A stretch of DNA of 64,000 nt from Guillardia theta CCMP2712 (lineage: Eukaryota > Protista > Cryptophyta), in NCBI RefSeq assembly GCF_000315625.1, contig NW_005434624.1, positions 514,477 to 578,476 of the forward strand, written 5' to 3'. This document shows positions 1 through 64,000 of the stretch, one piece after another. Both the position numbers and the translations under genes were made by a program. Below the pieces are notes generated by a model. The model was not told the origin of the DNA. It saw only the letters and a list, made by a program, of their open reading frames with translations, and did no database searches. How positions within the stretch are numbered: position 1 is the first letter of the stretch; each line of letters begins with the position of its first letter.

Positions 1-599
1 TATCAAAGTTTAACGCCAGTGTGATCATGGCGGCAGATGCTGAGTGATGAGACTGGGAAGTATATTCACGTCGACGAGTTCGATGCCGCAGTCGAGAAAG
101 TACGAGGAACTACAAGAGGACAGTCTTCTGACATGTCACAGGGCGACATGAAGAAGGCATTCAAGAACATTCATGAAGATGCTTTCCAGGTCTGATCGAC
201 AAGGGCAGTCGCCAGTTAGTCAAGGAACTTGCAGCTTGCGATGTGGCTGTCGTTTATAGATGAAACGATTTGCGAACTGAGATCGAGTCAAAATGCATCT
301 GTTGTTGTAACCCTCAAGACATCTAAAAGAAGTTGGCAAACATGAAGTGATCGGCCTCTCTTGTCTGCGGCCTTGGTGGGTCTTGTCGTTCTTCTCCTCT
401 TCCCGTCCGCGTCTTCCTCTCCTTGTGCTGTCCCGCTTTTTCCCTCGACTGCTTCCCTCCCTCTACTTCCGCGCTCTTTCTCGTTCCTCCCTTGCTCTGC
501 TCTTCCCCGTCTCCCTTGTGCTTCTCTTTCTCACTTTTCCCTTTCCCTTCTCCTTTTCCCCACCGACTGGACAGCGGCGTCAGCGACGGAGTCCAGCTT

Positions 600-3500
600 G
601 CGATAGCCTGCGATGCTGAGGGTGTAGAGGAGGATGAACGGGGAGGGGGAGGGAGGGAGGGGAGAGAAACGTCAGCAGAGGTCTCGCAGGAAAGGCTCTC
701 GTCTACTTGCTCGGGGCCTCGGAGGCTTCATCCAGGCAGCTGCCACAGGAAGCTTCCCTGCTCCTGCTCCCTCCCCTTGTCTGCCCTGCGTTGGTCGCTC
801 CCTCCTCCCGAATCGATCCTCCGCCTGCAGTCGTTTGACATATGGGAGGAAGAGCGACAGAAAACCTTGTCGGGCTTGGGAGGGGCGGATCGAGGCCGTG
901 GAGGAGGAGCAGAGCGAGGACGAGGACGAGGACGAGGAAGAGGACGAGGAGCAAACGAGGAAGGGGAACCAGGGCGTACAGGCCCTGCATGCTTCCCCGT
1001 CCTCTTGCTTGTCTTCTTCGCCTCTTCGAGAGGAGCGAAGATAACTCCACTGACACTGAGGCAACGAGGAAGGAGAAGCTTGCGGAGGACAAGCTCGAGA
1101 GCTTCTGATGGGGAGGAGGGGGCAGTGAGAGAGCTTGAGGAGAGGAAGTAGAGGAAAGACAGTTTGAGGAGGAGGAGGAGGAAATGAGGGAGGGAGATTT
1201 TGTCCAGATTCGAAGAGCTCGTCTGCCTCTCCTCTTGTCTTCTCCTTTTCTTCTCCTTCCTTGCATCTTGAAGACGATGAACAAGCGAAAGATACTCTAC
1301 TCTTGTCATATCCCCTTGTCCGCCACTGCTTGTCTGCTGGTAAAGGGGTTGTTACATCGCTCACACAAACAACTTCTGATATCTTCACAAGCGCTCTCAT
1401 TCTGTCATCACAAGAATGTGCATCAACGCTTCAATCATCATATTGAAAAACATTCAGACAACAAAACTCTTTACTATTGCCATCTGTTCATCTTCACAGC
1501 CATCACTTTTCTTATCTCTCCCTCCATCATCCCCAGCATTTGAAAACTTTCATATTCCTTTCTCTGACCTGCATCATCGACTTGACTTCCATCTCCGAGA
1601 AGTACAACTCAAGCAGACTCGCAATGGTCCCACATGGAAGTCTCCCTGCTCGGGAGTTCCAGCCAAGACTGTGACAGAAGAAAAGTCAGCTCGCAATCGC
1701 TTGGCGTGATTGAGTGGGAAACAAGCAATGAGTCGTCAAGGTCCGATGTAGAAGGAAAGGAAGAAAACGGTCACCCTGATTTCAGACACAAGTTTGAGTC
1801 TTTCTCGTCGAAGGCCTTCAAGACGCTGTCGTCTGAAACAACCTCCTGCTGATCACAGTTATCGTATCGTTGACTTGTAGACTAGTGTCGCACTACTCTC
1901 CCACCTCTTCCTCTTCCAGAGCTCTTTCCACAACCTCTGGTTGCGGTGCAAACACGTGCTCTCTTATCTTCTTGTCGTCCAGCCCGCCCCCGCCAGAGGT
2001 AAAGCCGCACTCCCTCGCCATGTCGAGCTGACAGTTGTCATGTCATCTCGCAAGAGTTCCAACGAGCAAGTTACAAAATCTTGCTGGGTGAGGTAGTCTT
2101 TCTCTCTCACAAGCTGGGCGGTTGAGACGATGTCATCGTCGATGATGCGCTTCATGTGCTTGTGCTTGCTGTAGAAGTGAAAGATCTTGAGGTGACGTCA
2201 GCAAGACAGTCGGAGCAACAAGAACTGAGTTGTGGACCTGATATAGCACTTTGAAGTTTCTCGTGAGGACAGCTTGTAGGTAGATCGCCTCCTCAGCCCT
2301 GCTAGGATTCGATTCTTGGCTCCTCTGATCAACAAGAAAACTCTAAGTTATACAGAGCAATGAGATAGCAGCGAAGACATGATGCTTATCCACGACATCG
2401 GCTATGACATTGGAGATCTTGAAATCATTGTTTGATGAGAATTTCACGATAGAAACCTCATCTTCCTGCAGAAGAATCATTTCAATCATGTATGATATTT
2501 CAAGCAGATCACTTCTTCGTAGAATGGTTCATTGACCATGAAATCTTTGTTATTGTCTTCAAACATCACGACAGAGGTCTGTTTCTCTCCGACAGGTGAC
2601 TTTCTTTCGGCAGTCTATTGAAAAAGACATCTCCTGTTACATCTCCATTGATTGCACCTCGATCAAACACCTTCATGTTCTTCTTGCGTGTCGAGGCAAG
2701 TTGCTCCATCATGGACATGTTTGTCTTTCAAAGTAATCAGTGCCAGCAATCACAATCAACTCTACTTGCCAGCAGCTGTTGTTTCTGCTCGTCTGCTTCA
2801 GTCTGCACTTGCCGTTTCACCCTCATCTCCATCTCCTGCACGTCAAAAACTCTTTCAGTCTCGTTCTTCCCCTTCTCTTCATTTCACTTTCCTCGGATAT
2901 CCTTGCTTCCTCCAAGAAGAAGGTCTTGAGCGCTGCCTCCAACCGCCTGACTGCTTTCTCAGCAGTGACCTTCTCCTGCAAACTGCTCTCCAACTTGACG
3001 CAGCTCAGTCATTTCCGGCAACACTGTCAGCGCTGGGTTGCTCTGCGTTACCTCTTGCTTCTTGGCTTCCACAGCTTCGATAAGATGCTTCATATCAGCA
3101 TCATCGAACTTCTCATCTTCTTCAACTTCAAGTTGTCTTGTCTCCTCTTGCACTTCTCTCTCGAGCTCATCAATCTTGTTGCGCCAGGTCACCTCCTGCG
3201 GAACGTAAGTGATCCACAATCACGGTCCATTCACATCGTCAACGCAGGAGAGGTACAAAGTCAACGACGAGACAACGAACTCAACTCCGCAATCTCCAAC
3301 TCGAACGCGTATACCTCATCTGTGAGCTTGTCTCGCAGACGATGGAAATACTCAAGTTGGCATCTTGCTCCCTCGACCTGCTCCTTCATCTCTTCGTTGG
3401 CTTGCTTGTTCATCCTCATCCTCTCGAGATGCTCTTGCAACTTCTCCGTCAACATTTCTCGTCGCTCCCACGCCTCCATCATGTCGCTCCTGACTTGTTG

Positions 3501-5010
3501 CCACTCGTCCTGGGACCTCTAGTCATTGATCAAGGCTGAGCAACATGATGATGATCAGGCAAAGTGTGCAAGGGTGAACAAGCAGGTGGAAGGGATTCGT
3601 CATCAACAACAGTGACCCTGATAGCAACTCACTCTGGCTGTCTTCAAGGTTGCATCTTCCACCTCCCCAATATCATGCTCAACATCCCACTTCGACATCA
3701 TCTCCATCATCTCATCCCTCGTCTCTGCCCTGCTCAGCCTAGGCAACCAAACTTTCCCCCTCTGTCTCTCAGCCCATTCTCCCGTCATCCTGAAGGTCGA
3801 CGCCCTTCGGTTCTTGTTCGGAGATGTCGAGGGCTCATCATCTTTCCCCTTGGCATTCAAATCCTCATCGACCAGTTGGCTGAGGGTGAGAGATCGAACG
3901 AGACCTCTCTCTGCTACAAGATGCTGCTGCTTCTCTACCTTCTCTCTTCGCCAGCCTGTCGCCCTCCTCCGCTCCCCCGCCATCATCTTTTTCCTTACTC
4001 CCTCTCCCCGCAGTTCTTCTGAAGGAGATTGCGGGCGATCGTTCTCTCGAAGAACTTGAGCGATCGTATCGTCTGCACGTCATGGCATCAACAGGTGTGC
4101 AAAAACTTTCTCCTCCTTCTCCTCCTTTCCTCGCTCCCACCTGTGAGAAGGTCAAGAAGAGGTTCAAGCTTCAAGTTTCCCTCGTCATTGCGGTCAACCC
4201 GCTCCATCGCTCTCTCCCATACAGTCATGGCATCCCTCCTACACCAGTGTCAGCCATCGCAAGTCGAAGCCCTCCTCTCGCGTCTCCTCGTCTCCCTCCT
4301 CACTGAAGGCGAAGATCTTGAACTTGAGCTCTGATGACTTGCTTAAAGCTTTTCAAGCTGATGTACAATGCTCCTCCACTGCTCTCCTCACTGCTCTCGG
4401 CCAGCGCCCGGATGAGGCTCTTCTGCTTCAGAGCATGACCATTCGATTGACCCACTGGCGATGCTGCACGATCGGCAATGGGGGTTGCAGACACCCATTC
4501 CCCCGCTACCTCCACCTGCGGGCACCATTACCCAGCAGCTTACACCGCCACCATCACCTTGCAGAGTTGGCCGATAAACTTGGAAGCTGCGGCTCCCCCC
4601 CCATGCCTCAGCTCAACCCCACGAACTACATCGCGATGCGCGATGGACAACTGAGAGAAAGGAATCTCTCCCTCGTTGGGAACCCATCGCTCAAGCCTCT
4701 TCCTCTTGGAGAGAAAGTGCTGGACCCTCAGGTCAAGATCACTGAACGACGAAGACATGTATCCTCGTCAGCTCGGTCGACGTGGAGCTTCGAAGATTCT
4801 CATGTCAGGAAAGAACAATCTCGTGGAACAAGAGCTCACTGTCTCAGGCTGCGGGTGTTTTCGAGTTCAGCACTTGTCTTCCTTCGAGTGCTGCCCCGTT
4901 GCCAGCATAGTCTTCTTCCCTCCAAGACAACCACTGGGCCGTTGTCCCTTCATCACTGACTTCAGATGCCCTTCCAAGGCTTGCAGCGAGCCCCTGGCAT
5001 TTCTAGCAAT
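600..5010 (-). CDS. Large multi-exon hypothetical protein(s), partly coiled-coil; one or more genes, boundaries uncertain
   Basis: Successive minus-strand open segments (3603-3986, 3261-3482, 2959-3219, 1964-2155, ~1200-1400) with E/K/R-rich heptad-like sequence, separated by short intron-like gaps. No recognisable domain. Confidence 0.35.
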
Positions 5011-5074
5011 GAGAGTCAAAACCAGTCAAAACCCTCTTGCTGAGAGTTCAACTGCCGCTCGATTTATCGGAGTC

Positions 5075-5620
5075 ACACCGACGGTGACTGACAGACTCAG
5101 TGATAGCACATTGATCGGACCGCCGTGCAGTGCCTCGGATCAGCCGGGGGCCCCGGGCCCGGTAATCCGAGTCGTGCCGGGCCCGGGGGGGCGACCGTAC
5201 CGTGTACCTTACTTACTCTTTACTCAAACTTCCGTTAAGTTCAACTAGTACGCCGTCGGAAGTACTCGGGCGACGCCGCCGGCCGGCGACGCCGAGCCCC
5301 GCGCCGGCGGCCACCCTGACCCGCACGCCGCAGCCTGAGGACCTTGAGGACAGTGTCAGGGTCAAGCCTCCTCGACTCTCCTGATTGTCCTCGTACTGAT
5401 TTTTAACTTAACTTTGAGTAAAGAGAGCCGAGGGCCGGCCGTGCGGGTCAATTGGCGGCAACTTAACTTTCAACGGAGTAAAGAGGCGGCAACCGTGAAC
5501 GGCTGGGATCACTGAGCCTCAGGCTGGGTCAACGCTGCGCCCGAGTCGCTTTATCCGGGCCTACGATCATAAAGATCTCGTCCTCATGACGAGTCAGACC
5601 GTCATGAGTCCGAGACTCGA
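5075..5620. other. GC-rich, palindrome-dense intergenic island
   Basis: CCCGGG/GGGCCC/GAGTC/CAGTG-rich non-coding tract holding three copies of the dispersed TTAACTTTGAGTAAA element. Confidence 0.6.
5216..5483. repeat. Three copies of the dispersed ~55-nt element (5216-5252 minus, degenerate; 5360-5422 plus; 5460-5483 plus, degenerate)
   Basis: CTCCTGATTGTCCTCGTACTGATTTTTAACTTAACTTTGAGTAAA at 5378-5422; the two flanking copies each carry a 5-6 nt insertion. Confidence 0.75.
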
Positions 5621-5900
5621 GAGTTTCATCATGCTTCAAGTTCGTCTCTTGGTTTCATGTGATATGGCCAAGTTCATCATTATGTCGTAGAGCTCTACAC
5701 CATTCTTCCGTGGATCACAATCATCATCATCATCTCTATCTCTTCTGAGAGCGGCTGAATCATCACCAGAGTCCCTAGACACGTGAGCTGGTGTGAATGT
5801 AAGCACCCTTTCTTTACATAAAGATCATAGACAACTATTTTTCGAGATCACTCACCAACGGAGCGATTTCTGATAGTACTACAATGATTCAGCAATACTT

Positions 5901-6317
5901 CTATATCTTGCTGGTCACTAGACAGAGGTCGACTGGCTGAGCATTCGAGAAAAATATAACGGGATCCATATCAGTGGCATCCATGTACCACTCCAGCCAT
6001 GCCGTATCCCAGCAGACGGGAACTGGTGCTTCTCCTCTCCTCTGGCCATCAGTGCGCAATTCCTCCTTGTCCTTGTACTCGCGTTGTCTTGTCTGGGAGC
6101 TCGTGCCCTTGGTGTACGGCCAGCGCTGGATCCCGAGCCTCCGGCACGCAGCCTTGAAGCTCGTCAGGCACACCCCGAGCTGCTCGGCTGCCTCCTCTTG
6201 CCGGACGTGGAAGAGGCCCTGCAGAAGCTGAGCGTCGAGGGTGACCTCTCGCTGGAGGGTTGCTGGGGAGGTGTGTTTTCTTGGGCGGGGGACGATCTTG
6301 ACCTCATCGAGCTGCAT
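5901..6317 (-). CDS. RWP-RK domain transcription factor, copy 1 (138 aa, intronless)
   Basis: LQGLFHVRQEEAAEQLGVCLTSFKAACRRLGIQRWPY matches the RWP-RK domain; C-terminal WLEWYMDATDMDPV. Confidence 0.9.
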   Translation of the reverse strand: MQLDEVKIVPRPRKHTSPATLQREVTLDAQLLQGLFHVRQEEAAEQLGVCLTSFKAACRRLGIQRWPYTKGTSSQTRQREYKDKEELRTDGQRRGEAPVPVCWDTAWLEWYMDATDMDPVIFFSNAQPVDLCLVTSKI

Positions 6318-6990
6318 GTTGTATGCTGCAAGTGGATTGGGGTAGGAAGGGCAGAGATTGATTATCGGATGAAACAGGAAGTGAGGAATTCAAGGGAGGT
6401 GGGGGGCAGTTGTAGGGGGAAGAGCGGGGGAGCTCTCTGGAAAGAAGGGGAGCAAAACTGGAGGACTGTTTTGACGGTGTGTTATCAGCGAAAAGAAATA
6501 AAGAGCCTTTTATGAAGCGTTGAGAGTAGAGCATTTTCAGCCTTACAGGGCACGTCGCATCGGGTCATCAGTCATCAGAGTCGTCAGATCCGGGACGGGC
6601 CCAGTCGCAACTTTCCAAGTTCCGATTCACTGCACTGAGATCGCCGTGCGGCAGCGGAACTCAGATAGAACAGTGGTCCAATAAGGGTAAGAACCAGGGC
6701 TCGGACATTCCAAACATTCCAATCAAAGCTTGAAAGTCAGCGAGGCAGCTCTCATGCGCGGCATGCTTGGTTGGATCCTAGTAGCATCGGATTTCGTGTT
6801 ACAACAAATTTCAACATGTATGAGATTTAAAGAAGATACAACGAGCTGCGGATGCGGCAAAACTCTTAAGTCTACCAAAAGTTCTTAGGTTCCGGGAGCT
6901 CGTGAACAACTTGCCAGTTGCCTCGGAATCAGTGGCATCAAGGTAGTTGAATCGGCCGCAGAAGCACACCTGGCATACCCGAGTCTTTTT

Positions 6991-7641
6991 TTACATCAAG
7001 TAATCATACATGTCATTTCTAGCTTTGTGTAAAGGTGTCTGCAAGTAAGCATCATTGATGGCAAAGTTCCAAACCACTGGATCTGAGTCCGTCGCTTCCA
7101 TGTACCAAGCCAGCCACGCCGTGTCCCCGTGCCCCAGTACCGCCTCATCCTCCCTCCATCCCTCACCTCCTCCCTCTCTCACAGCAGCTTCTGGCAAGCT
7201 CTCCGCGTCTGCATGGTCATGTTCTCCGTGTCGTGGTGCTGAGACCTGGCCGAGCAACCAACCTGGTGTCCCTGCGCCTGAGCTCGATCTGTTGGCGTGA
7301 GACCAGTAGGCGCTGCTGTCTGCGAGTGGATCCGACGAGGCTGATGAAGGCGATGGCGATGATGCTGACTCTGAGCCTGTCTGAGACTCGCGGGATGGTA
7401 CGCCGGGTCTGCCGTTGCGCTGACTCATGCCCTTGGTGTACGGCCAGCGCTGGATCCCGAGCCTCCGGCACGCAGCCTTGAAGCTCGTCAGGCACACCCC
7501 GAGCTGCTCGGCTGCCTCCTCTTGCCGGACGTGGAAGAGGCCCTGCAGAAGCTGAGCGTCGAGGGTGACCTCTCGCTGGAGGGTTGCTGGGGAGGTGTGT
7601 TTTCTTGGGCGGGGGACGATCTTGACCTCATCGAGCTGCAT
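6991..7641 (-). CDS. RWP-RK domain transcription factor, copy 2 (intronless)
   Basis: Same RWP-RK domain as copy 1. Start placed at ATG 7641 (MQLDEV) by comparison with copies 1 and 3. C-terminal WLAWYMEATDSDPV. Confidence 0.9.
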   Translation of the reverse strand: MQLDEVKIVPRPRKHTSPATLQREVTLDAQLLQGLFHVRQEEAAEQLGVCLTSFKAACRRLGIQRWPYTKGMSQRNGRPGVPSRESQTGSESASSPSPSSASSDPLADSSAYWSHANRSSSGAGTPGWLLGQVSAPRHGEHDHADAESLPEAAVREGGGEGWREDEAVLGHGDTAWLAWYMEATDSDPVVWNFAINDAYLQTPLHKARNDMYDYLM

Positions 7642-8123
7642 GTTGAAGTTGGATAACGAGCGGAGTGGTGAGCAGTAGAAAATCAGTTGTAGTGATAGGG
7701 AATGCAGAAGCAAATCTTGAAGAGAGGTTGGAGAGAGACGTGGGTCTGCCGCGTGGAAGCAGGAACTTGGCAGCGCGGGATGAGCTTTCGATGGAGAAGT
7801 GCGGAAGAATTGGATTTTGGGTGTAGGGGAAAGTGAAACGTTTCAGTTTTGGCGGTCCGGATGCCACGAGGAGACGACAAGATGCAGAGCACAGTTTTTT
7901 GAGTACCCCTTCTTTTCTATGTAAATCAAGGGGTCATCAAGCGGTACGACATGTCAACCGGTAAGCTGACTTTTACTATTGGTAGATTTTCAGAATTGGA
8001 TGTAGTAAAACCCTCTTGCTTACAGTCATCTTGGCCGTGACGTCAATCTAGAGAATTCTGCAATGGAAGGTCATCACGGACTCCAGGATAGCGCCATGAG
8101 CTCGGATATGGGCCAGCAAACAC

Positions 8124-9080
8124 TTTACTCAAAGTTAAGTTAAAAATCAGTACGAGGCTAATCAGGAGATTGGCCATACGGCAAACCTTATCCGGCGCAT
8201 TGCTGTCCTCCAAACTTAACTGATACCTTCACTTAACTGCGCGCAGGCGCCATGCCAGGGATGTCGCCGTGGCCGCCGCCGAAGGAATGAGACGCATACC
8301 GGAACGCACCCGCGATGATGGCAGCGAAGGACAGGGAGGCCTTGAGCTGACGAAAGCTCCTGGACCGGATGCGTTTGCAAGTCGGATCACCTGAGACATC
8401 TTGCGAGGCCGAGAGACCATCCAGCGCTGCCGTTTCCTTGTTCACCGAGCGATCCGCCAGCCACCACAGAAAGAGCAACGCATCATCCTGCAAGAATCCA
8501 TCAGTGCTGGCGATGATGGGAAGGAAGGCCTTTGGCGGGACTTGCTGAGCATATGCATTACGATGCCCTCGGATCTTCCACTGTGCTGCTGCTTGCAGTT
8601 TTCTCCGAGCCTGGTCGGGGATCCCATCATTGTCAAAAACATGTGACATGCTGAAGTCCAGGATTAAGCCATACCATTGGACTCCAGTAGCCTGCAATTG
8701 CAGAAGTTCAAAATCCCCTGCGTGATGATCTTCAAGGCCATGTTGGGAAACGTTCTGCCTGGTGCCGGGAACGCATTGCACGTGGACGCGGCATCTAAAT
8801 CCTGAATCTTTGATGAGGGTACTGAGGACGGCATTGCATTTCTCATGCGCATCAGTGAATAACGGGCTGCGGTGCCTGCAGGTTGCCATGTGTGTGGTCC
8901 CCCCAGGGTGACAGAGAAGATCGTGGCATTTATCGCAGTGCGGCGAGAAGTCAATCGGCAGTCCATGAAGAAATTTGTCAGCGGCAGCCACCAAGCTGAT
9001 GGCCATAGTCAGTCACTTATCGGATTCCCGCGTATGCCACCGTTGGGTTTGGCATTCAGTGCAGCCCTGCCCGGCGGGTT
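8124..9080 (-). mobile_element. 5'-truncated non-LTR retrotransposon remnant with restriction-like endonuclease (CRE/R2-type) C-terminus and 3' UTR
   Basis: ORF 8233-9006 has a C-x2-C...H-x3-C knuckle (CDKC...HMATC), AHE at the RH[DN] position, GD...ILDFSMSH, QWKIRGH and FLPIIASTDG, in the order of RLE-clade elements. A GRAALNAKP segment upstream is out of frame. No RT domain remains. Confidence 0.7.
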
Positions 9081-9346
9081 GTGCGGAGGTTGGTTCTCTG
9101 ACTGTGCAACACTGCAGACAATGATCAAATAGTCGAAAGAACCTCGTCAACCCCAGAGTAAAAATCACCCGGGTCAGTGAGCTTCGGAAATCAACTAGTC
9201 CCGTGGAATGCATTCATCCGAGTTTCACCGTCACGGGGAGGCATCATTACAAAGCATTACTCGCCACATTCATTCAATCTGAACCGAGTCACAACCAATT
9301 ACTGCACAAAAGTAGATTCCTCTTTACCCCTAAAACAACGTGATAC

Positions 9347-10018
9347 TTATTTTGATGAAAACGCTCCATAAACACAAACACATCGGTGCTCCATTGGACC
9401 GCGAAAATAACATGAACGAAGTGGATCTTCAAGAATCGGGCCTTCGAATATAACTGGATCTGAGTCCGTCGCTTCCATGTACCAAGCCAGCCACGCCGTG
9501 TCCCCGTGCCCCAGTACCGCCTCATCCTCCCTCCATCCCTCACCTCCTCCCTCTCTCACAGCAGCTTCTGGCAAGCTCTCCGCGTCTGCATGGTCATGTT
9601 CTCCGTGTCGTGGTGCTGAGACCTGGCCGAGCAACCAACCTGGTGTCCCTGCGCCTGAGCTCGATCTGTTGGCGTGAGACCAGTAGGCGCTGCTGTCTGC
9701 GAGTGGATCCGACGAGGCTGATGAAGGCGATGGCGATGATGCTGACTCTGAGCCTGTCTGAGACTCGCGGGATGGTACGCCGGGTCTGCCGTTGCGCTGA
9801 CTCATGCCCTTGGTGTACGGCCAGCGCTGGATCCCGAGCCTCCGGCACGCAGCCTTGAAGCTCGTCAGGCACACCCCGAGCTGCTCGGCTGCCTCCTCTT
9901 GCCGGACGTGGAAGAGGCCCTGCAGAAGCTGAGCGTCGAGGGTGACCTCTCGCTGGAGGGTTGCTGGGGAGGTGTGTTTTCTTGGGCGGGGGACGATCTT
10001 GACCTCATCGAGCTGCAT
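9347..10018 (-). CDS. RWP-RK domain transcription factor, copy 3 (223 aa, intronless)
   Basis: Identical to copy 2 from the start codon to ...DSDPV, then a different tail. Confidence 0.9.
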   Translation of the reverse strand: MQLDEVKIVPRPRKHTSPATLQREVTLDAQLLQGLFHVRQEEAAEQLGVCLTSFKAACRRLGIQRWPYTKGMSQRNGRPGVPSRESQTGSESASSPSPSSASSDPLADSSAYWSHANRSSSGAGTPGWLLGQVSAPRHGEHDHADAESLPEAAVREGGGEGWREDEAVLGHGDTAWLAWYMEATDSDPVIFEGPILEDPLRSCYFRGPMEHRCVCVYGAFSSK

Positions 10019-10389
10019 GTTGTTATCTGTGGATGTACGTGATGCGTTCTGTCTGTGAGATTGGATGTAGGATTGGTTAAGTCGAATCAGGGGAAAGATA
10101 TTGGGGAAACAATCAATCGATGAAGTGGGGAAAGAGGAAAGAATGGGACCTTAACATAGGGGGCTGATAACAAGGGAAGGAAAAACCGCATCGTTCCAGA
10201 AAAATACTTTTGGTCCGGATGCCACTCTGACTCAGCAGATAGACAGGTCCCACTCACCCACCTAACTCAGTACCAGCTGTGCAACGAGAAATAGGTGGGT
10301 AGTCCAAGGGCCGACGGAATTGAGGGGTATTTTACCACAGGGTGGAAGACCTTTACTCCTGGCATCCAGAGCTTTCTCTGACTGGGTAA

Positions 10390-11105
10390 CTTACAGTAAC
10401 TTACCTCCGGTGATACCGTGACGTTCAATCAGTGCCAGATTCCGCTGTGCGCGCCCGGCCAGGCTAGCCTCGGAGCGCGGTGGCGCTCTGACGGCCGAAG
10501 TTTACTCAAAGTTAAGTTAAAGATCTCAGTTCGAGAACAAGCCTCAGTGTCAGTGAATCCGAGGCCGGCGAGTCGGAGACTCTCAGCCTGGCCCGGTGAG
10601 TCGACTACCGTGAGTCCGGCGGCGGCGAGGCCCTGAGGCTCCGGGGCGGCCTGGGAGGCTTGACCCGGGGCAGCCTGCTCTGTCGCACAGCCTGCCACTG
10701 CCACTGCTGCCGCCGGCGGCCCCCGGGCCCACTGCCAGCGCTGGACCGTACGGTACCCCGTTTGAAAATTCCCGGAGTCCGGCGCCGCGGGCCGGGCCCC
10801 GCGCGGCACCACTGGCATCACCCGCCGGGCCCGGGCGCCGCCCGCGGCCCGGCCGGCCGCCGGGCAGCGCGCCGCCGCACTGAGTGCCGCACGCGGCGCT
10901 GGCGCCAGTGCGGCATGTGATGTACGGTGCAACTGAGTGACCCGGCGCCGCGGCGCCGCGCGCCACCAACTGAGGCCCGAGACGCACTCAGCGGCCGCTG
11001 ATACCAGAATCGCGGCCCCGGGGCGAGCGGCTGAGTGCTGAGCCGCCGCCGCGGCCGGCGGCCGGGTAGATGATGCCCCCGGGCCCTGCCGATGCCCGGC
11101 CCGGC
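10390..11105. other. GC-rich intergenic island with dispersed-element copy at 10501-10540 (minus)
   Basis: TTTACTCAAAGTTAAGTTAAAGATCTCAGTTCGAGAACAA inside a CCGGGCCCGG-rich tract. Confidence 0.65.
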
Positions 11106-11332
11106 TAAGAGTGGGGATGATGTCCCAATAATCGGCATGGTCGGATTGAAGTGAACGAGCGGGCGAGGGGTAAGAGCGTGTGCTGGAGATGCTGAAGGCT
11201 GAGGAGGAGGATCATGGGTGAGTGCGTTGATACTCTTGACCTTGTCTATCCAGCACGAAGTGAGTACAAGTAAGCAAGAACTGTCGAAATCCAATCATGC
11301 ATGAGAGATTGGCAGGTGATAGGAAGCGCACC

Positions 11333-12963
11333 ATGGAGTGGAAGGATGGAATTGCAGGGGCCATTTCTGGTACTCGAATGTCTGACAACATTGAATAGTA
11401 TTCAGTGATTTGTTCGTACAGGAGTTGCGACTCGATGTTGTGTAGCTCCTTTGGATGTCATCAAAATCCGCTTGCAGCTACAGGTGGGACGCTATCTCAG
11501 CTGGGACCTCCTTGATTGACTTGTGCTTGTGATAGACCAATTGCCAAGGCTCTAGCAGAGATTATCGAGGGTTTCTAGGGACATTTCAGGTGATTTCGAT
11601 ACAGTAAAAGCCTCGAATGCTTACAGAGTGTTGGGACAGACGATAGTTCGCAGGGAAGGAGTAAGTCAATTGCGAGACATCCGGGCGGGATGTTCACATG
11701 TGTGCAAGGTTGTTGCACTGTGGAAGGGCAATCTCGCTGCAGAGTTCCTGTGGGGAGGGTACATGGGCACACAGTTTCTGGCCTATAGAAGCTTACAGGT
11801 CAGTAGGGAGCGGCTTTATTCTAGGGCATGTGAAGAAGTTGAGTCAGAATGCTATTCATCATCATACTTTCATGCATGGAGGAGGGAGAAACAATGAACA
11901 TGCATCTCAGGCACAAGATACGAGGCTGAATGATGGCAGCAAGGTATTCAGTGTTTCTGGTTCATTCAGTCTGCGCTGATGTTCCTGTCATTGCCCCTGA
12001 CAAGGTTTTGCGTGATTTGATCTGCGGTGGACTTGCTGGAGGGTTTGCGACCATGACAACGTTACTTTGACTGAAGCTGTGCACACTGTCTTACTCTGTA
12101 ATTAGGTACCCTTTTGATCTCGTGAGAACTCGGCTTGCAGCCCAGACAGAACCCAAGGCACATGCCTTGATGCGTTATGATTGTGCTAAGCTTTAGCAGA
12201 TTTACCATGGCGTCTTGGATGCATTTTATCGCATTTTAATCAGTGAGCGAATGCGAGGATTTTACCGGGGTAATACCTTAGCCTTGCCACTTCTGTAGTA
12301 CTTTGTGACGTGTTGATGTCAGGATTGGCTCCTAGTCTTATTCAAGTCATGCCATACATGGGGATTCAAGTGCTTCCTATCCCTAAACGTTGATTTCCTT
12401 TTCTCACTGTTGCCGGCTAGTTCTCCATCTACGAGGCTCTCAAGCGTTTCATCTCCACTCAAACCAAGGAAGGATCGCAAGGTGACACTCATGGGAGGCT
12501 CATTGGTGTCGCGAAGTTAATTTCTACTAGGATGGAAGGAGAGCATGTTCTGCGGGTATAATGCGTCGGATGTTGGCCAGCCAATGGACGCCTCACACCA
12601 CACTTGCAACAGATGCGTCGCCGGGAGCATCTCGAAAATTTCTACCCTCCCTCTGGACGTTACGAAGAAACGGATGCAGGCAACAGGATCATCCCTCTCA
12701 CGATAGACTCAATTGTCACAGGTCATGGGCACGACCATGCTTGCAGCTTCACAGGGTCGAAAGATATCTTCTATGCGAGAGGTTGTACGAGGTATCTTGC
12801 GCGACGAAGGATGGCAAGGGTTCTTCCGTGGTGGTCTCCCCAGGTCCTCGTGCTTGGGCTGATGTAAAGCACGTGACATGATCTTGTAAACAGCGTGATG
12901 AAAACAGCGCTATCATCGGGGTTGTCATTCGCGATCTACGAGCTCATGCTCAAGATCCTTTGA
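11333..12963 (+). CDS. Mitochondrial carrier (SLC25) protein, thiamine pyrophosphate carrier-like, multi-exon
   Basis: Three P-x-D-x-x-[KR]-x-R motifs read across introns (APLDVIKIRLQ, YPFDLVRTRLA, LPLDVTKKRMQ), plus LWKGNLAAEFLWGGY, GFYRG and GFFRG; stop at 12961-12963. Confidence 0.85.
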
Positions 12964-13087
12964 CAAAGTTGAGGCAAGTCATCACTATAAATCCTACAGT
13001 GCTCAGAGACAACCAGGACTGCTTGTGAGCAGACGCATTTGATTAACATTAGAATCACACAAGAACGATCCCATCATGACATTCTTC

Positions 13088-13466
13088 TTAGTAAACACCG
13101 TAGCCATGCACATTGTACTGCAAACCAAGTCAGCCTTGGCAACGAAACACGAAAGTCTACGCACATTTGGCCAGCTAGACCAGTCCACAGGAGTCCATGT
13201 CGTGTGAGCCTGTGGGTTAAAGGAGCCAGAAGAAGGGTCGGACTCATAGGGATGGATGGTCACGGCTGGATTTCCTTCGCCCTGCAGGTAGGCGCCCCAG
13301 GGCTCGTCAGCCTTGTACCAGTTGCCGCCCATTGTGGTATCGAACCTGGAGGAGGAAGTCAGCAGGAGAAGACGAGTTCCACATCATGCGCTTACATGGA
13401 GTAGGGATCGTTCCTGCCTCCGTTGGGAGATGCGTACAGCATCGCGCCTCTGAAAAACGGGAGCAT
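13088..13466 (-). CDS. Small G/P/W/Y-rich hypothetical protein, probably 3 exons
   Basis: MLPFFRGAMLYASPNGGRNDPYS, then ...MGGNWYKADEPWGAYLQGEGNP...VDWSSWPN, then YNVHGYGVY-stop, joined by short GT-AG introns. Confidence 0.5.
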
Positions 13467-13544
13467 GATGGCTCTTCGTTCCGCCGAGCGAGTCCACACG
13501 CATCAAATGTATCCTTGGAGATATCAATGTTCTGCGGCCTTGAG

Positions 13545-13990
13545 CCAGACGGCCGTCCGACCGGGTGCCGGGCCCGGCCAGATCCGCCGGTGCCACTTTT
13601 TAACTTAACTTTGAGTAAATCAGCCTTGTGACTCCGTACCCCGGTGGGCCCGGGACTACTCCCGCAGGCGGATGGAATGTAGGGTAGGGTCCTAGAACTT
13701 TGGCAGCCGTTGGAATCGGATGCGACATGCCATGATGGCGAGCGCTGAGTGTGGCACTGAAAGGATGAGGCTCAGCGGCCGCTACTTGTCGGACTCTCGG
13801 AGGCTCAGTTGATGATCGCTGCCAGTGACCCCGATACTAATCCGATCTAGAGTCTGTCTTTGCCTTGTCATAGTACGTGCGGCTTGCGGTTAGCTGACTC
13901 TTAGAACTGATCACCGTCGGTGACGGAAGATCGGAAGATGATGATCATTGTGTGAAAGTCAGGCCAGTGTGAGCCTTGAGTGCCGTGAAG
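13545..13990. other. GC-rich intergenic island with truncated dispersed-element copy at 13597-13619 (plus)
   Basis: TTTTTAACTTAACTTTGAGTAAA between CCGGGCCCGG-type palindromes. Confidence 0.6.
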
Positions 13991-14092
13991 ACGCCCCACC
14001 GTGCAGTCCATCAAGTTCCTGGCAACCGAAACATTCTGATTTGTTCTGATTGCTTCTGATTCAGTTGTTCAACTTCGGAAGTAGTTGCGGCG

Positions 14093-15072
14093 ATGGACGT
14101 CCAAGACCGTCACTTCCCGGACAACAGGTTTGACTATCAACACTCCGAGAATGGTGAGACCTTTTTCTTCCACGCGATCGTTTTCTTCCACACTGTCAAG
14201 TTGTGCAAACATTCAAATCTTTCAGGTGGAGGAGCAAACACTGACGTCCACCAACATGCATCATCGAATCTCTTTGCATATCTCTTGCAGTGCAGGTTGT
14301 TGCCTTGTCATCGCTTCACCCAGTGACTGCTCTGCCCCACAGGAAAAGGTCGAGCTGGACCCCGAGCTTTCTGTGGCACAAGGTTTCGGTTGAGCCATGG
14401 CAGATTCCCCTGGACAAGTCTGTGCTGGACGAGGACGAGGAGGAGAGACATCGGGTTGAACGGGAGTTCGCGCAGAAGCATCATCCCTTGGGCAAGAAGG
14501 ACCATGAGGTCGCTCGGCAGAAAGTCAAGGTCCCCAGACTTGCCTTGAGCAAACTGCCTCGCAACGCGGAGTGGACTTGCAATCCTGCATCGAAGCAGAT
14601 CCTTCCTCCTTACCTGACGGCGAGGAGGCGATTGGTATCTGCGAGCACCCGCCCCAGGAGTGACAGGAAGGAGGGGTGAGGCGACCAGCGACCTATCTTG
14701 AGGCATTGCCCTGAAAGATGTCTTGTTCAGTTCCATGACTGCGCGGTTCTATGAATTGTCACGGGGAGTTGATGAAGATGTGCTCGTGGACTCATCGAAC
14801 TTGTCTCATCACAAGTTCCGTCCGACCGAGTAAGCCCAGTGTTGCAGGCGACGTTGGCTGATATTCTTCTTCAGCTTCGCAGGAAAAAACCTCATGATGC
14901 ATGAGAGTACATGGGAGTCTGGTAGCACAAGCCAGTCCGGTGACGCGAAGGGAAGGGCGTTGAAGAGAAGCCAGAAGGTAAACCAGTCGTTCATGTCTGT
15001 GAACGAGCTTCTGACTTGATGCAAGTGTTATGAAAAGTTGATGAGGGAGCTACAGATACTTGATAACCAATG
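14093..15072 (+). CDS. Hypothetical multi-exon protein
   Basis: MDVQDRHFPDNRFDYQHSEN followed by a GT donor and further open exonic segments (e.g. ~14390-14620). No domain recognised. Confidence 0.35.
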
Positions 15073-15156
15073 ATATCAATGAATGGACTGGGACGGGACA
15101 CTGCGATCCTCTGATCACTGAGGGCATGCTAACAATGTACATGAACATCGCAGTGA

Positions 15157-16981
15157 CTAGAGTACGGGCATCATCATTCTTCCTTGAATGACACTGCATG
15201 CATGCCCTGACACAACCAAGCTAGAAGATCCCTGCGTGTTGCTCATATTGCAGAAGAAGCAGACATGAACATTTCGCACCTCAATTCCTGCAATCATCTT
15301 TCCCCACAGCTCTCCTGTTCTCGCTGAGACTTGTGAGGAGAAGAGCTCATCCTGCGAACAAACCGTCAGATTGAGAGAGGAGGTGAGACTGAGTTGCCGC
15401 TACCTTGCCAAGCTTCTGCCTCCAGTAGGGTACAAGTGAGCACTGCGCAGAACCAGTGACAGGATCCTCGAAGATGCCCAGCTTCGGCGCAAAGAATCGG
15501 TAAACAAAGTCATAGTTTCCTGCACGAGTAAGAAAGAAAGATTTCAGCTGGCTATTTTATGAACCATTCGCGAACCTTCTTTGCTTCCAACAGCAGTTAT
15601 AATGATGGCATCGCTTGGAAGAGAGGCTTGAAGAGCATGTTTCATGGCAAACACAAATATGCTCAATGCACATACCAATGTCCGCCATGTTTGGCTTGAA
15701 CTCGAGTACAGTGTCTACGCTGTTGAAGAGCGAGAGAAAGTGAGAATACAAGAAGATCCACATCAATTCAAATATGATCAAATCAATGCGATAAATTCCA
15801 TTTCAACGATCAGGACAAACAGACCAATAAACCAGAGAGGGGGTGGGGAGAGGGAGGGAGGGAGGGAGGGAGGGAGGGAGGGACAGGGAGAGCGAAATTC
15901 GACCTAGGAAACACCACAACAGCGTCTCTCAGCGGCTCTTCCCACAAAACCTGATAAGGGCTCAAAACGATGAGGAGGGAGGTAAAGGTTTACCTCAGCT
16001 ATTGCAGGAACTCCTAACTTCTGCTCGAACAGCTGTTTTGAAGTCACCATGGTAGTGCACTCTATATAACGATCTTTACCTCCAAGAGATCCGGTCGTGC
16101 CTTGGGGTTGAAAACAGGGAAAATCTTGATGAACAAGCTTAATCTTATCCTCGAGTAATCATTTCTCTACCATTTCAATTTTCCCGTCAGCACCAGTGGA
16201 TACCTTGAAATTCATTAGGCATCAATATGGTCAAAGTGATTACATCTTCACCTCGAGAACACCACTTCTTGTGTGAAAGAAGATCTTCTTGACATTTGGT
16301 TGCTTGTTGAATATGCTGTGCGCTGTTGCAAGTGTCGCATGCCCGCAGATGTCAACCTGATTGAGTACCACCATCATCTTCATCAGTGTCATCATTGTCA
16401 TCATCAGGATAATCGTCATCGTCTTCACCCATCGTGATCACAATCATCGTAATTTTCTTCCTCATAACCCTCGCTATCCTCGTTTCCTCCTCCTCCCTCT
16501 TCTTCTCCGCTTCCTCCTCTTAGTCATGATCGTTCACCTCAACTTTAGGGGTAAACCAGCGAAGGTCGGCGACAAGTTCACTCTCAAGTTCGCACTTCCT
16601 CCTCTTCCAGAAAGCAGTTTCCTAAAGAGAAACCAGTTCGACAAGAGTGTAACAACTTGTGTGGGACTTTACCGACAAGTTGTTTTCTTCTGCCATCATC
16701 TGTATAACATTCTTTAAACCATCGCCAACCGTAACGAAAGCAAACCTGGAGAACACGGTCGGGAGGAAACGCGTCCTCAGAGATCTCGATAACTGCAGCA
16801 GGATTGCCCTTGAAGCAAGTGCGTGTGAAGGCATCCACCTGATGGCAAGGATGGTGAGCTTGACGTCCTCGCACCCACCCGCCCTCCCGCCACGACCATT
16901 TCTGTTTTCCCTCTGAGTGTTCCCATGGATAACCAACTACATCCCTCCAGCCATGTAATAGCGCTCAGCCAGGGCCATCAT
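15157..16981 (-). CDS. PhzF-family (phenazine biosynthesis-like, PBLD) isomerase, multi-exon
   Basis: QVDAFT...FKGNPAAV, VDICGHATLATAH, FHTRSGVL and RFFAPKLGIFEDPVTGSA motifs. Confidence 0.9.
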
Positions 16982-17536
16982 GTACGCAGGGAGCTCTTTA
17001 AGAGCTCCTCTTAGCCTCTCGCTCTCTCCCTCCTCACCTGCTCCAAGCTCACTCGTCGCCCTGACTCCATAGCTATCCTCACAAGCTCGCCGCCTGTCGG
17101 GCAGCCCGGGCCCGGACTACATCCGGCGGAACTCCGAGGGTGGGGGCGCAAAGTTTAGATATGTTAAGGGTGGGTGGTTTGCTTTAAGTGAAAGAGGGGT
17201 ACCTGCTGTGTATTTGCATGACCAAGAGAGTCCAAGGGGTACCAGGATCGGGTGTAAAGAGGTGGGGTCCTATCCCCTTTTCGAGGCATGGTTTCATGGG
17301 GTAGGGTGGGAGAGAATGCTGTTGGACCCCTGAAGCCCCAACGAAGTGTTAAGGGTGTGACGTGTAGTTTGATTGGGAGGGGTACGGTGTTTTGTGTAGG
17401 GGTGTCTCAATATTCAAAACAGTTTGAAAGAGAGGGTGGGTGGGAAGGCGTATGGAGTGTTCGAAGATGGTGGGGGTGGGGGTTCATAGGTTATAAGGCG
17501 GATCCCGTAGAAGGTTCCTCGGAAGTGGCCGCGGCA

Positions 17537-18786
17537 ATGGCAGCTAAGGTGAGGTTGAGCTATTAATGCGACAAATATGTCCCTACATTATCACTCCTGG
17601 CCGTGTAGAGAGCAATCTTGATGTTTTATATGCCACTCCTTCATCATCTCGCGAACATGCTTCTCATCGAACAGGATACTATGTGGCACTTGAAATTGTT
17701 TCAAGATGTGATTTAGCAAAATATTGTTGGAGAGAAATGTCTGGCCCTGACGCAGATTTTCTTCTTCAGATCTTCTCGCTCGCTCTTTTGGTTGTGTCTA
17801 CTCAGGCTTATGCACCCACCTTCATGGGTACCAGGCTTCCGCTTCGCAAGGTGATGTGGTACGAAAATCCTATAGCATGGCTGAAATCACGAAAACTAGG
17901 CAAGCAATGCTGCTTCCTTGTCGATGAAGATTGAGCTTGCTCCTCTTCCTTACGACTACACTGCTCTTGAGCCCAAGATCGGCAAGCGCACCCTGGAGAT
18001 CCACCATGACAAGCATCACGCCAAGTATGTCAACGTGGCAAACCAGATGATCGAGGGAACCGACATGGAGAAGGATGACTGCGCCACCATCGTCATGAAG
18101 TCCCACAAGGCCGGCAACCAGGGCCTCTTCAACAACGCTGCTCAGGTATTTCTCAATCAATCCTGATAGCTACCGTCCATGATTCGCGATGCCTCCTAGG
18201 CCTGGAACCACGATTTCTACTGGAAGTGCATGAAGCCAGGAGGCGGCGGCAAGCCAACTGGTGCCATCGCTGATCAGATCAACAAGGACTTTGGCTCTTA
18301 TGACGAGTTCAAGAAGCAGGTAAATTTAGAGAGTTGCCGTTATCAACTACTTTGCCTCGTTGATGCGTGTTTTGTCTCCTTGCAGTTCGAGGTCGCCGGA
18401 AACACCGCTTTTGGATCTGGATGGGCTTGGCTCTCGTGGGATGGATCTAAGCTCGTAAGAGTGTCCGTGTTGATAAGACCAACGCTGAATGAGGTTTTCA
18501 GGTTGTTGACAAGACCATCGGAGCGGGCAACCCCATCACTGATGTACTGAAGGAGTTGGTTTGTATTCGAACTGATCCAAATGCAGGGAAAGAAGCCTCT
18601 CCTTACCATGGATGTGTGGGAGCATGCTTACTACTTGGACTACCAGAACATGCGGTATTCAATCTCGAATTATGTGATGTTGTCTGGAGTCTCATTTCGG
18701 TATGCAGCGCTACCTATTGCACCGATTTCCTTGACAGCCTGGTCAACTGGGACTTCGTCAACCAGAACTTTGCTAGTGCCAAGTAA
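17537..18786 (+). CDS. sodB: Fe-superoxide dismutase with bipartite plastid-targeting presequence, multi-exon
   Basis: [34 protein letters not shown] (Fe-type), [21 protein letters not shown]; N-terminal signal peptide ending TQA-YAP. Confidence 0.93.
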
Positions 18787-18834
18787 ATGTTATTGTTCAA
18801 GTAAACACGTTGCAATCATAGAAACATTCTTGAC

Positions 18835-19120
18835 TCCCCGAGGCGGCACTTCGGAAATTCCGAAGTTCCCGGCTGCGGCCGGCCGCCTTTGGCCGCCGGT
18901 CCCGGTGGCTCGACCGGGGCGGGGCTGGGCCGCCGCTCGGGCCCCCGAGAGGTTGCCGTCACCTAGTCACCGGGGGCACCCGCCGCCGGCCCGCCTCCCG
19001 GAATGCCCCGGGCCGCGCCCGGCCGGGGCCGCGCGGCCTGCCTGCCCGGGCCGGCCGCCACTTTCCGAAGTTCAATCCGACGGCGATGTCCGATGATCGA
19101 TACTGAGGCGGTGACCACAA
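18835..19120. other. GC-rich intergenic island bounded by TTCCGAAGTTC motifs
   Basis: Near-palindrome ACTTCGGAAATTCCGAAGT at 18848-18866 and TTCCGAAGTTCAA at 19063-19075. Confidence 0.55.
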
Positions 19121-19122
19121 CA

Positions 19123-22100
19123 ATGGATGACCAGAGTAGCCGCGGATCATGGCTGCATGAGTTGAGGGCGGGCTCCTGCAGCCAGGTGTCCCTACATAGA
19201 GTTGCGAGGGATGTAAGGAGAAGGAGGAACGATGAGGGCAGAGGATGCAGAGCAGCAGAGAGCGGGAAGGGAGAGATGAGTGTGGATAGGGGGTCGTTGA
19301 GATGTTGATGAAGGGGAAGCGGAAGAATGGTGATGAAAGGGACCGAGGCGGAAGGGCTGGAAGTGAGGGCAAAGAAAGGGGAGATGCAACCTGAAGATGA
19401 ATTAATACATGCAAGGGGGGATGATAGCAATAGACGTAGACTAGAGAAGGGTTGGGACAAGAAGCCAAGGGAGGAAGAAGGCTGAATCAGAAGGAAAGGG
19501 CAAAAAGTTGAACGAGATAGGCAATGATGGTCTCAATTCCTTGGGAGCTTAGCAGAGGCATCGTTTGAGACGTTTAGTTTGGAATGAGGGGGGCAAAGAT
19601 GTCGTTGACTTCGATCAAATCTTAAATCCACATGGACTCCTGTAGTCTTGCTATAGAGATCAGAGATGTTCGGGCGCCCTCGCATGGTGTAGCATGTTGG
19701 AGTTTGCTGTTTGTAATGGCCAGCATCAGCGTCGCTGACTCGTAAGACTATCAGAGCCATGGCAGGCATACTTCCAAGGGAGCCTCCTGTTCCTACGGAC
19801 AATGACCCGATCGCATTGCTAAGAGTTCCATGCAACGTGACCAAGGTACCCAGGGAGCGCCGTTGCTATCCGGGGAGTGACTGCAGTCCTTTACAGGTAG
19901 CGGTTGCAGGAAACAGGAGAACGAAACGAGCGCTGATCGAGGCCGAGCTATCTTCCTCCTTGCGATCCAAGAACCATGAGGAGCTCGCCGTTAGAGCTTC
20001 TTGGTGCTGTTGACCCTCCTCACCCTGATCGTCTAGGTCGAGCTTGCGCTGGCCAGTCAAAGGCTGGAGGACCTTGACATCTTCAAGAAGGTTGCTTGCG
20101 AGGTTCGAGCGCTTCTCGTGCTAGTTGTATGTGTGACGAAGAGCCCAGGTTGACATCGACCCTGAAGGGGAGAAGGACGCCGTCATGGTCAGCGTCAAGG
20201 TATCGCCAGCAGACCCGGTCAGGGGCATCCAGCTCACTTGCTCGTCCAGCTGCAGGAGAAAGGAACACACACCCTATCCACCGGCACCTACATGCAAGGA
20301 GGTGAATGCCGTGCGATCGAGTCCTGACCATGACGACGGAGGTCGACAGGGGAGGGGAACGTTGAAGTCTCTTGGACCATGAGGAACATGTTGGGCAATG
20401 CAGAGAAGGTTCAGAGCAACCTTTCTGTCGGTCACAAGACGAGCAACAGCTTCCGGTGAGGAGGAGTCCCATGAACATTCTCTGCTGCTCCTTGTTGTCG
20501 CCTCCCTGCGCACCGGTCGCAGAATCTTGTCTGAGGTTGTTTTAGGCTCGAGGGTTCGCAGCCCTTGTTCTTTGGGAGCTCTGTGAAGATGAACGGAAGT
20601 ATCTTCCAATCTGTTGCAAACCTGGTCAAGCACAGCTCATTTACGTGAGTGAGAGATGTGGGGGAAGGGATAGCGGGATTACTCCTCTCCCTCCCTCTAC
20701 CGTTATCCCCTCACCCCTTTTCCTTCTTGCTCATCGGCATCCTTGTTCTCTTCTTCTTGCTTCTCCTTCTCCTCATGGCTTCCCATGCAGAGAGCGTCAG
20801 AGGGGCATCAGTTTCGGACTAGCTTCGATCCCTGACGGCGATGGGGAGCATGAAGTGACTGTTTCTCTGCTCCCGATCGTCATTCATCACGCCAGCAGAT
20901 CTCGTACGAGGGAGCTTGGAGAACGGTCAAGTTTGAGAAGGGATCGCTAGTCTGCGATCCAAGCGAGGGAGGAGACTCGTTCAAGTCCTCCATCCGGTGA
21001 GGTCCTGAAGAGGGTGAGAAGGGTGAAATGGACGAAGGGAGGAGTGACAGTCGGGGAGGAGTGAGTAGGAGTTGTCTGTATGAGTTAGAGCAGAGGTTGA
21101 CGTAGCAGGATGAGGAGAGGGGATGGAGGGTAGGGAGGTAAAGGGGGAGGAGTAGGAAGAGGAGGAAGAGGTGAGTAGTTGTGGAAAAATAAGAAGATGG
21201 AGTGTTGGTAGTCATAGCTGAAATACCGAGGAGGGTGCGAGGTTAAGGAAGAGCTTGATCTGAACGTTTTTCCAGGCACGTGTTCAACCATGACACAAGG
21301 GATGACACCAGGGTCCCATCAAGCGGTTTTCTGTTCCGTAGCACGTGCGAGGAGCAACATTGCTGTGCTCCTTGGGTGAACCTGAGGCAGGGCCGAGCTG
21401 GCCGGGATCGGAGGAGACGTCAAGTTCCTCAAGAATGTTGTTGACGTGCAGGCAAGAGATCGGGATTACAAGATGAGATGATATTTCTGATTGTTTCTGT
21501 ACCTTCAGGCACACATTCCCACTGACCTTGGGGTCATCGTCTCCCTTGTGGGGTCTGTCGGCCTCTTGCAGGTCCTCATGTTCACCGTTGAAGCCTTGCT
21601 CCCTCCTCCTCCTCGGCCTCCTCGTTATCTCTCTACATCTTCCCTCCTACCTCCGCTTCCTCCTCCTTTCTTGATCTCTTTCCTCCTGGTTCCTCCTCCT
21701 CCTTCTCTCCTTACCTTTATCTCTTTCCAACTCTTCCCTCGTTGCCTCTACCCATCACCATCTCTTGTCCTTCTGGTTCACTTGCCCTTCTTTGTGTCGT
21801 CCCCAACTCTTCTCTTCCTCCTCTTGACTATCGCTTCCTATCCGTTCAGTCACTTGGAGGGACCTCCTCCCGTATCAACGATCGGTACTCTCTCCTCTCC
21901 TCGTTGCTCTCTTGACTGTTGCAGCTTCTTTGTTGGAGGCCCCCTCATGGTCCGAGGTTTTCGCACTAAAGGACTAGGCCCGAGAGCCTTGGGCTCCTCC
22001 TCCTCCTCCAGCGCTAAGGTTTGTTTCCTCCCTTCCTACCTGCTGTCCTTGCTCGACCCCTGATTCTCATACCTTGGGCATTCTTCGCTTTCCCTGCTGT

Positions 22101-22264
22101 TGCTCCCCCATCCTGCCCACCTCCTTTCCTCTCCTTCCTCCCATCTCCGCCTCCTATCCTTGTCAAGCAGAATCACACACGCTCTATCAGGGAGGGGATG
22201 CGTACTTCGCTGCCACAGGAGCCATCACATTTGACCTCCCCTCTCGTCTCATGCAGGTCCTCAG

Positions 22265-22299
<35 letters not shown>

Positions 22300-23106
22300 C
22301 TGCTTCTGAGTGAAAGAAGATGACGTTAATCTGTTTCAGGCTCTTGGCGTTCGCGGTCATGTCTTCTGCAGTACTGGAAACAACGTTGCGGTACTTCTCT
22401 TTCTACCCCACTTATCAGTCTTTCAATTTCCTATCATGTTTTGCCCCATACTTAAATTTTCCTTCTTACACTTTCCCCCCTGGTTCTATTTGCCCTGAGT
22501 CTTTTGCTACTTTCTTTTTATCATTGTCTCAACAGGTTGGAGGAGGACGGTCAGTCTACAAGCAGATTCCTTCCATGATCTCAGGGTCCGTGCAGCCATG
22601 CACCTCTCCTCTCCTCTCCTCTCCTCTCCTCTCCTCTTCTCGCCTCTTCCTTTTCTTGTTCCTTCTCCTCCCTCTCCTGGGCCCCTCCCCTGTCCTCTTC
22701 TCTCCTGTCCTCTCCGCCCTCGTCCTCTTACACTGGCGCAGCTACCGAGCCGTCGCAGGTGCAGGGCTCATCATCCCCATGCAGGTTGTCTACCCTCAAG
22801 GACTTCTACTGCTTTCACTTCTCTGCTCCTTGTCCTTCCCTCCTCCTTCCCTCCTTCTGCCCGTCCTGCTCATCGTTGTCCTTCCCTTGTCCTGCCCGTC
22901 CTGCCCGTCCTGCGAATCTTACTCCTGCCTGCGTTTCTCTTTCCTTTTTCTTGCTCCTCTTCCTAACGCTATGTTCTCATTTTCTCCTCTTCCTTCCCCA
23001 GCCTGAGGTTTTTGTTGCAGATAGGGCGGCTGGAGCTGAATTACTGCCGTCCTCTCCGTACGTTCCCTCAGCTGGTACTCAGCTGCTGGTCGCTTCCCTC
23101 AGCTGA
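19123..23106 (+). CDS. Hypothetical multi-exon protein(s), boundaries uncertain
   Basis: Plus-strand coding-like segments (MAGILPREPPVPTDNDPIALLRVP; EEDDVNLFQALGVRGHVFCS; IGRLELNYCRPLRTF) between pyrimidine-rich introns. Confidence 0.3.
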
Positions 23107-23405
23107 GAGACATGCAGGGCGACAGACTTGCAAGATGGCAGATCGCTCTCGGGCTAGAGTACTGAGAAAGGACGGAGAGCGGAGGGGCAGAAGGAGGAAG
23201 GCGAGTAGAGGAGGAGGGCGGCGATCGGAAGATCAACAGGATTTTGTGAGGAGAGAGACGAGATTGGGTGAGCAAGAGTGAAGGGAGGAGGAGCGGAATG
23301 ACAGGATAGTGGCACTGGGAGAGAGGAGAGAGAGGAGGGAGAGGGGAGGAGGAGGAGGAGGAGGAGGAGGAGAAGAACGTTTACAAGCATGAACCTTGCG
23401 AGTTG

Positions 23406-26331
<2,926 letters not shown>

Positions 26332-26377
26332 GCGCCTTGGCGACACCCTTTTCCTCATCCCCGCTCTGATCATGCCA

Positions 26378-26443
26378 GTTTAGTCAGCAGTTTTAGTTAG
26401 TGGCTGACTGTTTAGTTCAAGAAAGTTTAGTCATAGTTTAGTC
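26378..26443. promoter_or_regulatory. Cluster of five TTTAGT[CT] motifs in a divergent promoter region
   Basis: Copies near 26378, 26391, 26410, 26425 and 26436, just upstream of the TSTD2-like start. Confidence 0.35.
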
Positions 26444-26958
26444 ACGATTGATTAAACAATGACTAGCTCATAGCCCATCCTTTTTCTACCATCCCCCCAC
26501 CCCTTAATTTCTCAGAAATAATACCCCTCCTTTTCCACTTATTTGGTTCATTTGACTACCCCTGAAATTCATACGGAAACAACCCCTGGAGCCTTGTTTG
26601 CAGCACGAACCGATGCGTTCCTCGCGTTCCGACACAAGGAAAAGGGACGATCCTTTGCTGCTTGCCTCTGAACTCCCCCACCTCCCCCCCCCTCCTCATC
26701 CCCGACGCATCCCCCTCCACTCCTGAGACATTCTTTGACTCTCTCCATCCCCGACCCTCCCTGCCTTGTTCTCAACTTCGTCACACCCGGGCATTAGTTG
26801 GAGAGTCCTGTGGTGCACAACACACTTCCAGTTTTTTCATCCTTCTCCTACTCCCTGCCAACTTGATGCCGGTGGTGGCATCTGCGTTCACTTGCGTTAC
26901 AGGACAGTAAAATAAACTCAGCAGAATAAGCTTCCTTCATCAATTCTCCAACTAGAAG

Positions 26959-27483
26959 GTGACAATGGCCCGCAACGAATCCACACTAGGGCAGGGAGCA
27001 AGAATCGCGTCGTCAACAGCTATAGTTGAGAAAGTTACGGTCTCACCAAGAGTTCGCCCAGGAGATCTGAAAAAACAGCCATTGGAGGTCCATCTTGACC
27101 TCAATGTGCTCGAGCCCTTGTACGGTCTTCGGCAAGAGGAGGCGGCTGAAAGACTTGGCATTTGCCTTACAAGTTTGAAGGCTGCCTGCAGGAAACTCGG
27201 CTTGAGACGATGGCCATACAAGAAAGACAAATTATGCATCTCACAGACAGCCCAATCTAACTCTGTCAGCACTGGATCCAATCAATGTTTTCCAGAACTT
27301 GGTCAAGTAGACAAGGCTCCTCCTCAGATCCCGCCCGACACCAACTTGAGCCTTCAAGGCGATGGCGCAGATGAGGATGACGGTGACAAGCCAATCAGTT
27401 CTGGATGGATAGGATGGTATCTTAATTCGAACGATCAAGATCCAATCATCTATGACAGCGCATTTCAATCTTCAGGAATTTGA
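26959..27483 (+). CDS. RWP-RK domain transcription factor, copy 4 (intronless; probable ATG at 26965)
   Basis: LEPLYGLRQEEAAERLGICLTSLKAACRKLGLRRWPYKK; C-terminal WIGWYLNSNDQDPII. Confidence 0.9.
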   Translation: MTMARNESTLGQGARIASSTAIVEKVTVSPRVRPGDLKKQPLEVHLDLNVLEPLYGLRQEEAAERLGICLTSLKAACRKLGLRRWPYKKDKLCISQTAQSNSVSTGSNQCFPELGQVDKAPPQIPPDTNLSLQGDGADEDDGDKPISSGWIGWYLNSNDQDPIIYDSAFQSSGI

Positions 27484-27589
27484 CTCAAACCAGATGCGGT
27501 CGCTCTGATCTGCGGCACTGCCAACCGTTGAACGTATGTTAGTCGGGCAGAAAGGCGAGGAACCGTATTCCTTTCGGTCGAATTGAGAG

Positions 27590-28330
27590 AGTCTTGGCGG
27601 CTTGAAACCAACTGAGTAAGCCTCAGGCCACTACTAGTTAAAAAGTTAGGAAATGAACTTGGCGTGACGGCGGAACCAAGTTGTGACTCCCGGTAGAAGC
27701 CGCCGAAGTTACGACAGCAGCCGCTAGTCGCCTGGCAGGCTGGCACTTCCTAGTCCAGCCAGGCCATCGCCTCCGATCACTCTGTGCGGTCTCAGCGGCG
27801 CGGCACTGCAGCCTATACCGGGCGGCCAAGGGGCTGCCGCACGGTCGCCGACTCTGCGCGGGGCGCGAAAACTTCCGAAGTTCAAGCCTGCGCAGGCTTG
27901 CTTTCCTACGCTGCCGTACGGCGTTCGAGTCCGCGGCCGTCAGCGAGTCCGAGCGGCCGTGCCCGGCCGGGCGGCCGCGGCATCGGCCGGCGTGACGGCC
28001 GGAAGCCGCCTCGGACTCCGGAAGGAGTCACTGAGTTCAAGTCAACTTGACAGTCACGAGTGATGCGGGGGCCGCGTGCGCCGGGCCGCCCGGCCCCCGG
28101 GCGGGCGGAGCGGTGACGGTGCGCGGCGCCGGCCGCGGCCACAGTCACTGCCACTCAGCCGATTGCAGGCCGGGCAAGATCGGATTGAGCCCGGGCCCGG
28201 GGGCACGGCCCGGGGGAGACTACTGAATTGAACTGCACAGGCCTTTAAAAATAAACGACTAAAGTTGGCAAATCTTGAACTTCGGAAACTCAAAAGTGCG
28301 CCGGGTCAACCGGGCCCGCCCGTGTTCAAG
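27590..28330. other. GC-rich intergenic island containing a 14-bp perfect inverted repeat pair
   Basis: TTCCGAAGTTCAAG (27873-27886) and CTTGAACTTCGGAA (28274-28287). Confidence 0.55.
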
Positions 28331-29094
28331 TTTTTATAAATTTGTGGAGACATCAATTTCTGATTTCACTAAGAATCCTTCCGCTGCCCCTGGCCCTTTT
28401 CAGGTTAGTACCACCCTACCCTTCAATCGATGCACCTACCCGTACATTATGCCAACTTATTGTATCTTCTAGCACCCCATCACTCCACCCCCCACCCCCT
28501 TCTTTACCGACCCCCATGAAGGATTCTGGTTTTATCTCATTTCAAAACAACATCCCCTCCATTGGCACGGCGTCAGCCTCCGTCTGATTTCCTTTATGCC
28601 TCACGACAAAAATTCGAAAAGACACTTTTTCGATCTTTGACTGATGGGCTCCACGGACTTCTCATGGCGCATCAGCGGTCTTCGTTATCAAGAGACAACG
28701 TTTGGCTTGAGATAGAATCTGAAATATTGCTTTTTCATCACCGCCCTCGTTTCCGCGCACGGCGCCCTCACGCACCACCCCTTTACAAATATTTCAAGCT
28801 CTGATAGTACCGGTGTAATTGAAGACATAAGTACCGGTCATAAAGTCACACTACCCCTCTATACCTCCAGGCGTCTGATAAAATCCTTAAAACGCATCGC
28901 TTGCCCCCATGCCCCTGCAACGTTCCCGACAGCTCGCCCTTATAAAGTTGCAGCAGGGAATTTCCGACTACCTCCCGCTCCCGCTGTCTTCACCAGAACT
29001 CTGCAACCAGCCTGTTTAGTGGTCCTCCATTGTAGCCAACTGCAACAAGCCTGTACAACACCTACACAGCAACAGCACAAATCACCTTTGAGAC

Positions 29095-29658
29095 ATGGAA
29101 CCATCTGTGATTGTTTCCCCACGCGTTCGGGGCGCATCATCGTCATCAGCAGCCGATGTGAAGCTGGACCTTCAAACCCTTCAACCCCTCTTCAGCATGA
29201 AGCAAGAGGTCGCTGCGGAAAGACTGGGCATATGCCTGACAAGCTTAAAATCTGCCTGCCGAAAGCTCGGAATCCGGCGATGGCCTTACTCAAGGAAGGG
29301 ATCGATCCCCAAAAAGGCTCCGAACTACATCAGATCAGATCCTCCTCCTGCGGTGCCGGATTTGACTATCGGTACAAGTGCTCGCATGCCCATCCAAGAG
29401 GGCCCGTCGCATACAGTATCATGCCCGACTTTACACGACGCACCGAACAAAGTTGATCCGGAGCATACTCCGATCGTGCAACGGGATTACGAAATCTTTG
29501 TAAAAAAACCAAACTCCCCCACACATCAGACCGATTTCTTCGTGGGATGCTTTGCTGTCAAGCGCGAGAAAGAAGCAACCACTATTTGTAAGGAGTGGAT
29601 CGACTGGTATATCAACAGCGATGATAGCGATCCTGTATTCACTCACAAGAGCCTATGA
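29095..29658 (+). CDS. RWP-RK domain transcription factor, copy 5 (187 aa, intronless)
   Basis: LQPLFSMKQEVAAERLGICLTSLKSACRKLGIRRWPYSRK; C-terminal WIDWYINSDDSDPVF. Confidence 0.9.
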   Translation: MEPSVIVSPRVRGASSSSAADVKLDLQTLQPLFSMKQEVAAERLGICLTSLKSACRKLGIRRWPYSRKGSIPKKAPNYIRSDPPPAVPDLTIGTSARMPIQEGPSHTVSCPTLHDAPNKVDPEHTPIVQRDYEIFVKKPNSPTHQTDFFVGCFAVKREKEATTICKEWIDWYINSDDSDPVFTHKSL

Positions 29659-29733
29659 CAATTATTGGGAATTAATATCTTTCAAACTAATAAATCCAAG
29701 TTACATGTTACAAAATGGGTTGCATTGAAGACA

Positions 29734-30767
29734 TCATCGACTACCCAGTTCCCACACTTTAGGTCCGAGAACCTTGGCAGCCAGGTCCTTGTCCATTGGC
29801 ACTCCGACACCCCTGATATTCTATGGTCAAGCCAACAGTGCTAGACAACAAGAGTCATAGAGAGAGTAAGGGAGATGCAAAGGACAGATACAAGTCTGCG
29901 ATGACGACAAGATCGTTGTTCACCTGAAGAGACACCTCGCGTAATGGTATTGGCACACCTGTGCGCAAATCAGAAGATCATCTACTTGATTCCTTACACC
30001 CACATCGCATTTTAGTTCTTTCCATCCTTTCTTGTAGATCTCGACAGCCCGCGACGCATCCTTTGCAACACCATCGCCTTCCTGCAAAGCAATCAGGAAA
30101 AGGATCAAACATGGTGCCGCGAAAGGTTCAATCATGTTAAAAAAAAAAGGACAGTCATGGCTAGGATCAATACCACTGGCAAGCAACACACACCTCATAG
30201 ATCAATCCTAGATTACTTGTTGCCGCTTTGTGCCCATTCAGCGACGCTTTCATGTACATCTCTGCTGCCCTCTCCATATCCTTCTTGACACCTCGACCCC
30301 TTGCATAACAGACAGCAAGGTTGTACTGCCCCTCCGGCATCTTTAGTTGTGCAGCTCTGAGGAAGAGTTTTGCCGCCATCTCCTGATCCTGTTGTACTCC
30401 TTCCCCTTTGGCATAACAATACCCGAGCGCACAGATGGCCTTGTCGTGCCCTTGCTTCGCAGCTTCCTGATACCACAGCGCAGCGGAGGCAACGTCTACA
30501 TCCACCCCTCTGCCTTGCTCGTAGCACCTTCCAAGGTCATACTGCGCATCAGCATCGCCATCTGCTGCCCCCCTCCTCAGCCAAAAGATCCCTTCTTCCG
30601 AGTCTGACTGGACCCCATCCCCTCGCAGGAGGATCTGACCAACCTGGCCCCTCTTTTGACCCAACTCCTTCCTGAGAGCCTTGCTGTACTCCAGAGGAGC
30701 AGACCACGAGCCATTGCTTGCAAACGACATGTGAAAGGAGCCTGTCTTGCCGTCTCCTCTCGACCAT
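29734..30767 (-). CDS. Sel1-like repeat protein, multi-exon
   Basis: Repeated AQYDLGRCYEQGRGV / AICALGYCYAKGEGV / GQYNLAVCYARGRGV units. Confidence 0.88.
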
Positions 30768-31146
30768 GAACGGCTAGCAACACATCATCTTCCCGGACGT
30801 CGCCAACGACGCTTCCTTTCCGTTGGTTGCCCTGCTGCCTTACAAAACCATGCGATCTTTTGGGTACGTTTTGCTGCCCCCTTTATTTGCTAAAATAATC
30901 TCAGTGAGGCAGGCTTGATAATGTTGACACCAGGACACACAACTAACAATTTGAATGTCTCTAAAAGGGGTGGGGTGGAAATGAACTACCACCCTGTTGA
31001 ATAAAGGGGGTTAACAGTTGCTCTAGTATATGACCGGTACTTTTGCCTTCCAATAACAGTCAGACGCATGGGTGCTTTATAGCATGTTGCTAATGAACAG
31101 GGTACTGTTAGTCAGTATGGTAGGGTAGTGATTCTGACTCTTCAGC

Positions 31147-32860
31147 ATGGCCATGCGGGATGTACGCTGGGTCGTCACCGTGTTGGTGGCGATGGCAGCC
31201 GCAGCCATGGCGCAAGAAGCTGAGGGAGAAGGAGAGGAGGCAACAGCAGGAGGCTGCTCATTCACAGCTACCGTACCTTGGACCTGGAGCGCTCCTGTAG
31301 AAGTGGACCTCGCTCAAAGGATTCAGGCAAAGAGCGATAATCCTTTGGCACTGCATGCTATCTGTATGACAAGTGATAACTCGTTTGTTGTTCTAATGCG
31401 CTCATGCAGGTAAATGCCCGGCAGAAAAATCCGGGGATGTCTCAACGAACTGCGAATGCACTGGGCAGAACGAGGACGACTGTGATGCCTACTCACGAAT
31501 CATGGCCTACATATTTCTTTTCATGGAGAGATTTATGGGCGTTATCATTCACATCAACGACTACTCCCAGAAGTATCACATCGAGAATGTGAGTTGTGAT
31601 CCTACGTTCAATAGAAGGAAGGTGATTCTTTCTCCTCCAGGTCTTGTTCTGGACGATCCTGGGAACGATCTTCTTCTGGTTTGGGATCGGGGCAATCTTG
31701 TAAGATCTTGTGAGGGATGGCATGCGTTTGTTGAAGGATGCTCTCAGATACTCTGAGATCAAAGCCGTCATCATCGCGAGGGAGCGAGATGAACGTGACA
31801 GACTAGTACGTATCGCATTCAGAGGCAGGTCAAAAATGATCTCTCCTGTCAGGTTAGCAGGGAGTACCTGAAGAAGGATGAAATCAAGTGCGAGCAACTC
31901 GAAGCTCGTAAGCATTTCTTCTCCCAGCTATCACCCGTGCTCAACTGATGCGCAGGGGAGTTGGAGGCAACTCGTCCTCGACCCTACCTCACTATGACCG
32001 GCTTCGCGCTTTTCTGGATCGGACTTATGTGCCAGTTTACTCCATTCTGTGGGATCCTGGGGATGATCTTTCCAGGTCGAATGCAGGAGGCAGCAGTTAG
32101 CATGTGCTGATTCTGAGAGCAGGACTTGAGTTCTTCCAGGGGTTCTGCTTCCTATTCGTGGTTGTCGGCACTTTCACCCTCGCCCTTAGCGCATTCTTCC
32201 TTGTCGTCGGGCTGTGTTGGTCCTGCACTAGAGGATACGCAGCTCTTGTCTTCATTGTGCGGCACTTGTTCTCTGCTGAGGGGATGCAGGAGGCTGACTC
32301 GTGCTCAGGTCCTTGGCCTGCTGGGGGACTTGGTCATGTTTGCGGGGTTCTGGTTCATCGTGGGCTGGTGGATCCTGTCGGCTGCCGTCCTGTACATCTA
32401 CTTCTCGTGGGCTCCTGACAACTACAGCTCCCCCTACCTGCAGGTGGGGAAGGTGAGAAAAGGTGGCGGCAGGTCTGACAGGTCATGGCAGGACCTGGGC
32501 AACTTCTACAAGCCCAGCCACGACGTGAATGACTGGATGGATGTGATGTGCTACCGTTGGTTGCTGCGGGCGATGACGTGTTGGGGCAGGCGGCGAAGAG
32601 AGGGGGAGAATCGTTCCAGGCGGAGACAGTGGATCTCGTGAAGAACATCCCAGGAGGGAAGGAGGCTGTTGAAGCAGGAGACAAGGTTGGTCTCTGCCTC
32701 GGTGATGTTTGGACGCAAAGCTGATGTGAGATACTTCCAGATGTTCTCCTCCCTCTCGAGCTCCAAGGAGGAGACGAAGGAAACAGGTTGCGAGACGATG
32801 ACGTCTGACGAGGGGCGTGACTGTGTTGGCAGCGTCCGGCGCAATCTGAACAAAATGAGT
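31147..32860 (+). CDS. Signal-peptide-bearing multi-pass membrane protein of unknown function, multi-exon
   Basis: MAMRDVRWVVTVLVAMAAAAMAQE signal peptide; several hydrophobic exons at 31990-32410. 3' end uncertain. Confidence 0.5.
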
Positions 32861-33179
32861 TGAAAGCACGCGCTTGTTATTGGGAAGGAAACTTCTCATT
32901 GGGCGTGGAAATTATTTCTTGTGCGATAGTTATTCCCCTGGTTTTCTCTCGCCATGCCTATCCCTTTCATATCCCGATCTCTCTCTTTTAATCATGTACA
33001 TGTTTTTCCATGAAGAAGCAATCTCATTGCAGATGAATACCACATTAGATGTTCTTCATTCCCTTGTCAATTTAGAAAGACCTCAGCTGGGAGATTCCGA
33101 CTCCTTTGCAAAGGGGCTGAAACGAGACTGAGCGAGGCAGAGGAGCAACGAGGAAGGGGGAAGCGGGGAAGGAGCTCCA

Positions 33180-35790
33180 AGAGCTGGAGGAGGTAGTGGT
33201 GGAGGCGAGAGAGGGGAACGACCAAGACGAGGACGAGGACGAGGACGAGGAAGACGACAAGGTTCATTACCTTGGCAGCTTGCCGGAGGAAGGCTCTTGA
33301 CTGGACATGCTCCTCGGAGGTACATCAGACGGACTGCACCCACATGAGCACCTCGAACAGGTAAAGCGGAGACTCTCACCGCCTCCTCCCCTGAAAGTTG
33401 TTCATCCTGACGAGCAGCAAGAAAGGATTCATGTCACCAGAACATCGCTTTCCCACCTTTCTCCTCCTCCCTTGCCTCCCTCACTCCCTCAACCATCCTG
33501 TTCGCCTCCTTCCCTTCTCACCTCGCTGCGCTGTTGAGAGAGATCCTCTGGATGGTCGACTGCGAAGTCTTCTTGCTCGAGGTCTCCAGCATTTGCGGAG
33601 GAGAGGAGGAAGCAGCGTCGTCTTGCTCCATGGGGCTGGTGGGAAAGTAGGATGAGCCGGAAGCAGGAGTTCTGCTCCCTGACTTGGGACTGTTGTTGAC
33701 GATCAGATTGTTTGCTGCGATCTGAATGTTCATCCCTGCTCCTCCTCTCCCCACATCCTGAGACATGCGAGCGTCCTCCTCCTCCTCCGGGCCCCCATGG
33801 CCGTTGAGAGTGGCCACGTGCCATGCAAGGTGCGGCAGTAGCATGCCGGCGAAGACAGTCATGAATCCCCACAGCTGGAGGAGAGCGAGAGGAAGGATGC
33901 AAAGTCGAGTTAGCACGAGGGAGGAGGAGGGAGGAGGAGGGAGGAGGAGGGAGGAGGAGGGAGGAGGAGGGAGGAGGAGGAAATCCAAGAGGAGGCGATG
34001 AAGGGATGGAGGGGCAGCGAGGAGAAGAAAGGAATGAAGAAAAGCGGGGGAGATAGGGGTGCTGAGGGACGGAGGGAGACTGGGAGGGAGGTGAAAGGAG
34101 CTTCAGGTGCAGGGAGCAACTCTGCCCTGGATCACCTTGCTTGCGAGGGAGGAGGCGGCAGGGTCTTCTCTCTGACTCATTTCGGCGCAATGGTAGACGG
34201 AGAGAGCGAGGAGGAGGCATGCCGGCTGCAATGGCTTCACTCCCTCCTCACAGGCTCGTCCTCCTCCTCACCGACTCGCTCCAGACGACAAAGTTCTGCG
34301 ATCCCAAGATGCCAGACACCATGGAGCAGCTGCCGGCGAGCAGAGCAAAGGAGCCCTTCCTGCCCGCTGCTCAGCCCTTCCACCTTGCTCCTTCCTCTGA
34401 CCTCAACATCTTGATGCCCAGAGACACGGCCAGGGAGACGAGGAGGATGGGAGGGAGGAGGATCGCCTGCAAGCGCGGTTGAGTGGAGGAGAGAGGGAGG
34501 ATGGAAGTGAAGGACAACAGGGGAGCAGGGAGACAGGAGGAGCGAGGTAGAAGGAGGAAGGAAACTTGCCGTGCTCGGAGGGAAAGGATGCAGCTTGTAG
34601 TAGACGAGACCGGCAGACCTGGCCAGACGCTTCTCAGCGTCTTTGCCCCCGTCCTAAGCTACGTGAACCTCCAGGTGGAGTCGAGGATGGTGGAAGCGCC
34701 GAACGCCACGTGCCTGGAAGGCAAGTAAGGAGGAGGGAGGAAGGAGGGGGCAGCACCAGAAGATGGAGTAGACGCTGAGACCTCCAATAAGCATGGCGGC
34801 TGACTGCAGGATCCACTGGGAGCAGCATGGGAAAGAGTGAGGGAGCCTACAGCCAAGGGGAACGAACTCACAGACGCTGCGAACATCCGCAAGCCCTGGG
34901 CCTCAGCCACTGAAGCGACTGAGGATGCTAGCATGGAGCAGACCTGCAGCAGAGAGATTAGGGTGAAGGAGACTATGAGAAAGCGGAGACTATGATGAGG
35001 ACGAAGACAAATGGGTGGAGGACAAGGAGAAAGTGAAATGAGGTCGAAGAGAGGGAGGGAGGAGGTTCAGGGAAGGAGGAAGAGCGCATGTTGAGCCACA
35101 CCAGAGGGGAGATGAAGAAACGAGGGAGTGAGAGTAGAGAGAAGAGCGGGTATCCCAGAACATGCAGCCGGTTGCCCATCTGAAGGAAAGGGGAGTCAGG
35201 AGAGGACAGAAGCCCCAGGGTCGATAGCAGCCCACCACTTGGCCGAACGCCAGGATGAGGCAGTTGTACGCCAGCCCTGCGACAACTCTGCGTTAGGAAC
35301 AAGACGGGAACAATGATGGGCTGAGAGATTGTAAACTTCCAACATGACAGGAGCAAATCACGAGGCTCTGGGAGCCCAGCAGCCCCCAAGGAAAAGATTG
35401 CAGCATGCAACCTTTGAAGACTAGCTTCAGGCGCCAGTCAGCACTCCTGGTGGCGAAGTAGTAGGAGATGGCGAGGATAGAGCCGAAGTGGACGGCAGCG
35501 ATGCTCAATCCCTGTCCCTCGTCCTCCTTGGATCGAATGAGCAACTGAAGTTGATGGTCAGGGAAATGCATAGTCGCTGCACCTGCACAAGATGGAACAG
35601 CTCGCACCTTCCTCGCATGTTCCCTCGTTGAGCCTCCCCGTATGCTCATGCGCAGTGATGGCACTCTCCCCCCGCTCAACAGCTTCGAGCAGAGCCCGAT
35701 CCTTCCGGGTCCGCTCACATGCAGATCGACGAGGCAACAGCACAGGCTCAAAATCCTCGCCGCCATGAGTGAGAAAAGGAGAGTTTTCAT
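33180..35790 (-). CDS. Hypothetical membrane protein, multi-exon, boundaries uncertain
   Basis: Hydrophobic N-terminus MKTLLFSLMAARILSLCCC; TM-like segments (IAAVHFGSILAISYYF; LWGFMTVFAGMLLPHLAW); introns pyrimidine-rich on the minus strand. Confidence 0.35.
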
Positions 35791-36315
35791 GGGGGAGTGG
35801 AGATGGCAGAGGTTGTCAGCTCTTCATCATCTTAACCGCACTGAATATTGCATCTTTCTCTGACGTGACAAGCTGAGACAAAACTCATTGAGGTATGACA
35901 GGTAATTTCATATTGAGCTCCCCTCAGTTCTCCCCCCACACACAGAATGCTACTGTCTTCCAAGTTCCAACCCCGCCAGCCAAACTTGAGCTGAGAACTT
36001 CTAGTCAGCAAGAGTGATGGTATAGCAGAAGCTCTTAAAATTCAAGAAGCATCCACACGAATTGTTTCAACACAAGCATTCGCACAACTAGAGCTCCACA
36101 AGGATATGCTCCTGTTTCAGACTTGAGAGCTGCTGCCCACCATCTCCAGGTCTATGATTCTCTCACCTCCTCTTCTCTTACTCGCTCCCACTTATTATAA
36201 ACTCACTTGCGAGCTCGGGCCCTTTCACTTCCCCTTCCCCTTGTCTGTCCCCTCTCCTTCTCCCACGCCCTGTCAGTCTGGTACTATGTCGCTCTCCCCC
36301 CCTTACCCTCCCTCC

Positions 36316-36318
<3 letters not shown>

Positions 36319-36357
<39 letters not shown>
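36319..36357. repeat. (CT)n microsatellite
   Basis: Direct reading. Confidence 0.9.
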
Positions 36358-36359
<2 letters not shown>

Positions 36360-36489
36360 TCCTCCTCCTCCCCCCCCCCGCCCCCCCTCCTTTCTCTCTA
36401 TCTCCCTCTCTTTCTCTCTCCTTCTCTCTCCCTCTCTCTTCCTTTCTCTTCTCGTCGGCCCCTCCCTCGCTCCTGTGACCTAACTCAGC

Positions 36490-36795
36490 ATTCCAGAGCT
36501 AGGCAATTTCATTTTTTCGAATTCGATTTTTTCCCCGCCACCGGGTCGGGGCCCGTCGGCCGCGGGGCCGGTCACAGGCTGGGCCCGGCCCGGCCCGGCT
36601 CCGACACTGGCAAGCTGCCGCCGGGCGGCCATTGGGTAGCGGCCTGGAGTACGGTCCGGCTCGCCGTCACGGTTCACTTTGTTCTCTTCTCGCCGTTTGG
36701 CTTGGCACGGCGGCGACAGTCACGGTGATGGCTGCCTGGTCAAGCCGCTCCTGATTGTCCTCGTACTGATTTTTAAGGCTTAACTTTGAGTAAAG
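36490..36795. other. GC-rich intergenic island ending in a near-full dispersed-element copy (36737-36794, plus)
   Basis: TGGTCAAGCCGCTCCTGATTGTCCTCGTACTGATTTTTAAGGCTTAACTTTGAGTAAA. Confidence 0.75.
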
Positions 36796-37588
36796 ATCAA
36801 TCTTGCCGTTTGTGCCCCCCGGGGTTCTGAGGTAGGGGTGGAAAGCAGTGATAGAGGGGGTGCTGTTGAGTTCGGTAGGATAACAGAGGAAGAGCAGAGG
36901 AAACTCTGCGGCAAAGGGACTCAGGGCAAGGGCAGGGAGGGGAGCGGACAGGGAGAGGAGAGAAGCTTACGAGCAGCGACGTACAATGAAAGGCAAGAGC
37001 ATGAGAGAGATAGAAGAGGCTGCATATGAGGTAAGAGAGCGTGAAAGCGAGGAGAGTGAAGAGAAGGTTGACTTTCCTGTTCCCGTGTTCTCTTGCTCCT
37101 CTCCTCCTCTCTCCCACCTCCTCTGTCTCTCTGTCTCCCTGTCCCTCTGTCTCTCTGTCTCCCTGTCTCTCTGTCTCTCTGTCTCTCTGCCTCTCTGCCT
37201 CTCTGTCTCTGTCTCTCCTTATCCTTCTTCTCATGTAATCCCTCCCCTCCTCCGTTCCCCTCGGCGTTTTCAGCTTCCACACCTCTTTGCAACTCCCCAC
37301 AGCTCCACTTTGCTGCAAGTGGTCATGTATGCTGTGCAGTCTCCTTTAAGAAGAGACGTAGAGGAGATTTGATCCGACGTAGAAGAGAGACAAGGATGCG
37401 ATAAGAGGGAGAACGAGGTAAGTCTGCGAGGCCTCGCTGCTGATCCCTGCTACAGGTCCCAGGCTCTCTGCAAAGTCATCCCAACGGACTTCGAGCTCAA
37501 GGACGGGGGGCGGTAGACGGTCGGGTTGAGAGGAGAGCTCGAAGGGAAGAGGTCCTGGTGCTAGAGCTGGGGGGAATACGGGAGGAGG

Positions 37589-39948
37589 ATGAATCAGAAT
37601 CAGATCTCGAATGACGAGCTGAAGGAGAGGGAGGAGGATGCAAGGATAAGGAAGGGGCTGATAAAAGCAATCAACAGAGGAGATGAGGTCAAAGTGAGAG
37701 GACTGGCCGTGAGTGCAGGACCAGAGCGACTGAAGCAGATGCATAGCGTAGGCGTGGCTCAAGGCACCACGATAGTCAGCGGGTGTAGGGACAAAACATT
37801 GAGGGTGTGGGACCTGGAGGAGATGAAGGAGAAGGCTTGTCTCCAAGGTCACATATGGGACGTAACCAGCGTGGCGATCAGCAGAGATGGGAAGACGGCA
37901 GTCAGCGCGAGTTGGGACAACACTTTGATTGTGTGGGACCTGGAGAAGATGAACGAGAAGGCTTGTCTCCAAGGTCACGAATCGTGGGTAAACAGTGTGG
38001 CGATCAGCGAGGACGGGAGGACGGCAGTCAGCGCGAGTAACGACTCGTCAGTGATTGTGTGGGACCTGGAAGAGATGAAGGAGAAGGCTTGTCTCTATGA
38101 CGTTGAATGTGGCTGTGTGCTGAGCGTGGCGATCAGCGAGGACGGGAAGACGGCAGTCAGTGCGTGTACTGATGAGATTTTGAGGGTGTGGGACCTGGAG
38201 GAGATGAAGGAGAAGGCTTATCTCCAAGGTGATGAATGGGAAACGCGAAGCGTGGTGATCAGCAGAGATGGGAAGACGGCAGTCAGCGGGGGCGCAAACA
38301 AGAAACTGATTGTGTGGGACCTGGAGGAGATGAAGGAGAAGGCTTATCTCCAAGGTCACGAATCATGTGTAAACAGCGTGGCGATCAGCGAGGACGGGAA
38401 GACTGCAGTCAGCGGGAGCGGGGACAAGACAGTGAGGGTGTGGGACCTGGAGGAGATGAAGGAGAAGGCTTGTTTCCAAGGTCAAAGTAGCGCTGTTACG
38501 AGTGTGTCTTGGAGATCTGTCAAGGGGTCGATGGGCTCAGCACTGCACGTGGCAGCGGCGCGAGGGGTCTGGCCTATCTGTGAGAGGCTGCTGGAAGTAG
38601 GCGGGGGAGAGCTCGGCGAGCTGCGAGACTCGATGGGACGAACAGCGGCGAAGGTAGCGCGAGAGAGACAGGACGAGGAGCTGGCGAGCAAGATAGAGGA
38701 CTGGATGCGGCGGCTATGGAGTGGGGAGCTTTTGATAGAGGCACTGCAAGACAAAGTCAAGGCAAAGCACGAGGCAATGGAGAGAGAGGAGAGGGAACTG
38801 AAGGAGCACAAGCAGAAGCAGCAGACGGAGCGAGAAGGGAAGGAAAGGCAGGAGAGAGAGTCCGAGCAATGCAAGCAGCATGAAGTGTTTTTTGAGGTTC
38901 TGTTTGTGATCGTATGAGATTCGATGTGACAGGTGGATTTTTCTGTCTGCAGGTAGGAAGCACTCGATCGGTTGCCTACAACAGCTTCGTCGTCAGCCGT
39001 CAGATTGGCTCAAGCTCCTTCAAGCTCGTCTACAAGGCTCGATGGCAGCAGCTGCAGGGCAGCAGCGCAGACGTGGCCATCCTGCGACTCCGAGGCAGCG
39101 GACTCACCGAGAAGAGGGACGAGCTCGAGCAGAAGGCGAAGACCTTCCAGCAGCTAGGCCGTCACCCAAACCTCCTCCGCCTCCTCGCCATCACCGTCGA
39201 GCCAAGCTCTGGCGACTTCTGCCTGGTGACTGAGTTGGCTTCCAAGGGTTCTCTTGATGAGATCTTGTACAAATTTGCCGTGGAGGAGGAGACGTTGGGT
39301 CTACTGGTGCAGCTGCAGGTGGTGAGACAGATCTGTGACGGGATGGTGCAGCTCTCGTTGCACGAGGTCGTACACCGGGGCCTGGGCGCGAGGAACGTGC
39401 TGGTCTTCAGTCTGGATGCGCAGGACCACCTTGGTGTCAGTGTCAAGATAGCGGACTACGCAGGATGGACTGCTCAGCCGATGCGATGGATGGCGCCAGA
39501 GAGCATCGAGAGAAGACAGTTCTCCCAGAAGAGCGACGTGTGGGCTTTCGGGCTGACCATGTGGGAGGTCTGGACTTACGGCCAAATCCCTTATGGGTCA
39601 ACTATCACAGACGATGCGCTTGTAGGGTCGAAGGTGGTAGACGGAGAGCGACCTGCAGCACCTGCGTCATGCCCTGCAGTAGTGTATACAATCATGCAGG
39701 AGTGCTGGAAGAAGGAGGAGGAGGAGCGGCCAAGCTTCAGCGAATTACAGCGAAAGCTCCAGGAGCGATACGACGAGGCCGTGCAAGGGCGCGGGCAGCA
39801 ATGCGTCATCTGCATGGATCACAGCGCTGAATGGGCGCTGATCCCCTGCGGTCACAAGTGTCTCTGCGAGTCTTGCAAGGAAGGAGCGACAGCCAGGAAG
39901 TGTCCGATGTGTCGCTCGAGCCCCACGAGCATCTACAAGATTTACTGA
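37589..39948 (+). CDS. Ankyrin / WD40-repeat / ankyrin / coiled-coil / tyrosine-kinase-like pseudokinase / RING protein (~767 aa; exons 37589-38896 and 38953-39948)
   Basis: Six VWDLEEMKEKA-type WD40 units; SALHVAAARG and MGRTAAKVA ankyrin motifs; kinase fold with PMRWMAPES and SDVWAFG; C3HC4 RING CVICMD...PCGHKCLCESC...CPMCR. A phase-0 GT-AG intron at 38897-38952 joins the two ORFs. Confidence 0.85.
37765..38510 (+). repeat. Tandem 126-bp coding repeats (WD40 units)
   Basis: TGGGACCTGGA at 37808, 37934, 38060, 38189, 38315 and 38441 (spacing 126,126,129,126,126). Confidence 0.92.
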
Positions 39949-40421
39949 CACAGTCAGCGGACTGGCTGATGCCGTAACGTACCCGGAGCCTGAGCCCCGG
40001 CTGTAAAGCTAGCTCTTCTCCCGCCAGGCCCGTCTCTCGTTACACATCATGGCATGCACCGCCGCATGTAGGAGTAGGGAACTGCACTGTACTGCTTGCT
40101 CGGAGCAGTGCGCTCCTGTACGGTACTGTTCTGTACTGACATGAATACACGGAGATGACATTACTGTTAAACATCATCACGGTTGGTCTTCGAGTTGTCT
40201 TGCAGGCTCCCCTCCTCTCTCCCATCCCCTCTGTCTCTCTATCTCTCAAGTAAGCTCTGTGTCTTAAGTATGGAACTCAAGTATGATTGCCTGCTACTAC
40301 TCGTTCACTGCTTTTCATCCCTTGTCCTATATCTACCTCAAACCCTCCCTTGCTTCCACCACTTCCTTTTATGCCATGTACAGGAAAGGGTCGCTGGCAA
40401 ACTTGTTAATCATCGACGGAG

Positions 40422-40580
40422 ATCTCCTCCAGGTCCCACAGCAGTCAGCGCGAGTAAGGATGCGACAGTGAGGGTGTGGGACCTGGAGGAGATGAAGGAG
40501 AAGGCTTATCTCCAAGGTCACAGTAGCGCTGTTACAAGTGCGCCTTGGAGATCTGTCAAGGGGTCGATGGGCTCAGTGCT
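40422..40580 (+). pseudogene. Detached fragment of the WD40 gene (last WD unit plus start of ankyrin), preceded by an inverted 19-bp piece
   Basis: 40441-40577 aligns with ~38405-38541 (AVSASKDATVRVWDLEEMKEKAYLQGHSSAVTS); 40422-40440 is the reverse complement of 40475-40493. Confidence 0.8.
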
Positions 40581-40599
40581 ACTGGCCGACCAGTAACCA

Positions 40600-41075
40600 T
40601 CTAAGTTAATCAGTCTAGCCGGCACTGCGGCAAGCTCCACTGTACCGCAGCCACGGTGTCGCCGGTCGGACTCTGGGAGGCTGAGTCACAGCAGGTTCAG
40701 TTGGCCGTACAAGTTGTTCCATGTCAGGCCGGGCTGCTGGGGTTCGTGGATCATCCGATCCCCCGGCCGGTCAGCCGCTGATACCGTGGCTCGGACTGCC
40801 TGAAGATGCACTTTGAGTAAACTGACTGATGATGCCATTCGGCCCGAGCCTCTGACGGGGCGGCGGCAGCGGCACGACGGTGGCCGGCGGCATACCAGCA
40901 TGATGCCGTGACGGCCTTCCGCGGGGTGCTGCTACACCAGTTTGAACAGCGGTGATCAGACTGCCTTGTCCTCTCCCAGTGACTCATGCCAGCAGCTCGA
41001 TCCGAGTCACGCCGCCCACACTGGGCCGGCCATGCGCCTGGCGGTCATCGAGCTTCAGCCGTAGCCAGGGGCCGG
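40600..41075. other. GC-rich intergenic island with a 12-nt terminal remnant of the dispersed element (40810-40821)
   Basis: ACTTTGAGTAAA within a GAGTC/CAGTG/CCGG-rich tract. Confidence 0.5.
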
Positions 41076-41076
41076 T

Positions 41077-41615
41077 TGTAGGGATTGACGATCCTGATGA
41101 TATACTTTGACTCCATGAACTTGAACCAACTTGCTAACCGGTGGCAAGCAAGCAACAGGAACCTCAACACAACCGCGCTCGCTGAACGTATAGAAAGTTA
41201 GGATAGATTTAGGATCCAACCGACAGGATAAATAAGCTATTTAACTGAAGTTTCCGCAACCGCTTTTAAGTAACTCCTATCATTACACTCCCGAGCACAT
41301 CATCACCTGAGAAACATCTCGATGAACTTCGCTGCATTAGGAATTAGAATTAGTCACATTAAACTCACTCATCAATTGACGAAGAAACGGCTTTTTCAAT
41401 TCACGGAAGGACAACCAAGAATCAGACGCAGGATTGTCATACCCTTTCCATCTGATCAAGTATTGCACACGACGACCTTTCCCACGTCGTGCTAAGATTT
41501 GATCCACTTCATAAAATTCACCATCTGAATGCACAATAGGATCAGGTGGTGCAACTTTATTGTTGAAACACTCGTCACGAAGATGATACGGTCGAAGCTT
41601 CGAAACGTTGAACAC
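41077..41615 (-). mobile_element. Ty3/Gypsy chromovirus 3' remnant: integrase tail with chromodomain plus probable 3' LTR (41077-41287)
   Basis: VFNVSKLRPY...PPDP...YEVDQILARR...QYLIRWKGY...DSWL. About 50 nt after the stop, a short purine run GGGAG precedes TGTAATGAT...ATCCCTACA (TG..CA termini, 7/9 inverted match). AT-richer than host genes. Confidence 0.75.
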
Positions 41616-41767
41616 CAAGAAACGTAGCGTCATCTTTCCGAGCAGCCCCCTTCTGGGCCGGGCAGCCTCCTACTGGGCGGCCACCAGACAGCTGTCACGG
41701 TCAGCAGCCTCCTCCAGGCTGATCTGGTCCTGGCAACTCGCATCCATCACTGAATGCAAGCCAAGAC

Positions 41768-42567
41768 TCACGGGGACTCAGGAAACTTGCTGCATGGGCC
41801 CAGTGACCGATCGACGGAAAGATCATCATCCTCGCAAGTGATGAACCAATCCAGCCAACCCTGATCGATGCTCGGCTCAGTTGCCCCCTGCGCTCTTGCC
41901 CCTAGGCTGAGCATTTCGTTTCCTCCTGACGTGCCGGTGGGTGCATCGGCCAAGGGTAAATGTATGCCAACGGGCTGCACCTTGCTGACGTCATTGCTCG
42001 CTGGTGTGCGTGTGCTGTTCTGATCACGCCTGTTGGATGAAGCAGTCTCAGATGGTTGGCCATCAAAGAAGGCTCCTTGCGGGCCCTCGCTTGGTATTAG
42101 CAGCCGATCCATATCAATTCCAAGGCCAATGCTCGAGTTGTGCCAATCGTCCTTATCCTGCGGATCAGACTCTGTAGGTTGGGCCAGCGTAACTGGCCCT
42201 CCCCCGTGCCCCCTGCTTGACGCTTCGTCGATGAAGCCGGCAGAAGCACTGCCCAGCTGCTGCGCATCAGGTTCAAGGTCGTCTGTCCCCGTGTCATTCT
42301 GAGACTTCCTTCCTCGAGAGTAAGGCCATCGGAAGATCCCAAGTTTTCGGCACGCGGATTTGAGGCTTGACAGTGAGATGCCCTAGCAAGAGGAGGTGAG
42401 AAGAGAAATCGTAGATCAGAGCTATCAGAGAACATTACCAGTTGATCCGCGGCTTCTTGCTGGCTCAGGTGGATCAAGGACTGAATGAGTGCCGGATCCA
42501 ACGACACTTCCTGCAGCGCCCCGCTGTCGCTCTTCTTTCTTGATTTTACCTTGACGGTGGAGAGCAT
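41768..42567 (-). CDS. RWP-RK domain transcription factor, copy 6 (one intron, ~42385-42437)
   Basis: IQSLIHLSQQEAADQL/GISLSSLKSACRKLGIFRWPYSR; C-terminal WLDWFITCEDDDL. Confidence 0.85.
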
Positions 42568-43224
42568 AGCCCGATATGTATGAGTGAAAGAGATCTGATG
42601 GAAGAGGTGGAAGTAGTGATATTGATGAGGTCGAGATGATATTGCAAGGGGGATCAGACAAACGAGTGCCAACCTCTCAGTTGCTTGGTTGATGTTGCAT
42701 GCTGGTACAAGTAGGATGCAGTCAGTGGAGGCAAGAGACGGCTATGGATACGTGAGGACGCGGAGGAGGAGGACGTAGGAGGGGAGAACATTTTCGAGGG
42801 GTAAAAACGAGGGTAGCAGGGTATTCTAAGGATCGAGGCCGGAAGACTCCACAAGGTACAATATTTCCTAACTGAGGCACTATACTTGGAAGCCAATGGT
42901 AGACAGCCAGTCCTCTTTACTTCTAGAGGGATTTCAAATTGGTTTGGTAACTTTGACGGTCGTTCGAATGAAAAGATCCAGTTTCGCTCTCTCATGTCCC
43001 AGTCAGTCGTACAAAAAGACACGATTTCGATGAGATGCTGACATTAAAGCCCTTCCAAGGTGTTTTATCAACAGGCAAAGTGGATACAGATACCGTGCCT
43101 CGGATATTATTTGACCATATCCGGTGGGATTTTGACCTCAGCAAAAGAGCCAGCTTAGCGCCCGTTGCATTTAAAGACAGGACAGTCACAGACCATCACA
43201 AAGTTGGCCGTTGTTGATTTAGAA

Positions 43225-43725
43225 CGGACTCGTCACACTCACGTGGCACTGTGACTTGCTGACACTTTGTGACGCCGTGACACCACGACCGGGTGCACTC
43301 AGGCTGGCCCGTCACGGTCACGTGGAACTTTGGAGCTTCGGCCCTTGAAACGCTCGTTCGGACGGTCGTGATGGTACCAATCTTCCTTTACTCAAAGTTA
43401 AGTTAAGATCAGTACCCGGTCGGACGGACCGTACCATCACGACCCGGTCCGACGGTCACTGAGTCATGGCAGTGTCAGGGTCCGGTCCCACGGAGTCCCC
43501 GGCCCTGGGGTCCCGGCCCCGAACCTGGCTCTCAGTCGTATCGGACGGTACCGTACTGACCCCGGTTGGCCGCAACGCCGGGCCGCTGCTCCGAGTCACG
43601 ACTGGCCGGGCAGTGAGTCAAATCAACCGTTGGCAAGTCAGTCGTACGGTAAACTTGAAACTTCCGGTCAGTCAACCAGTTCGGCCGGGCCCCGCCGCCG
43701 TACGGTGCCCGGCCCGCCCCAAGGA
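43225..43725. other. GC-rich intergenic island with dispersed-element copy at 43387-43415 (minus)
   Basis: TTTACTCAAAGTTAAGTTAAGATCAGTAC. Confidence 0.65.
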
Positions 43726-43759
43726 GGAAGGGCTTTAGTCAGGAGAGCAGGACGAGCAA

Positions 43760-46876
<3,117 letters not shown>

Positions 46877-47265
46877 TCAGGCTCCTCGTAGCTCGAGTGA
46901 GTAACTGAGGAAGCTGAGAGCTCGTCTGACGCCCAGCAGGTGTACATCAAGTTCTATACCAACGTTGGAGAGTATTTCCACAATTTCATCGCCTACCCCA
47001 AGGCAGGAACGGGATGAGAGGGAGTAGGAGGAGGAACGAGGAGGAACAGGAGGAGGGAGAGGAGGAGAAGCTAGAGGGGTTTTGTTTTTTGTTTGTACAG
47101 ATAGAGAATGGATGTGTATTTTTTTTTCTTTGTTGTTGTTCATCGTGTTCATTCTCTTTCAGAGCAAACCACAACATGCCTTTCGAGCCTCGAGTGCACG
47201 GGGGCAAAATGCAAAAACTGATGGGAAGAAAGAAGCAATGACGAGGGGCAGCAATTTCTCTTGGA

Positions 47266-48348
47266 TTAGAAGAGTTTGTTGAAGATGTTGTTTGAGGGCT
47301 TCTTTGCCATCTGGACCTTCAAGTACCTGAGGAGGAGGAGGAGGAAGTCAGGGAGTAGACGATGTAGACGTCGCACGTGCGATGGAGGAAGAGGAAGAGC
47401 AAGAGGTCACTGAAGACAGAGAGGAGACGTTGGAAGGAGGAGCTCTTGACATGCGATGTCAGTCACTCACTGGAGGGCGTTGGTTCCCATGGTCTTCTGG
47501 AATGCAGGACGGGAGGCGCACCTGTCCATGTACTGCGCAGACAACTTTCAGCAAGCAGCAGAGATGGGAGGAGAGGAAAGAGGAAGGAGAACGAATACTC
47601 GAGAGACACACAGATGGGAGGAAAACGAGGAGAGCAGGGTCGAGAGACAAGGTCAAAGAGGAGGGAGGACGAGAAGGAGGAAAAGGGGGTTGGGGGAAGA
47701 GAACGAGAAGGGGGAAGAGAACGAGAAGGAGGAGAGGGAGGGAGGGGGGGGGAGGACAGAATGGGGGGAGGGGAGGACAAAATTGAACAAACGGATGGGG
47801 AGCAAGAGGGTGAAGGAGGCAACGGCTGTACCTGAAGGACATTTGGGAAGCGGCTGGCATCGAAGTTGGGGTGGAACAGGGGGATGAAAAGGAGGTAGGA
47901 GGCGACTGCCCGCTAGTCAGCTGATAACATCCTCCCAGCTGCTCCTCACCTGCCACGTCCGCCACGGAGAACTGGTTGCCAACGAGGAACTCCTGCCATG
48001 CACGGTGAGATGCTCCATCGTCGACCAGCAGCCTGGAGCTCGCTGCTCCCTCAATTTTCTTGGTGATCCATTCTCGCCCTCCCGTCTCTTTCTTGTCCTT
48101 GACCTCGTTCTCGTCTCAAATCCTCTTTCTGTATTCTCTTTCTTTGCGGTTCCTCCTCGCCCTCCTCGCCCTCCTCCCGCCAACCTCGCGACGTTTCTCA
48201 CCTTCCCGTTGAGGATTGCATCCAGCTGCATCAGCACCTTGGGAGCCCGAGCCTGTCCCGGTGATCAGCAGGAAAAAGGAAAAACCGCAAACAGCACATT
48301 TCTCCTCCTCCTATTCCTCCTCATCGTCATTATCATCATCAAAATTAT

Positions 48349-48384
<36 letters not shown>

Positions 48385-48385
48385 C

Positions 48386-48420
<35 letters not shown>

Positions 48421-49437
48421 CAGCAGCAGCAGCATTTCTCCGCAAAACAGCGCACAACCTCAATATCCCGGGTGAACAAAACTCCATCCAGCTCCGCATT
48501 GGCCCACACGATCCACTTTGCGGCGTCTGCTCGCTTCTCGGGGGTATTGCTCTCCCCGTACTTGTCCGACAGGTACAGCAAGATGGCGCCGCTCTCAAAC
48601 AGCTCAACCTTATCGTCACGCAAGCCAGGAATCTACATGAAGTGACATAAGATGAAAACAACATTTCCTTCCACACCCATTCCCCCTCCCCTTCCCTTCC
48701 TCCTCCTCCTCTTCCTCCTCCTCCTCCTCCTCCTCCTCCTCCTCCTCCTCCTCCTCATAGTTGACATCATTGCACATTTTGAATGGTTTCCTCTATCATC
48801 AACAGCATACTTGACTATCACAATCACCTCCCCTATCACTTGCAATATCGCCAGCATCATCTAATCCATGACAATCTCTATCGTTGCCAACCTTGCCGAA
48901 CGGGTTCGGGTTCGACGCGCGATCCTCACTGATTATGGCAGGATTAGTCCAGCATACACAGCTACTTCCCCACAGGAGGTTGAAAAGGTCCAGAGCAAGC
49001 TACCTGTGTGTGTACTGCTTGTTGATTTCGACGAGGTACCACTCGATCAGTGGTGACCTGCTGTTTCTGTTTCCGTACAGGGTGACCTCTGAGGTCAACT
49101 GAAGAGCAGCAGGAGCATGTACAGCAGTCCTTGCATGCCTCGTGACGGGCAGGCTACGTTCGTGTGCACGCGGCTTCAGGCCGAGATGGTTGACCGGGAC
49201 GTTGAACGCAGACACCTGAAGGGCATTCAGAAGTGAAAAGGATGGAAGAGAACGAAAGGAGGATCGCACACACCCACTCCTGTACCTCGCTCGCCTCCGC
49301 TTCTGTTACCGGCCACCCTTCCTCTCCTCCTCCTTCCTTCTCTCTGTATCTCTCCCCCTCCATCTAGACATCATCGTCCAAGTTTCCTCCATCACCGTCT
49401 GCATCGCCGCCATCGCTGCGATCGTCGCCTTGAGCAT
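47266..49437 (-). CDS. Glutathione S-transferase with probable plastid-targeting presequence, multi-exon
   Basis: VTLYGNRNSRSPLIEWYL, NPFGK/IPGLRD, LFESGAILLYLSDKYG, FLVGNQFSVADVA; N-terminal extension containing VSA-FN. Confidence 0.88.
48349..48433. repeat. (AGCAGG)n/(AGC)n intronic microsatellite
   Basis: Direct reading. Confidence 0.9.
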
Positions 49438-49990
49438 GGTATTCCCTTGTATGTCGTCGGAAGGACCACATCCCCTTCCTGACCAGTTTCGGGGACTGGA
49501 CTCCCACTACTTTCTCTAGAATACCCTCGTAAAGATGTACCCCACCTGGTCTATATGGATCTTTCGCAGACCAATGGACCGGTATCTGGACCTTGACTAC
49601 CCCCCTACTGCACTTTTCCCAGCGCGATGTGGCGTGTCGAATTTCCGAACTCTATGCGTTTGAGGGAGGAGGAGAAGGGGAGGAGGAGGAGGAGGAGGAG
49701 GAGGAGGAGGAGAAGGAGGAGGAGGAGGAGGGGAGGAGAGAGGCAGGGAAGGGACAGAGGGAAGGATAGACATCTGAAGGGAGTACCGACTGAAGGAGGA
49801 GGGCAGAGCAAAACAAAAAGGAAGAGGACAGGACAGCAAGGGGAATTTGGAACGAAGGAAAAGAAAACGAGAAACTTAAGAGTAAGAGAAGGAGAAAGAG
49901 AAGGAGGAGAACTAAGAGGCGATGCAAGATAAGGACGAGAGGTGCAAGAGAGAAACAGGGGACAAGAAAAATACCTTGCAGAGGAAAGGC

Positions 49991-52478
49991 ATGACTTCGG
50001 ATAAGGACTGTCGTCCAAATGCTTTCGTGATCTGAACGTTGCGATCTCAGATGGTGGATGCCGTGCCGAAGAGCAAACTTCTGCTCTCCATAGAGTGCAA
50101 GTGAGGAGATAAGCTCACACCTGCTGTTGTCACTCACAATTGCCGTGTTGTGTTCCAGAGGGCTGCAGAACAAAGATGTCTTATCCAAGTCTGACCCAAT
50201 GTGTGTGGTGAGCTGGCAACCATGAGTCTAACGCCCCCCCTCCTAGCCCTTGACATGTGGTCACAGGTTCATAGCAAAGACCCGCAAGGTCGCTGGGTCG
50301 AGGTGAAGAGAGCGTGATGGTGATGGGAGGGGATAAGAGCGTTGTGGTTCAGGTCGCGAGGACTGAAGTCATACAGAACAACCTCAACCCCAAGTAGGGG
50401 AGGAGCAGGGGAGAGGAGCCGTCGGTTGACTCTGTCGGCAGGTTCTCGACCAAGATCGAGATCGACTTTCTGTTCGAGACCGTGCAGAATGTCAAGTTCA
50501 CAGTGTACGATATCGACTCGCCCAAGAAGAGCCTGGACCAGCAAGACTTCCTGGGATTCCACGAGACGACGCTAGGGAAGATCGTAGGGTCGAAGGGATC
50601 GTGCCTGATCGAGGCACTTGCAAGCTCTAAGGGAGCCAACGACAAGAGGTATGGCACCATCAAGATCCTTGCGGAGGAGGTACAGGGAGCGAACGACTCT
50701 CTCCGCTTCATCCTGAGTGGGACCAAACTAGCGACAAAGGACTGGCTGGGAAAGGGGGACAAGTACGTGAGGATCAAGAGGAAGCGGAAGGATGGGGCGC
50801 TGGATGTGGTGTATGAGACTGAGGTCATCAAGAACTCTAAGGACCCTGTCTGGCACGGGATCGAAATCCCCATTCAGAAGCTCAACCTGGGACAGATGGA
50901 CATGCCGATGGTCTTCGAGCTGTGGGACTGGAACGCCATGTCGAGCCACGACTTCATGGGCCAGGTGACCTGCACCGTGCAGGACCTGCTGAAAGGGACC
51001 GGTCCAGCATCTTTCCCTGTCAAGAAGAACAAGGGAAACGCCCAGGACACCAAAGATCGAGGACTCCTCAACATTACCCACGTCCAGGTCCGAGAGCATG
51101 CTCTGACCTGCTGACTTCCTGACCTGTCTGCCCAGCTGGTACACCGGCCGACGTTCTTCGAGTACGTGGCTGGGGGATGCCGCATCGACATCCTGATGGC
51201 CGTTGACTTCACTGCGTCCAACCAGGACCCGCTCAAGCCAGACTCTCTCCACTACATGAACCCGTCGGGCTTCAACCAGTACCAGCTCGCCATCGCGTCT
51301 GTTGGGGAGATCCTCGAGAAGTACAGCTCCAGCAAGCAGTTCGGGTGCTTCGGGTTCGGCGCGAAGCTGCCGGATGGTCGGGTGTCCCACTGTTTCGCCC
51401 TCAACGGCAAGGCGGATCGCCCGGAGGTCCAGGGGGTCCAGGGGATCCTCGATGCGTATGCCAAGTGTCTCAGCAGCGTCGTGCTGTACGGGCCGACCAA
51501 CTTCGCTGACATCATCACCATGGCTAACGACAAGTGCAAGAGGATCAAGCCGGGCAGCCAGGAGTACGTCGTCTTGCTGATCATCACCGACGGAGAGATC
51601 ACCGACATGGACAACACGATCGAGAAGATTATCGACTCCTGCTCCAGCCCTCTCTCCATCGTCATTGTCGGGGTCGGTGACGCAGACTTCGGCAAGATGG
51701 AGGAGCTCGATGGGGACGATCGGGTGCTGCGGTCCTCTGTATCTGGCAGGCAGGTCACCCGGGACATAGTGCAGTTCGTCGCCTTCAGGGAGTGCAACAA
51801 GAACGGAGCTGAGCTCACCAGCCGCGTCCTCGCTGAAATCCCCTCCCAGCTCACCTCCTACATGATCGCCAACAACATCCAGCCCCGTCCTCGTCCCTCT
51901 GTGGACTCAGACTGGAACCAGGTCCGTTTTCCTGTTGCTCCTTGCTCTACCTTTATTGTCCTTACTCTCTCCTCTCCTCCACTGACCTCTCCTCCTCTGA
52001 CCTCTCCTCTCTCCTCTCCTCCACTGACTTCTCCTCTCTCCTCTCCTCCACTGACCTCTCCTCTCTCCTCTCCTCCACTGACCTCTCCTCTCTCCACTCC
52101 TCCACTGACCTCTCCTCTCTCCTCTCCTCCTCTGACCTCTCCTCTCTCCTCTCTCCTCTCCTCCTCTGACCTCTCCTCCTCTGACCTCTCCTCTCTCCTC
52201 TTCTCCTCTGACCTCTCCTCCTCTGACCTCTCCTCGTCTGACCTCTTCTCTTCTCGCCTCCACTTCGTGACTTCTCTGCGCAGGTGCAGGCAGGCATGCA
52301 GAATCTCAACATAGGAGGAGGCGGTGGCTCAGCCCCTCCCCCTCCCCCCCCCGCATACTCTGCGCTGCCACCAGGATGGGAGGAGCGAGTCGACCAGAGC
52401 AGTGGCAGAGCTTACTATGTCAACCATCAGACACAGGTAGGAGGAGCAGATGATATGACCCAAGAGGGGGGGTTGATC

Positions 52479-52520
<42 letters not shown>

Positions 52521-52680
52521 TTAGTGGTGGTGATGATGACGATGACGACGAAGATGATGACGGCGGTAGTGGTGGTGGTAGTGGTGGTGACGATGATGAC
52601 TATTATGATGATGATGGAGGCGGAGAAGGGTAATCTTAACTTGATGTCTACAGACGACACAATGGGAACGACCAGTTTGA
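49991..52680 (+). CDS. Copine (C2-C2-VWA) with C-terminal Pro-rich linker and WW domain, multi-exon; start uncertain
   Basis: KDVLSKSDPMCV, FETVQNVKFTVYDID, AVDFTASN, SLHYM, YGPTNFA, LLIITDGEI, RDIVQFV; terminal LPPGWEERVDQSSGRAYYVNHQTQ/TTQWERPV-stop. Confidence 0.9.
51966..52250. repeat. Intronic minisatellite (~27-bp CT-rich unit containing CTGAC)
   Basis: Repeated CTCTCCTCTCCTCCACTGACCTCTC units. Confidence 0.85.
52479..52520. repeat. (ATG)n intronic microsatellite
   Basis: Direct reading. Confidence 0.9.
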
Positions 52681-53434
52681 TTGTAGTTTACAACTTGACA
52701 ACATCACCGGGTTGGCTTCCTCTTACATCAAATCTTAATTTAGGCACTAGAGCCTCTTAATTAGAAATACAATTACTTCAATTCAAGCCCTCAACATTGT
52801 CCAGTCGTGGTGAGAAGAAATATGGAGCTGACCAAAACTCATCCTCCTCAATTTCATCCTCCTTGTCCTCCTCGTTCTCCTCCTCGTCCTCCTCCTCGTC
52901 CTCCTCCTCGTCCTCCTCCTCCCTCCTTGCTCTTCCCCTCCTCCTCCTCCTTGTGTTCTCCCTTCCCTTTCCGAGTTCCTCGCGTACCCCCGGCCCTACC
53001 TCCTCCTTGTTTCCCTTATTTCCCTCACACCACTCGGACTGCGGCTGCAAGGAAAATATGGAGGAGAGGGAGGAGAGGCGAGGAGAGCTCAGAGCAGCGA
53101 TGTCAAACAGAAGAAGAGAAAGTATGAGGAGAGAAGAGAGGTAGGAACGAGAAGAACAAGGACAAGAAGAAAAAACAAGGATAATATGGGCTTGAAGAAT
53201 GAAAGAGAGAGGAAGGGATTGTTTTCCTCTCTAGACAGCAACTGTCTCTGACTTCTCTCAGTCAGTTTTTTTCGCTCATCAGCCACCAGCTGATCGTTTG
53301 GCTCAGGAATCCTTAGCAACTTCTCAGCTCTCACTCAGACATGCTGAGCCTCGCAACCTTTCACGCCTGACGAGGCGTGCGGGCACCAGCATGTCATAAA
53401 AGCAGGAGGCAAGAGAGGAGGGGAACCGTTGAAG

Positions 53435-55546
53435 ATGGAGCGAGGAGAGTATCGAGCAATCTTTGGGATAGGGAAGCAGACGAGGAGCAGGCTCAAGACA
53501 AGCCCCAACAGAGCTGAGCCCTCGGACTCTGCTCCCCCCGTTCCCAAACGAAGTCACCAGCACAAGACACTCGACTCTACCTCCGTCGCCTCTCACTCCG
53601 CCTCCCGCAAGTGCAGGTGGGACAAGTCGTTAGTTGAATCCCGTCCATGATGTCATGCTCCTCCTGTCAAGGTTGATCTCTGCAAGACTAGAACGTATTC
53701 TCCTGCAGGCATGGGCAGGTACCTCCCTCCTCGTCCCCTTTCTCTACCTCTACCTCTTTCTCTACCTCTACCTCTTCTCGTTCTCCCTTCCTCTGCCTCT
53801 CCCTCTGAGCTGTGTAAAACCTCTCACTATCACTCAAGATGTTCAAGCTAACGGACCTCTGATGACGATCCTCAAGGGTCTACCTACTGCTTGCCTGTGA
53901 CCAACATGACATGCAAGGAGCAGGGACCCTGCTGGAGTCCTGGAGCATCGTCAATGACGAGCTGCTACAAGAAGCTCTCGATGATGCTGAGATCTCACAA
54001 CAACAGCAGCAGATCAAACTGCAGAACCTTGACTTGATGCTTGCGCATGTACTCCAGTCTCTTGCCTTCCTCTCCCCCCGTCTTGTTTCAGGCAGCTCAG
54101 ACATATTTCAGATGGAGGCTACTGTTCCCTGCGTTGAGAAGTCACTGGAGGCGGTTGATGCGAACCTGACGAGCCGAGCAGCAAAGAGGTCAGAATGAAG
54201 TCGCTTCTCTACTGAGTATCTAACCAGCAGCAGGACGAGGGATGTTGGAGTCGATGCGGGGTGAGGGAAGCAGAGATGGTTGTAGAGGCATGACTGTGTT
54301 GTATGTAGACAAGAGAGCTCTCTTGAAGACTCGCGAACAAACGCGAAGATCATCGAGAAGATGGAGGAGGTGGAGGATGTTGATGGCTACGGAACAACCC
54401 TCATAATGTCTTGGCAGCTGATGGAGAGAAACCTGATGATGGAAGAGATGGACGACGACAGCGAAGAGTTCGTTCCTCCAGCTCATCTCAGTGACAAGAT
54501 CGAGAAGATCATGCGAGCGATCGGGAAGAAGCAGGTGCTGCGACATGGCGTGTATGTTGATGTAGCTGACATTCTCTGCAAGGCAACTGAAGTCAACGCT
54601 CAGGAAGAGGACAGCGAAAGCGATACGCAGAAAGAGGAGAAGGCAACCCTGGATCGAATGAAGTCAATCTTGGAGCAGAAGGTGGAAGCTCTGACGTTAG
54701 AGAATGTCACCCTGTGAGTTGTCACGTCCAAACGTCTCCCCTGCGATCTAAGAGTGATGTGCAGGAAGACGAGCATGGCGAGAGGTTCGAGAGCAACACG
54801 TGATGTGAACCATCTCATTGTGATTCATTGGCAGCATCCGAGCAGAACGAGGATACGGTCAGGAGGTTGCAGAACAAGATCGACCAGCTTATGGCGTAGA
54901 GCATGTCTTGCCCTGCCACCCTGTCACGTTGACTTGATTGCAGCGAAAGGTATGCGGATGACAAGATACAACACGCCAGGCTGGAGACCATCAAGGTGGG
55001 CAAGAGGCCTCCTGTCTGTGTGCTCGCTAAACCTCTACCATGGCACAGGAGCTGCAGAGTATGCTCAAGTTCAACACAGCCTTCGAGACCAAGAAAAGCT
55101 CCCTTTTCTCCCAAGTCGAGGATATGATGAGCGCTAGAGCCAGTGAACAATCCTAATCCTCCCCTTTCTTCCTCCTCTACCCTCTCCCCTCTCTTGTCCT
55201 ATCCTCTCTGTTCCTCCCTTGCTCACTCTTCCTCTCTCCCCGCGCTCTCTCTCCTCCCCTCCCCTCCCCCTCGCTCTGGATGAGGGGAGAGGATTTTAAA
55301 ACACCACCCCCCACCCCCCCTCCCTCTCTCTCGTCTTCCCCTCTGATATCTTTCCTTCTTCCAGCCTCGGACTCGCAGCCGGACTTGCAGCTGCGCATCG
55401 ACCAGCTTGAGTCTCTCAGGCAGGCGGACATGGAGTACATCGCAGAGCTCGAGGACAAGGTCATCTTCCAGAAGAAGAAGATTTTACAGCTCGAGTCGCT
55501 CCTCCTGCAGCCAAGGGCACCGGATGAAAGTCAGAGCATGCGATGA
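53435..55546 (+). CDS. Hypothetical coiled-coil protein, multi-exon
   Basis: E/Q/K-rich exons (LDRMKSILEQKVEALTLEN; LQLRIDQLESLRQADMEYIAELEDK) separated by short introns. Confidence 0.4.
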
Positions 55547-55593
55547 GACAGGCATGCTTTTTCCTTCCATCACGACTGATGTTAATCAATAAT

Positions 55594-56409
55594 TCAACCT
55601 CCTTCCTCCGCCGCCTCCTCGCAGATCGCCTCCTCCTGCCTCTGCTCCGCTCCCTCTGTCTCCTCCAACCACTCCTTCCAGTCTCTCTCCACCGACTCGC
55701 GCAAGGCGGCGCTGCCTATTCCGCGATGCTCCACCTTCACCTGCCACAAGAGGGCCTGAAGGACGAGCGCCGTTGCCACTGCGACATTCAGCGACTGAAC
55801 GAAGCCGAAGGTCGGGATGAAGACTCGCTTTGAGGAGGCGTCAAGGATTGCCTGCGAGACTCCAGCCGTCTCCTCTCCCATCACGAGGGCGATGCCTTCC
55901 TGCGGCAGCTCCACTTGCTCCCCCGACCTCAACGACACGGCGCCTGCCCCCAAGTCTGTGGACCAGATCTGTCTCCCTTCCTCCCTAGGGCAAGGTCGAA
56001 GTGAGAAGCACGATGAGAAGAGGAGGTTTGTCAACTCTCATCTCAACCTGATGGCTTTCAAGAGCTCGTGCTCGTCCTGGAAGAAGCGCTGGCTGAGGTA
56101 GCGATCAGCTCCTCTGCTGATGGAGCGCATCTTGCTCCGAATCTTCTTGGTGGAGGACGAGAAGGCTCCCGTGTAGTGGGGGGGGAGGATACTCCAGATC
56201 ACCTGCACGCCAAGAGCATCGCAGGTGCGGAAGATGGAGGAGATGTTCCCGACGTCTCTGATCCGATCAAGCACTAGTATGATCTTGTCGGTTCTCCATG
56301 ATAAAACATCCCTCGGGTCCCTCCTCTTGTAGTCGCTGCAATTAGCTGACGAGGTCGGTCGGTTGGTGCTCTGGGCCATCAACGGATCAAACTGTGCAGG
56401 GAACATCAT
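55594..56409 (-). CDS. SpoU/TrmH-family RNA 2'-O-methyltransferase (one short intron near 56000-56045)
   Basis: LVLDRIRDVGNISSIFRTCDALG, LVMGEETAGVS and IPTFGFVQSLNVAVA are the SPOUT motifs 1-3. Confidence 0.9.
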
Positions 56410-56614
56410 TGAACGAACTTGATGGAGTGCGCTTTACAAAGGATAGAAATAAAGTTCACCTGCCTTCTTCCTTCTCCTCAAAATCTCCCATTTACCCTAC
56501 CTACCCTACCCTCCTGTACTCTACTCTTTCCCAGGCTCCCATCGCCTTCCCTCCCCTCCCCTCCTCTCCCTCCCAGCACTCGCTCCCATCTTCGATGCAT
56601 CTGCATCCCACGTA

Positions 56615-56850
56615 CCTGCGGCCGCCCAGCCGAGCTCAGTGCCACTGCGGCAGTGGTGACCCGGCGCCGTTCCCGGGGCCTCTGACGTCGCCGGGCCCGC
56701 CGGGTGCCGTCACGGTACCAACTGGCATAAATTCGGACTGGGTTTTTATCAGGCGGCCCGGGCTGTAAGTGACCAACGACCTCCGTAAATCTTCTTTTGC
56801 TCAAAGTTAAGTTAAAATCAGTACGAGGACAAATCACTGAGGTCGTGACA
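56615..56850. other. GC-rich intergenic island with dispersed-element copy at 56796-56836 (minus)
   Basis: TTTGCTCAAAGTTAAGTTAAAATCAGTACGAGGACAAATCA. Confidence 0.7.
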
Positions 56851-56999
56851 GCTTGTCGTATCTGCACCAGGAACAATTCAAACTTTTACAATGCTCATGG
56901 TAGTGCCGTGCGATGTGAAGGGATGCATCCTCCCTTGACTCCTTGGTCATCAGGATCTGAAATCTCGTGATTGTACGATGTTCCCAGCTACCGACTTCT

Positions 57000-59900
57000 T
57001 GAAGTTGCAGTGGGATATGAAACATTGCGTTTTGTGATCCGAAACGCTCTTTCTTTTTTGGCTCTCGCACATAACTGATCGAAAGACACGACGTTGGAAA
57101 GCTCCTCCTTCGCCTGCTCCTACTCCTATCCCCAGCCACAACAACGTGCAAGCTACCTGCTTCTTGACCTTCTGCTGCGACACTCCTTGTGTCGATCACT
57201 GATCGGGAAGTACGCGGCCATACAGTCATATCGGCGAAAATGCTGCCCTCCATCAAGTCCAAGCAGCTCAAGGCGCTCAACGACTCTATCAAGCTCATCT
57301 TATCGCACGCCATCATCGTCGACTCTAGCGGAGAGGAGAGAATTCTTTGAGAAGTCACTCTGACTTTGGTCGCCTTCATTACACGTCTACTCCACTTCAA
57401 ACTTCCGTCACCGTCAGGCTTCGCTCGCCGCTTCCACCAGGTCGTCGAACATCCTCCTGTACCGAAGCTGCTCTACCGCGTGCTTGCATCGGACACATTC
57501 TCCTGTACAGAAGGCGGTCACACAGCTATTCAGGCGGCGCTGCTTTCGGTACCCATCGAGACTCGATGCGCGGAGACAGCTTCAGGCAACACGTCCTTGA
57601 GAGGCTGATCCGTGTCGATTCCCAGCGCCTGAAATTCATACACTTGCTCACGATGACTCCATCGGCTGTCTTGCTGGACAATGAGAACTATCGCACGATA
57701 CCTTGTACATCAGGCTGAGCGAGTAGAGGACGGAGAGTTCTCTTGCTGCATTCAAGTCTTACTGGCGCATCGGGCGGTAAGGGATATCCTCACACTCAGC
57801 GACGGGATGAAGACGAGCATCCCAAAACGTCTTCGGCTTCCCTGCTGCTGTTACCCACCGTCAACGTTCAATACATGGTGGGCAATGCATATCAGTATCT
57901 GACCTTGAGCCGTATGGATGGTGTCTTCAGCTATCCCAAGGACAGAGCAGACCTTGCTCATGCTCATTCCCAGCCATAAAAGCTTCAAGGACGTCAGCTA
58001 CTCGCAGCAGCAGAACGTCGACTCAAGCTCACCTTCTCTATCGTCCCTGACTGCTTTACATCGTCGGAGGTTCGCATCACTTGGGTGACATATCTTGTCC
58101 TGTACAATATCCATTAAAACAATAGCCAATCTCTTTCTCGCTGTGTGCCCCACACCTCCCATCCAACGTGATCACGACCGTCTGAAGGAAAATGCCATCA
58201 GGAATGACAACTCCGTCCGTTAGAGCGACGCTGCATGAAACATCGGCTCAACCCCCTTGTCTGGAATGCTTCAGCTACTCAACCAGCTAAGGAGGCAGTC
58301 CCTTCCTATCTTCACGTCCTTGCCTACCTAGGCAGGATAAGTCTTTTCAATGTCGCACAGCATTTCCTTGCTTACTGTACAGAACTCCACCACACTCCGA
58401 GGCCCCAGCTCGGCTGACTCGTGCACCCGAGAGCAGATTTTGCAGCTCGTCAACGACTTCGAGTAGTAGCCCAGACCGTGTGCTCCTTGTGGTCCGTCAG
58501 CTCCTGCTACTTAAAACCCTCTCCCTCCTGTACCTATCTCCACCGCGAACCCTTCTTGCCTTACGCTCCCCCCAGAGGCCTCCACAAGGAACGACGTGGA
58601 GCCGCAGAAGTGGTCGAGCATCTAGCAGCCCGTCTGAGCCTCCTCCCTCCTCCCTTCTTCTCCCTCCTCCCTTCCTCTCCCCTCACCTCTGGGATCGTTC
58701 CTATGTGCCAGAAGCGAGACTTCTCCACCTGCCGTCCAGCTCAGCATCAAGGCCTTTTACGTGCAAAGGGGTAGGAAGACGAAAGATCAAGATCAGAGGA
58801 GCGTGGACCTTGCAAACGTTCAGCTCCATCCCATTCAGTGCTTGAAAGAGGCTCCTCCGGGTCTCAGACAGCAAGTCGCTTCCCTTGCCTGAGCAACTTC
58901 ATCCCTCCTTCCTCCTGCTCAACCTCACCATGCTGACCTATGTACTCCTCGTCGGCTTCAGGGCCCAGCGCTTGCAGCCTGATTGATCATCCACCCGTCA
59001 ATCGGCGGCATAGCCTCCTTCCTCGAGATCCTACAGGTCCCCGTACGCATCCACCTCACAGCCCACGTGCCGTTCGTGCTCGTCCCACCAAGTCAAGAGC
59101 CTCTTCGCCTTGCAACGCAGCTCAGCCTCTGCCCCATCCGCCCCTACCACCTCACTGTTGGCATGTCGAAGAAGAACGTGCTGTCGGTGTAGGCCTCGAG
59201 CTCCTTGTTCATCAGCGCCCCGTACTTGCGCATCTGCCCTCAAGGCAGGTGAGGGGAGGGAAGCAGGAGGCTGCTCCATCACTCGCTCGTGGGAAGGTTT
59301 GTGCGTGTATCGACGACAACGGACGGTCCCTTGGAACAGAAAACTTCACTGTTGAAGCTTGTTTGAACTCTCTGCCCACCTGCTCCCTCCCCTTGGCTTC
59401 CTTCCGAGGCCTCGAGGCAGAACACGCCGTGGGTGTAGGCGATGTCGACTGTGCTCCGGTGTGCGAGGGCCGTGAAGCCTGCGGGCACCGAGTGACTCCT
59501 CGCCTTCCTTCTCTCACAAGCCAAGAGGACCAGGCTGGTTGAAGTCACAGACATCGGAGTCGAAGATGATGATATCGTCCCCACACTTGAGCTGTGCGAG
59601 GGGTGAGCGAGGCAAGAAGCTCTGGCGGCTAGATCGCTCACCATCACACCAGGAGGAGCGCTGCCAGGAATGTCGCATAGCATAGCGAAGCACATTTCTT
59701 CCCACCAAAACATCAGCGGGAGCGCACCGACTCGCTCCCCTCACCCAGCATTGAGCAGCCCTGAAATGGTCCAGCTGGGAGGGCTGCGAAGATCTTCCCG
59801 CAAACACTTCACACTGACGTCAGCACGCGCAGATTCGAGCAGCTGGCACCTGTGCTGGGGTGTTCGCTGGCTGTACCCTCCAGCATGAATGAGGAGAACT

Positions 59901-60624
59901 CGAAGGCTCTCGAACTCCGACGAGAACTTGTCCCGAAGGAAGTCAAGAGCGACGAAAGTTGCTCCTGCCACCACCGTCCTCGTCAGTCGCTCGTCAGAGG
60001 GCGAGGGAGTTCGGTTGCCTCCGTTGCCTATCTTGACCCCTGGCGGGTCATGCAGGACGTGGTAGTGGGGGCGGGAGGGGATAGACTGTTCAATTGGTCA
60101 GAAGCTGAGGGATTCAGAGCATGTAGCCACGAGACCTTGAGCTGCTTCCTCCACTGCAACTGCTCCTCATAGATCTTCGCCTGTTGAGATCCAGCGGTCA
60201 GCTTGAAACGCCATCAACGATCACATGCTGGAGGGCGCGAGGGTCGCCAGGATCGGTCCTGTTCGAAAGCACCTGCTCCTCGTCGGAGGCAGTGATGACG
60301 ACGGCATCGAAGAACTTCATGTCCTTGATCCCCTTCGCCTGTCTTGTATCAGATTCCCTCATGTGTTCGAGGTACTTCACCTCCTCCACGAGGAGCCTCT
60401 TGTATCGCATGAATTTCTTTTCCTGCACGGATGATGATTGATCGCCAACTCATCTTGCCTACATCTCTTCTCCCCGCCTTCTCCCTTGCATCCCAATCCT
60501 TCCTTCTCCTTCGCTCTCTTCCTCCTCCTCCTCTCCTCCTCTCCTCTTCCTCACTGTCGTCGTTGTCGTCGCTCACCTGCATCTTTGCCAGCTCCTCTGG
60601 CTCGGCCATCGTGATGGCTTCCAT
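57000..60624 (-). CDS. Fucose-1-phosphate guanylyltransferase-like (fucokinase/FPGT family) protein, multi-exon; 3' end uncertain
   Basis: FDAVVITASDEEQ, VLLIHAGGYSQRTP, GFTALAHRSTVDIAYTHGVF and TFWDARLHPV motifs resemble FPGT. Confidence 0.7.
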
Positions 60625-61303
60625 GGCCCAGGATCCTCCAAACGTTTGGAAGCAAGCAATGGGGGTAAGGGTACATTTGTCCAGGGTAGGGGTGTGTGAC
60701 AAAGCTGTGAACATGGGGAAAATATAGGGGTACTGGAACTAGTTTACAGGGGTGTGTCAACAACTTGATGGGTAGATGGTCATCTCTTTGTTTTAAGGGT
60801 CAGGGTACTGTATCACAGTGAGAAGGTGGGGTATAGAGAGGCACAAATGGGGGTGGGGTGTATCTGTCCTTCCGAGGAGGGAGGCAATGCCGAGGAACGC
60901 GAAGAGCAAAGGGAGGAGCGGGAGAGGAGAGAGGAGAGAGGAGAGAGGAGAGAGGAGAGGAGGGGGAAGGGAGAGATAGCAGCAGAGGAGATGGTTGATA
61001 CAAGTGGGGATGAGGTAGAACCCACATTGAGATGTGCGAAAAGGAAAGTGAACCCAGAGGCCAACACACGAATAGCAACGAGGTACAAGGTTTGCCGGGT
61101 AAACCGCACCAACAAGAGCGAAACTTTTGTCGATGTAGATGCTATGTATACGATATCCGGAGTTGAGTGGGTACGAAAAGTCTCAGCTTAGACCGTCAGA
61201 AGAGATTTTCCATCGGACTTTGATCTGATTGAATTGTGAATGTCATGTGCTGTGGTGGTTCGCTCTGACGCCCCTGCTCTCCTCTAGAACAAGAAACGCC
61301 ACC

Positions 61304-62512
61304 ATGCCGATGCCAGCCGAATCTCAGATTAACGGGAACGGCATGACTGCCGGCAATTTCTTCAGCAACGCCTTCTCAGCTACTGAGGGTCTGCCTGAAA
61401 GCTTCGACCAGTACAGGCCGCCAGCGTCCTTCGCGCAAGAGGATGGATTCCAGCTGCCCCCATCCTTCGCTGACGCCGCGAACTTCCCCAAAGTTCAGAC
61501 GAAGCCTGCGGAGATTCCGCGGCAGACGAAGCTGACGGGGATGCCCATGAAGGAGCCCAAGGTGGAGCGGACGGCGTATGAGCCGGCTCCTCTGCCCAAG
61601 TCCGTGATCAACCAGGCCAGGCCCAAGGACGAGGTCTTCCAGAAGCTCATGGCGAGCATGGGAGGCAACGATGAGATCGCTCCGTTCCAAACGCCTGTCA
61701 TCAAGGAGAGGCCGATCGGCGTCGAGCCGCACATGGCGGCCCCAATGCGGCAAGAGGACAGGGGGGAGGTTGACGAAGGAGAGTACGAGGGGGAGAAGGA
61801 GGGCGGCATGCGGCACGGGAAGGGAAAGTGCCGGTACGCCAACGGGAACCAGTACATCGGCGAGTGGGTCAACAACAAGCGTAACAACCGAGGAACAATG
61901 TACTTTGCCTCCAGCGCCGTGTACGACGGGGAGTGGCTGGAAGGAGAGAGAAGCGGGCACGGAGTGATGAAGTACTCGGACGGGTCGACGTACGAGGGCC
62001 AGTGGTTGCGAGACTTGAAGCACGGGTACGGTTGCTATCGGTTTGCGAGCAAGGCCAGCTACACCGGGCAGTGGTTTGAGGGGAGGATGCACGGGCAGGG
62101 AACGTACGAGTTCGCGGACGGCCAGAAGTTCCATGGAGAGTTCAACAGGAACCTCAAGAGCGGGTACGGGACGCACGTGTACCGCAATGGGGATCAGTGG
62201 GGAGGGATATGGATCGACGACGAGCCAAGCGGGTCCGGGTTGTACATCTTCGCGTCCAACGAGTTCAAGGTAGAGTCGCCGTTCGTCAAGGCAGGAGAGC
62301 CTCCTCCCCATGTGGGCAGGCAGAACCAGGTGGCCAAGGTGCTGAGGAGGGAGGACAAGCTTCGGATGCTGCAGGAGAGTGAGAGCGCGGACGAGCAGGC
62401 TCGAGAGTTCGCGTCCAAGGCAGCCCAGGTGGCAGCCGAGGCCCGCGTGAAGATGTACAAGGTGCTCGACGATACCGCACAGCTGCTCGGGCTGATGGCC
62501 CCTAATACCTAA
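61304..62512 (+). CDS. MORN repeat protein
   Basis: About seven Y-x-G-x-W-x-x-G-x-x-H-G-x-G units; ATG at 61304 in a GCCACCATG context. Confidence 0.9.
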   Translation: MPMPAESQINGNGMTAGNFFSNAFSATEGLPESFDQYRPPASFAQEDGFQLPPSFADAANFPKVQTKPAEIPRQTKLTGMPMKEPKVERTAYEPAPLPKSVINQARPKDEVFQKLMASMGGNDEIAPFQTPVIKERPIGVEPHMAAPMRQEDRGEVDEGEYEGEKEGGMRHGKGKCRYANGNQYIGEWVNNKRNNRGTMYFASSAVYDGEWLEGERSGHGVMKYSDGSTYEGQWLRDLKHGYGCYRFASKASYTGQWFEGRMHGQGTYEFADGQKFHGEFNRNLKSGYGTHVYRNGDQWGGIWIDDEPSGSGLYIFASNEFKVESPFVKAGEPPPHVGRQNQVAKVLRREDKLRMLQESESADEQAREFASKAAQVAAEARVKMYKVLDDTAQLLGLMAPNT

Positions 62513-63170
62513 GTGGAGAGAGGAAGAAAAGAGAGGGGGAAAGAGAGGAGGAGAGGAGAAAGAGAAGCGAATGAAACGAGAAGAGGAAGAAAGAGGGAGA
62601 AAGAGGAGGACAAGGGAAGGGAAATTAGGAGAAGAGAGAAGAGGAAGGAAGGGTAGAGTTTTTTAACAAGGAAGGAACGTCTGCGCTTGCTCGACGTGTG
62701 CTCCTTCACTGTGTTGCGATAAATGTTTTGAAAATCAACCTTGATATCATCGTCTAGTGTTGGTAGAACGAGGACCCGGAAGGAGGAAGCGAGGGAGGAG
62801 GGAAGGCCGAAGGAGGAGAACGTGAAAGGGGATGGCAGGAATAGGGATAGTTGGAAGAGGAGAGGGAGGGAAACAGCATCGTCCAGGACGAGAGAGACGA
62901 GAAGACTTTTTAAGCTTTAATTCAAAATTCGTCGGAATCAGGATCGAGGTACATCAGGTATGACAGCTGCCAACGTTTGAGAGCAGGAACAACCACCTTT
63001 CCTCCCCTTCCCCTTCCTTCCTCCGTTTCCTCTTCCTATCTCCCGTCCTTCCTCCCCTTCCTTTCACCCCTTCCCCCTCTTCTTTCCCGTCTTCGCAACC
63101 CTCCTGCTTTGTGATCTGCTCTCCTCTCTCCCGTGTACCGCCAGTCGTCGCTCCTTCACTGACTCAACTA

Positions 63171-63999
<829 letters not shown>

Positions 64000-64000
64000 A

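Follow-up and report, generated by a model that had tools for sequence, protein, structure and literature searches.

Retrotransposons of the R2 type, such as R2Bm of Bombyx mori and R2Tg of the zebra finch (PDB 8gh6, 9dou and 9nl3), code for a single protein in which a reverse transcriptase (RT) is followed by a CCHC knuckle and a restriction-like endonuclease (RLE) of the PD-(D/E)XK type. They lack a poly(A) tail, combine precise 3' priming of the cDNA with variable 5' junctions and reside in 28S rDNA. End-to-end template jumping is reportedly a property of the R2 RT, as Bibillo and Eickbush are said to have found. The RLE-type LINEs CRE, SLACS, CZAR and NeSL-1 of protists and nematodes occupy the spliced-leader (SL) genes of hosts that use SL trans-splicing, and HERO and Rex6 are dispersed RLE LINEs without strict site specificity.

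The cryptomonad Guillardia theta harbours a LINE that resembles R2 in the domain order of its single ORF, its lack of a poly(A) tail, its precise 3' priming and its variable 5' junctions, and R2 proteins are its best matches in both sequence and fold. Its host also uses SL trans-splicing. Unlike CRE, SLACS, CZAR and NeSL-1, the G. theta family is dispersed and not found in SL genes, in which respect it recalls HERO and Rex6.

We analysed a stretch of 64,000 nt of the genome of G. theta CCMP2712 (called here the window) in which a motif of ~55 nt recurs. This motif is very probably the 3' end of a non-LTR retrotransposon that is autonomous, has a single ORF and no tail, and probably inserts through target-primed reverse transcription (TPRT) in the manner of R2. 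The ten sites listed in the initial annotation all exist, and they have a common 3' end (…CTTTGAGTAAA) and different starts. When the full element was compared with the window by BLAST, eight tail copies were found, each terminating at element nt 4347/4348. Three more copies, those starting at 5219, 5460 and 40810 in the list below, escape BLAST because of their shortness or divergence and were found by eye and with a 13-mer scan. The features of the window are as follows:

5219..5252 (-): short tail copy of ~34 nt, diverged and with indels; 13-mer with one mismatch and sequence reading
5349..5422 (+): 74-nt tail copy, element nt 4274-4347; BLAST, 98.6% identity
5460..5483 (+): diverged tail copy of ~24 nt with a 5-nt insertion and GGCGGC on either side; by eye, weak
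8124..9002 (-): LINE copy from an older subfamily, truncated at its 5' end; BLAST, 89.8% and 93.5%, and alignment
10501..10540 (-): 40-nt tail copy, element nt 4310-4347; BLAST, 90%
13599..13619 (+): 21-nt tail copy, element nt 4327-4347; BLAST, 100%
36682..36794 (+): diverged tail copy of ~113 nt, element nt 4248-4347; BLAST, 76.5%, and sequence reading
40810..40821 (+): 12-nt tail copy (ACTTTGAGTAAA); exact 12-mer
43387..43415 (-): 29-30-nt tail copy, element nt 4318-4347; BLAST, 96.7%
56795..56832 (-): 38-50-nt tail copy ending GAGCAAA, element nt 4310-4348; BLAST, 94.9%

Chance resemblance is excluded, since a 21-mer with up to three mismatches has five matches in the window and none in 100 shuffles, and the last 13-mer of the element occurs 1733 times genome-wide in exact form, compared with 3 for the reversed control. 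By simple base odds, 0.008 occurrences of the 12-mer at 40810..40821 are expected in the window. The exact 13-mer is present six times in the window, with 1.27 expected (Poisson P = 0.002). The window is thus a local hot spot for tail copies, and the spacing of one copy per 6 kb initially proposed holds only locally; tail copies are present on all large contigs, at a genome average, counted with the exact 13-mer, of ~1 per 50 kb. BLAST of the window found no LINE homology flanking the assembly gap at 23488-23587, and the tail copies nearest to it are ~10 kb and 13 kb away, one to each side. The finding is therefore independent of continuity at the gap, which touches the estimate of local density alone.

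The copy at 8124..9002(-) comprises element nt 3398-4233 and 4302-4347 (BLAST parts 8182-9002 and 8124-8169) and has internal deletions in its 3' UTR. Such deletions are also present in another copy, L020. ORF 8233-9006(-), within the 8124..9002 copy, is the remains of a CCHC+RLE C-terminus. The motif had been placed ~55 nt after the stop of this ORF; the gap is indeed 57 nt (8176-8233) in this copy, but this is not the general spacing, as the intact 3' UTR is 165 nt long. Pfam gave no match for the 257-aa ORF of the window, and the RLE domain is absent from Pfam in recognisable form. In the window, scans with Rfam detected no RNA gene and no rRNA, and a tRNA scan no tRNA-like sequence.

The copies at 5219..5252(-) and 5349..5422(+) form a divergent pair, and RNA reads and contigs derived from other copies match the latter until the match breaks off at 5420-5424. 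Several window copies lie upstream of same-strand ORFs, namely two RWP-RK ORFs and one WD40 ORF. This location had suggested a spliced-leader relic, which the published SL and the full element rule out. An introner or 3' splice-site element, considered for the branch-point-like TACTGAT and an AG, was discarded as well, given the one-sided continuation of the motif into the LINE.

The source element is 4348 nt long, with a 135-nt 5' UTR, an ORF of 1348 aa and a 165-nt 3' UTR ending in …TTTTTAACTTAACTTTGAGTAAA, the last ~55 nt of which are the motif. Its single ORF has the order RT, CCHC knuckle and R2-like RLE. A protein search of the genome with ORF 8233-9006 returned 153 matches, the best 88% identical and the open frames as long as 1350 aa, which identified this ORF as the C-terminal part of a multi-copy 1348-aa protein. 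Four full-length copies, 98-100% identical, are present (L049:2652-6999, L050:2574-6916 and two more), and two intact 1348-aa ORFs were read. All four of these full-length relatives of ORF 8233-9006 end in the motif. In independent loci with unrelated flanks, the borders of the element are TTTTGAAATGGCGTGTA at the start and GAGTAAA (followed by A/G) at the end; there are no terminal repeats. The absence of poly(A) in full-length copies, the fixed 3' end, the 5' truncation and the target-site duplications (TSDs) at some copies bear out the tail-less non-LTR element that had been proposed. The element is a young, R2-like LINE, apparently active and non-site-specific. Annotated 'hypothetical proteins' such as GUITHDRAFT_110080 can be flagged as ORF fragments of a retrotransposon. 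The 3' UTR of a second, sister family (L052), 38% identical, ends without the motif, and the motif tail is therefore family-specific.

We then considered how the copies are truncated. Long BLAST matches that cover the 3' region terminate at nt 4347/4348 without exception, with starts from nt 1 to 4319, and the 41 short copies examined have the same 3' end and are cut at the 5' side only, rather than equally at both ends. Neither of the two outcomes named as refuting in the initial annotation was thus observed, neither here nor at the ends of the full-length relatives. Their lengths are continuous from 12 to 54 nt and further, 34 of the 41 being at most 54 nt long, and most are nearly identical to the young consensus. 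The starts are thus variable as first described, but the ladder does not stop at the ~60 nt then given and runs to the full 4348 nt. The genome-wide distribution of 5' ends was drawn from these 41 copies and five pattern counts. The patterns occur 1670 times for the last 20 nt, 724 times for nt 21-41 from the 3' end, 316 times for nt 57-77 and 301 times for ~nt 105-125, with the four full-length survivors at the far end; since the counts allow one mismatch and mix subfamilies, this survival curve is approximate. Unlike in R2, ~80% of the copies that retain the last 20 nt stop short of ~57-77 nt. Some internal fragments of the 3' UTR have no exact tail nearby; therefore, a pure 5'-truncation model does not fit every fragment. 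In RNA data, tail-bearing sequences have many different flanks, and the local genes are barely covered.

TSDs of at least 6 bp (6-8 bp) adjoin seven of the 41 truncated copies, compared with none in a control set of equal size (41; Fisher P = 0.006). In copies of 36-160 nt, TSDs of 5-8 bp lie immediately next to the truncated 5' end. A clear TSD is present in only about a fifth of the copies, and the automatic test found none for those of the window; missing TSDs in most copies are common for RLE elements. A sequence-specific insertion site, usual in the RLE group but not universal, is absent here. The flanks of 45 copies are diverse, in contrast with the 28S rDNA location of R2, and the sole feature they have in common is a G-A-A bias at +1 to +3. 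Junctions contain 0-4 extra bases. Some composite insertions lie within one TSD; one of them consists of two tails and a 20-nt filler within a single 9-bp TSD, which suggests a template jump.

The element ORF matches Pfam RVT_1 with 33.1 bits (cut-off 29.6). Its residues 594-735 align with the RT of Bombyx R2, the sole PDB sequence match, at very low identity to R2 (E = 0.03), and HMMER retrieved 717 relatives. RT motif C reads YADN instead of the canonical YADD, also a difference from R2, and the family carries (Y/F)ADN. The young copies suggest that the RT is active, and motif C counts against it. Pfam searches of the ORF found no Exo_endo_phos match indicative of an APE endonuclease (E up to 0.1) and, unlike for R2, neither a zinc finger nor a Myb domain at the N-terminus. 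As for the name of the clade, a word-based protein search returned two near-identical matches only, an Atlas search unnamed RVT_1 clusters only and a cluster look-up of relatives no clade names; our literature search found no paper on G. theta LINEs or YADN reverse transcriptases.

The C-terminal domain has a CX2C...H...C motif, then GD...(17-20 aa)...D(F/V)(S/T)...KI..HR..Y, and these CCHC and D...D...K motifs are conserved in three G. theta families. The best structural matches of its AlphaFold2 model are the CCHC+RLE regions of R2 (residues ~929-1107), with Z 8.2-9.8 over 152-159 residues, for a model of middling confidence (pLDDT 62) built on a 13-row alignment and with weak Foldseek E-values (0.006-0.09); other PD-(D/E)XK nucleases reach Z 6.7 or less. 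According to this model, the element bears an R2-like RLE, with the CCHC followed by a predicted PD-(D/E)XK-type fold. The initial assignment of ORF 8233-9006 to the RLE type agrees with both the motifs and the model.

The published SL of the host, CTCGGCGGCTGGTCAAG, is unlike the motif. The SL occurs 23 times; it has a TATA box upstream and an intron that is conserved and contains an Sm site. The 3' UTR of the element contains GGGTCAAG, which resembles the 3' end of the SL. None of 45 tail copies examined adjoins the SL. The SL is joined to LINE sequence at two loci, L034 and L052, the latter being the 38%-identical sister family next to SL RNA sequence. Both have no SL promoter upstream, and one junction is at a cryptic acceptor within the LINE. 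These two junctions look like retro-chimeras. By analogy with known cases, a trans-spliced RNA may have been copied back into DNA with its SL at L034, and a second RNA may have been copied after a template switch at L052 and L024. L1/U6 chimeric retrocopies were reportedly described by Buzdin et al., and dinoflagellate SL-relic retrogenes reportedly by Slamovits and Keeling in 2008. The template switch and the copied-back SL would have parallels in those systems; G. theta differs in that only two SL cases were seen, with no host-mRNA retrogene among them.

Several other origins for the short copies were weighed. They might have been inserted longer and later shortened by deletion, so that the ladder would reflect decay. 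This is quite unlikely: internal deletions do occur in the 8124-9002 copy and L020, and most copies have no detectable TSD, but the 5-8 bp TSDs at truncated 5' ends and the near-identity of most short copies to the young consensus speak against it, and the 3' end is spared too consistently for deletion. We consider it very unlikely that the short copies are a SINE or another non-autonomous partner with the LINE tail in common, as had been suggested. Six of the 41 copies start within 1 nt of one another (43-44 nt long, at CCTGATTG), which could hint at a discrete short RNA; however, the 5' flanks of the 41 copies have no common head, their lengths spread continuously, and an apparent 190-nt 'element' in five long copies turned out to be LINE 3' UTR and ORF end. 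The absence of tRNA-like sequence in the window also speaks against a SINE.

That the motif is a host sequence, from an SL gene or another small-RNA gene, targeted in the manner of CRE/SLACS/NeSL is highly improbable. The SL-LINE joins and the SL-like stretch of the 3' UTR would be in keeping with this earlier alternative, but the SL of the host differs in sequence and has a TATA box, intron and Sm site of its own, and in all full-length copies the motif belongs to the 3' UTR of the element itself. In addition, the sequences after GAGTAAA are unrelated save for the G-A-A bias, and Rfam detects no RNA gene in the window. Hardly credible is a terminal inverted repeat of a DNA transposon or MITE, which divergent pairs such as 5219(-)/5422(+) might evoke. 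Although 11 of 18 close pairs are inverted, their orientations (6 convergent, 5 divergent and 7 tandem) correspond to random pairing; most tail copies are solitary, and the motif extends into the RT-encoding element on one side only.

The preferred reading remains a tail-less LINE that inserts by TPRT. Its endonuclease would nick the DNA at many different sites, and cDNA synthesis, primed by the nick, would begin exactly where the element RNA ends, with no involvement of poly(A). Synthesis would mostly abort in the first 20-55 nt, and the short cDNA would be joined to upstream DNA, at times after a jump to another template. The data show what the motif is, that truncation is one-sided, how many copies there are, that TSDs lie beside some of them and that the endonuclease has an R2-like fold; we infer that the very short copies result from early abortion of TPRT and that the RLE domain does the nicking. 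The predicted fold of the 165-nt 3' UTR is not significant (z-score -1.6), and no structural cause can therefore be claimed for the stop at 20-55 nt.

The LINE explains a high-copy short motif of the G. theta reference genome, present in at least 1,700 copies; without this explanation, its scars might be misread as a SINE, a spliced leader or a regulatory element. These scars are an unusually rich record of early-aborted and template-jumped insertions, useful for studies of the transition from initiation to elongation in TPRT. Direct evidence in DNA that RNAs carrying the SL are reverse transcribed into the G. theta genome comes from the two SL/LINE chimeras. More speculatively, and with a probability that we consider low, the (Y/F)ADN family may represent an undescribed clade of R2-like elements with a hyper-abortive, template-jumping enzyme that writes 20-55-nt scars, multi-template composites and SL-RNA/LINE chimeras. 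If this is true, the (Y/F)ADN element would be a machinery through which SL-tagged RNAs could go back into the genome of the cryptomonad, in line with a proposal for dinoflagellates.

The window ORF at 8233-9006(-), which itself has no Pfam match, gave 153 matches in the G. theta assembly (87.1 Mb, 669 contigs), the best at 88% identity and within open frames that reach 1350 aa. The two matching loci that we read each contain a single 1348-aa ORF. Independent copies share the sequence running from TTTTGAAATGGCGTGTA to …CTTTGAGTAAA, with nothing in common outside those points, and the element thus delimited has neither a poly(A) tail nor terminal repeats. The ~55-nt consensus repeated in the window is the end of its 3' UTR.

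Element: 4348 nt; 135-nt 5' UTR, 1348-aa ORF, 165-nt 3' UTR
Window 8124-9002: LINE copy, element nt 3398-4347, ~90% identity; internal deletions in the 3' UTR

The initial annotation placed the motif shortly after the stop codon of an RLE-type ORF. This is correct for the window copy, where the distance is just 57 nt because of the internal deletions, but the spacing is not general, as the intact 3' UTR has 165 nt. Five apparent longer 'elements' of ~190 nt proved to consist of the 3' UTR together with the last part of the ORF. The annotated protein GUITHDRAFT_110080 of G. theta CCMP2712 (database relative P0002) is 100% identical to part of the element's protein; like it, the G. theta 'hypothetical proteins' P0153-P0157, P0016 and P0071 are ORF fragments of this or sister LINEs.

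The Pfam model RVT_1 matches the 1348-aa protein barely over threshold, and of the proteins with solved structures the reverse transcriptase (RT) of Bombyx R2 alone matches it in sequence. The C-terminus displays CX2C…H…C followed by GD…(17-20 aa)…D(F/V)(S/T)…KI..HR..Y, motifs that are kept in two other G. theta families, one of them a sister family with 38% identity. The last 270 residues were modelled with AlphaFold at middling confidence (pLDDT 62). The model's seven best structural matches are all R2 proteins (Z 8.2-9.8, 152-159 residues aligned), over their zinc-knuckle and endonuclease region, and other PD-(D/E)XK nucleases come next with Z <=6.7. The protein gave no match to an APE domain or to an N-terminal zinc finger or Myb domain. 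The C-terminal motifs, the R2-like fold and the absence of an APE domain therefore identify an RLE-type LINE, as had been proposed from the sequence alone. The database relatives, from G. theta, Cafeteria and metagenomes, carry no clade names.

R2 has YADD as RT motif C, whereas the element family and its G. theta sister families have (Y/F)ADN, as do 40 of the 47 database relatives in which motif C is recognisable. Our literature search found no paper on (Y/F)ADN in reverse transcriptases; some viral RNA polymerases function with GDN.

L049 (a full-length copy) 4860-4880, ORF residues ~692-696: motif C (Y/F)ADN, also in relatives P0004, P0013, P0039, P0042, P0155 and others

In the window, a 21-mer of the motif with <=3 mismatches has five sites, compared with 0 in 100 shuffles, and a 13-mer scan with inspection recovered all ten sites initially listed. 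Aligned at their 3' ends, the copies share …AACTTTGAGTAAA, then usually G or A, beyond which they diverge completely; on the 5' side, unrelated sequence is joined at differing points. With six exact 13-mers for 1.27 expected (P = 0.002), the window is a hot spot for tail copies. The finding is independent of the assembly gap at 23488-23587, since the nearest copies lie ~10 kb and 13 kb away on its two sides and no LINE homology adjoins it. The ORF at 23413-24309 is an artefact caused by reading through the 100 Ns of this gap, and positions 23588-23680, immediately to the gap's right, contain many C and G homopolymer runs resembling low-quality read ends.

Several ORFs lie near tail copies. Two tandem RWP-RK ORFs, at 6991-7713(-) and 9347-10018(-), each have one 400-480 nt upstream on the same strand, with an 880-nt LINE fragment between them. 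A WD40 ORF at 37589-38917(+) has one ~800 nt upstream; it overlaps a kinase-RING ORF (38914-39948) by 4 nt (ATGA, 38914-38917), and a single gene interrupted by a frameshift or intron may account for both. All tails, including that at 5398-5422, end in AGTAAA, a variant poly(A) signal in animals. Tail-bearing sequences are present in RNA data with many different flanks, which is uninformative on function.

A BLAST search of the genome with the whole element returned four full-length copies of 98-100% identity and many 5'-truncated ones. The truncation is one-sided, as the initial annotation had anticipated: every copy that includes the 3' region stops at nt 4347/4348.

Copies in the genome according to the part of the element searched
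Last 13 nt, exact: 1733 (reversed control 3)
Last 20 nt, <=1 mismatch: 1670 (reversed control 0)
Nt 21-41 from 3' end: 724
Nt 57-77 from 3' end: 316
About nt 105-125 from 3' end: 301
C-terminal coding part: order of 100-150
Full length: 4

Thirty random loci and the window supplied 41 non-redundant copies, of which 34 are no longer than 54 nt. Together with the counts by distance, this makes the curve biphasic: some four-fifths of insertions stop within ~55 nt of the 3' end, and the remainder often run much further.

Seven of the 41 copies are flanked directly, at the truncated 5' end as well as at the 3' end, by exact duplications of 6-8 bp (e.g. GAATACAG, AAAGTATT, GGAAGGG and GTTCAAG), against 0/41 in controls 200 nt away (Fisher P = 0.006), with 0-4 extra bases between GAGTAAA and the duplication. 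Positions +1 to +3 after the tail show a G-A-A bias, which may come from RNA ends that vary, from bases added without a template or from a weak preference for certain targets. As the flanks are otherwise unrelated, insertion is not site-specific. Copies are clustered, with 18 of 96 neighbour gaps <1 kb vs 1.9 expected (P = 6e-13), and the orientations of close pairs are random (6 convergent, 5 divergent, 7 tandem). One tandem pair, at locus L024, records template jumping during one insertion event; both tails and a filler are enclosed by one 9-bp duplication, TAACCAAGT.

L024 ~1430-1545 = G000:C2:818650-818732 (contig coordinates), (-): tandem pair, tails of 21 and 44 nt plus 20-nt filler

Loci L011/L012 (G000:C2:123629-123835) form a ~190-bp palindrome, whose arms each have the same 21-nt tail, the same ~80 nt upstream and the same ~35 nt downstream; the palindrome represents an inverted segmental duplication and not a pair of insertions.

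The main reading of the initial annotation, 5'-truncated scars from the 3' end of an RLE retrotransposon, is right, and the alternatives are not supported. One of them takes the motif for a host target such as the spliced leader (SL), of which a 17-nt sequence has been published for Guillardia theta (PMC5619915). This SL has 23 exact copies in the assembly, and the real SL genes, TATA…TAA|CTCGGCGGCTGGTCAAG|gtgtatatcaccccaacctttttga, are unrelated to the motif. A SINE sharing the element's 3' end is contradicted by the lack of a head common to the copies, and a MITE by the continuation of the motif into the LINE on one side only. An SL relic at the 5' ends of genes and a splice-site element resembling introners were also considered and fail on the same grounds.

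The SL and the LINEs do meet at two loci.

L034:1100-1520 = G000:C8 ~120700-121127, (-): SL/LINE junction
L052:7600-7700 = G000:C19 ~800600-800700, (-): SL/LINE junction

At L034, a complete 17-nt SL is joined directly to LINE nt ~3913, with neither SL intron nor SL promoter, and the last ~20 nt of the tail are missing. Intact copies read …cctcttgcag|GACGATGCG at nt 3913, so that a good acceptor precedes the junction position. This is most simply read as the retrocopy of a LINE RNA that had undergone trans-splicing. At L052, the SL exon and the opening 20 nt of its intron, as far as the Sm site, are joined to the sister LINE (38% identical, 1403-aa ORF) at the LINE's 5' end, and no TATA box or SL promoter is found upstream of the SL. 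A jump of the RT from LINE RNA onto SL RNA, giving a template-switch chimera, is likeliest; insertion into an SL gene is a less likely alternative. After its 3' UTR, this sister LINE also has ~80 nt of its own 5' end repeated in inverted orientation.

The anatomy of the element fits R2-style target-primed reverse transcription. Its protein would recognise its own 3' UTR and nick DNA, cDNA synthesis would be primed exactly where the RNA ends, with no need of poly(A), and the cDNA would then be joined to upstream DNA. Abortion of reverse transcription soon after initiation, a step that we infer, best accounts for the very short copies. Later shortening by deletion is disfavoured because the short copies have their own duplications and are nearly identical to the young consensus. 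The fold of the 3' UTR is not significantly stable (z = -1.6), and a structural block therefore cannot be assigned as the cause of the stops.

We found no prior description of this G. theta element. It is young, belongs to a known kind of element and is unusual in three respects: truncation comes extremely early, insertions are dispersed, which is uncommon among RLE elements, and the polymerase motif is a variant one.

Follow-up and report, generated by a model that had tools for sequence, protein, structure and literature searches.

The RWP-RK genes of the window

The window, a stretch of 64,000 nt from Guillardia theta CCMP2712, contains six intact small RWP-RK genes (g1 to g6), coding for proteins of 138 to 247 aa. 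Open reading frames, translations and a Pfam scan all agree with the original prediction of six such genes. Their features are as follows.

5901-6317, minus strand: g1, 138 aa, single exon, from open reading frame and translation; PF02042 at 61.4 bits
6285-6302, minus strand: g1 pre-domain segment V-K-I-V-P-R
6108-6125, minus strand: g1 domain signature RWPYTK
5958-6011, minus strand: g1 tail motif WDTAWLEWYMDATDMDPV, positions -4 to +14
6991-7641, minus strand: g2, 216 aa; RWPYTK at 7432-7449; motif at 7075-7128
9347-10018, minus strand: g3, 223 aa; RWPYTK at 9809-9826; motif at 9452-9505
23488-23587: assembly gap, within none of the six genes
26965-27483, plus strand: g4, 172 aa; V-T-V-S-P-R at 27034-27051; RWPYKK at 27208-27225; motif at 27394-27447
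29095-29658, plus strand: g5, 187 aa; V-I-V-S-P-R at 29107-29124; RWPYSR at 29278-29295; motif at 29584-29637
42439-42567, minus strand: g6 exon 1, 43 aa; V-K-V-K-S-R at 42538-42555; first half of the RWP-RK domain
42383-42438, minus strand: g6 intron, 56 nt, GT..AG, phase 0; inside the domain, directly 5' of G-I-S-L-S-S-L-K
41768-42382, minus strand: g6 exon 2, 204 aa; RWPYSR at 42314-42331; motif at 41816-41869

The start of g2 is the ATG at 7641, not the upstream TTG. The intron position of g6 is common to most paralogues examined. Exon 1 can be aligned with the Hanusia transcript protein P0192 (residues 5-45), and the exon junction is colinear with residues 45/46 of that protein. The nearest genes to the assembly gap are g3, 13.4 kb away, and g4, 3.4 kb away; the sequence around it is of low complexity, with homopolymer runs. 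The gap bears only on the distance given here between the first and second gene groups.

Expression of g1-g3 was very low in the one raw RNA run. A few reads fell at 6699-7169 (g2 region), a few at 9211-9681 (g3 region) and none on g1, too sparse a sample for judging the gene models. Almost none of the words of g6 were present in the contigs of the RNA run.

Domain content

For PF02042, whose cut-off is 29.3 bits, g1-g5 scored 58-61 bits. The two exons of g6 were searched separately, not as a joined protein; the exon 2 piece scored 27.2 bits on model positions 27-45, exon 1 supplying the first half. All other Pfam matches at E<=1 fell well short of their cut-offs. The scan gave RWP-RK plus sub-threshold noise only; it detected neither GAF nor PB1 in the six proteins, in agreement with the earlier statement that both are absent. 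A signal peptide-like N-terminus was also lacking in all six. The signature keeps RWP in every gene, followed by Y-[TKS]-[KR], with the R at position 5 of the classical RWPxRK replaced. The oomycete RWP-RK signature also varies, at positions 1 and 6 (PMC7399023).

Two further features had been described in advance and were recovered. A V-x-[IV]-x-[PS]-R segment precedes the domain in 6/6 genes. Linker alignment gave one linker common to g2 and g3 and four others that are not mutually alignable.

A conserved motif near the C-terminus

The sequence W-[LI]-x-W-[YF]-x4-D-x-D is found near the C-terminal end of all six proteins, and each copy reads exactly as originally quoted. Six-frame translation of the window gave exactly six matches to W[LIVM]xW[YF], all of which also fit W[LIVM]xW[YF]x4[DE]x[DE]. 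In 200 mononucleotide shuffles of the window, loose matches averaged 0.38 and strict matches 0; the reversed sequence had none. The motif is not a chance occurrence. It had been called unnamed, and neither Pfam, which gave no match in the tails, nor the literature searched contains a description of it.

With its flanks, the motif extends to P-[LI]-[DE]-x-x-W-[IL]-x-W-[YF]-Φ-x-[ACS]-x-[DE]-x-[DE]-[PE]-[VIL]. Positions -4, -3, -2, 6 and 8 are conserved although the selection patterns did not demand them, and position 5 is [YF] in 43/43 tails of the profile. Both Trp are present in every selected copy and in the orthologues, an invariance that is partly circular because the alignments were built from copies picked by a pattern requiring both. 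Natural Trp variants do occur: W-I-D-L-Y (P0012), F-I-E-W-Y (P0069) and W-I-S-A-F (P0086). Within the acidic linker, several paralogues have additional clusters resembling W-I-x-x-F.

Domain and motif are separated by 15 to 174 residues (median 80), motif and C-terminus by 13 to 48 (median 21). The motif is placed close to the C-terminal end, at no fixed distance from the domain.

Spread across the Guillardia theta genome

A DNA pattern of the motif matched the genome 49 times, compared with twice in the reversed control. The tail profile had 80 matches at a threshold of E<0.001 and 95 when this was relaxed to E<0.01. For 72 of these 95 matches, hand inspection placed an RWP-RK domain on the same strand, 100-600 nt upstream, and none of the hand-tied tails sat on another domain; 22 lie outside the hand tie-up, including an array of 8 at C38:474-486 kb. 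The 87-Mb genome has at least 214 copies of the RWP[YF]-type domain, in arrays. By hand count, the tail is present on ~40% of the 214 copies, and ~60% have no detectable tail. These sequence matches indicate that the tail marks an RWP-RK subfamily of at least about 80 genes.

Relatives outside Guillardia theta

In Hanusia phi transcripts the tail is kept and the linkers have diverged. Comparison of g4 with its orthologue P0005 gave 83% identity in the domain, 22% in the linker and 61% in the motif. Between g5 and P0002, which are 57% identical overall, the values are 83%, 42% and 67%. When 1.84 billion representatives were searched with a profile, the strict-motif matches, where named, belonged to Hanusia or Guillardia. 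All named relatives are cryptophytes: Hanusia phi, Goniomonas avonlea (without the tail) and Geminigera cryophila (a GAF+RWP-RK protein). Together with the large G. theta paralogue set and the recurrence of the tail in Hanusia phi, this supports the predicted lineage-specific subfamily.

Environmental relatives (P0016-P0065 and others) carry a C-terminal variant, D-L-G-W-L-V-x-C-E-D, which leaves the outer boundary of the lineage provisional. These V-H-L-F-P-R-R-K proteins share the N-terminal strand, the RWPY domain and the acidic linker with those of Guillardia. Their C-terminal motif can be placed in register with the Guillardia tail (positions 2-12), although the profile-profile match is weak (hhalign probability 8%, pairwise E 0.004). 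Unlike the Guillardia proteins, they have Asp instead of the first Trp, and a second aromatic motif, F-E-M-A-W-x-E-R, follows 15-20 residues beyond the first. In the ESM Atlas, P0017 retrieved generic RWP-RK clusters only.

Selection and gene conversion

The DNA-binding cassettes of g1 and g2 are identical at 221 of 222 nt, which points to recent gene conversion. The converted block ends at codon 73. In the motif codons the same two genes agree at only 40/54 nt and keep 14/18 residues; 7 of 11 degenerate conserved codons differ synonymously, and synonymous sites are near-saturated. The pair g2 and g3 is identical over 570 nt, from -4 to the last motif codon. Both comparisons show that gene conversion is active in this RWP-RK family. 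The sequence comparisons show that the motif is real and old, that purifying selection acts on it and that it goes with RWP-RK genes.

Predicted structure

The tail window is composed of 25% acidic, 4% basic and 14% aromatic residues. AlphaFold2 modelled the linker with pLDDT 53-58 (disordered). In full-length g1 it placed a helix at residues 106-112, the motif block having pLDDT 81-89, and the g1 tail by itself was also a helix, with pLDDT 91. The tail is thus predicted to be a two-turn amphipathic helix that forms autonomously. Complex prediction of g1 residues 1-80 against 96-138 scored 0.00, which is no answer either way.

A sequence search of solved structures found no RWP-RK protein. Its sole match, a ferulic acid esterase (7xrt, K-W-I-R-W-Y-I-S-C-G-D-D-D, E 0.03), was taken as chance. 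Foldseek with the g1 model against the PDB returned only weak helix-turn-helix matches of ~35-40 residues (Fis, TyrR, NtrC4, NarL, GcrA), none of which covered the tail.

Proposed function and alternatives

In plants and green algae, RWP-RK factors govern the response to nitrogen as well as the gamete or haploid-diploid programme; to our knowledge, the transcriptional mode of action of the minimal members is poorly known. The reading we prefer, at about an even chance, is a cryptophyte subfamily of minimal RWP-RK factors whose tail would act as an acidic-aromatic activation or cofactor-docking motif, recruiting the transcription machinery. The short V-x-[IV]-x-P-R strand and the RWP-RK helix-turn-helix would form an N-terminal DNA-binding module, joined to the tail by a disordered acidic linker that is highly variable in length and sequence. 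The conserved tail would serve as the effector motif, folding when it meets a hydrophobic groove on its partner, either a coactivator or a protein specific to the lineage, and the homogenised DNA-binding cassette would carry it to target promoters.

Activation or cofactor docking is consistent with the acidic-aromatic composition of the tail, its anchoring at the C-terminus, the variable and disordered linker before it and the helix that it is predicted to form by itself. In functional activation domains basic residues are absent and acidic and aromatic residues abundant, W and D being the strongest features, and aromatics are most effective close to the C-terminus (PMC8426559). The tail fits this description, with an aromatic/hydrophobic cluster in an acidic, basic-poor disordered segment.

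Generic acidic activation domains need no fixed residues, so that model alone leaves the strict W-x-x-W spacing unexplained. The presence of both Trp in all selected copies and in the orthologues suggests a single, well-defined binding pocket rather than a fuzzy 'acid blob' interaction. We tentatively suggest, as a possibility well short of an even chance, that the tail serves only to dock on one partner specific to cryptophytes, which could be a coactivator or else a retention or export factor under signal control. Small RWP-RK factors, about a hundred of them, whose DNA-binding cassettes are homogenised by gene conversion, would then converge on one effector hub, while variable linkers and promoters would supply the diversity. 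Such a regulatory layout would be new, and it would apply to the lineage's largest expansion of transcription factors. Six-frame searches with the TAZ and KIX Pfam models gave 0 matches in the G. theta genome and 0 in the control genomes too, so that they weigh neither way.

The tail helix might instead dock on an RWP-RK domain, either its own (autoinhibition or fold completion) or that of another member (dimerisation, replacing the PB1 of NLPs). Its strict co-occurrence with one domain subtype and the high pLDDT of the motif in the full-length model speak for such docking, but the lone tail was equally confident, so the confidence is not due to contact with the domain. Docking is also hard to reconcile with the wide range of linker lengths, with the many RWP[YF] copies that have no detectable tail, and with the independent evolution of cassette and tail seen in g1 and g2, where the cassette was converted and the tails are still diverged. 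We regard it as rather unlikely. Unlikely, too, is a CRM1-type nuclear export signal controlling nuclear retention of these factors, as nitrate controls that of plant NLP7. The class 1a consensus is Φ-x3-Φ-x2-Φ-x-Φ with mainly aliphatic Φ, and the tail spacing [LI](-3)-x3-W(1)-x2-W(4)-x-Φ(6) matches it, in an acidic context with disordered surroundings and predicted helicity. However, export signals prefer Leu, Ile, Val, Met or Phe and seldom tolerate Trp, so finding Trp at both Φ2 and Φ3 of almost every copy would be atypical, and the invariant [YF] of position 5 has no role in the consensus.

Other short linear motifs, such as a degron, an Atg8-interacting or AP-2 (W-x-x-F) motif, or a C-mannosylation site, are very improbable. 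Acidic-aromatic peptides are used by many adaptors, and the W-x-x-W of the tail equals the C-mannosylation consensus, but C-mannosylation was rejected given the DNA-binding domain and the lack of a signal peptide-like N-terminus. The Atg8-interacting motif requires [WFY]-x-x-[LIV] and the AP-2 motif W-x-x-[FW]-x-[DE]; both were rejected, as the tail has W three residues past W1 and a hydrophobic position 6. Least probable of all is similarity without function, produced by recent duplication or gene-conversion homogenisation alone. The identity of g2 and g3 through the motif and the active conversion in the family would fit it. Yet conversion between g1 and g2 stopped short of a motif that keeps most of its residues although its synonymous sites are near-saturated, and the motif persists in about 40 diverged paralogue tails and in the orthologues from Hanusia phi, where linker identity is 22-42%. 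The Hanusia and g1/g2 codon comparisons already contradict it.

The tail offers a concrete mutable element (W to A) for probing how these factors work, and a bait for the partner. As a fixed-residue activation motif, it would be a useful natural case in the 'fuzzy' versus 'specific' activation-domain debate. It is also a sequence handle for sorting the cryptophyte RWP-RK expansion into subfamilies.

Comparison with known systems

NIN/NLP proteins and Chlamydomonas NIT2 belong to the same PF02042 family as the Guillardia six. NLPs begin with a GAF-like region that responds to nitrate and carry a PB1 domain at the C-terminus (PMC7399023), whereas the six have neither and are only 138-247 aa long, which sets them apart from the NLPs.

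The RKD proteins (Arabidopsis RKD1-5, Marchantia MpRKD) and Chlamydomonas MID are, like the six, small, with RWP-RK as sole Pfam domain, and all are presumed to be sequence-specific transcription factors. RWP-RK as the only domain defines RKDs and is also found in the six, a likeness of domain content, the domain here being short and homogenised by gene conversion. In contrast to RKD and MID, the Guillardia domain is N-terminal, with the V-x-Φ-x-P-R strand ahead and the acidic linker and W-x-x-W tail behind. Its signature is RWPY[TKS][KR], and the family has hundreds of copies in arrays. The literature searched contains no description of a W-x-x-W tail for RKD or MID.

The oomycete RWP-RK groups also lie outside plants and have group-specific extra motifs found by MEME; they belong to another lineage, and the study describing them makes no mention of cryptophytes (PMC7399023). 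With yeast Gcn4 (W-x-x-L-F), the AHA motifs of plant heat-shock factors and VP16, the tail shares an aromatic/hydrophobic cluster, an acidic, basic-poor disordered C-terminal context and helical propensity. Those motifs are degenerate, whereas the Guillardia tail, a putative activation motif, keeps two Trp at fixed spacing and [YF] across tens of paralogues.

Six tailed RWP-RK genes

The pattern W-[LIVM]-x-W-[YF] occurred exactly six times in the six-frame translation of the window, always continued by x4-[DE]-x-[DE], and the motif sequences quoted in the original prediction were recovered as given. Shuffled versions of the window had a mean of 0.38 loose matches and 0 strict ones (200 trials). 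Each of the six belonged to an open reading frame (ORF) that opened with an RWP-RK domain, and stood close to its end.

Small RWP-RK genes of the window with a C-terminal tail.
g1: 5901-6317, (-) strand, 138 aa
g2: 6991-7641, (-) strand, 216 aa
g3: 9347-10018, (-) strand, 223 aa
g4: 26965-27483, (+) strand, 172 aa
g5: 29095-29658, (+) strand, 187 aa
g6: exons 42439-42567 and 41768-42382, (-) strand, 56-nt GT..AG intron within the domain

In Pfam searches, g1-g5 scored 58-61 bits for RWP-RK (cut-off 29.3), and exon 2 of g6 alone matched the second half of the model. The domain signature in the six genes was RWPY[TKS][KR], and the predicted V-x-[IV]-x-[PS]-R segment was present ahead of the domain in all of them. 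GAF and PB1 domains, expected to be absent, were likewise not found in the six genes by Pfam. The g6 exons were compared separately with P0192, a Hanusia phi protein derived from a transcript. Exon 1 ended opposite residue 45 and exon 2 started opposite residue 46, and this abutment supports the splice.

An assembly gap (23488-23587) in low-complexity DNA between the first and second gene groups touched none of the six genes. Directly after it, positions 23588-23740 had long C and G homopolymer runs and resembled poor-quality sequence. A 187-aa ORF of Sel1 repeats (30167-30730, (-) strand, 112 bits) adjoined g5.

Annotation and expression

The named G. theta proteins were GUITHDRAFT_111146, 111147, 111150 and 111246, and the genes were annotated merely as hypothetical or RWP-RK domain-containing proteins. 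The motif had been proposed as unnamed, and indeed there was no Pfam model for the tail and no description of it in the literature searched, where the sole cryptophyte paper mentioning the family only counts RWP-RK genes (56 in Rhodomonas salina). The annotated GUITHDRAFT_111246 (P0049, 134 aa) cuts a short intron from g2/g3, so that the frame changes and the motif is lost. Conservation of the motif in the unspliced reading speaks against this splicing; the model is probably a mis-prediction, RNA reads there being few.

In one raw G. theta RNA run, of which ~6% was read, a few reads covered g2 and g3 in their 3' parts; g1 had none, and no splice joints were seen. The family is expressed in Hanusia phi, as the orthologues derive from a transcriptome. 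Positions 8112-9053, between g2 and g3, were covered by contigs of three presumed RNA runs at very high depth (up to ~15,800). Many mismatches and loose ends accompanied this coverage, which points to a multi-copy element that is expressed. A 257-aa ORF in this region (8233-9006, (-) strand) had no Pfam match.

The motif and its distribution in the G. theta genome

Alignment of the tails extended the motif to P-[LI]-[DE]-x-x-W-[IL]-x-W-[YF]-[MVLI]-x-[ACS]-x-[DE]-x-[DE]-[PE]-[VIL]. The patterns used to select both the 43-tail alignment and a second set of copies demanded both tryptophans and the [YF], so that the invariance of these residues in the two sets is in part circular. Outside the selection patterns, positions -4 to -2, 6 and 8, counted from the first tryptophan (W1; the second is W4), were conserved as well. 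Natural variants were W-I-D-L-Y (P0012), F-I-E-W-Y (P0069) and W-I-S-A-F (P0086). The motif stood 13-48 residues from the C-terminus (median 21) and 15-174 residues from the domain (median 80), and in its 30-residue segment acidic residues made up 25%, basic ones 4% and aromatic ones 14%.

The 87-Mb genome held at least 150 scored RWP-RK matches among 571 candidates. The DNA pattern C-R-x-Φ-G-Φ-x-R-W-P-[YF] had 217 matches, compared with 1 in the control, and its full listing comprised 214 places. The strict motif pattern had 49 matches, compared with 2 for the reversed control, and every real-looking match that was fetched had an RWP-RK domain 100-500 nt upstream on its own strand, usually in frame. 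Thresholds of E<=1, E<0.01 and E<0.001 left 136, 95 and 80 matches to the profile of the 43 tails. Together these searches bear out the expected conservation across the wider paralogue set. The domain check of the 95 places covered 73, with C54:359477-363364 and an array at C38:474335-486246 among the other 22; 72 of the 95 were tied by hand to an upstream domain and one was a tail-only fragment. No different domain was seen beside the tail among the places checked by hand.

About 85 of the 214 domain-pattern places (~40%, hand count) had the tail downstream. Among loci fetched via the domain alone, the tail occurred in the RWPY / T-S-L-K-x-A-C-R subtype, and the RWPFRK, RWPHRK and KWPHRQ subtypes were without it. 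The tail is thus the mark of a large subfamily rather than of the whole RWP-RK family. Most members share the intron position of g6; g1-g5 have no intron.

The C38 array consisted of eight tail-profile matches on one strand, ~1.3-3.3 kb apart, and the domain DNA pattern had no match there; it represents either a domain variant or a tail joined to something else. In another paralogue (L038:7123-7695; G000:C17, ~469.1-469.7 kb), a long poly-Glu run followed right after the motif (W-I-A-W-Y-M-Q-E-E-E...) and ended in an assembly gap.

Relatives and a variant tail

Relatives were sought by word searches and by a full HMMER run over 1.84 billion representatives. These gave 6405 RWP-RK proteins at E<=0.001, of which 51 reached E<=1e-30. 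Among 120 new representatives within the best 150, 39 had W-x-x-W-[YF] after the domain. Seven of the ten strict-motif representatives looked up came from Hanusia phi, and an eighth clustered with a Hanusia protein. The only other named relatives were from Goniomonas avonlea (without the tail) and Geminigera cryophila (a GAF+RWP-RK protein).

V-x-[LIV]-[FY]-P-R-R-K at the N-terminus and the RWPY domain recurred in many environmental proteins. Here the tail was [DE]-x-D-L-G-W-L-V-x-[CS]-E-D; D-P-V often came next, and a second motif, F-E-M-A-W-x-E-R, after that. A weak hhalign match between the Guillardia and variant tail profiles (probability 8%, pairwise E 0.004) placed W4 opposite the single tryptophan of the variant. 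In a further environmental group, P0080-P0082 and P0090, a degenerate G-I-H-S-W-[AV]-[QH]-V-R replaced RWPYxR, and both D-D-L-A-Y-L-V and a C-terminal W-L-x-W-Y (E-W-L-Q-W-Y-E-K-S) were present.

Predicted structure

AlphaFold2 was given g1 with 50 aligned sequences and, separately, the 44-residue tail with an alignment of 43 tails. The g1 model (mean pLDDT 77) had strands at residues 5-8, the V-K-I-V segment, and 25-28, a domain of three helices (pLDDT 86-95), a linker at pLDDT 53-58 and a tail with a helix at 106-112, its blocks at pLDDT 81-89. For the tail alone, the helix A-W-L-E-W-Y-M-D was predicted at pLDDT 91 and the next block at 87. Since this prediction was again confident, the tail helix is predicted to be autonomous, of the conditionally folding kind. 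On a helical wheel, positions -3, 1, 2, 4, 5, 6 and 8 would form a wide hydrophobic face, and positions 3, 7 and 10 a polar one. Sequence search of the PDB found no RWP-RK structure, and Foldseek of the g1 model gave only generic helix-turn-helix matches.

Conservation and proposed function of the tail

Parts of g1-g3 do appear to have been copied. From 5 nt ahead of the ATG up to codon 73, g1 was identical to g2 and g3 at 221 of 222 nt, and further on they were unalignable; the block bears the signature of gene conversion. Likewise, g2 and g3 had 570 nt in common without a difference, starting at -4 and ending with the last codon of the motif, and their flanks were unrelated on either side. 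The limits of the copied or converted blocks thus coincide almost exactly with coding features. That the tail is shared merely through recent copying is scarcely credible, being contradicted by two comparisons, of g1 with g2 in the motif codons and of G. theta proteins with their Hanusia phi orthologues. In the first, only 40 of 54 nt were identical and 7 of 11 degenerate conserved codons differed synonymously, yet 14 of 18 residues were kept; in the second, identity was 83% in the domain, 61-67% in the motif and 22-42% in the linker. Judged from these comparisons, the tail similarity reflects selection rather than recent copying.

As for what would be selected, docking of the tail to an RWP-RK domain, in cis or in trans, is unlikely; the full-length g1 model gives no evidence of docking onto the domain, because the tail alone is predicted with equal confidence. 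A nuclear export signal, with class 1a spacing, is rather improbable, and another kind of short motif very much so. An activation or cofactor-docking motif has an even chance of being correct. The fixed W-x-x-W-[YF] would argue for a defined pocket over fuzzy contact.

The proteins comprise a DNA-binding module, then a variable, disordered acidic linker, then a C-terminally anchored aromatic-acidic helix. The activation or cofactor-docking reading is favored because some paralogues have extra W-I-x-x-F-like clusters in the linker and because this layout fits the rules for activation domains, which lack basic residues and are rich in acidic and aromatic ones, with W and D as the strongest features (PMC8426559), and whose aromatics work best close to the C-terminus (PMC8426559).

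Follow-up and report, generated by a model that had tools for sequence, protein, structure and literature searches.

Can a unicellular alga carry a receptor that is diversified in the manner of a fungal NLR, yet is wired to a ubiquitin ligase in place of a nucleotide-binding switch? The question is raised by a gene in the 64,000-nucleotide stretch of Guillardia theta CCMP2712 contig C50 analyzed here (the window). The original prediction described it as a candidate immune or allorecognition receptor in which hypervariable WD40 repeats are linked to ankyrin, pseudokinase and RING modules. How unicellular algae recognize viruses, parasites and each other is almost unexplored, and so far it is mainly from fungal NLRs that uniform arrays varying at few surface codons are documented as recognition modules. 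In the fungal HNWD genes, WD40 units of 42 aa undergo concerted evolution while a few hypervariable codons of the interaction face are under diversifying selection, and units vary in number and are swapped both inside single family members and from one member to another (PMC12222747, PMC4986451).

A two-exon gene encoding 763 or 767 aa fills positions 37589-39948 of the window. Its exon ORFs lie in different frames and are joined by a short, phase-0 GT-AG intron. The donor at 38897 (GAG/GT) is homologous to the CAG/GT donor of the paralogues described below, an alternative donor at 38884/38885 is likewise phase 0, and the position of the intron is common to the window gene and paralogues C239c, C409, C122a and C239a. 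From the N-terminus, the protein consists of helices, a six-bladed WD40 domain, an ankyrin-like stretch, a long charged helix, a TK-like kinase fold and a C-terminal C3HC4 RING, with Pfam matches to WD40 (E 3e-44), PK_Tyr_Ser-Thr (E 1.3e-56) and zf-C3HC4_3 (E 1.5e-12). The features of the gene outside the WD40 and kinase-RING domains are as follows.

37589..38896, + strand: exon 1, from the start ATG at 37589 to 38896 with the GAG/GT donor, or to 38884 with the alternative one (ORF list and alignment of paralogue donors)
37589..37756, + strand: N-terminal helical region, aa 1-56 (…LIEAIERGDEVQVRALAVSAGAERLKQKH…), kept in all paralogues (paralogue ORFs)
38522..38674, + strand: ankyrin-like region, aa 312-362 (LHVAAARG…LLEVGG…GRTAAKVA), about 1-2 degenerate repeats
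38726..38881, + strand: long E/K/R-rich helix, aa 380-431 (AF2 helix, pLDDT 74-96)
38897..38952, + strand: intron, GT…AG, 56 nt (68 nt with donor 38885)
38953..39948, + strand: exon 2, coding for the kinase-RING cassette (331 aa, then stop)
40437..40585, + strand: detached partial copy of about 150 nt, ~93% identical to 38405-38555 (genome match C50:554881-555057)

The effector-like domains are C-terminal. AF2 predicts helices at residues 8-30, 33-42 and 45-49 of the N-terminal region, and the first 64 aa have no Pfam match and no HET or other death-effector domain. As predicted, NACHT is absent from the Pfam hits of both exons; the profile (PF05729) has no match on contig C50 and matches ~17 loci elsewhere in the genome, where conventional NACHT-WD40 genes with the same repeat style occur. 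The ankyrin and coiled-coil modules of the original prediction stand in a weaker form. The ankyrin-like region scores 15.1 bits against Ank_2 (E 0.035), below the Pfam gathering threshold of 27.3, and AF2 confidence is low across aa 310-339. The region is nevertheless strongly conserved among the paralogues, a Guillardia gene on C35 and Hanusia phi P0015, and in P0015 genuine ankyrin repeats come after it. The long charged helix is present, and the model of a single helix could equally represent a coiled coil or a single alpha-helix spacer. Downstream of the gene, the detached copy comprises the end of one WD unit and the terminal strand, with its own b-c patch (SKDAT), after which similarity fades. 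At 1.4 kb downstream there is an ORF resembling a chromodomain, probably what is left of a retroelement.

The array that would carry the recognition function has the following layout.

37757..38485, + strand: WD40 array, aa 57-299, six blades (Tandem Repeats Finder, Pfam WD40, AF2 and Foldseek)
37850..37867, + strand: hypervariable patch 1 as seen in unit 1, H-IWDVT, aa 88-93 (d-a loop and start of strand a)
37910..37924, + strand: hypervariable patch 2 as seen in unit 1, SWDNT, aa 108-112 (b-c turn)
38486..38518, + strand: extra terminal strand after the last unit, SSAVTSVSWRS (pLDDT falls to 55 past aa 300)

Between 37774 and 38484, Tandem Repeats Finder places 5.6 copies of a 126-nt period (79% matches). 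Six units contain VWD, as had been proposed, although they are not uniformly 42 aa: unit 0 is degenerate N-terminally and has three strands, while units 1-5 are complete at 42-43 aa, with unit 3 the 43-residue one. The AF2 model has 23 strands in six blades with pLDDT >90, the closure of blade 1 being modeled without confidence; the terminal strand may complete that blade, at a point where AF2 is not confident. Foldseek returns WD40 propellers as best matches (5yzv, WDR61, WDR5), with an E-value of 6e-26 to solved propellers. The GH His is missing from units 3 and 4, and unit 4 carries N in place of the turn Asp; because of these losses and the presence of only six blades, the propeller of the window gene may be impaired.

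All twelve hypervariable strings that were originally quoted are present in the translation. The accompanying statement that the units are nearly identical in DNA is true of the framework, where nucleotide identity among units 1-5 is 0.88 (0.86-0.94), and fails in the two quoted segments, where it is 0.45 (0.33-0.73), so that whole units are 77% identical in nucleotides and 66% in amino acids. The units of paralogues are 68-78% identical in amino acids; the framework alone is 88-92% identical in nucleotides. Amino acid identities of 66-78% are far above those of ordinary WD40 proteins but fall short of the published criterion for fungal NLRs, which places "high internal conservation" at 85% or more (PMC4986451).

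Variation is concentrated at a few alignment columns. Those of patch 1 (4, 5, 6 and 8) recur every 126 nt, and in patch 2 the residues before and after the conserved Asp (columns 24, D-1, and 26, D+1) vary most; entropy at these six columns is 2.3-3.2 bits and is ~0 at most framework columns. This amounts to 6 or 7 hypervariable codons per unit, located where strand a begins and in the d-a loop and b-c turn. When placed by AF2 strands and standard WD40 topology, the variable residues map, as anticipated, to the loops that make up the top face of a propeller, at the contact positions of WD40 propellers.

In the window units alone, the hot codons are saturated (NG86, pS 0.84), and for this reason their own dN/dS, which is below 1, is not usable; we therefore relied on paralogues and on tree-based counts. 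Across the family, the per-codon check proposed with the original prediction does separate the two classes of site, with dN/dS among within-gene unit pairs of 3.26 at columns 6, 8 and 24 versus 0.42 in the framework. By tree-based counting, the hot columns have undergone 63 nonsynonymous against 6 synonymous changes (omega 2.0), with p=3.6e-7 against the global synonymous rate and p=0.054 against the local rate; recombination among units can inflate such counts, and the local test is the most conservative. Hypervariability falls at these columns in every paralogue, and 27 distinct patch signatures occur among 33 units. Together this suggests an excess of nonsynonymous change at the hot columns, with omega about 2-3.3, borderline in the most conservative test. 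Between the window gene and its paralogues, dN/dS over the WD, kinase and RING regions is 0.28-0.45 at dS ~0.45-1.0. At dS ~0.45, the kinase gives 0.43-0.44 and the RING 0.32-0.38; these values indicate purifying selection on both, even though the kinase lacks its catalytic Asp.

The gene is not single-copy: at least 12 paralogous loci, 55-69% identical to it and sharing its intron and architecture, were found in the G. theta genome, in line with the multi-copy family that had been anticipated. The repeat shuffling that had been proposed is also borne out at the level of paralogues, which carry 2, 5, 6 or 7 units. In a unit tree the window units are monophyletic (support 0.94), and the units of other genes interleave. 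Between C239c and C122a, dS is 0.287 in the WD array versus 0.07, 0.05 and 0.027 in the flanks. Arrays are reshuffled between paralogues and are non-orthologous, while the remainder of the gene is homogenized, and units within one gene are kept alike. Frameshifts, gaps or contig ends interrupt many paralogues, and copies cluster on small repeat-rich scaffolds; the truncated copies there suggest birth-and-death turnover. C239b and C194 have an alternative C-terminus with no match in Pfam or PADLOC.

The second exon has a separate distribution. Its features are listed here.

38992..39759, + strand: tyrosine-kinase-like pseudokinase domain (PK_Tyr_Ser-Thr, 1.3e-56)
39022..39024, + strand: glycine-loop Lys (GSSSFK) at the third Gly of GxGxxG (cassette alignment, EGFR and ACK1 alignments)
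39082..39084, + strand: Leu (VAILRL) at the position of the beta3 (VAIK) lysine (alignments)
39373..39381, + strand: HRG in place of HRD, catalytic aspartate lost (alignments)
39454..39462, + strand: DYA in place of DFG/DYG (cassette alignment)
39796..39945, + strand: C3HC4 RING (zf-C3HC4_3, Pfam 1.5e-12) with all eight zinc ligands and the C-terminal aromatic tail …YKIY

Exon 2 is a full-length member of a protist kinase-RING cassette, with 40-76% identity to other members. The hallmarks of the cassette are a GSxSFK glycine loop, no beta3 Lys, a TK-type PxRWMAPE motif, a zf-C3HC4_3 RING and an R-I-Y tail. The window exon has the glycine-loop Lys, lacks the beta3 Lys, and runs from the kinase fold directly into a C-terminal zf-C3HC4_3 RING with an R-I-Y/F tail; in the cassette alignment the Cys/His columns of the RING are invariant and the tail is conserved, so the C3HC4 RING of the original prediction is confirmed. 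AF2 models the exon with pLDDT 85.8 and pTM 0.79, and the nearest solved chains to the kinase domain are EGFR, Src/Abl, Eph and CSK. Partners of the cassette in several protist lineages include LRR, TPR, MORN, PTB and ubiquitin domains, as in Telonema (TPR-kinase-RING), Tetraselmis (LRR-kinase-RING) and Hemiselmis (PTB-kinase-RING), and Guillardia has more than 25 loci. WD40 repeats were absent from the other cassette members found. The claim that no family with this architecture is described has to be qualified, as the kinase-RING half is widespread in protists with many other N-terminal domains; the WD40 fusion has been found in Guillardia only so far. On inspection, the kinase-RING protein P0128 of Hanusia phi proved to have no WD40/ankyrin half. 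No prior description of a WD40 pseudokinase RING family was found in the literature searched, which does not prove that there is none.

The pseudokinase assignment is sustained by the change of HRD to HRG. It gains nothing from the missing VAIK lysine, because the whole cassette family lacks a beta3 Lys and has an invariant glycine-loop Lys (K24 of the cassette alignment), as in the WNK kinases, where a lysine in the glycine loop / beta2 replaces the absent beta3 lysine (PMC4718504). The cassette differs from these in being TK-like by its best matches, and the window gene also lacks the catalytic Asp. Given that the domain is TK-like and no WNK relative, the WNK-like arrangement is probably convergent. 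The catalytic motifs are HRGLGARN and DYA in the window gene and HRELAARS and DYG in its WD40 paralogues, and the activation segment after DYA is ~22 aa shorter in the window gene than in the paralogues. Both HRDLAARN and DYG are intact in 8 of 10 other Guillardia cassettes; C6 (L035) has DYA and C166 (L040) has HKILIARQ. Loss of the HRD aspartate, as HRG or HRE, appears to mark the WD40 subfamily; among the ten other cassettes, C166 alone departs from HRD. Members that keep HRDLAARN and DYG are, for that reason, probably active kinases. We regard the exon as a mobile cassette with a WNK-like lysine shift, both newly noted here.

The exon 1 half has a different partner elsewhere. The Guillardia C35 gene and Hanusia phi P0015 encode WD40-ankyrin-ART proteins that share with the window protein the type of WD40 unit (50-62% identity, framework VW[DN]LET[MK]…KACLTGH) and the LHVAA…GRTA region behind the propeller, but end in an R-S-EXE ADP-ribosyltransferase where the window gene has the pseudokinase-RING. 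At its N-terminus, the C35 gene product further carries a cysteine-rich ephrin-receptor-like region. The ankyrin/helix linker alone had no match in a set of 5.8 billion proteins, a search that is uninformative since it also missed the known Hanusia relative. The matches to the whole of exon 1 were for the most part WD40 proteins of cyanobacteria and planctomycetes (30-50% identity), a generic WD40 similarity and no evidence of transfer. PADLOC returned only generic kinase/WD40 similarities (mad6, PD-T4-6, HEAT-ARM_XIII), which we do not take as membership of a defense system.

Among known systems, the HNWD/NWD NLRs of Podospora anserina (HET-E, HET-D, HET-R) share with this family alike WD40 units and few hypervariable face codons. 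The window gene differs in having no NACHT/NOD and no HET, with a dead kinase and C-terminal RING on the effector side; the repeats of its family are less uniform (66-78% versus ~85% aa), the host is a cryptophyte, and variation in unit number is seen between paralogues of one strain. TRIM/RBCC proteins such as TRIM5alpha combine a RING E3, a helical region and a recognition domain with positively selected surface loops, in expanded families with fast turnover and no NTPase switch. The window protein likewise combines a RING, a helical region and a variable recognition domain without an NTPase switch. In contrast to TRIM/RBCC proteins, its RING is C-terminal (the order is reversed), it has no B-box hit, the recognition domain is WD40 and not PRY/SPRY, and a pseudokinase lies between. 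Domain types are also shared with the RING-coiled-coil-WD40 ligases COP1, TRAF7 and RFWD3 (RING, helical linker, WD40) and with Arabidopsis KEG, a RING-kinase-ankyrin-HERC2 protein (kinase and ankyrin), by domain description alone. These have other domain orders and are single-copy and conserved, with repeats neither internally conserved nor hypervariable.

We read the locus as belonging to a multigene family of the Guillardia lineage, made up of RING E3 ligases whose WD40 ligand-binding propeller diversifies by repeat homogenization together with site-specific variation, and we give this reading an even chance of being correct. Housekeeping ligases that pair a RING with WD40 repeats, such as COP1, TRAF7 and RFWD3, are common, and the family could comprise ordinary regulatory E3 ligases or adaptors whose repeats are alike from recent amplification and whose top-face variation reflects relaxed constraint or endogenous substrates. 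The borderline local dN/dS test and the MORN, PTB and ubiquitin partners of the cassette, which do not suggest immunity, fit this explanation. We consider it unlikely, however, given an omega of ~2-3 precisely at the canonical contact columns and 0.42 elsewhere, the diversity of patch signatures, shuffled arrays in an otherwise homogenized gene, turnover as suggested by the many truncated copies on small scaffolds, and the alternative fusion of the WD40-ankyrin module to a toxin-type ART. If the family is real, the window copy itself might still be a relic, in decay or without function: a singleton that has diverged, with a dead kinase and a propeller that is short and in part degenerate. Six blades and not seven, the lost GH His and turn Asp residues, a fragmentary duplicate 500 nt downstream, and HRG, DYA and activation-segment changes more degenerate than those of the paralogues would all be expected of a relic, and there is no clear transcript in the sequencing runs examined. 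The 28 raw RNA reads that match the locus lie nearly all on the RING (39808-39921) and probably derive from paralogues, since they have loose ends, and no spliced read over the intron occurs in the runs examined. Exact-match contigs are present in two runs, possibly RNA, a status that is a guess for both. These contigs, the unbroken 763/767-aa frame across two exons with intact splice signals, the constrained dN/dS relative to paralogues in all three domains, and the confident AF2 folding of both halves make decay quite unlikely in our view.

G. theta lives freely as single cells and is not known to undergo somatic fusion, and no partner locus was identified, both of which count against the proposal that the family serves conspecific recognition (mating, gamete, kin or allorecognition) or is a selfish, drive-like element, as opposed to pathogen defense. 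That proposal, which the data fit as well as they fit an immune role and which we hold to be improbable, draws on the clustering of copies on small repeat-rich scaffolds, on the probable retroelement remnant downstream, and on the best-studied analogue, HET-D/E of P. anserina, which is an allorecognition system (PMC12222747). The number and order of units in the reference might also be an artifact of assembling a repetitive region, as short reads do not suffice to assemble HNWD arrays (PMC12222747), the paralogues are full of N gaps, and one contig from run X1 joins 38179 back to 37799. Yet the window units differ at ~23% of bases, so that unambiguous assembly is feasible, independent contigs show 0 differences over 37799-38009 and 38109-38179, and the hypervariable-site pattern would survive a wrong unit count; we find such an artifact highly improbable.

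Returning to a diversifying family of RING ligases, we hypothesize that the variable top face binds a ligand that is non-self or changes fast, for example a protein of a virus, a parasite or a conspecific. The dead kinase, together with the ankyrin-like stretch and the charged helix, would act as a scaffold or switch, and the C-terminal RING would recruit an E2, probably as a dimer via its aromatic tail as in IAP/MDM2-type RINGs, leading to ubiquitination of the bound target or of the ligase itself. We infer from this an immune or allorecognition role for the window gene, with signaling through ubiquitin. By analogy, and because it lacks a NOD switch, the protein would be functionally nearer to a TRIM5-like restriction factor than to an NLR. 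The gene may have arisen by exon shuffling, when a WD40-ankyrin module, elsewhere fused to an ADP-ribosyltransferase, joined the mobile kinase-RING exon.

More tentatively, cryptophytes and perhaps other marine protists may possess a NOD-independent form of innate recognition in which sensors (WD40, LRR, TPR) are combined by exon shuffling with effectors (kinase-RING with a WNK-like lysine, ADP-ribosyltransferase). Specificities in the WD40 branch would come from concerted evolution and diversifying selection on top-face residues, giving an algal counterpart of the TRIM5 type that uses the diversification trick of HET-E. Finding such arrays in a cryptophyte, without a NOD and wired to a RING ligase or, in the sister family, to an ADP-ribosyltransferase, suggests that the generation of specificity by uniform hypervariable arrays is not tied to NLRs. 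The analysis also yields, as a by-product, a large undescribed protist kinase-RING family with a shifted catalytic lysine, and the WD40 family supplies concrete candidate receptor genes for work on algal hosts and their viruses.

The window corresponds to C50:514477-578476 of the Guillardia theta CCMP2712 genome. The gene in the window is encoded by two ORFs in different frames, joined by a short intron. Its features, together with those of a detached fragment downstream, are as follows (window coordinates):

37589-38917, + strand: ORF 1 of the gene, in a different frame from ORF 2
38914-39948, + strand: ORF 2 of the gene, in a different frame from ORF 1
38884/38885 or 38896/38897 (donor) to 38952/38953 (acceptor), + strand: short phase-0 GT-AG intron, from the sequence
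40437-40585, + strand: detached WD fragment of ~150 nt, ~93% identical to 38405-38555

Because alignment with the paralogues shows that the donor at 38896/38897 is homologous to their CAG/GTCCTG donor, we favor a predicted product of 767 aa, with 763 aa as the alternative from the other donor. No spliced read across the intron was recovered in the reads searched, and both donors remain candidates. Pfam matched WD40 (E 3e-44), PK_Tyr_Ser-Thr (E 1.3e-56) and zf-C3HC4_3 (E 1.5e-12). The original prediction also listed ankyrin and coiled-coil modules. An Ank_2 match is present (E 0.035), although at 15 bits it falls below the cut-off of 27, and AlphaFold2 modelled this ankyrin-like stretch poorly. 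The coiled coil corresponds to a single long E/K/R-rich helix in the model (aa 380-431), which could be a coiled coil or serve as a single-helix spacer. Exon 1 was modelled with a mean pLDDT of 82 (>90 across aa 61-297) as three N-terminal helices followed by six blades built from 23 strands, the first blade having three strands; the propeller's Foldseek neighbors are ordinary seven-bladed WD40 structures (5yzv, WDR61, WDR5; E about 1e-25). Exon 2 gave a confident model (pLDDT 85.8, pTM 0.79) in which a kinase fold precedes the RING.

Every variable string quoted in the original prediction was found in the translation, and TRF reported a 126-nt period with 5.6 copies. The units had been called nearly identical in DNA, which holds outside the two variable stretches (nucleotide identity 0.88 among the five complete units) and fails inside them (0.45). 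Amino acid identity between units is 66% overall, below the 85% used as the cut-off for high internal conservation in fungal NLRs. Numbering columns along the ~42-aa unit, the variable codons are columns 4, 5, 6 and 8 after GH, columns 24 and 26 flanking the turn Asp, and column 43 immediately before GH. In WD40 propellers the d-a and b-c loops form the top face and the a-b and c-d loops the bottom face. When the columns were set against the AlphaFold2 strands, the variable sites fell in the d-a loop, the first strand-a residues and the b-c turn, and the a-b (SxDGK) and c-d (LEEMKEK) loops are nearly invariant inside the gene. Columns 6, 8 and 24 correspond to the usual WD40 contact hot spots.

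Searching the 87.1-Mb, 669-contig G. theta genome with the exon-1 protein bore out the expectation of paralogues, turning up at least 12 other loci that share 55-69% identity with it, on contigs C239 (three genes), C409, C122 (two genes), C67, C300, C572, C612, C658, C349, C194, C15 and C17. Their proteins are listed in NCBI as "hypothetical protein GUITHDRAFT_…, partial". The N-terminus, post-propeller region, intron and kinase-RING exon are the same in the window gene and the fetched paralogues, and the number of WD units per gene is 2, 5, 6 or 7. Two genes, C239b (genome stretch L013:3264-3863) and C194 (L023), carry a third C-terminus (…KRVSNIDKSTTLRSAVKAAKRHGSSIGLQG…) in place of the charged helix and kinase-RING, for which Pfam and PADLOC gave no match. 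The hypervariable columns are common to the whole family (entropy 2.3-3.2 bits), with Trp, Arg, Gly, Asp and Asn frequent, and 33 units hold 27 distinct d-a and 27 distinct b-c signatures.

Across the family's genes the counts point to an excess of nonsynonymous change at the variable sites, as predicted; in the window gene alone, saturation of the hot codons (pS 0.84) makes the NG86 ratio uninformative. Pairwise NG86 within genes gave a dN/dS of 3.26 at columns 6, 8 and 24 versus 0.42 in the framework. Parsimony counts on the unit tree, which recombination among units can inflate, gave 63 nonsynonymous versus 6 synonymous changes at these columns (omega 2.0; p=0.054 versus the local neutral expectation, p=3.6e-7 versus the global synonymous rate) and a framework omega of 0.43. 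These values are suggestive of diversifying selection at columns 6, 8 and 24, without proving it.

Units within a gene show concerted evolution, and arrays are shuffled between paralogues. The five units of the window gene cluster as a single clade (support 0.94) with the framework VWDLEEMKEKACLQGH, where all other genes have VWDLGSMTQKACLEGH; framework identity is 0.88 inside the gene versus 0.79 between it and other genes, whose units interleave in the tree whatever their position. Between paralogues C239c (L014) and C122a (L017), dS is 0.07 in the N-terminus, 0.05 in the ankyrin/helix part and 0.027 in the kinase versus 0.287 in the WD array, so the arrays are non-orthologous and the rest of the genes homogenized, a mosaic in which gene conversion has homogenized the flanks and the arrays differ. 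In four of six position-matched units, C239c and C122b, which duplicated very recently, keep the d-a patch and differ in the b-c patch.

The fragment at 40437-40585 matches the end of the last WD unit and the terminal strand before similarity is lost, has its own b-c patch (SKDAT) unlike that of its source region, and looks like a partial duplicate of a window-type gene. The sequence immediately upstream of the gene contains CT-rich microsatellites, (CT)n and CTCTGTCT x11 (36308-36451 and 37121-37210). On the - strand, 41337-41633 holds a 98-aa ORF ending in …EFYEVDQILARRGKGRRVQYLIRWKGYDNPASDSWLSFRELK, which we take to resemble the chromodomain of a chromovirus-type retroelement integrase. In a public contig from sequencing run X1, the start of unit 4 (38179) is joined back to unit 1 (37799) over 40 shared bases, which may reflect a variant array or a de Bruijn mis-join within the repeat.

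The kinase-RING cassette has a wider distribution than the propeller. When exon 2 was used as the query of an exhaustive profile-free search, many proteins aligned with it along its whole length (40-47% identity) but carried other N-terminal domains: TPR in Telonema subtile, LRR in Tetraselmis, PTB in Hemiselmis, and ubiquitin plus Ig-like in marine metagenomes; no N-terminal domain was detected in the Hanusia phi protein. G. theta has >25 further cassette loci (50-76% identity), preceded by LRR and a transmembrane segment (C9, C8), MORN repeats (C85), a beta-helix or weak SPRY ORF (C6), or short zinc-ribbon and charged-helix exons (C206, C89, C66). The cassette occupies a single exon and so has probably spread by exon shuffling. 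In none of the ten aligned members is the beta3 lysine present (VAV[L/Q]); all share an invariant glycine-loop Lys (GSGSFK), which aligns with the third glycine of GxGxxG in EGFR and ACK1. The WNK1 glycine loop reads likewise. In WNK kinases a beta2 lysine takes the place of the beta3 lysine, and the enzymes are active (PMC4718504). Most cassettes keep HRDLAARN and DYG and may be active kinases. The catalytic Asp is lost only in the WD40 subfamily: HRD is replaced by HRG in the window gene, which also has DYA and an activation segment ~22 aa shorter, and by HRE, with LAARS, in its paralogues. The pseudokinase label thus stands on the lost HRD Asp, not on the missing VAIK lysine. None of the eight RING ligands is missing, and the conserved R-I-Y/F tail at the C-terminus is of a kind that in IAP/MDM2-type RINGs supports dimer-dependent E2 activation. 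Judged by sequence, TK-like kinases with a WNK-like lysine and a C-terminal RING form a large protist family; the literature searched held no description of it, nor any prior description of a WD40-pseudokinase-RING family.

Several rival explanations have to be weighed. The window copy could be decaying: it is the family's divergent singleton (dS about 0.45), and the GH histidine is absent from units 3 and 4 and the turn Asp from unit 4. It is also, with C239c and C122a, one of three copies with both exons clearly intact, and is under purifying selection (dN/dS 0.43 in the kinase, 0.32-0.38 in the RING). The WD array could instead be mis-assembled; the remaining paralogues are broken by frameshifts, N gaps or contig ends, a state consistent with fast turnover and with difficult assembly alike. 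The family could also be one of ordinary substrate-receptor ligases, or a conspecific-recognition or selfish system, and the propeller may bind a protein from a pathogen or a conspecific, or else an endogenous substrate.

The best-supported reading is that the propeller's top face would be a diversifying recognition module coupled to ubiquitin-ligase output, with the ankyrin-like stretch, helix and dead kinase acting as a scaffold or switch. The sensor domain would work like that of HET-E/HET-D, but membership is excluded: the gene has no HET domain and, as originally noted, no NACHT. The overall logic is similar to that of TRIM5-type restriction factors, but a C-terminal RING and the lack of a B-box exclude the TRIM family. 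The WD-ankyrin module is also joined to a toxin-type effector, since an ADP-ribosyltransferase (ART) occurs in two relatives. The 1448-aa ORF at C35:578659-583002 (L016:2160-6503) combines a cysteine-rich ephrin-receptor-like region, seven WD units of the window type (50-55% identity), genuine ankyrin repeats and an ART with R, S-T-S and E-E-E motifs. In the sister cryptophyte Hanusia phi, transcript-derived protein P0015 has three such units (framework VWDLETMKEKACLTGH), the LHVAA…GRTA region of the window gene, ankyrin repeats and an ART, and is 48% identical to the C-terminal half of the C35 protein. The G. theta genome further holds ~17 NACHT loci, at least nine of which adjoin WD40 matches; in a NACHT-pentapeptide-WD40 gene on C13 (L028:3591-7919), 13 42-aa units are nearly identical save after GH and at D-1/D+1 of the turn Asp. 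These loci make up an NLR-like repertoire in a cryptophyte, so that G. theta has conventional NLR-like genes in parallel with the NACHT-less family.
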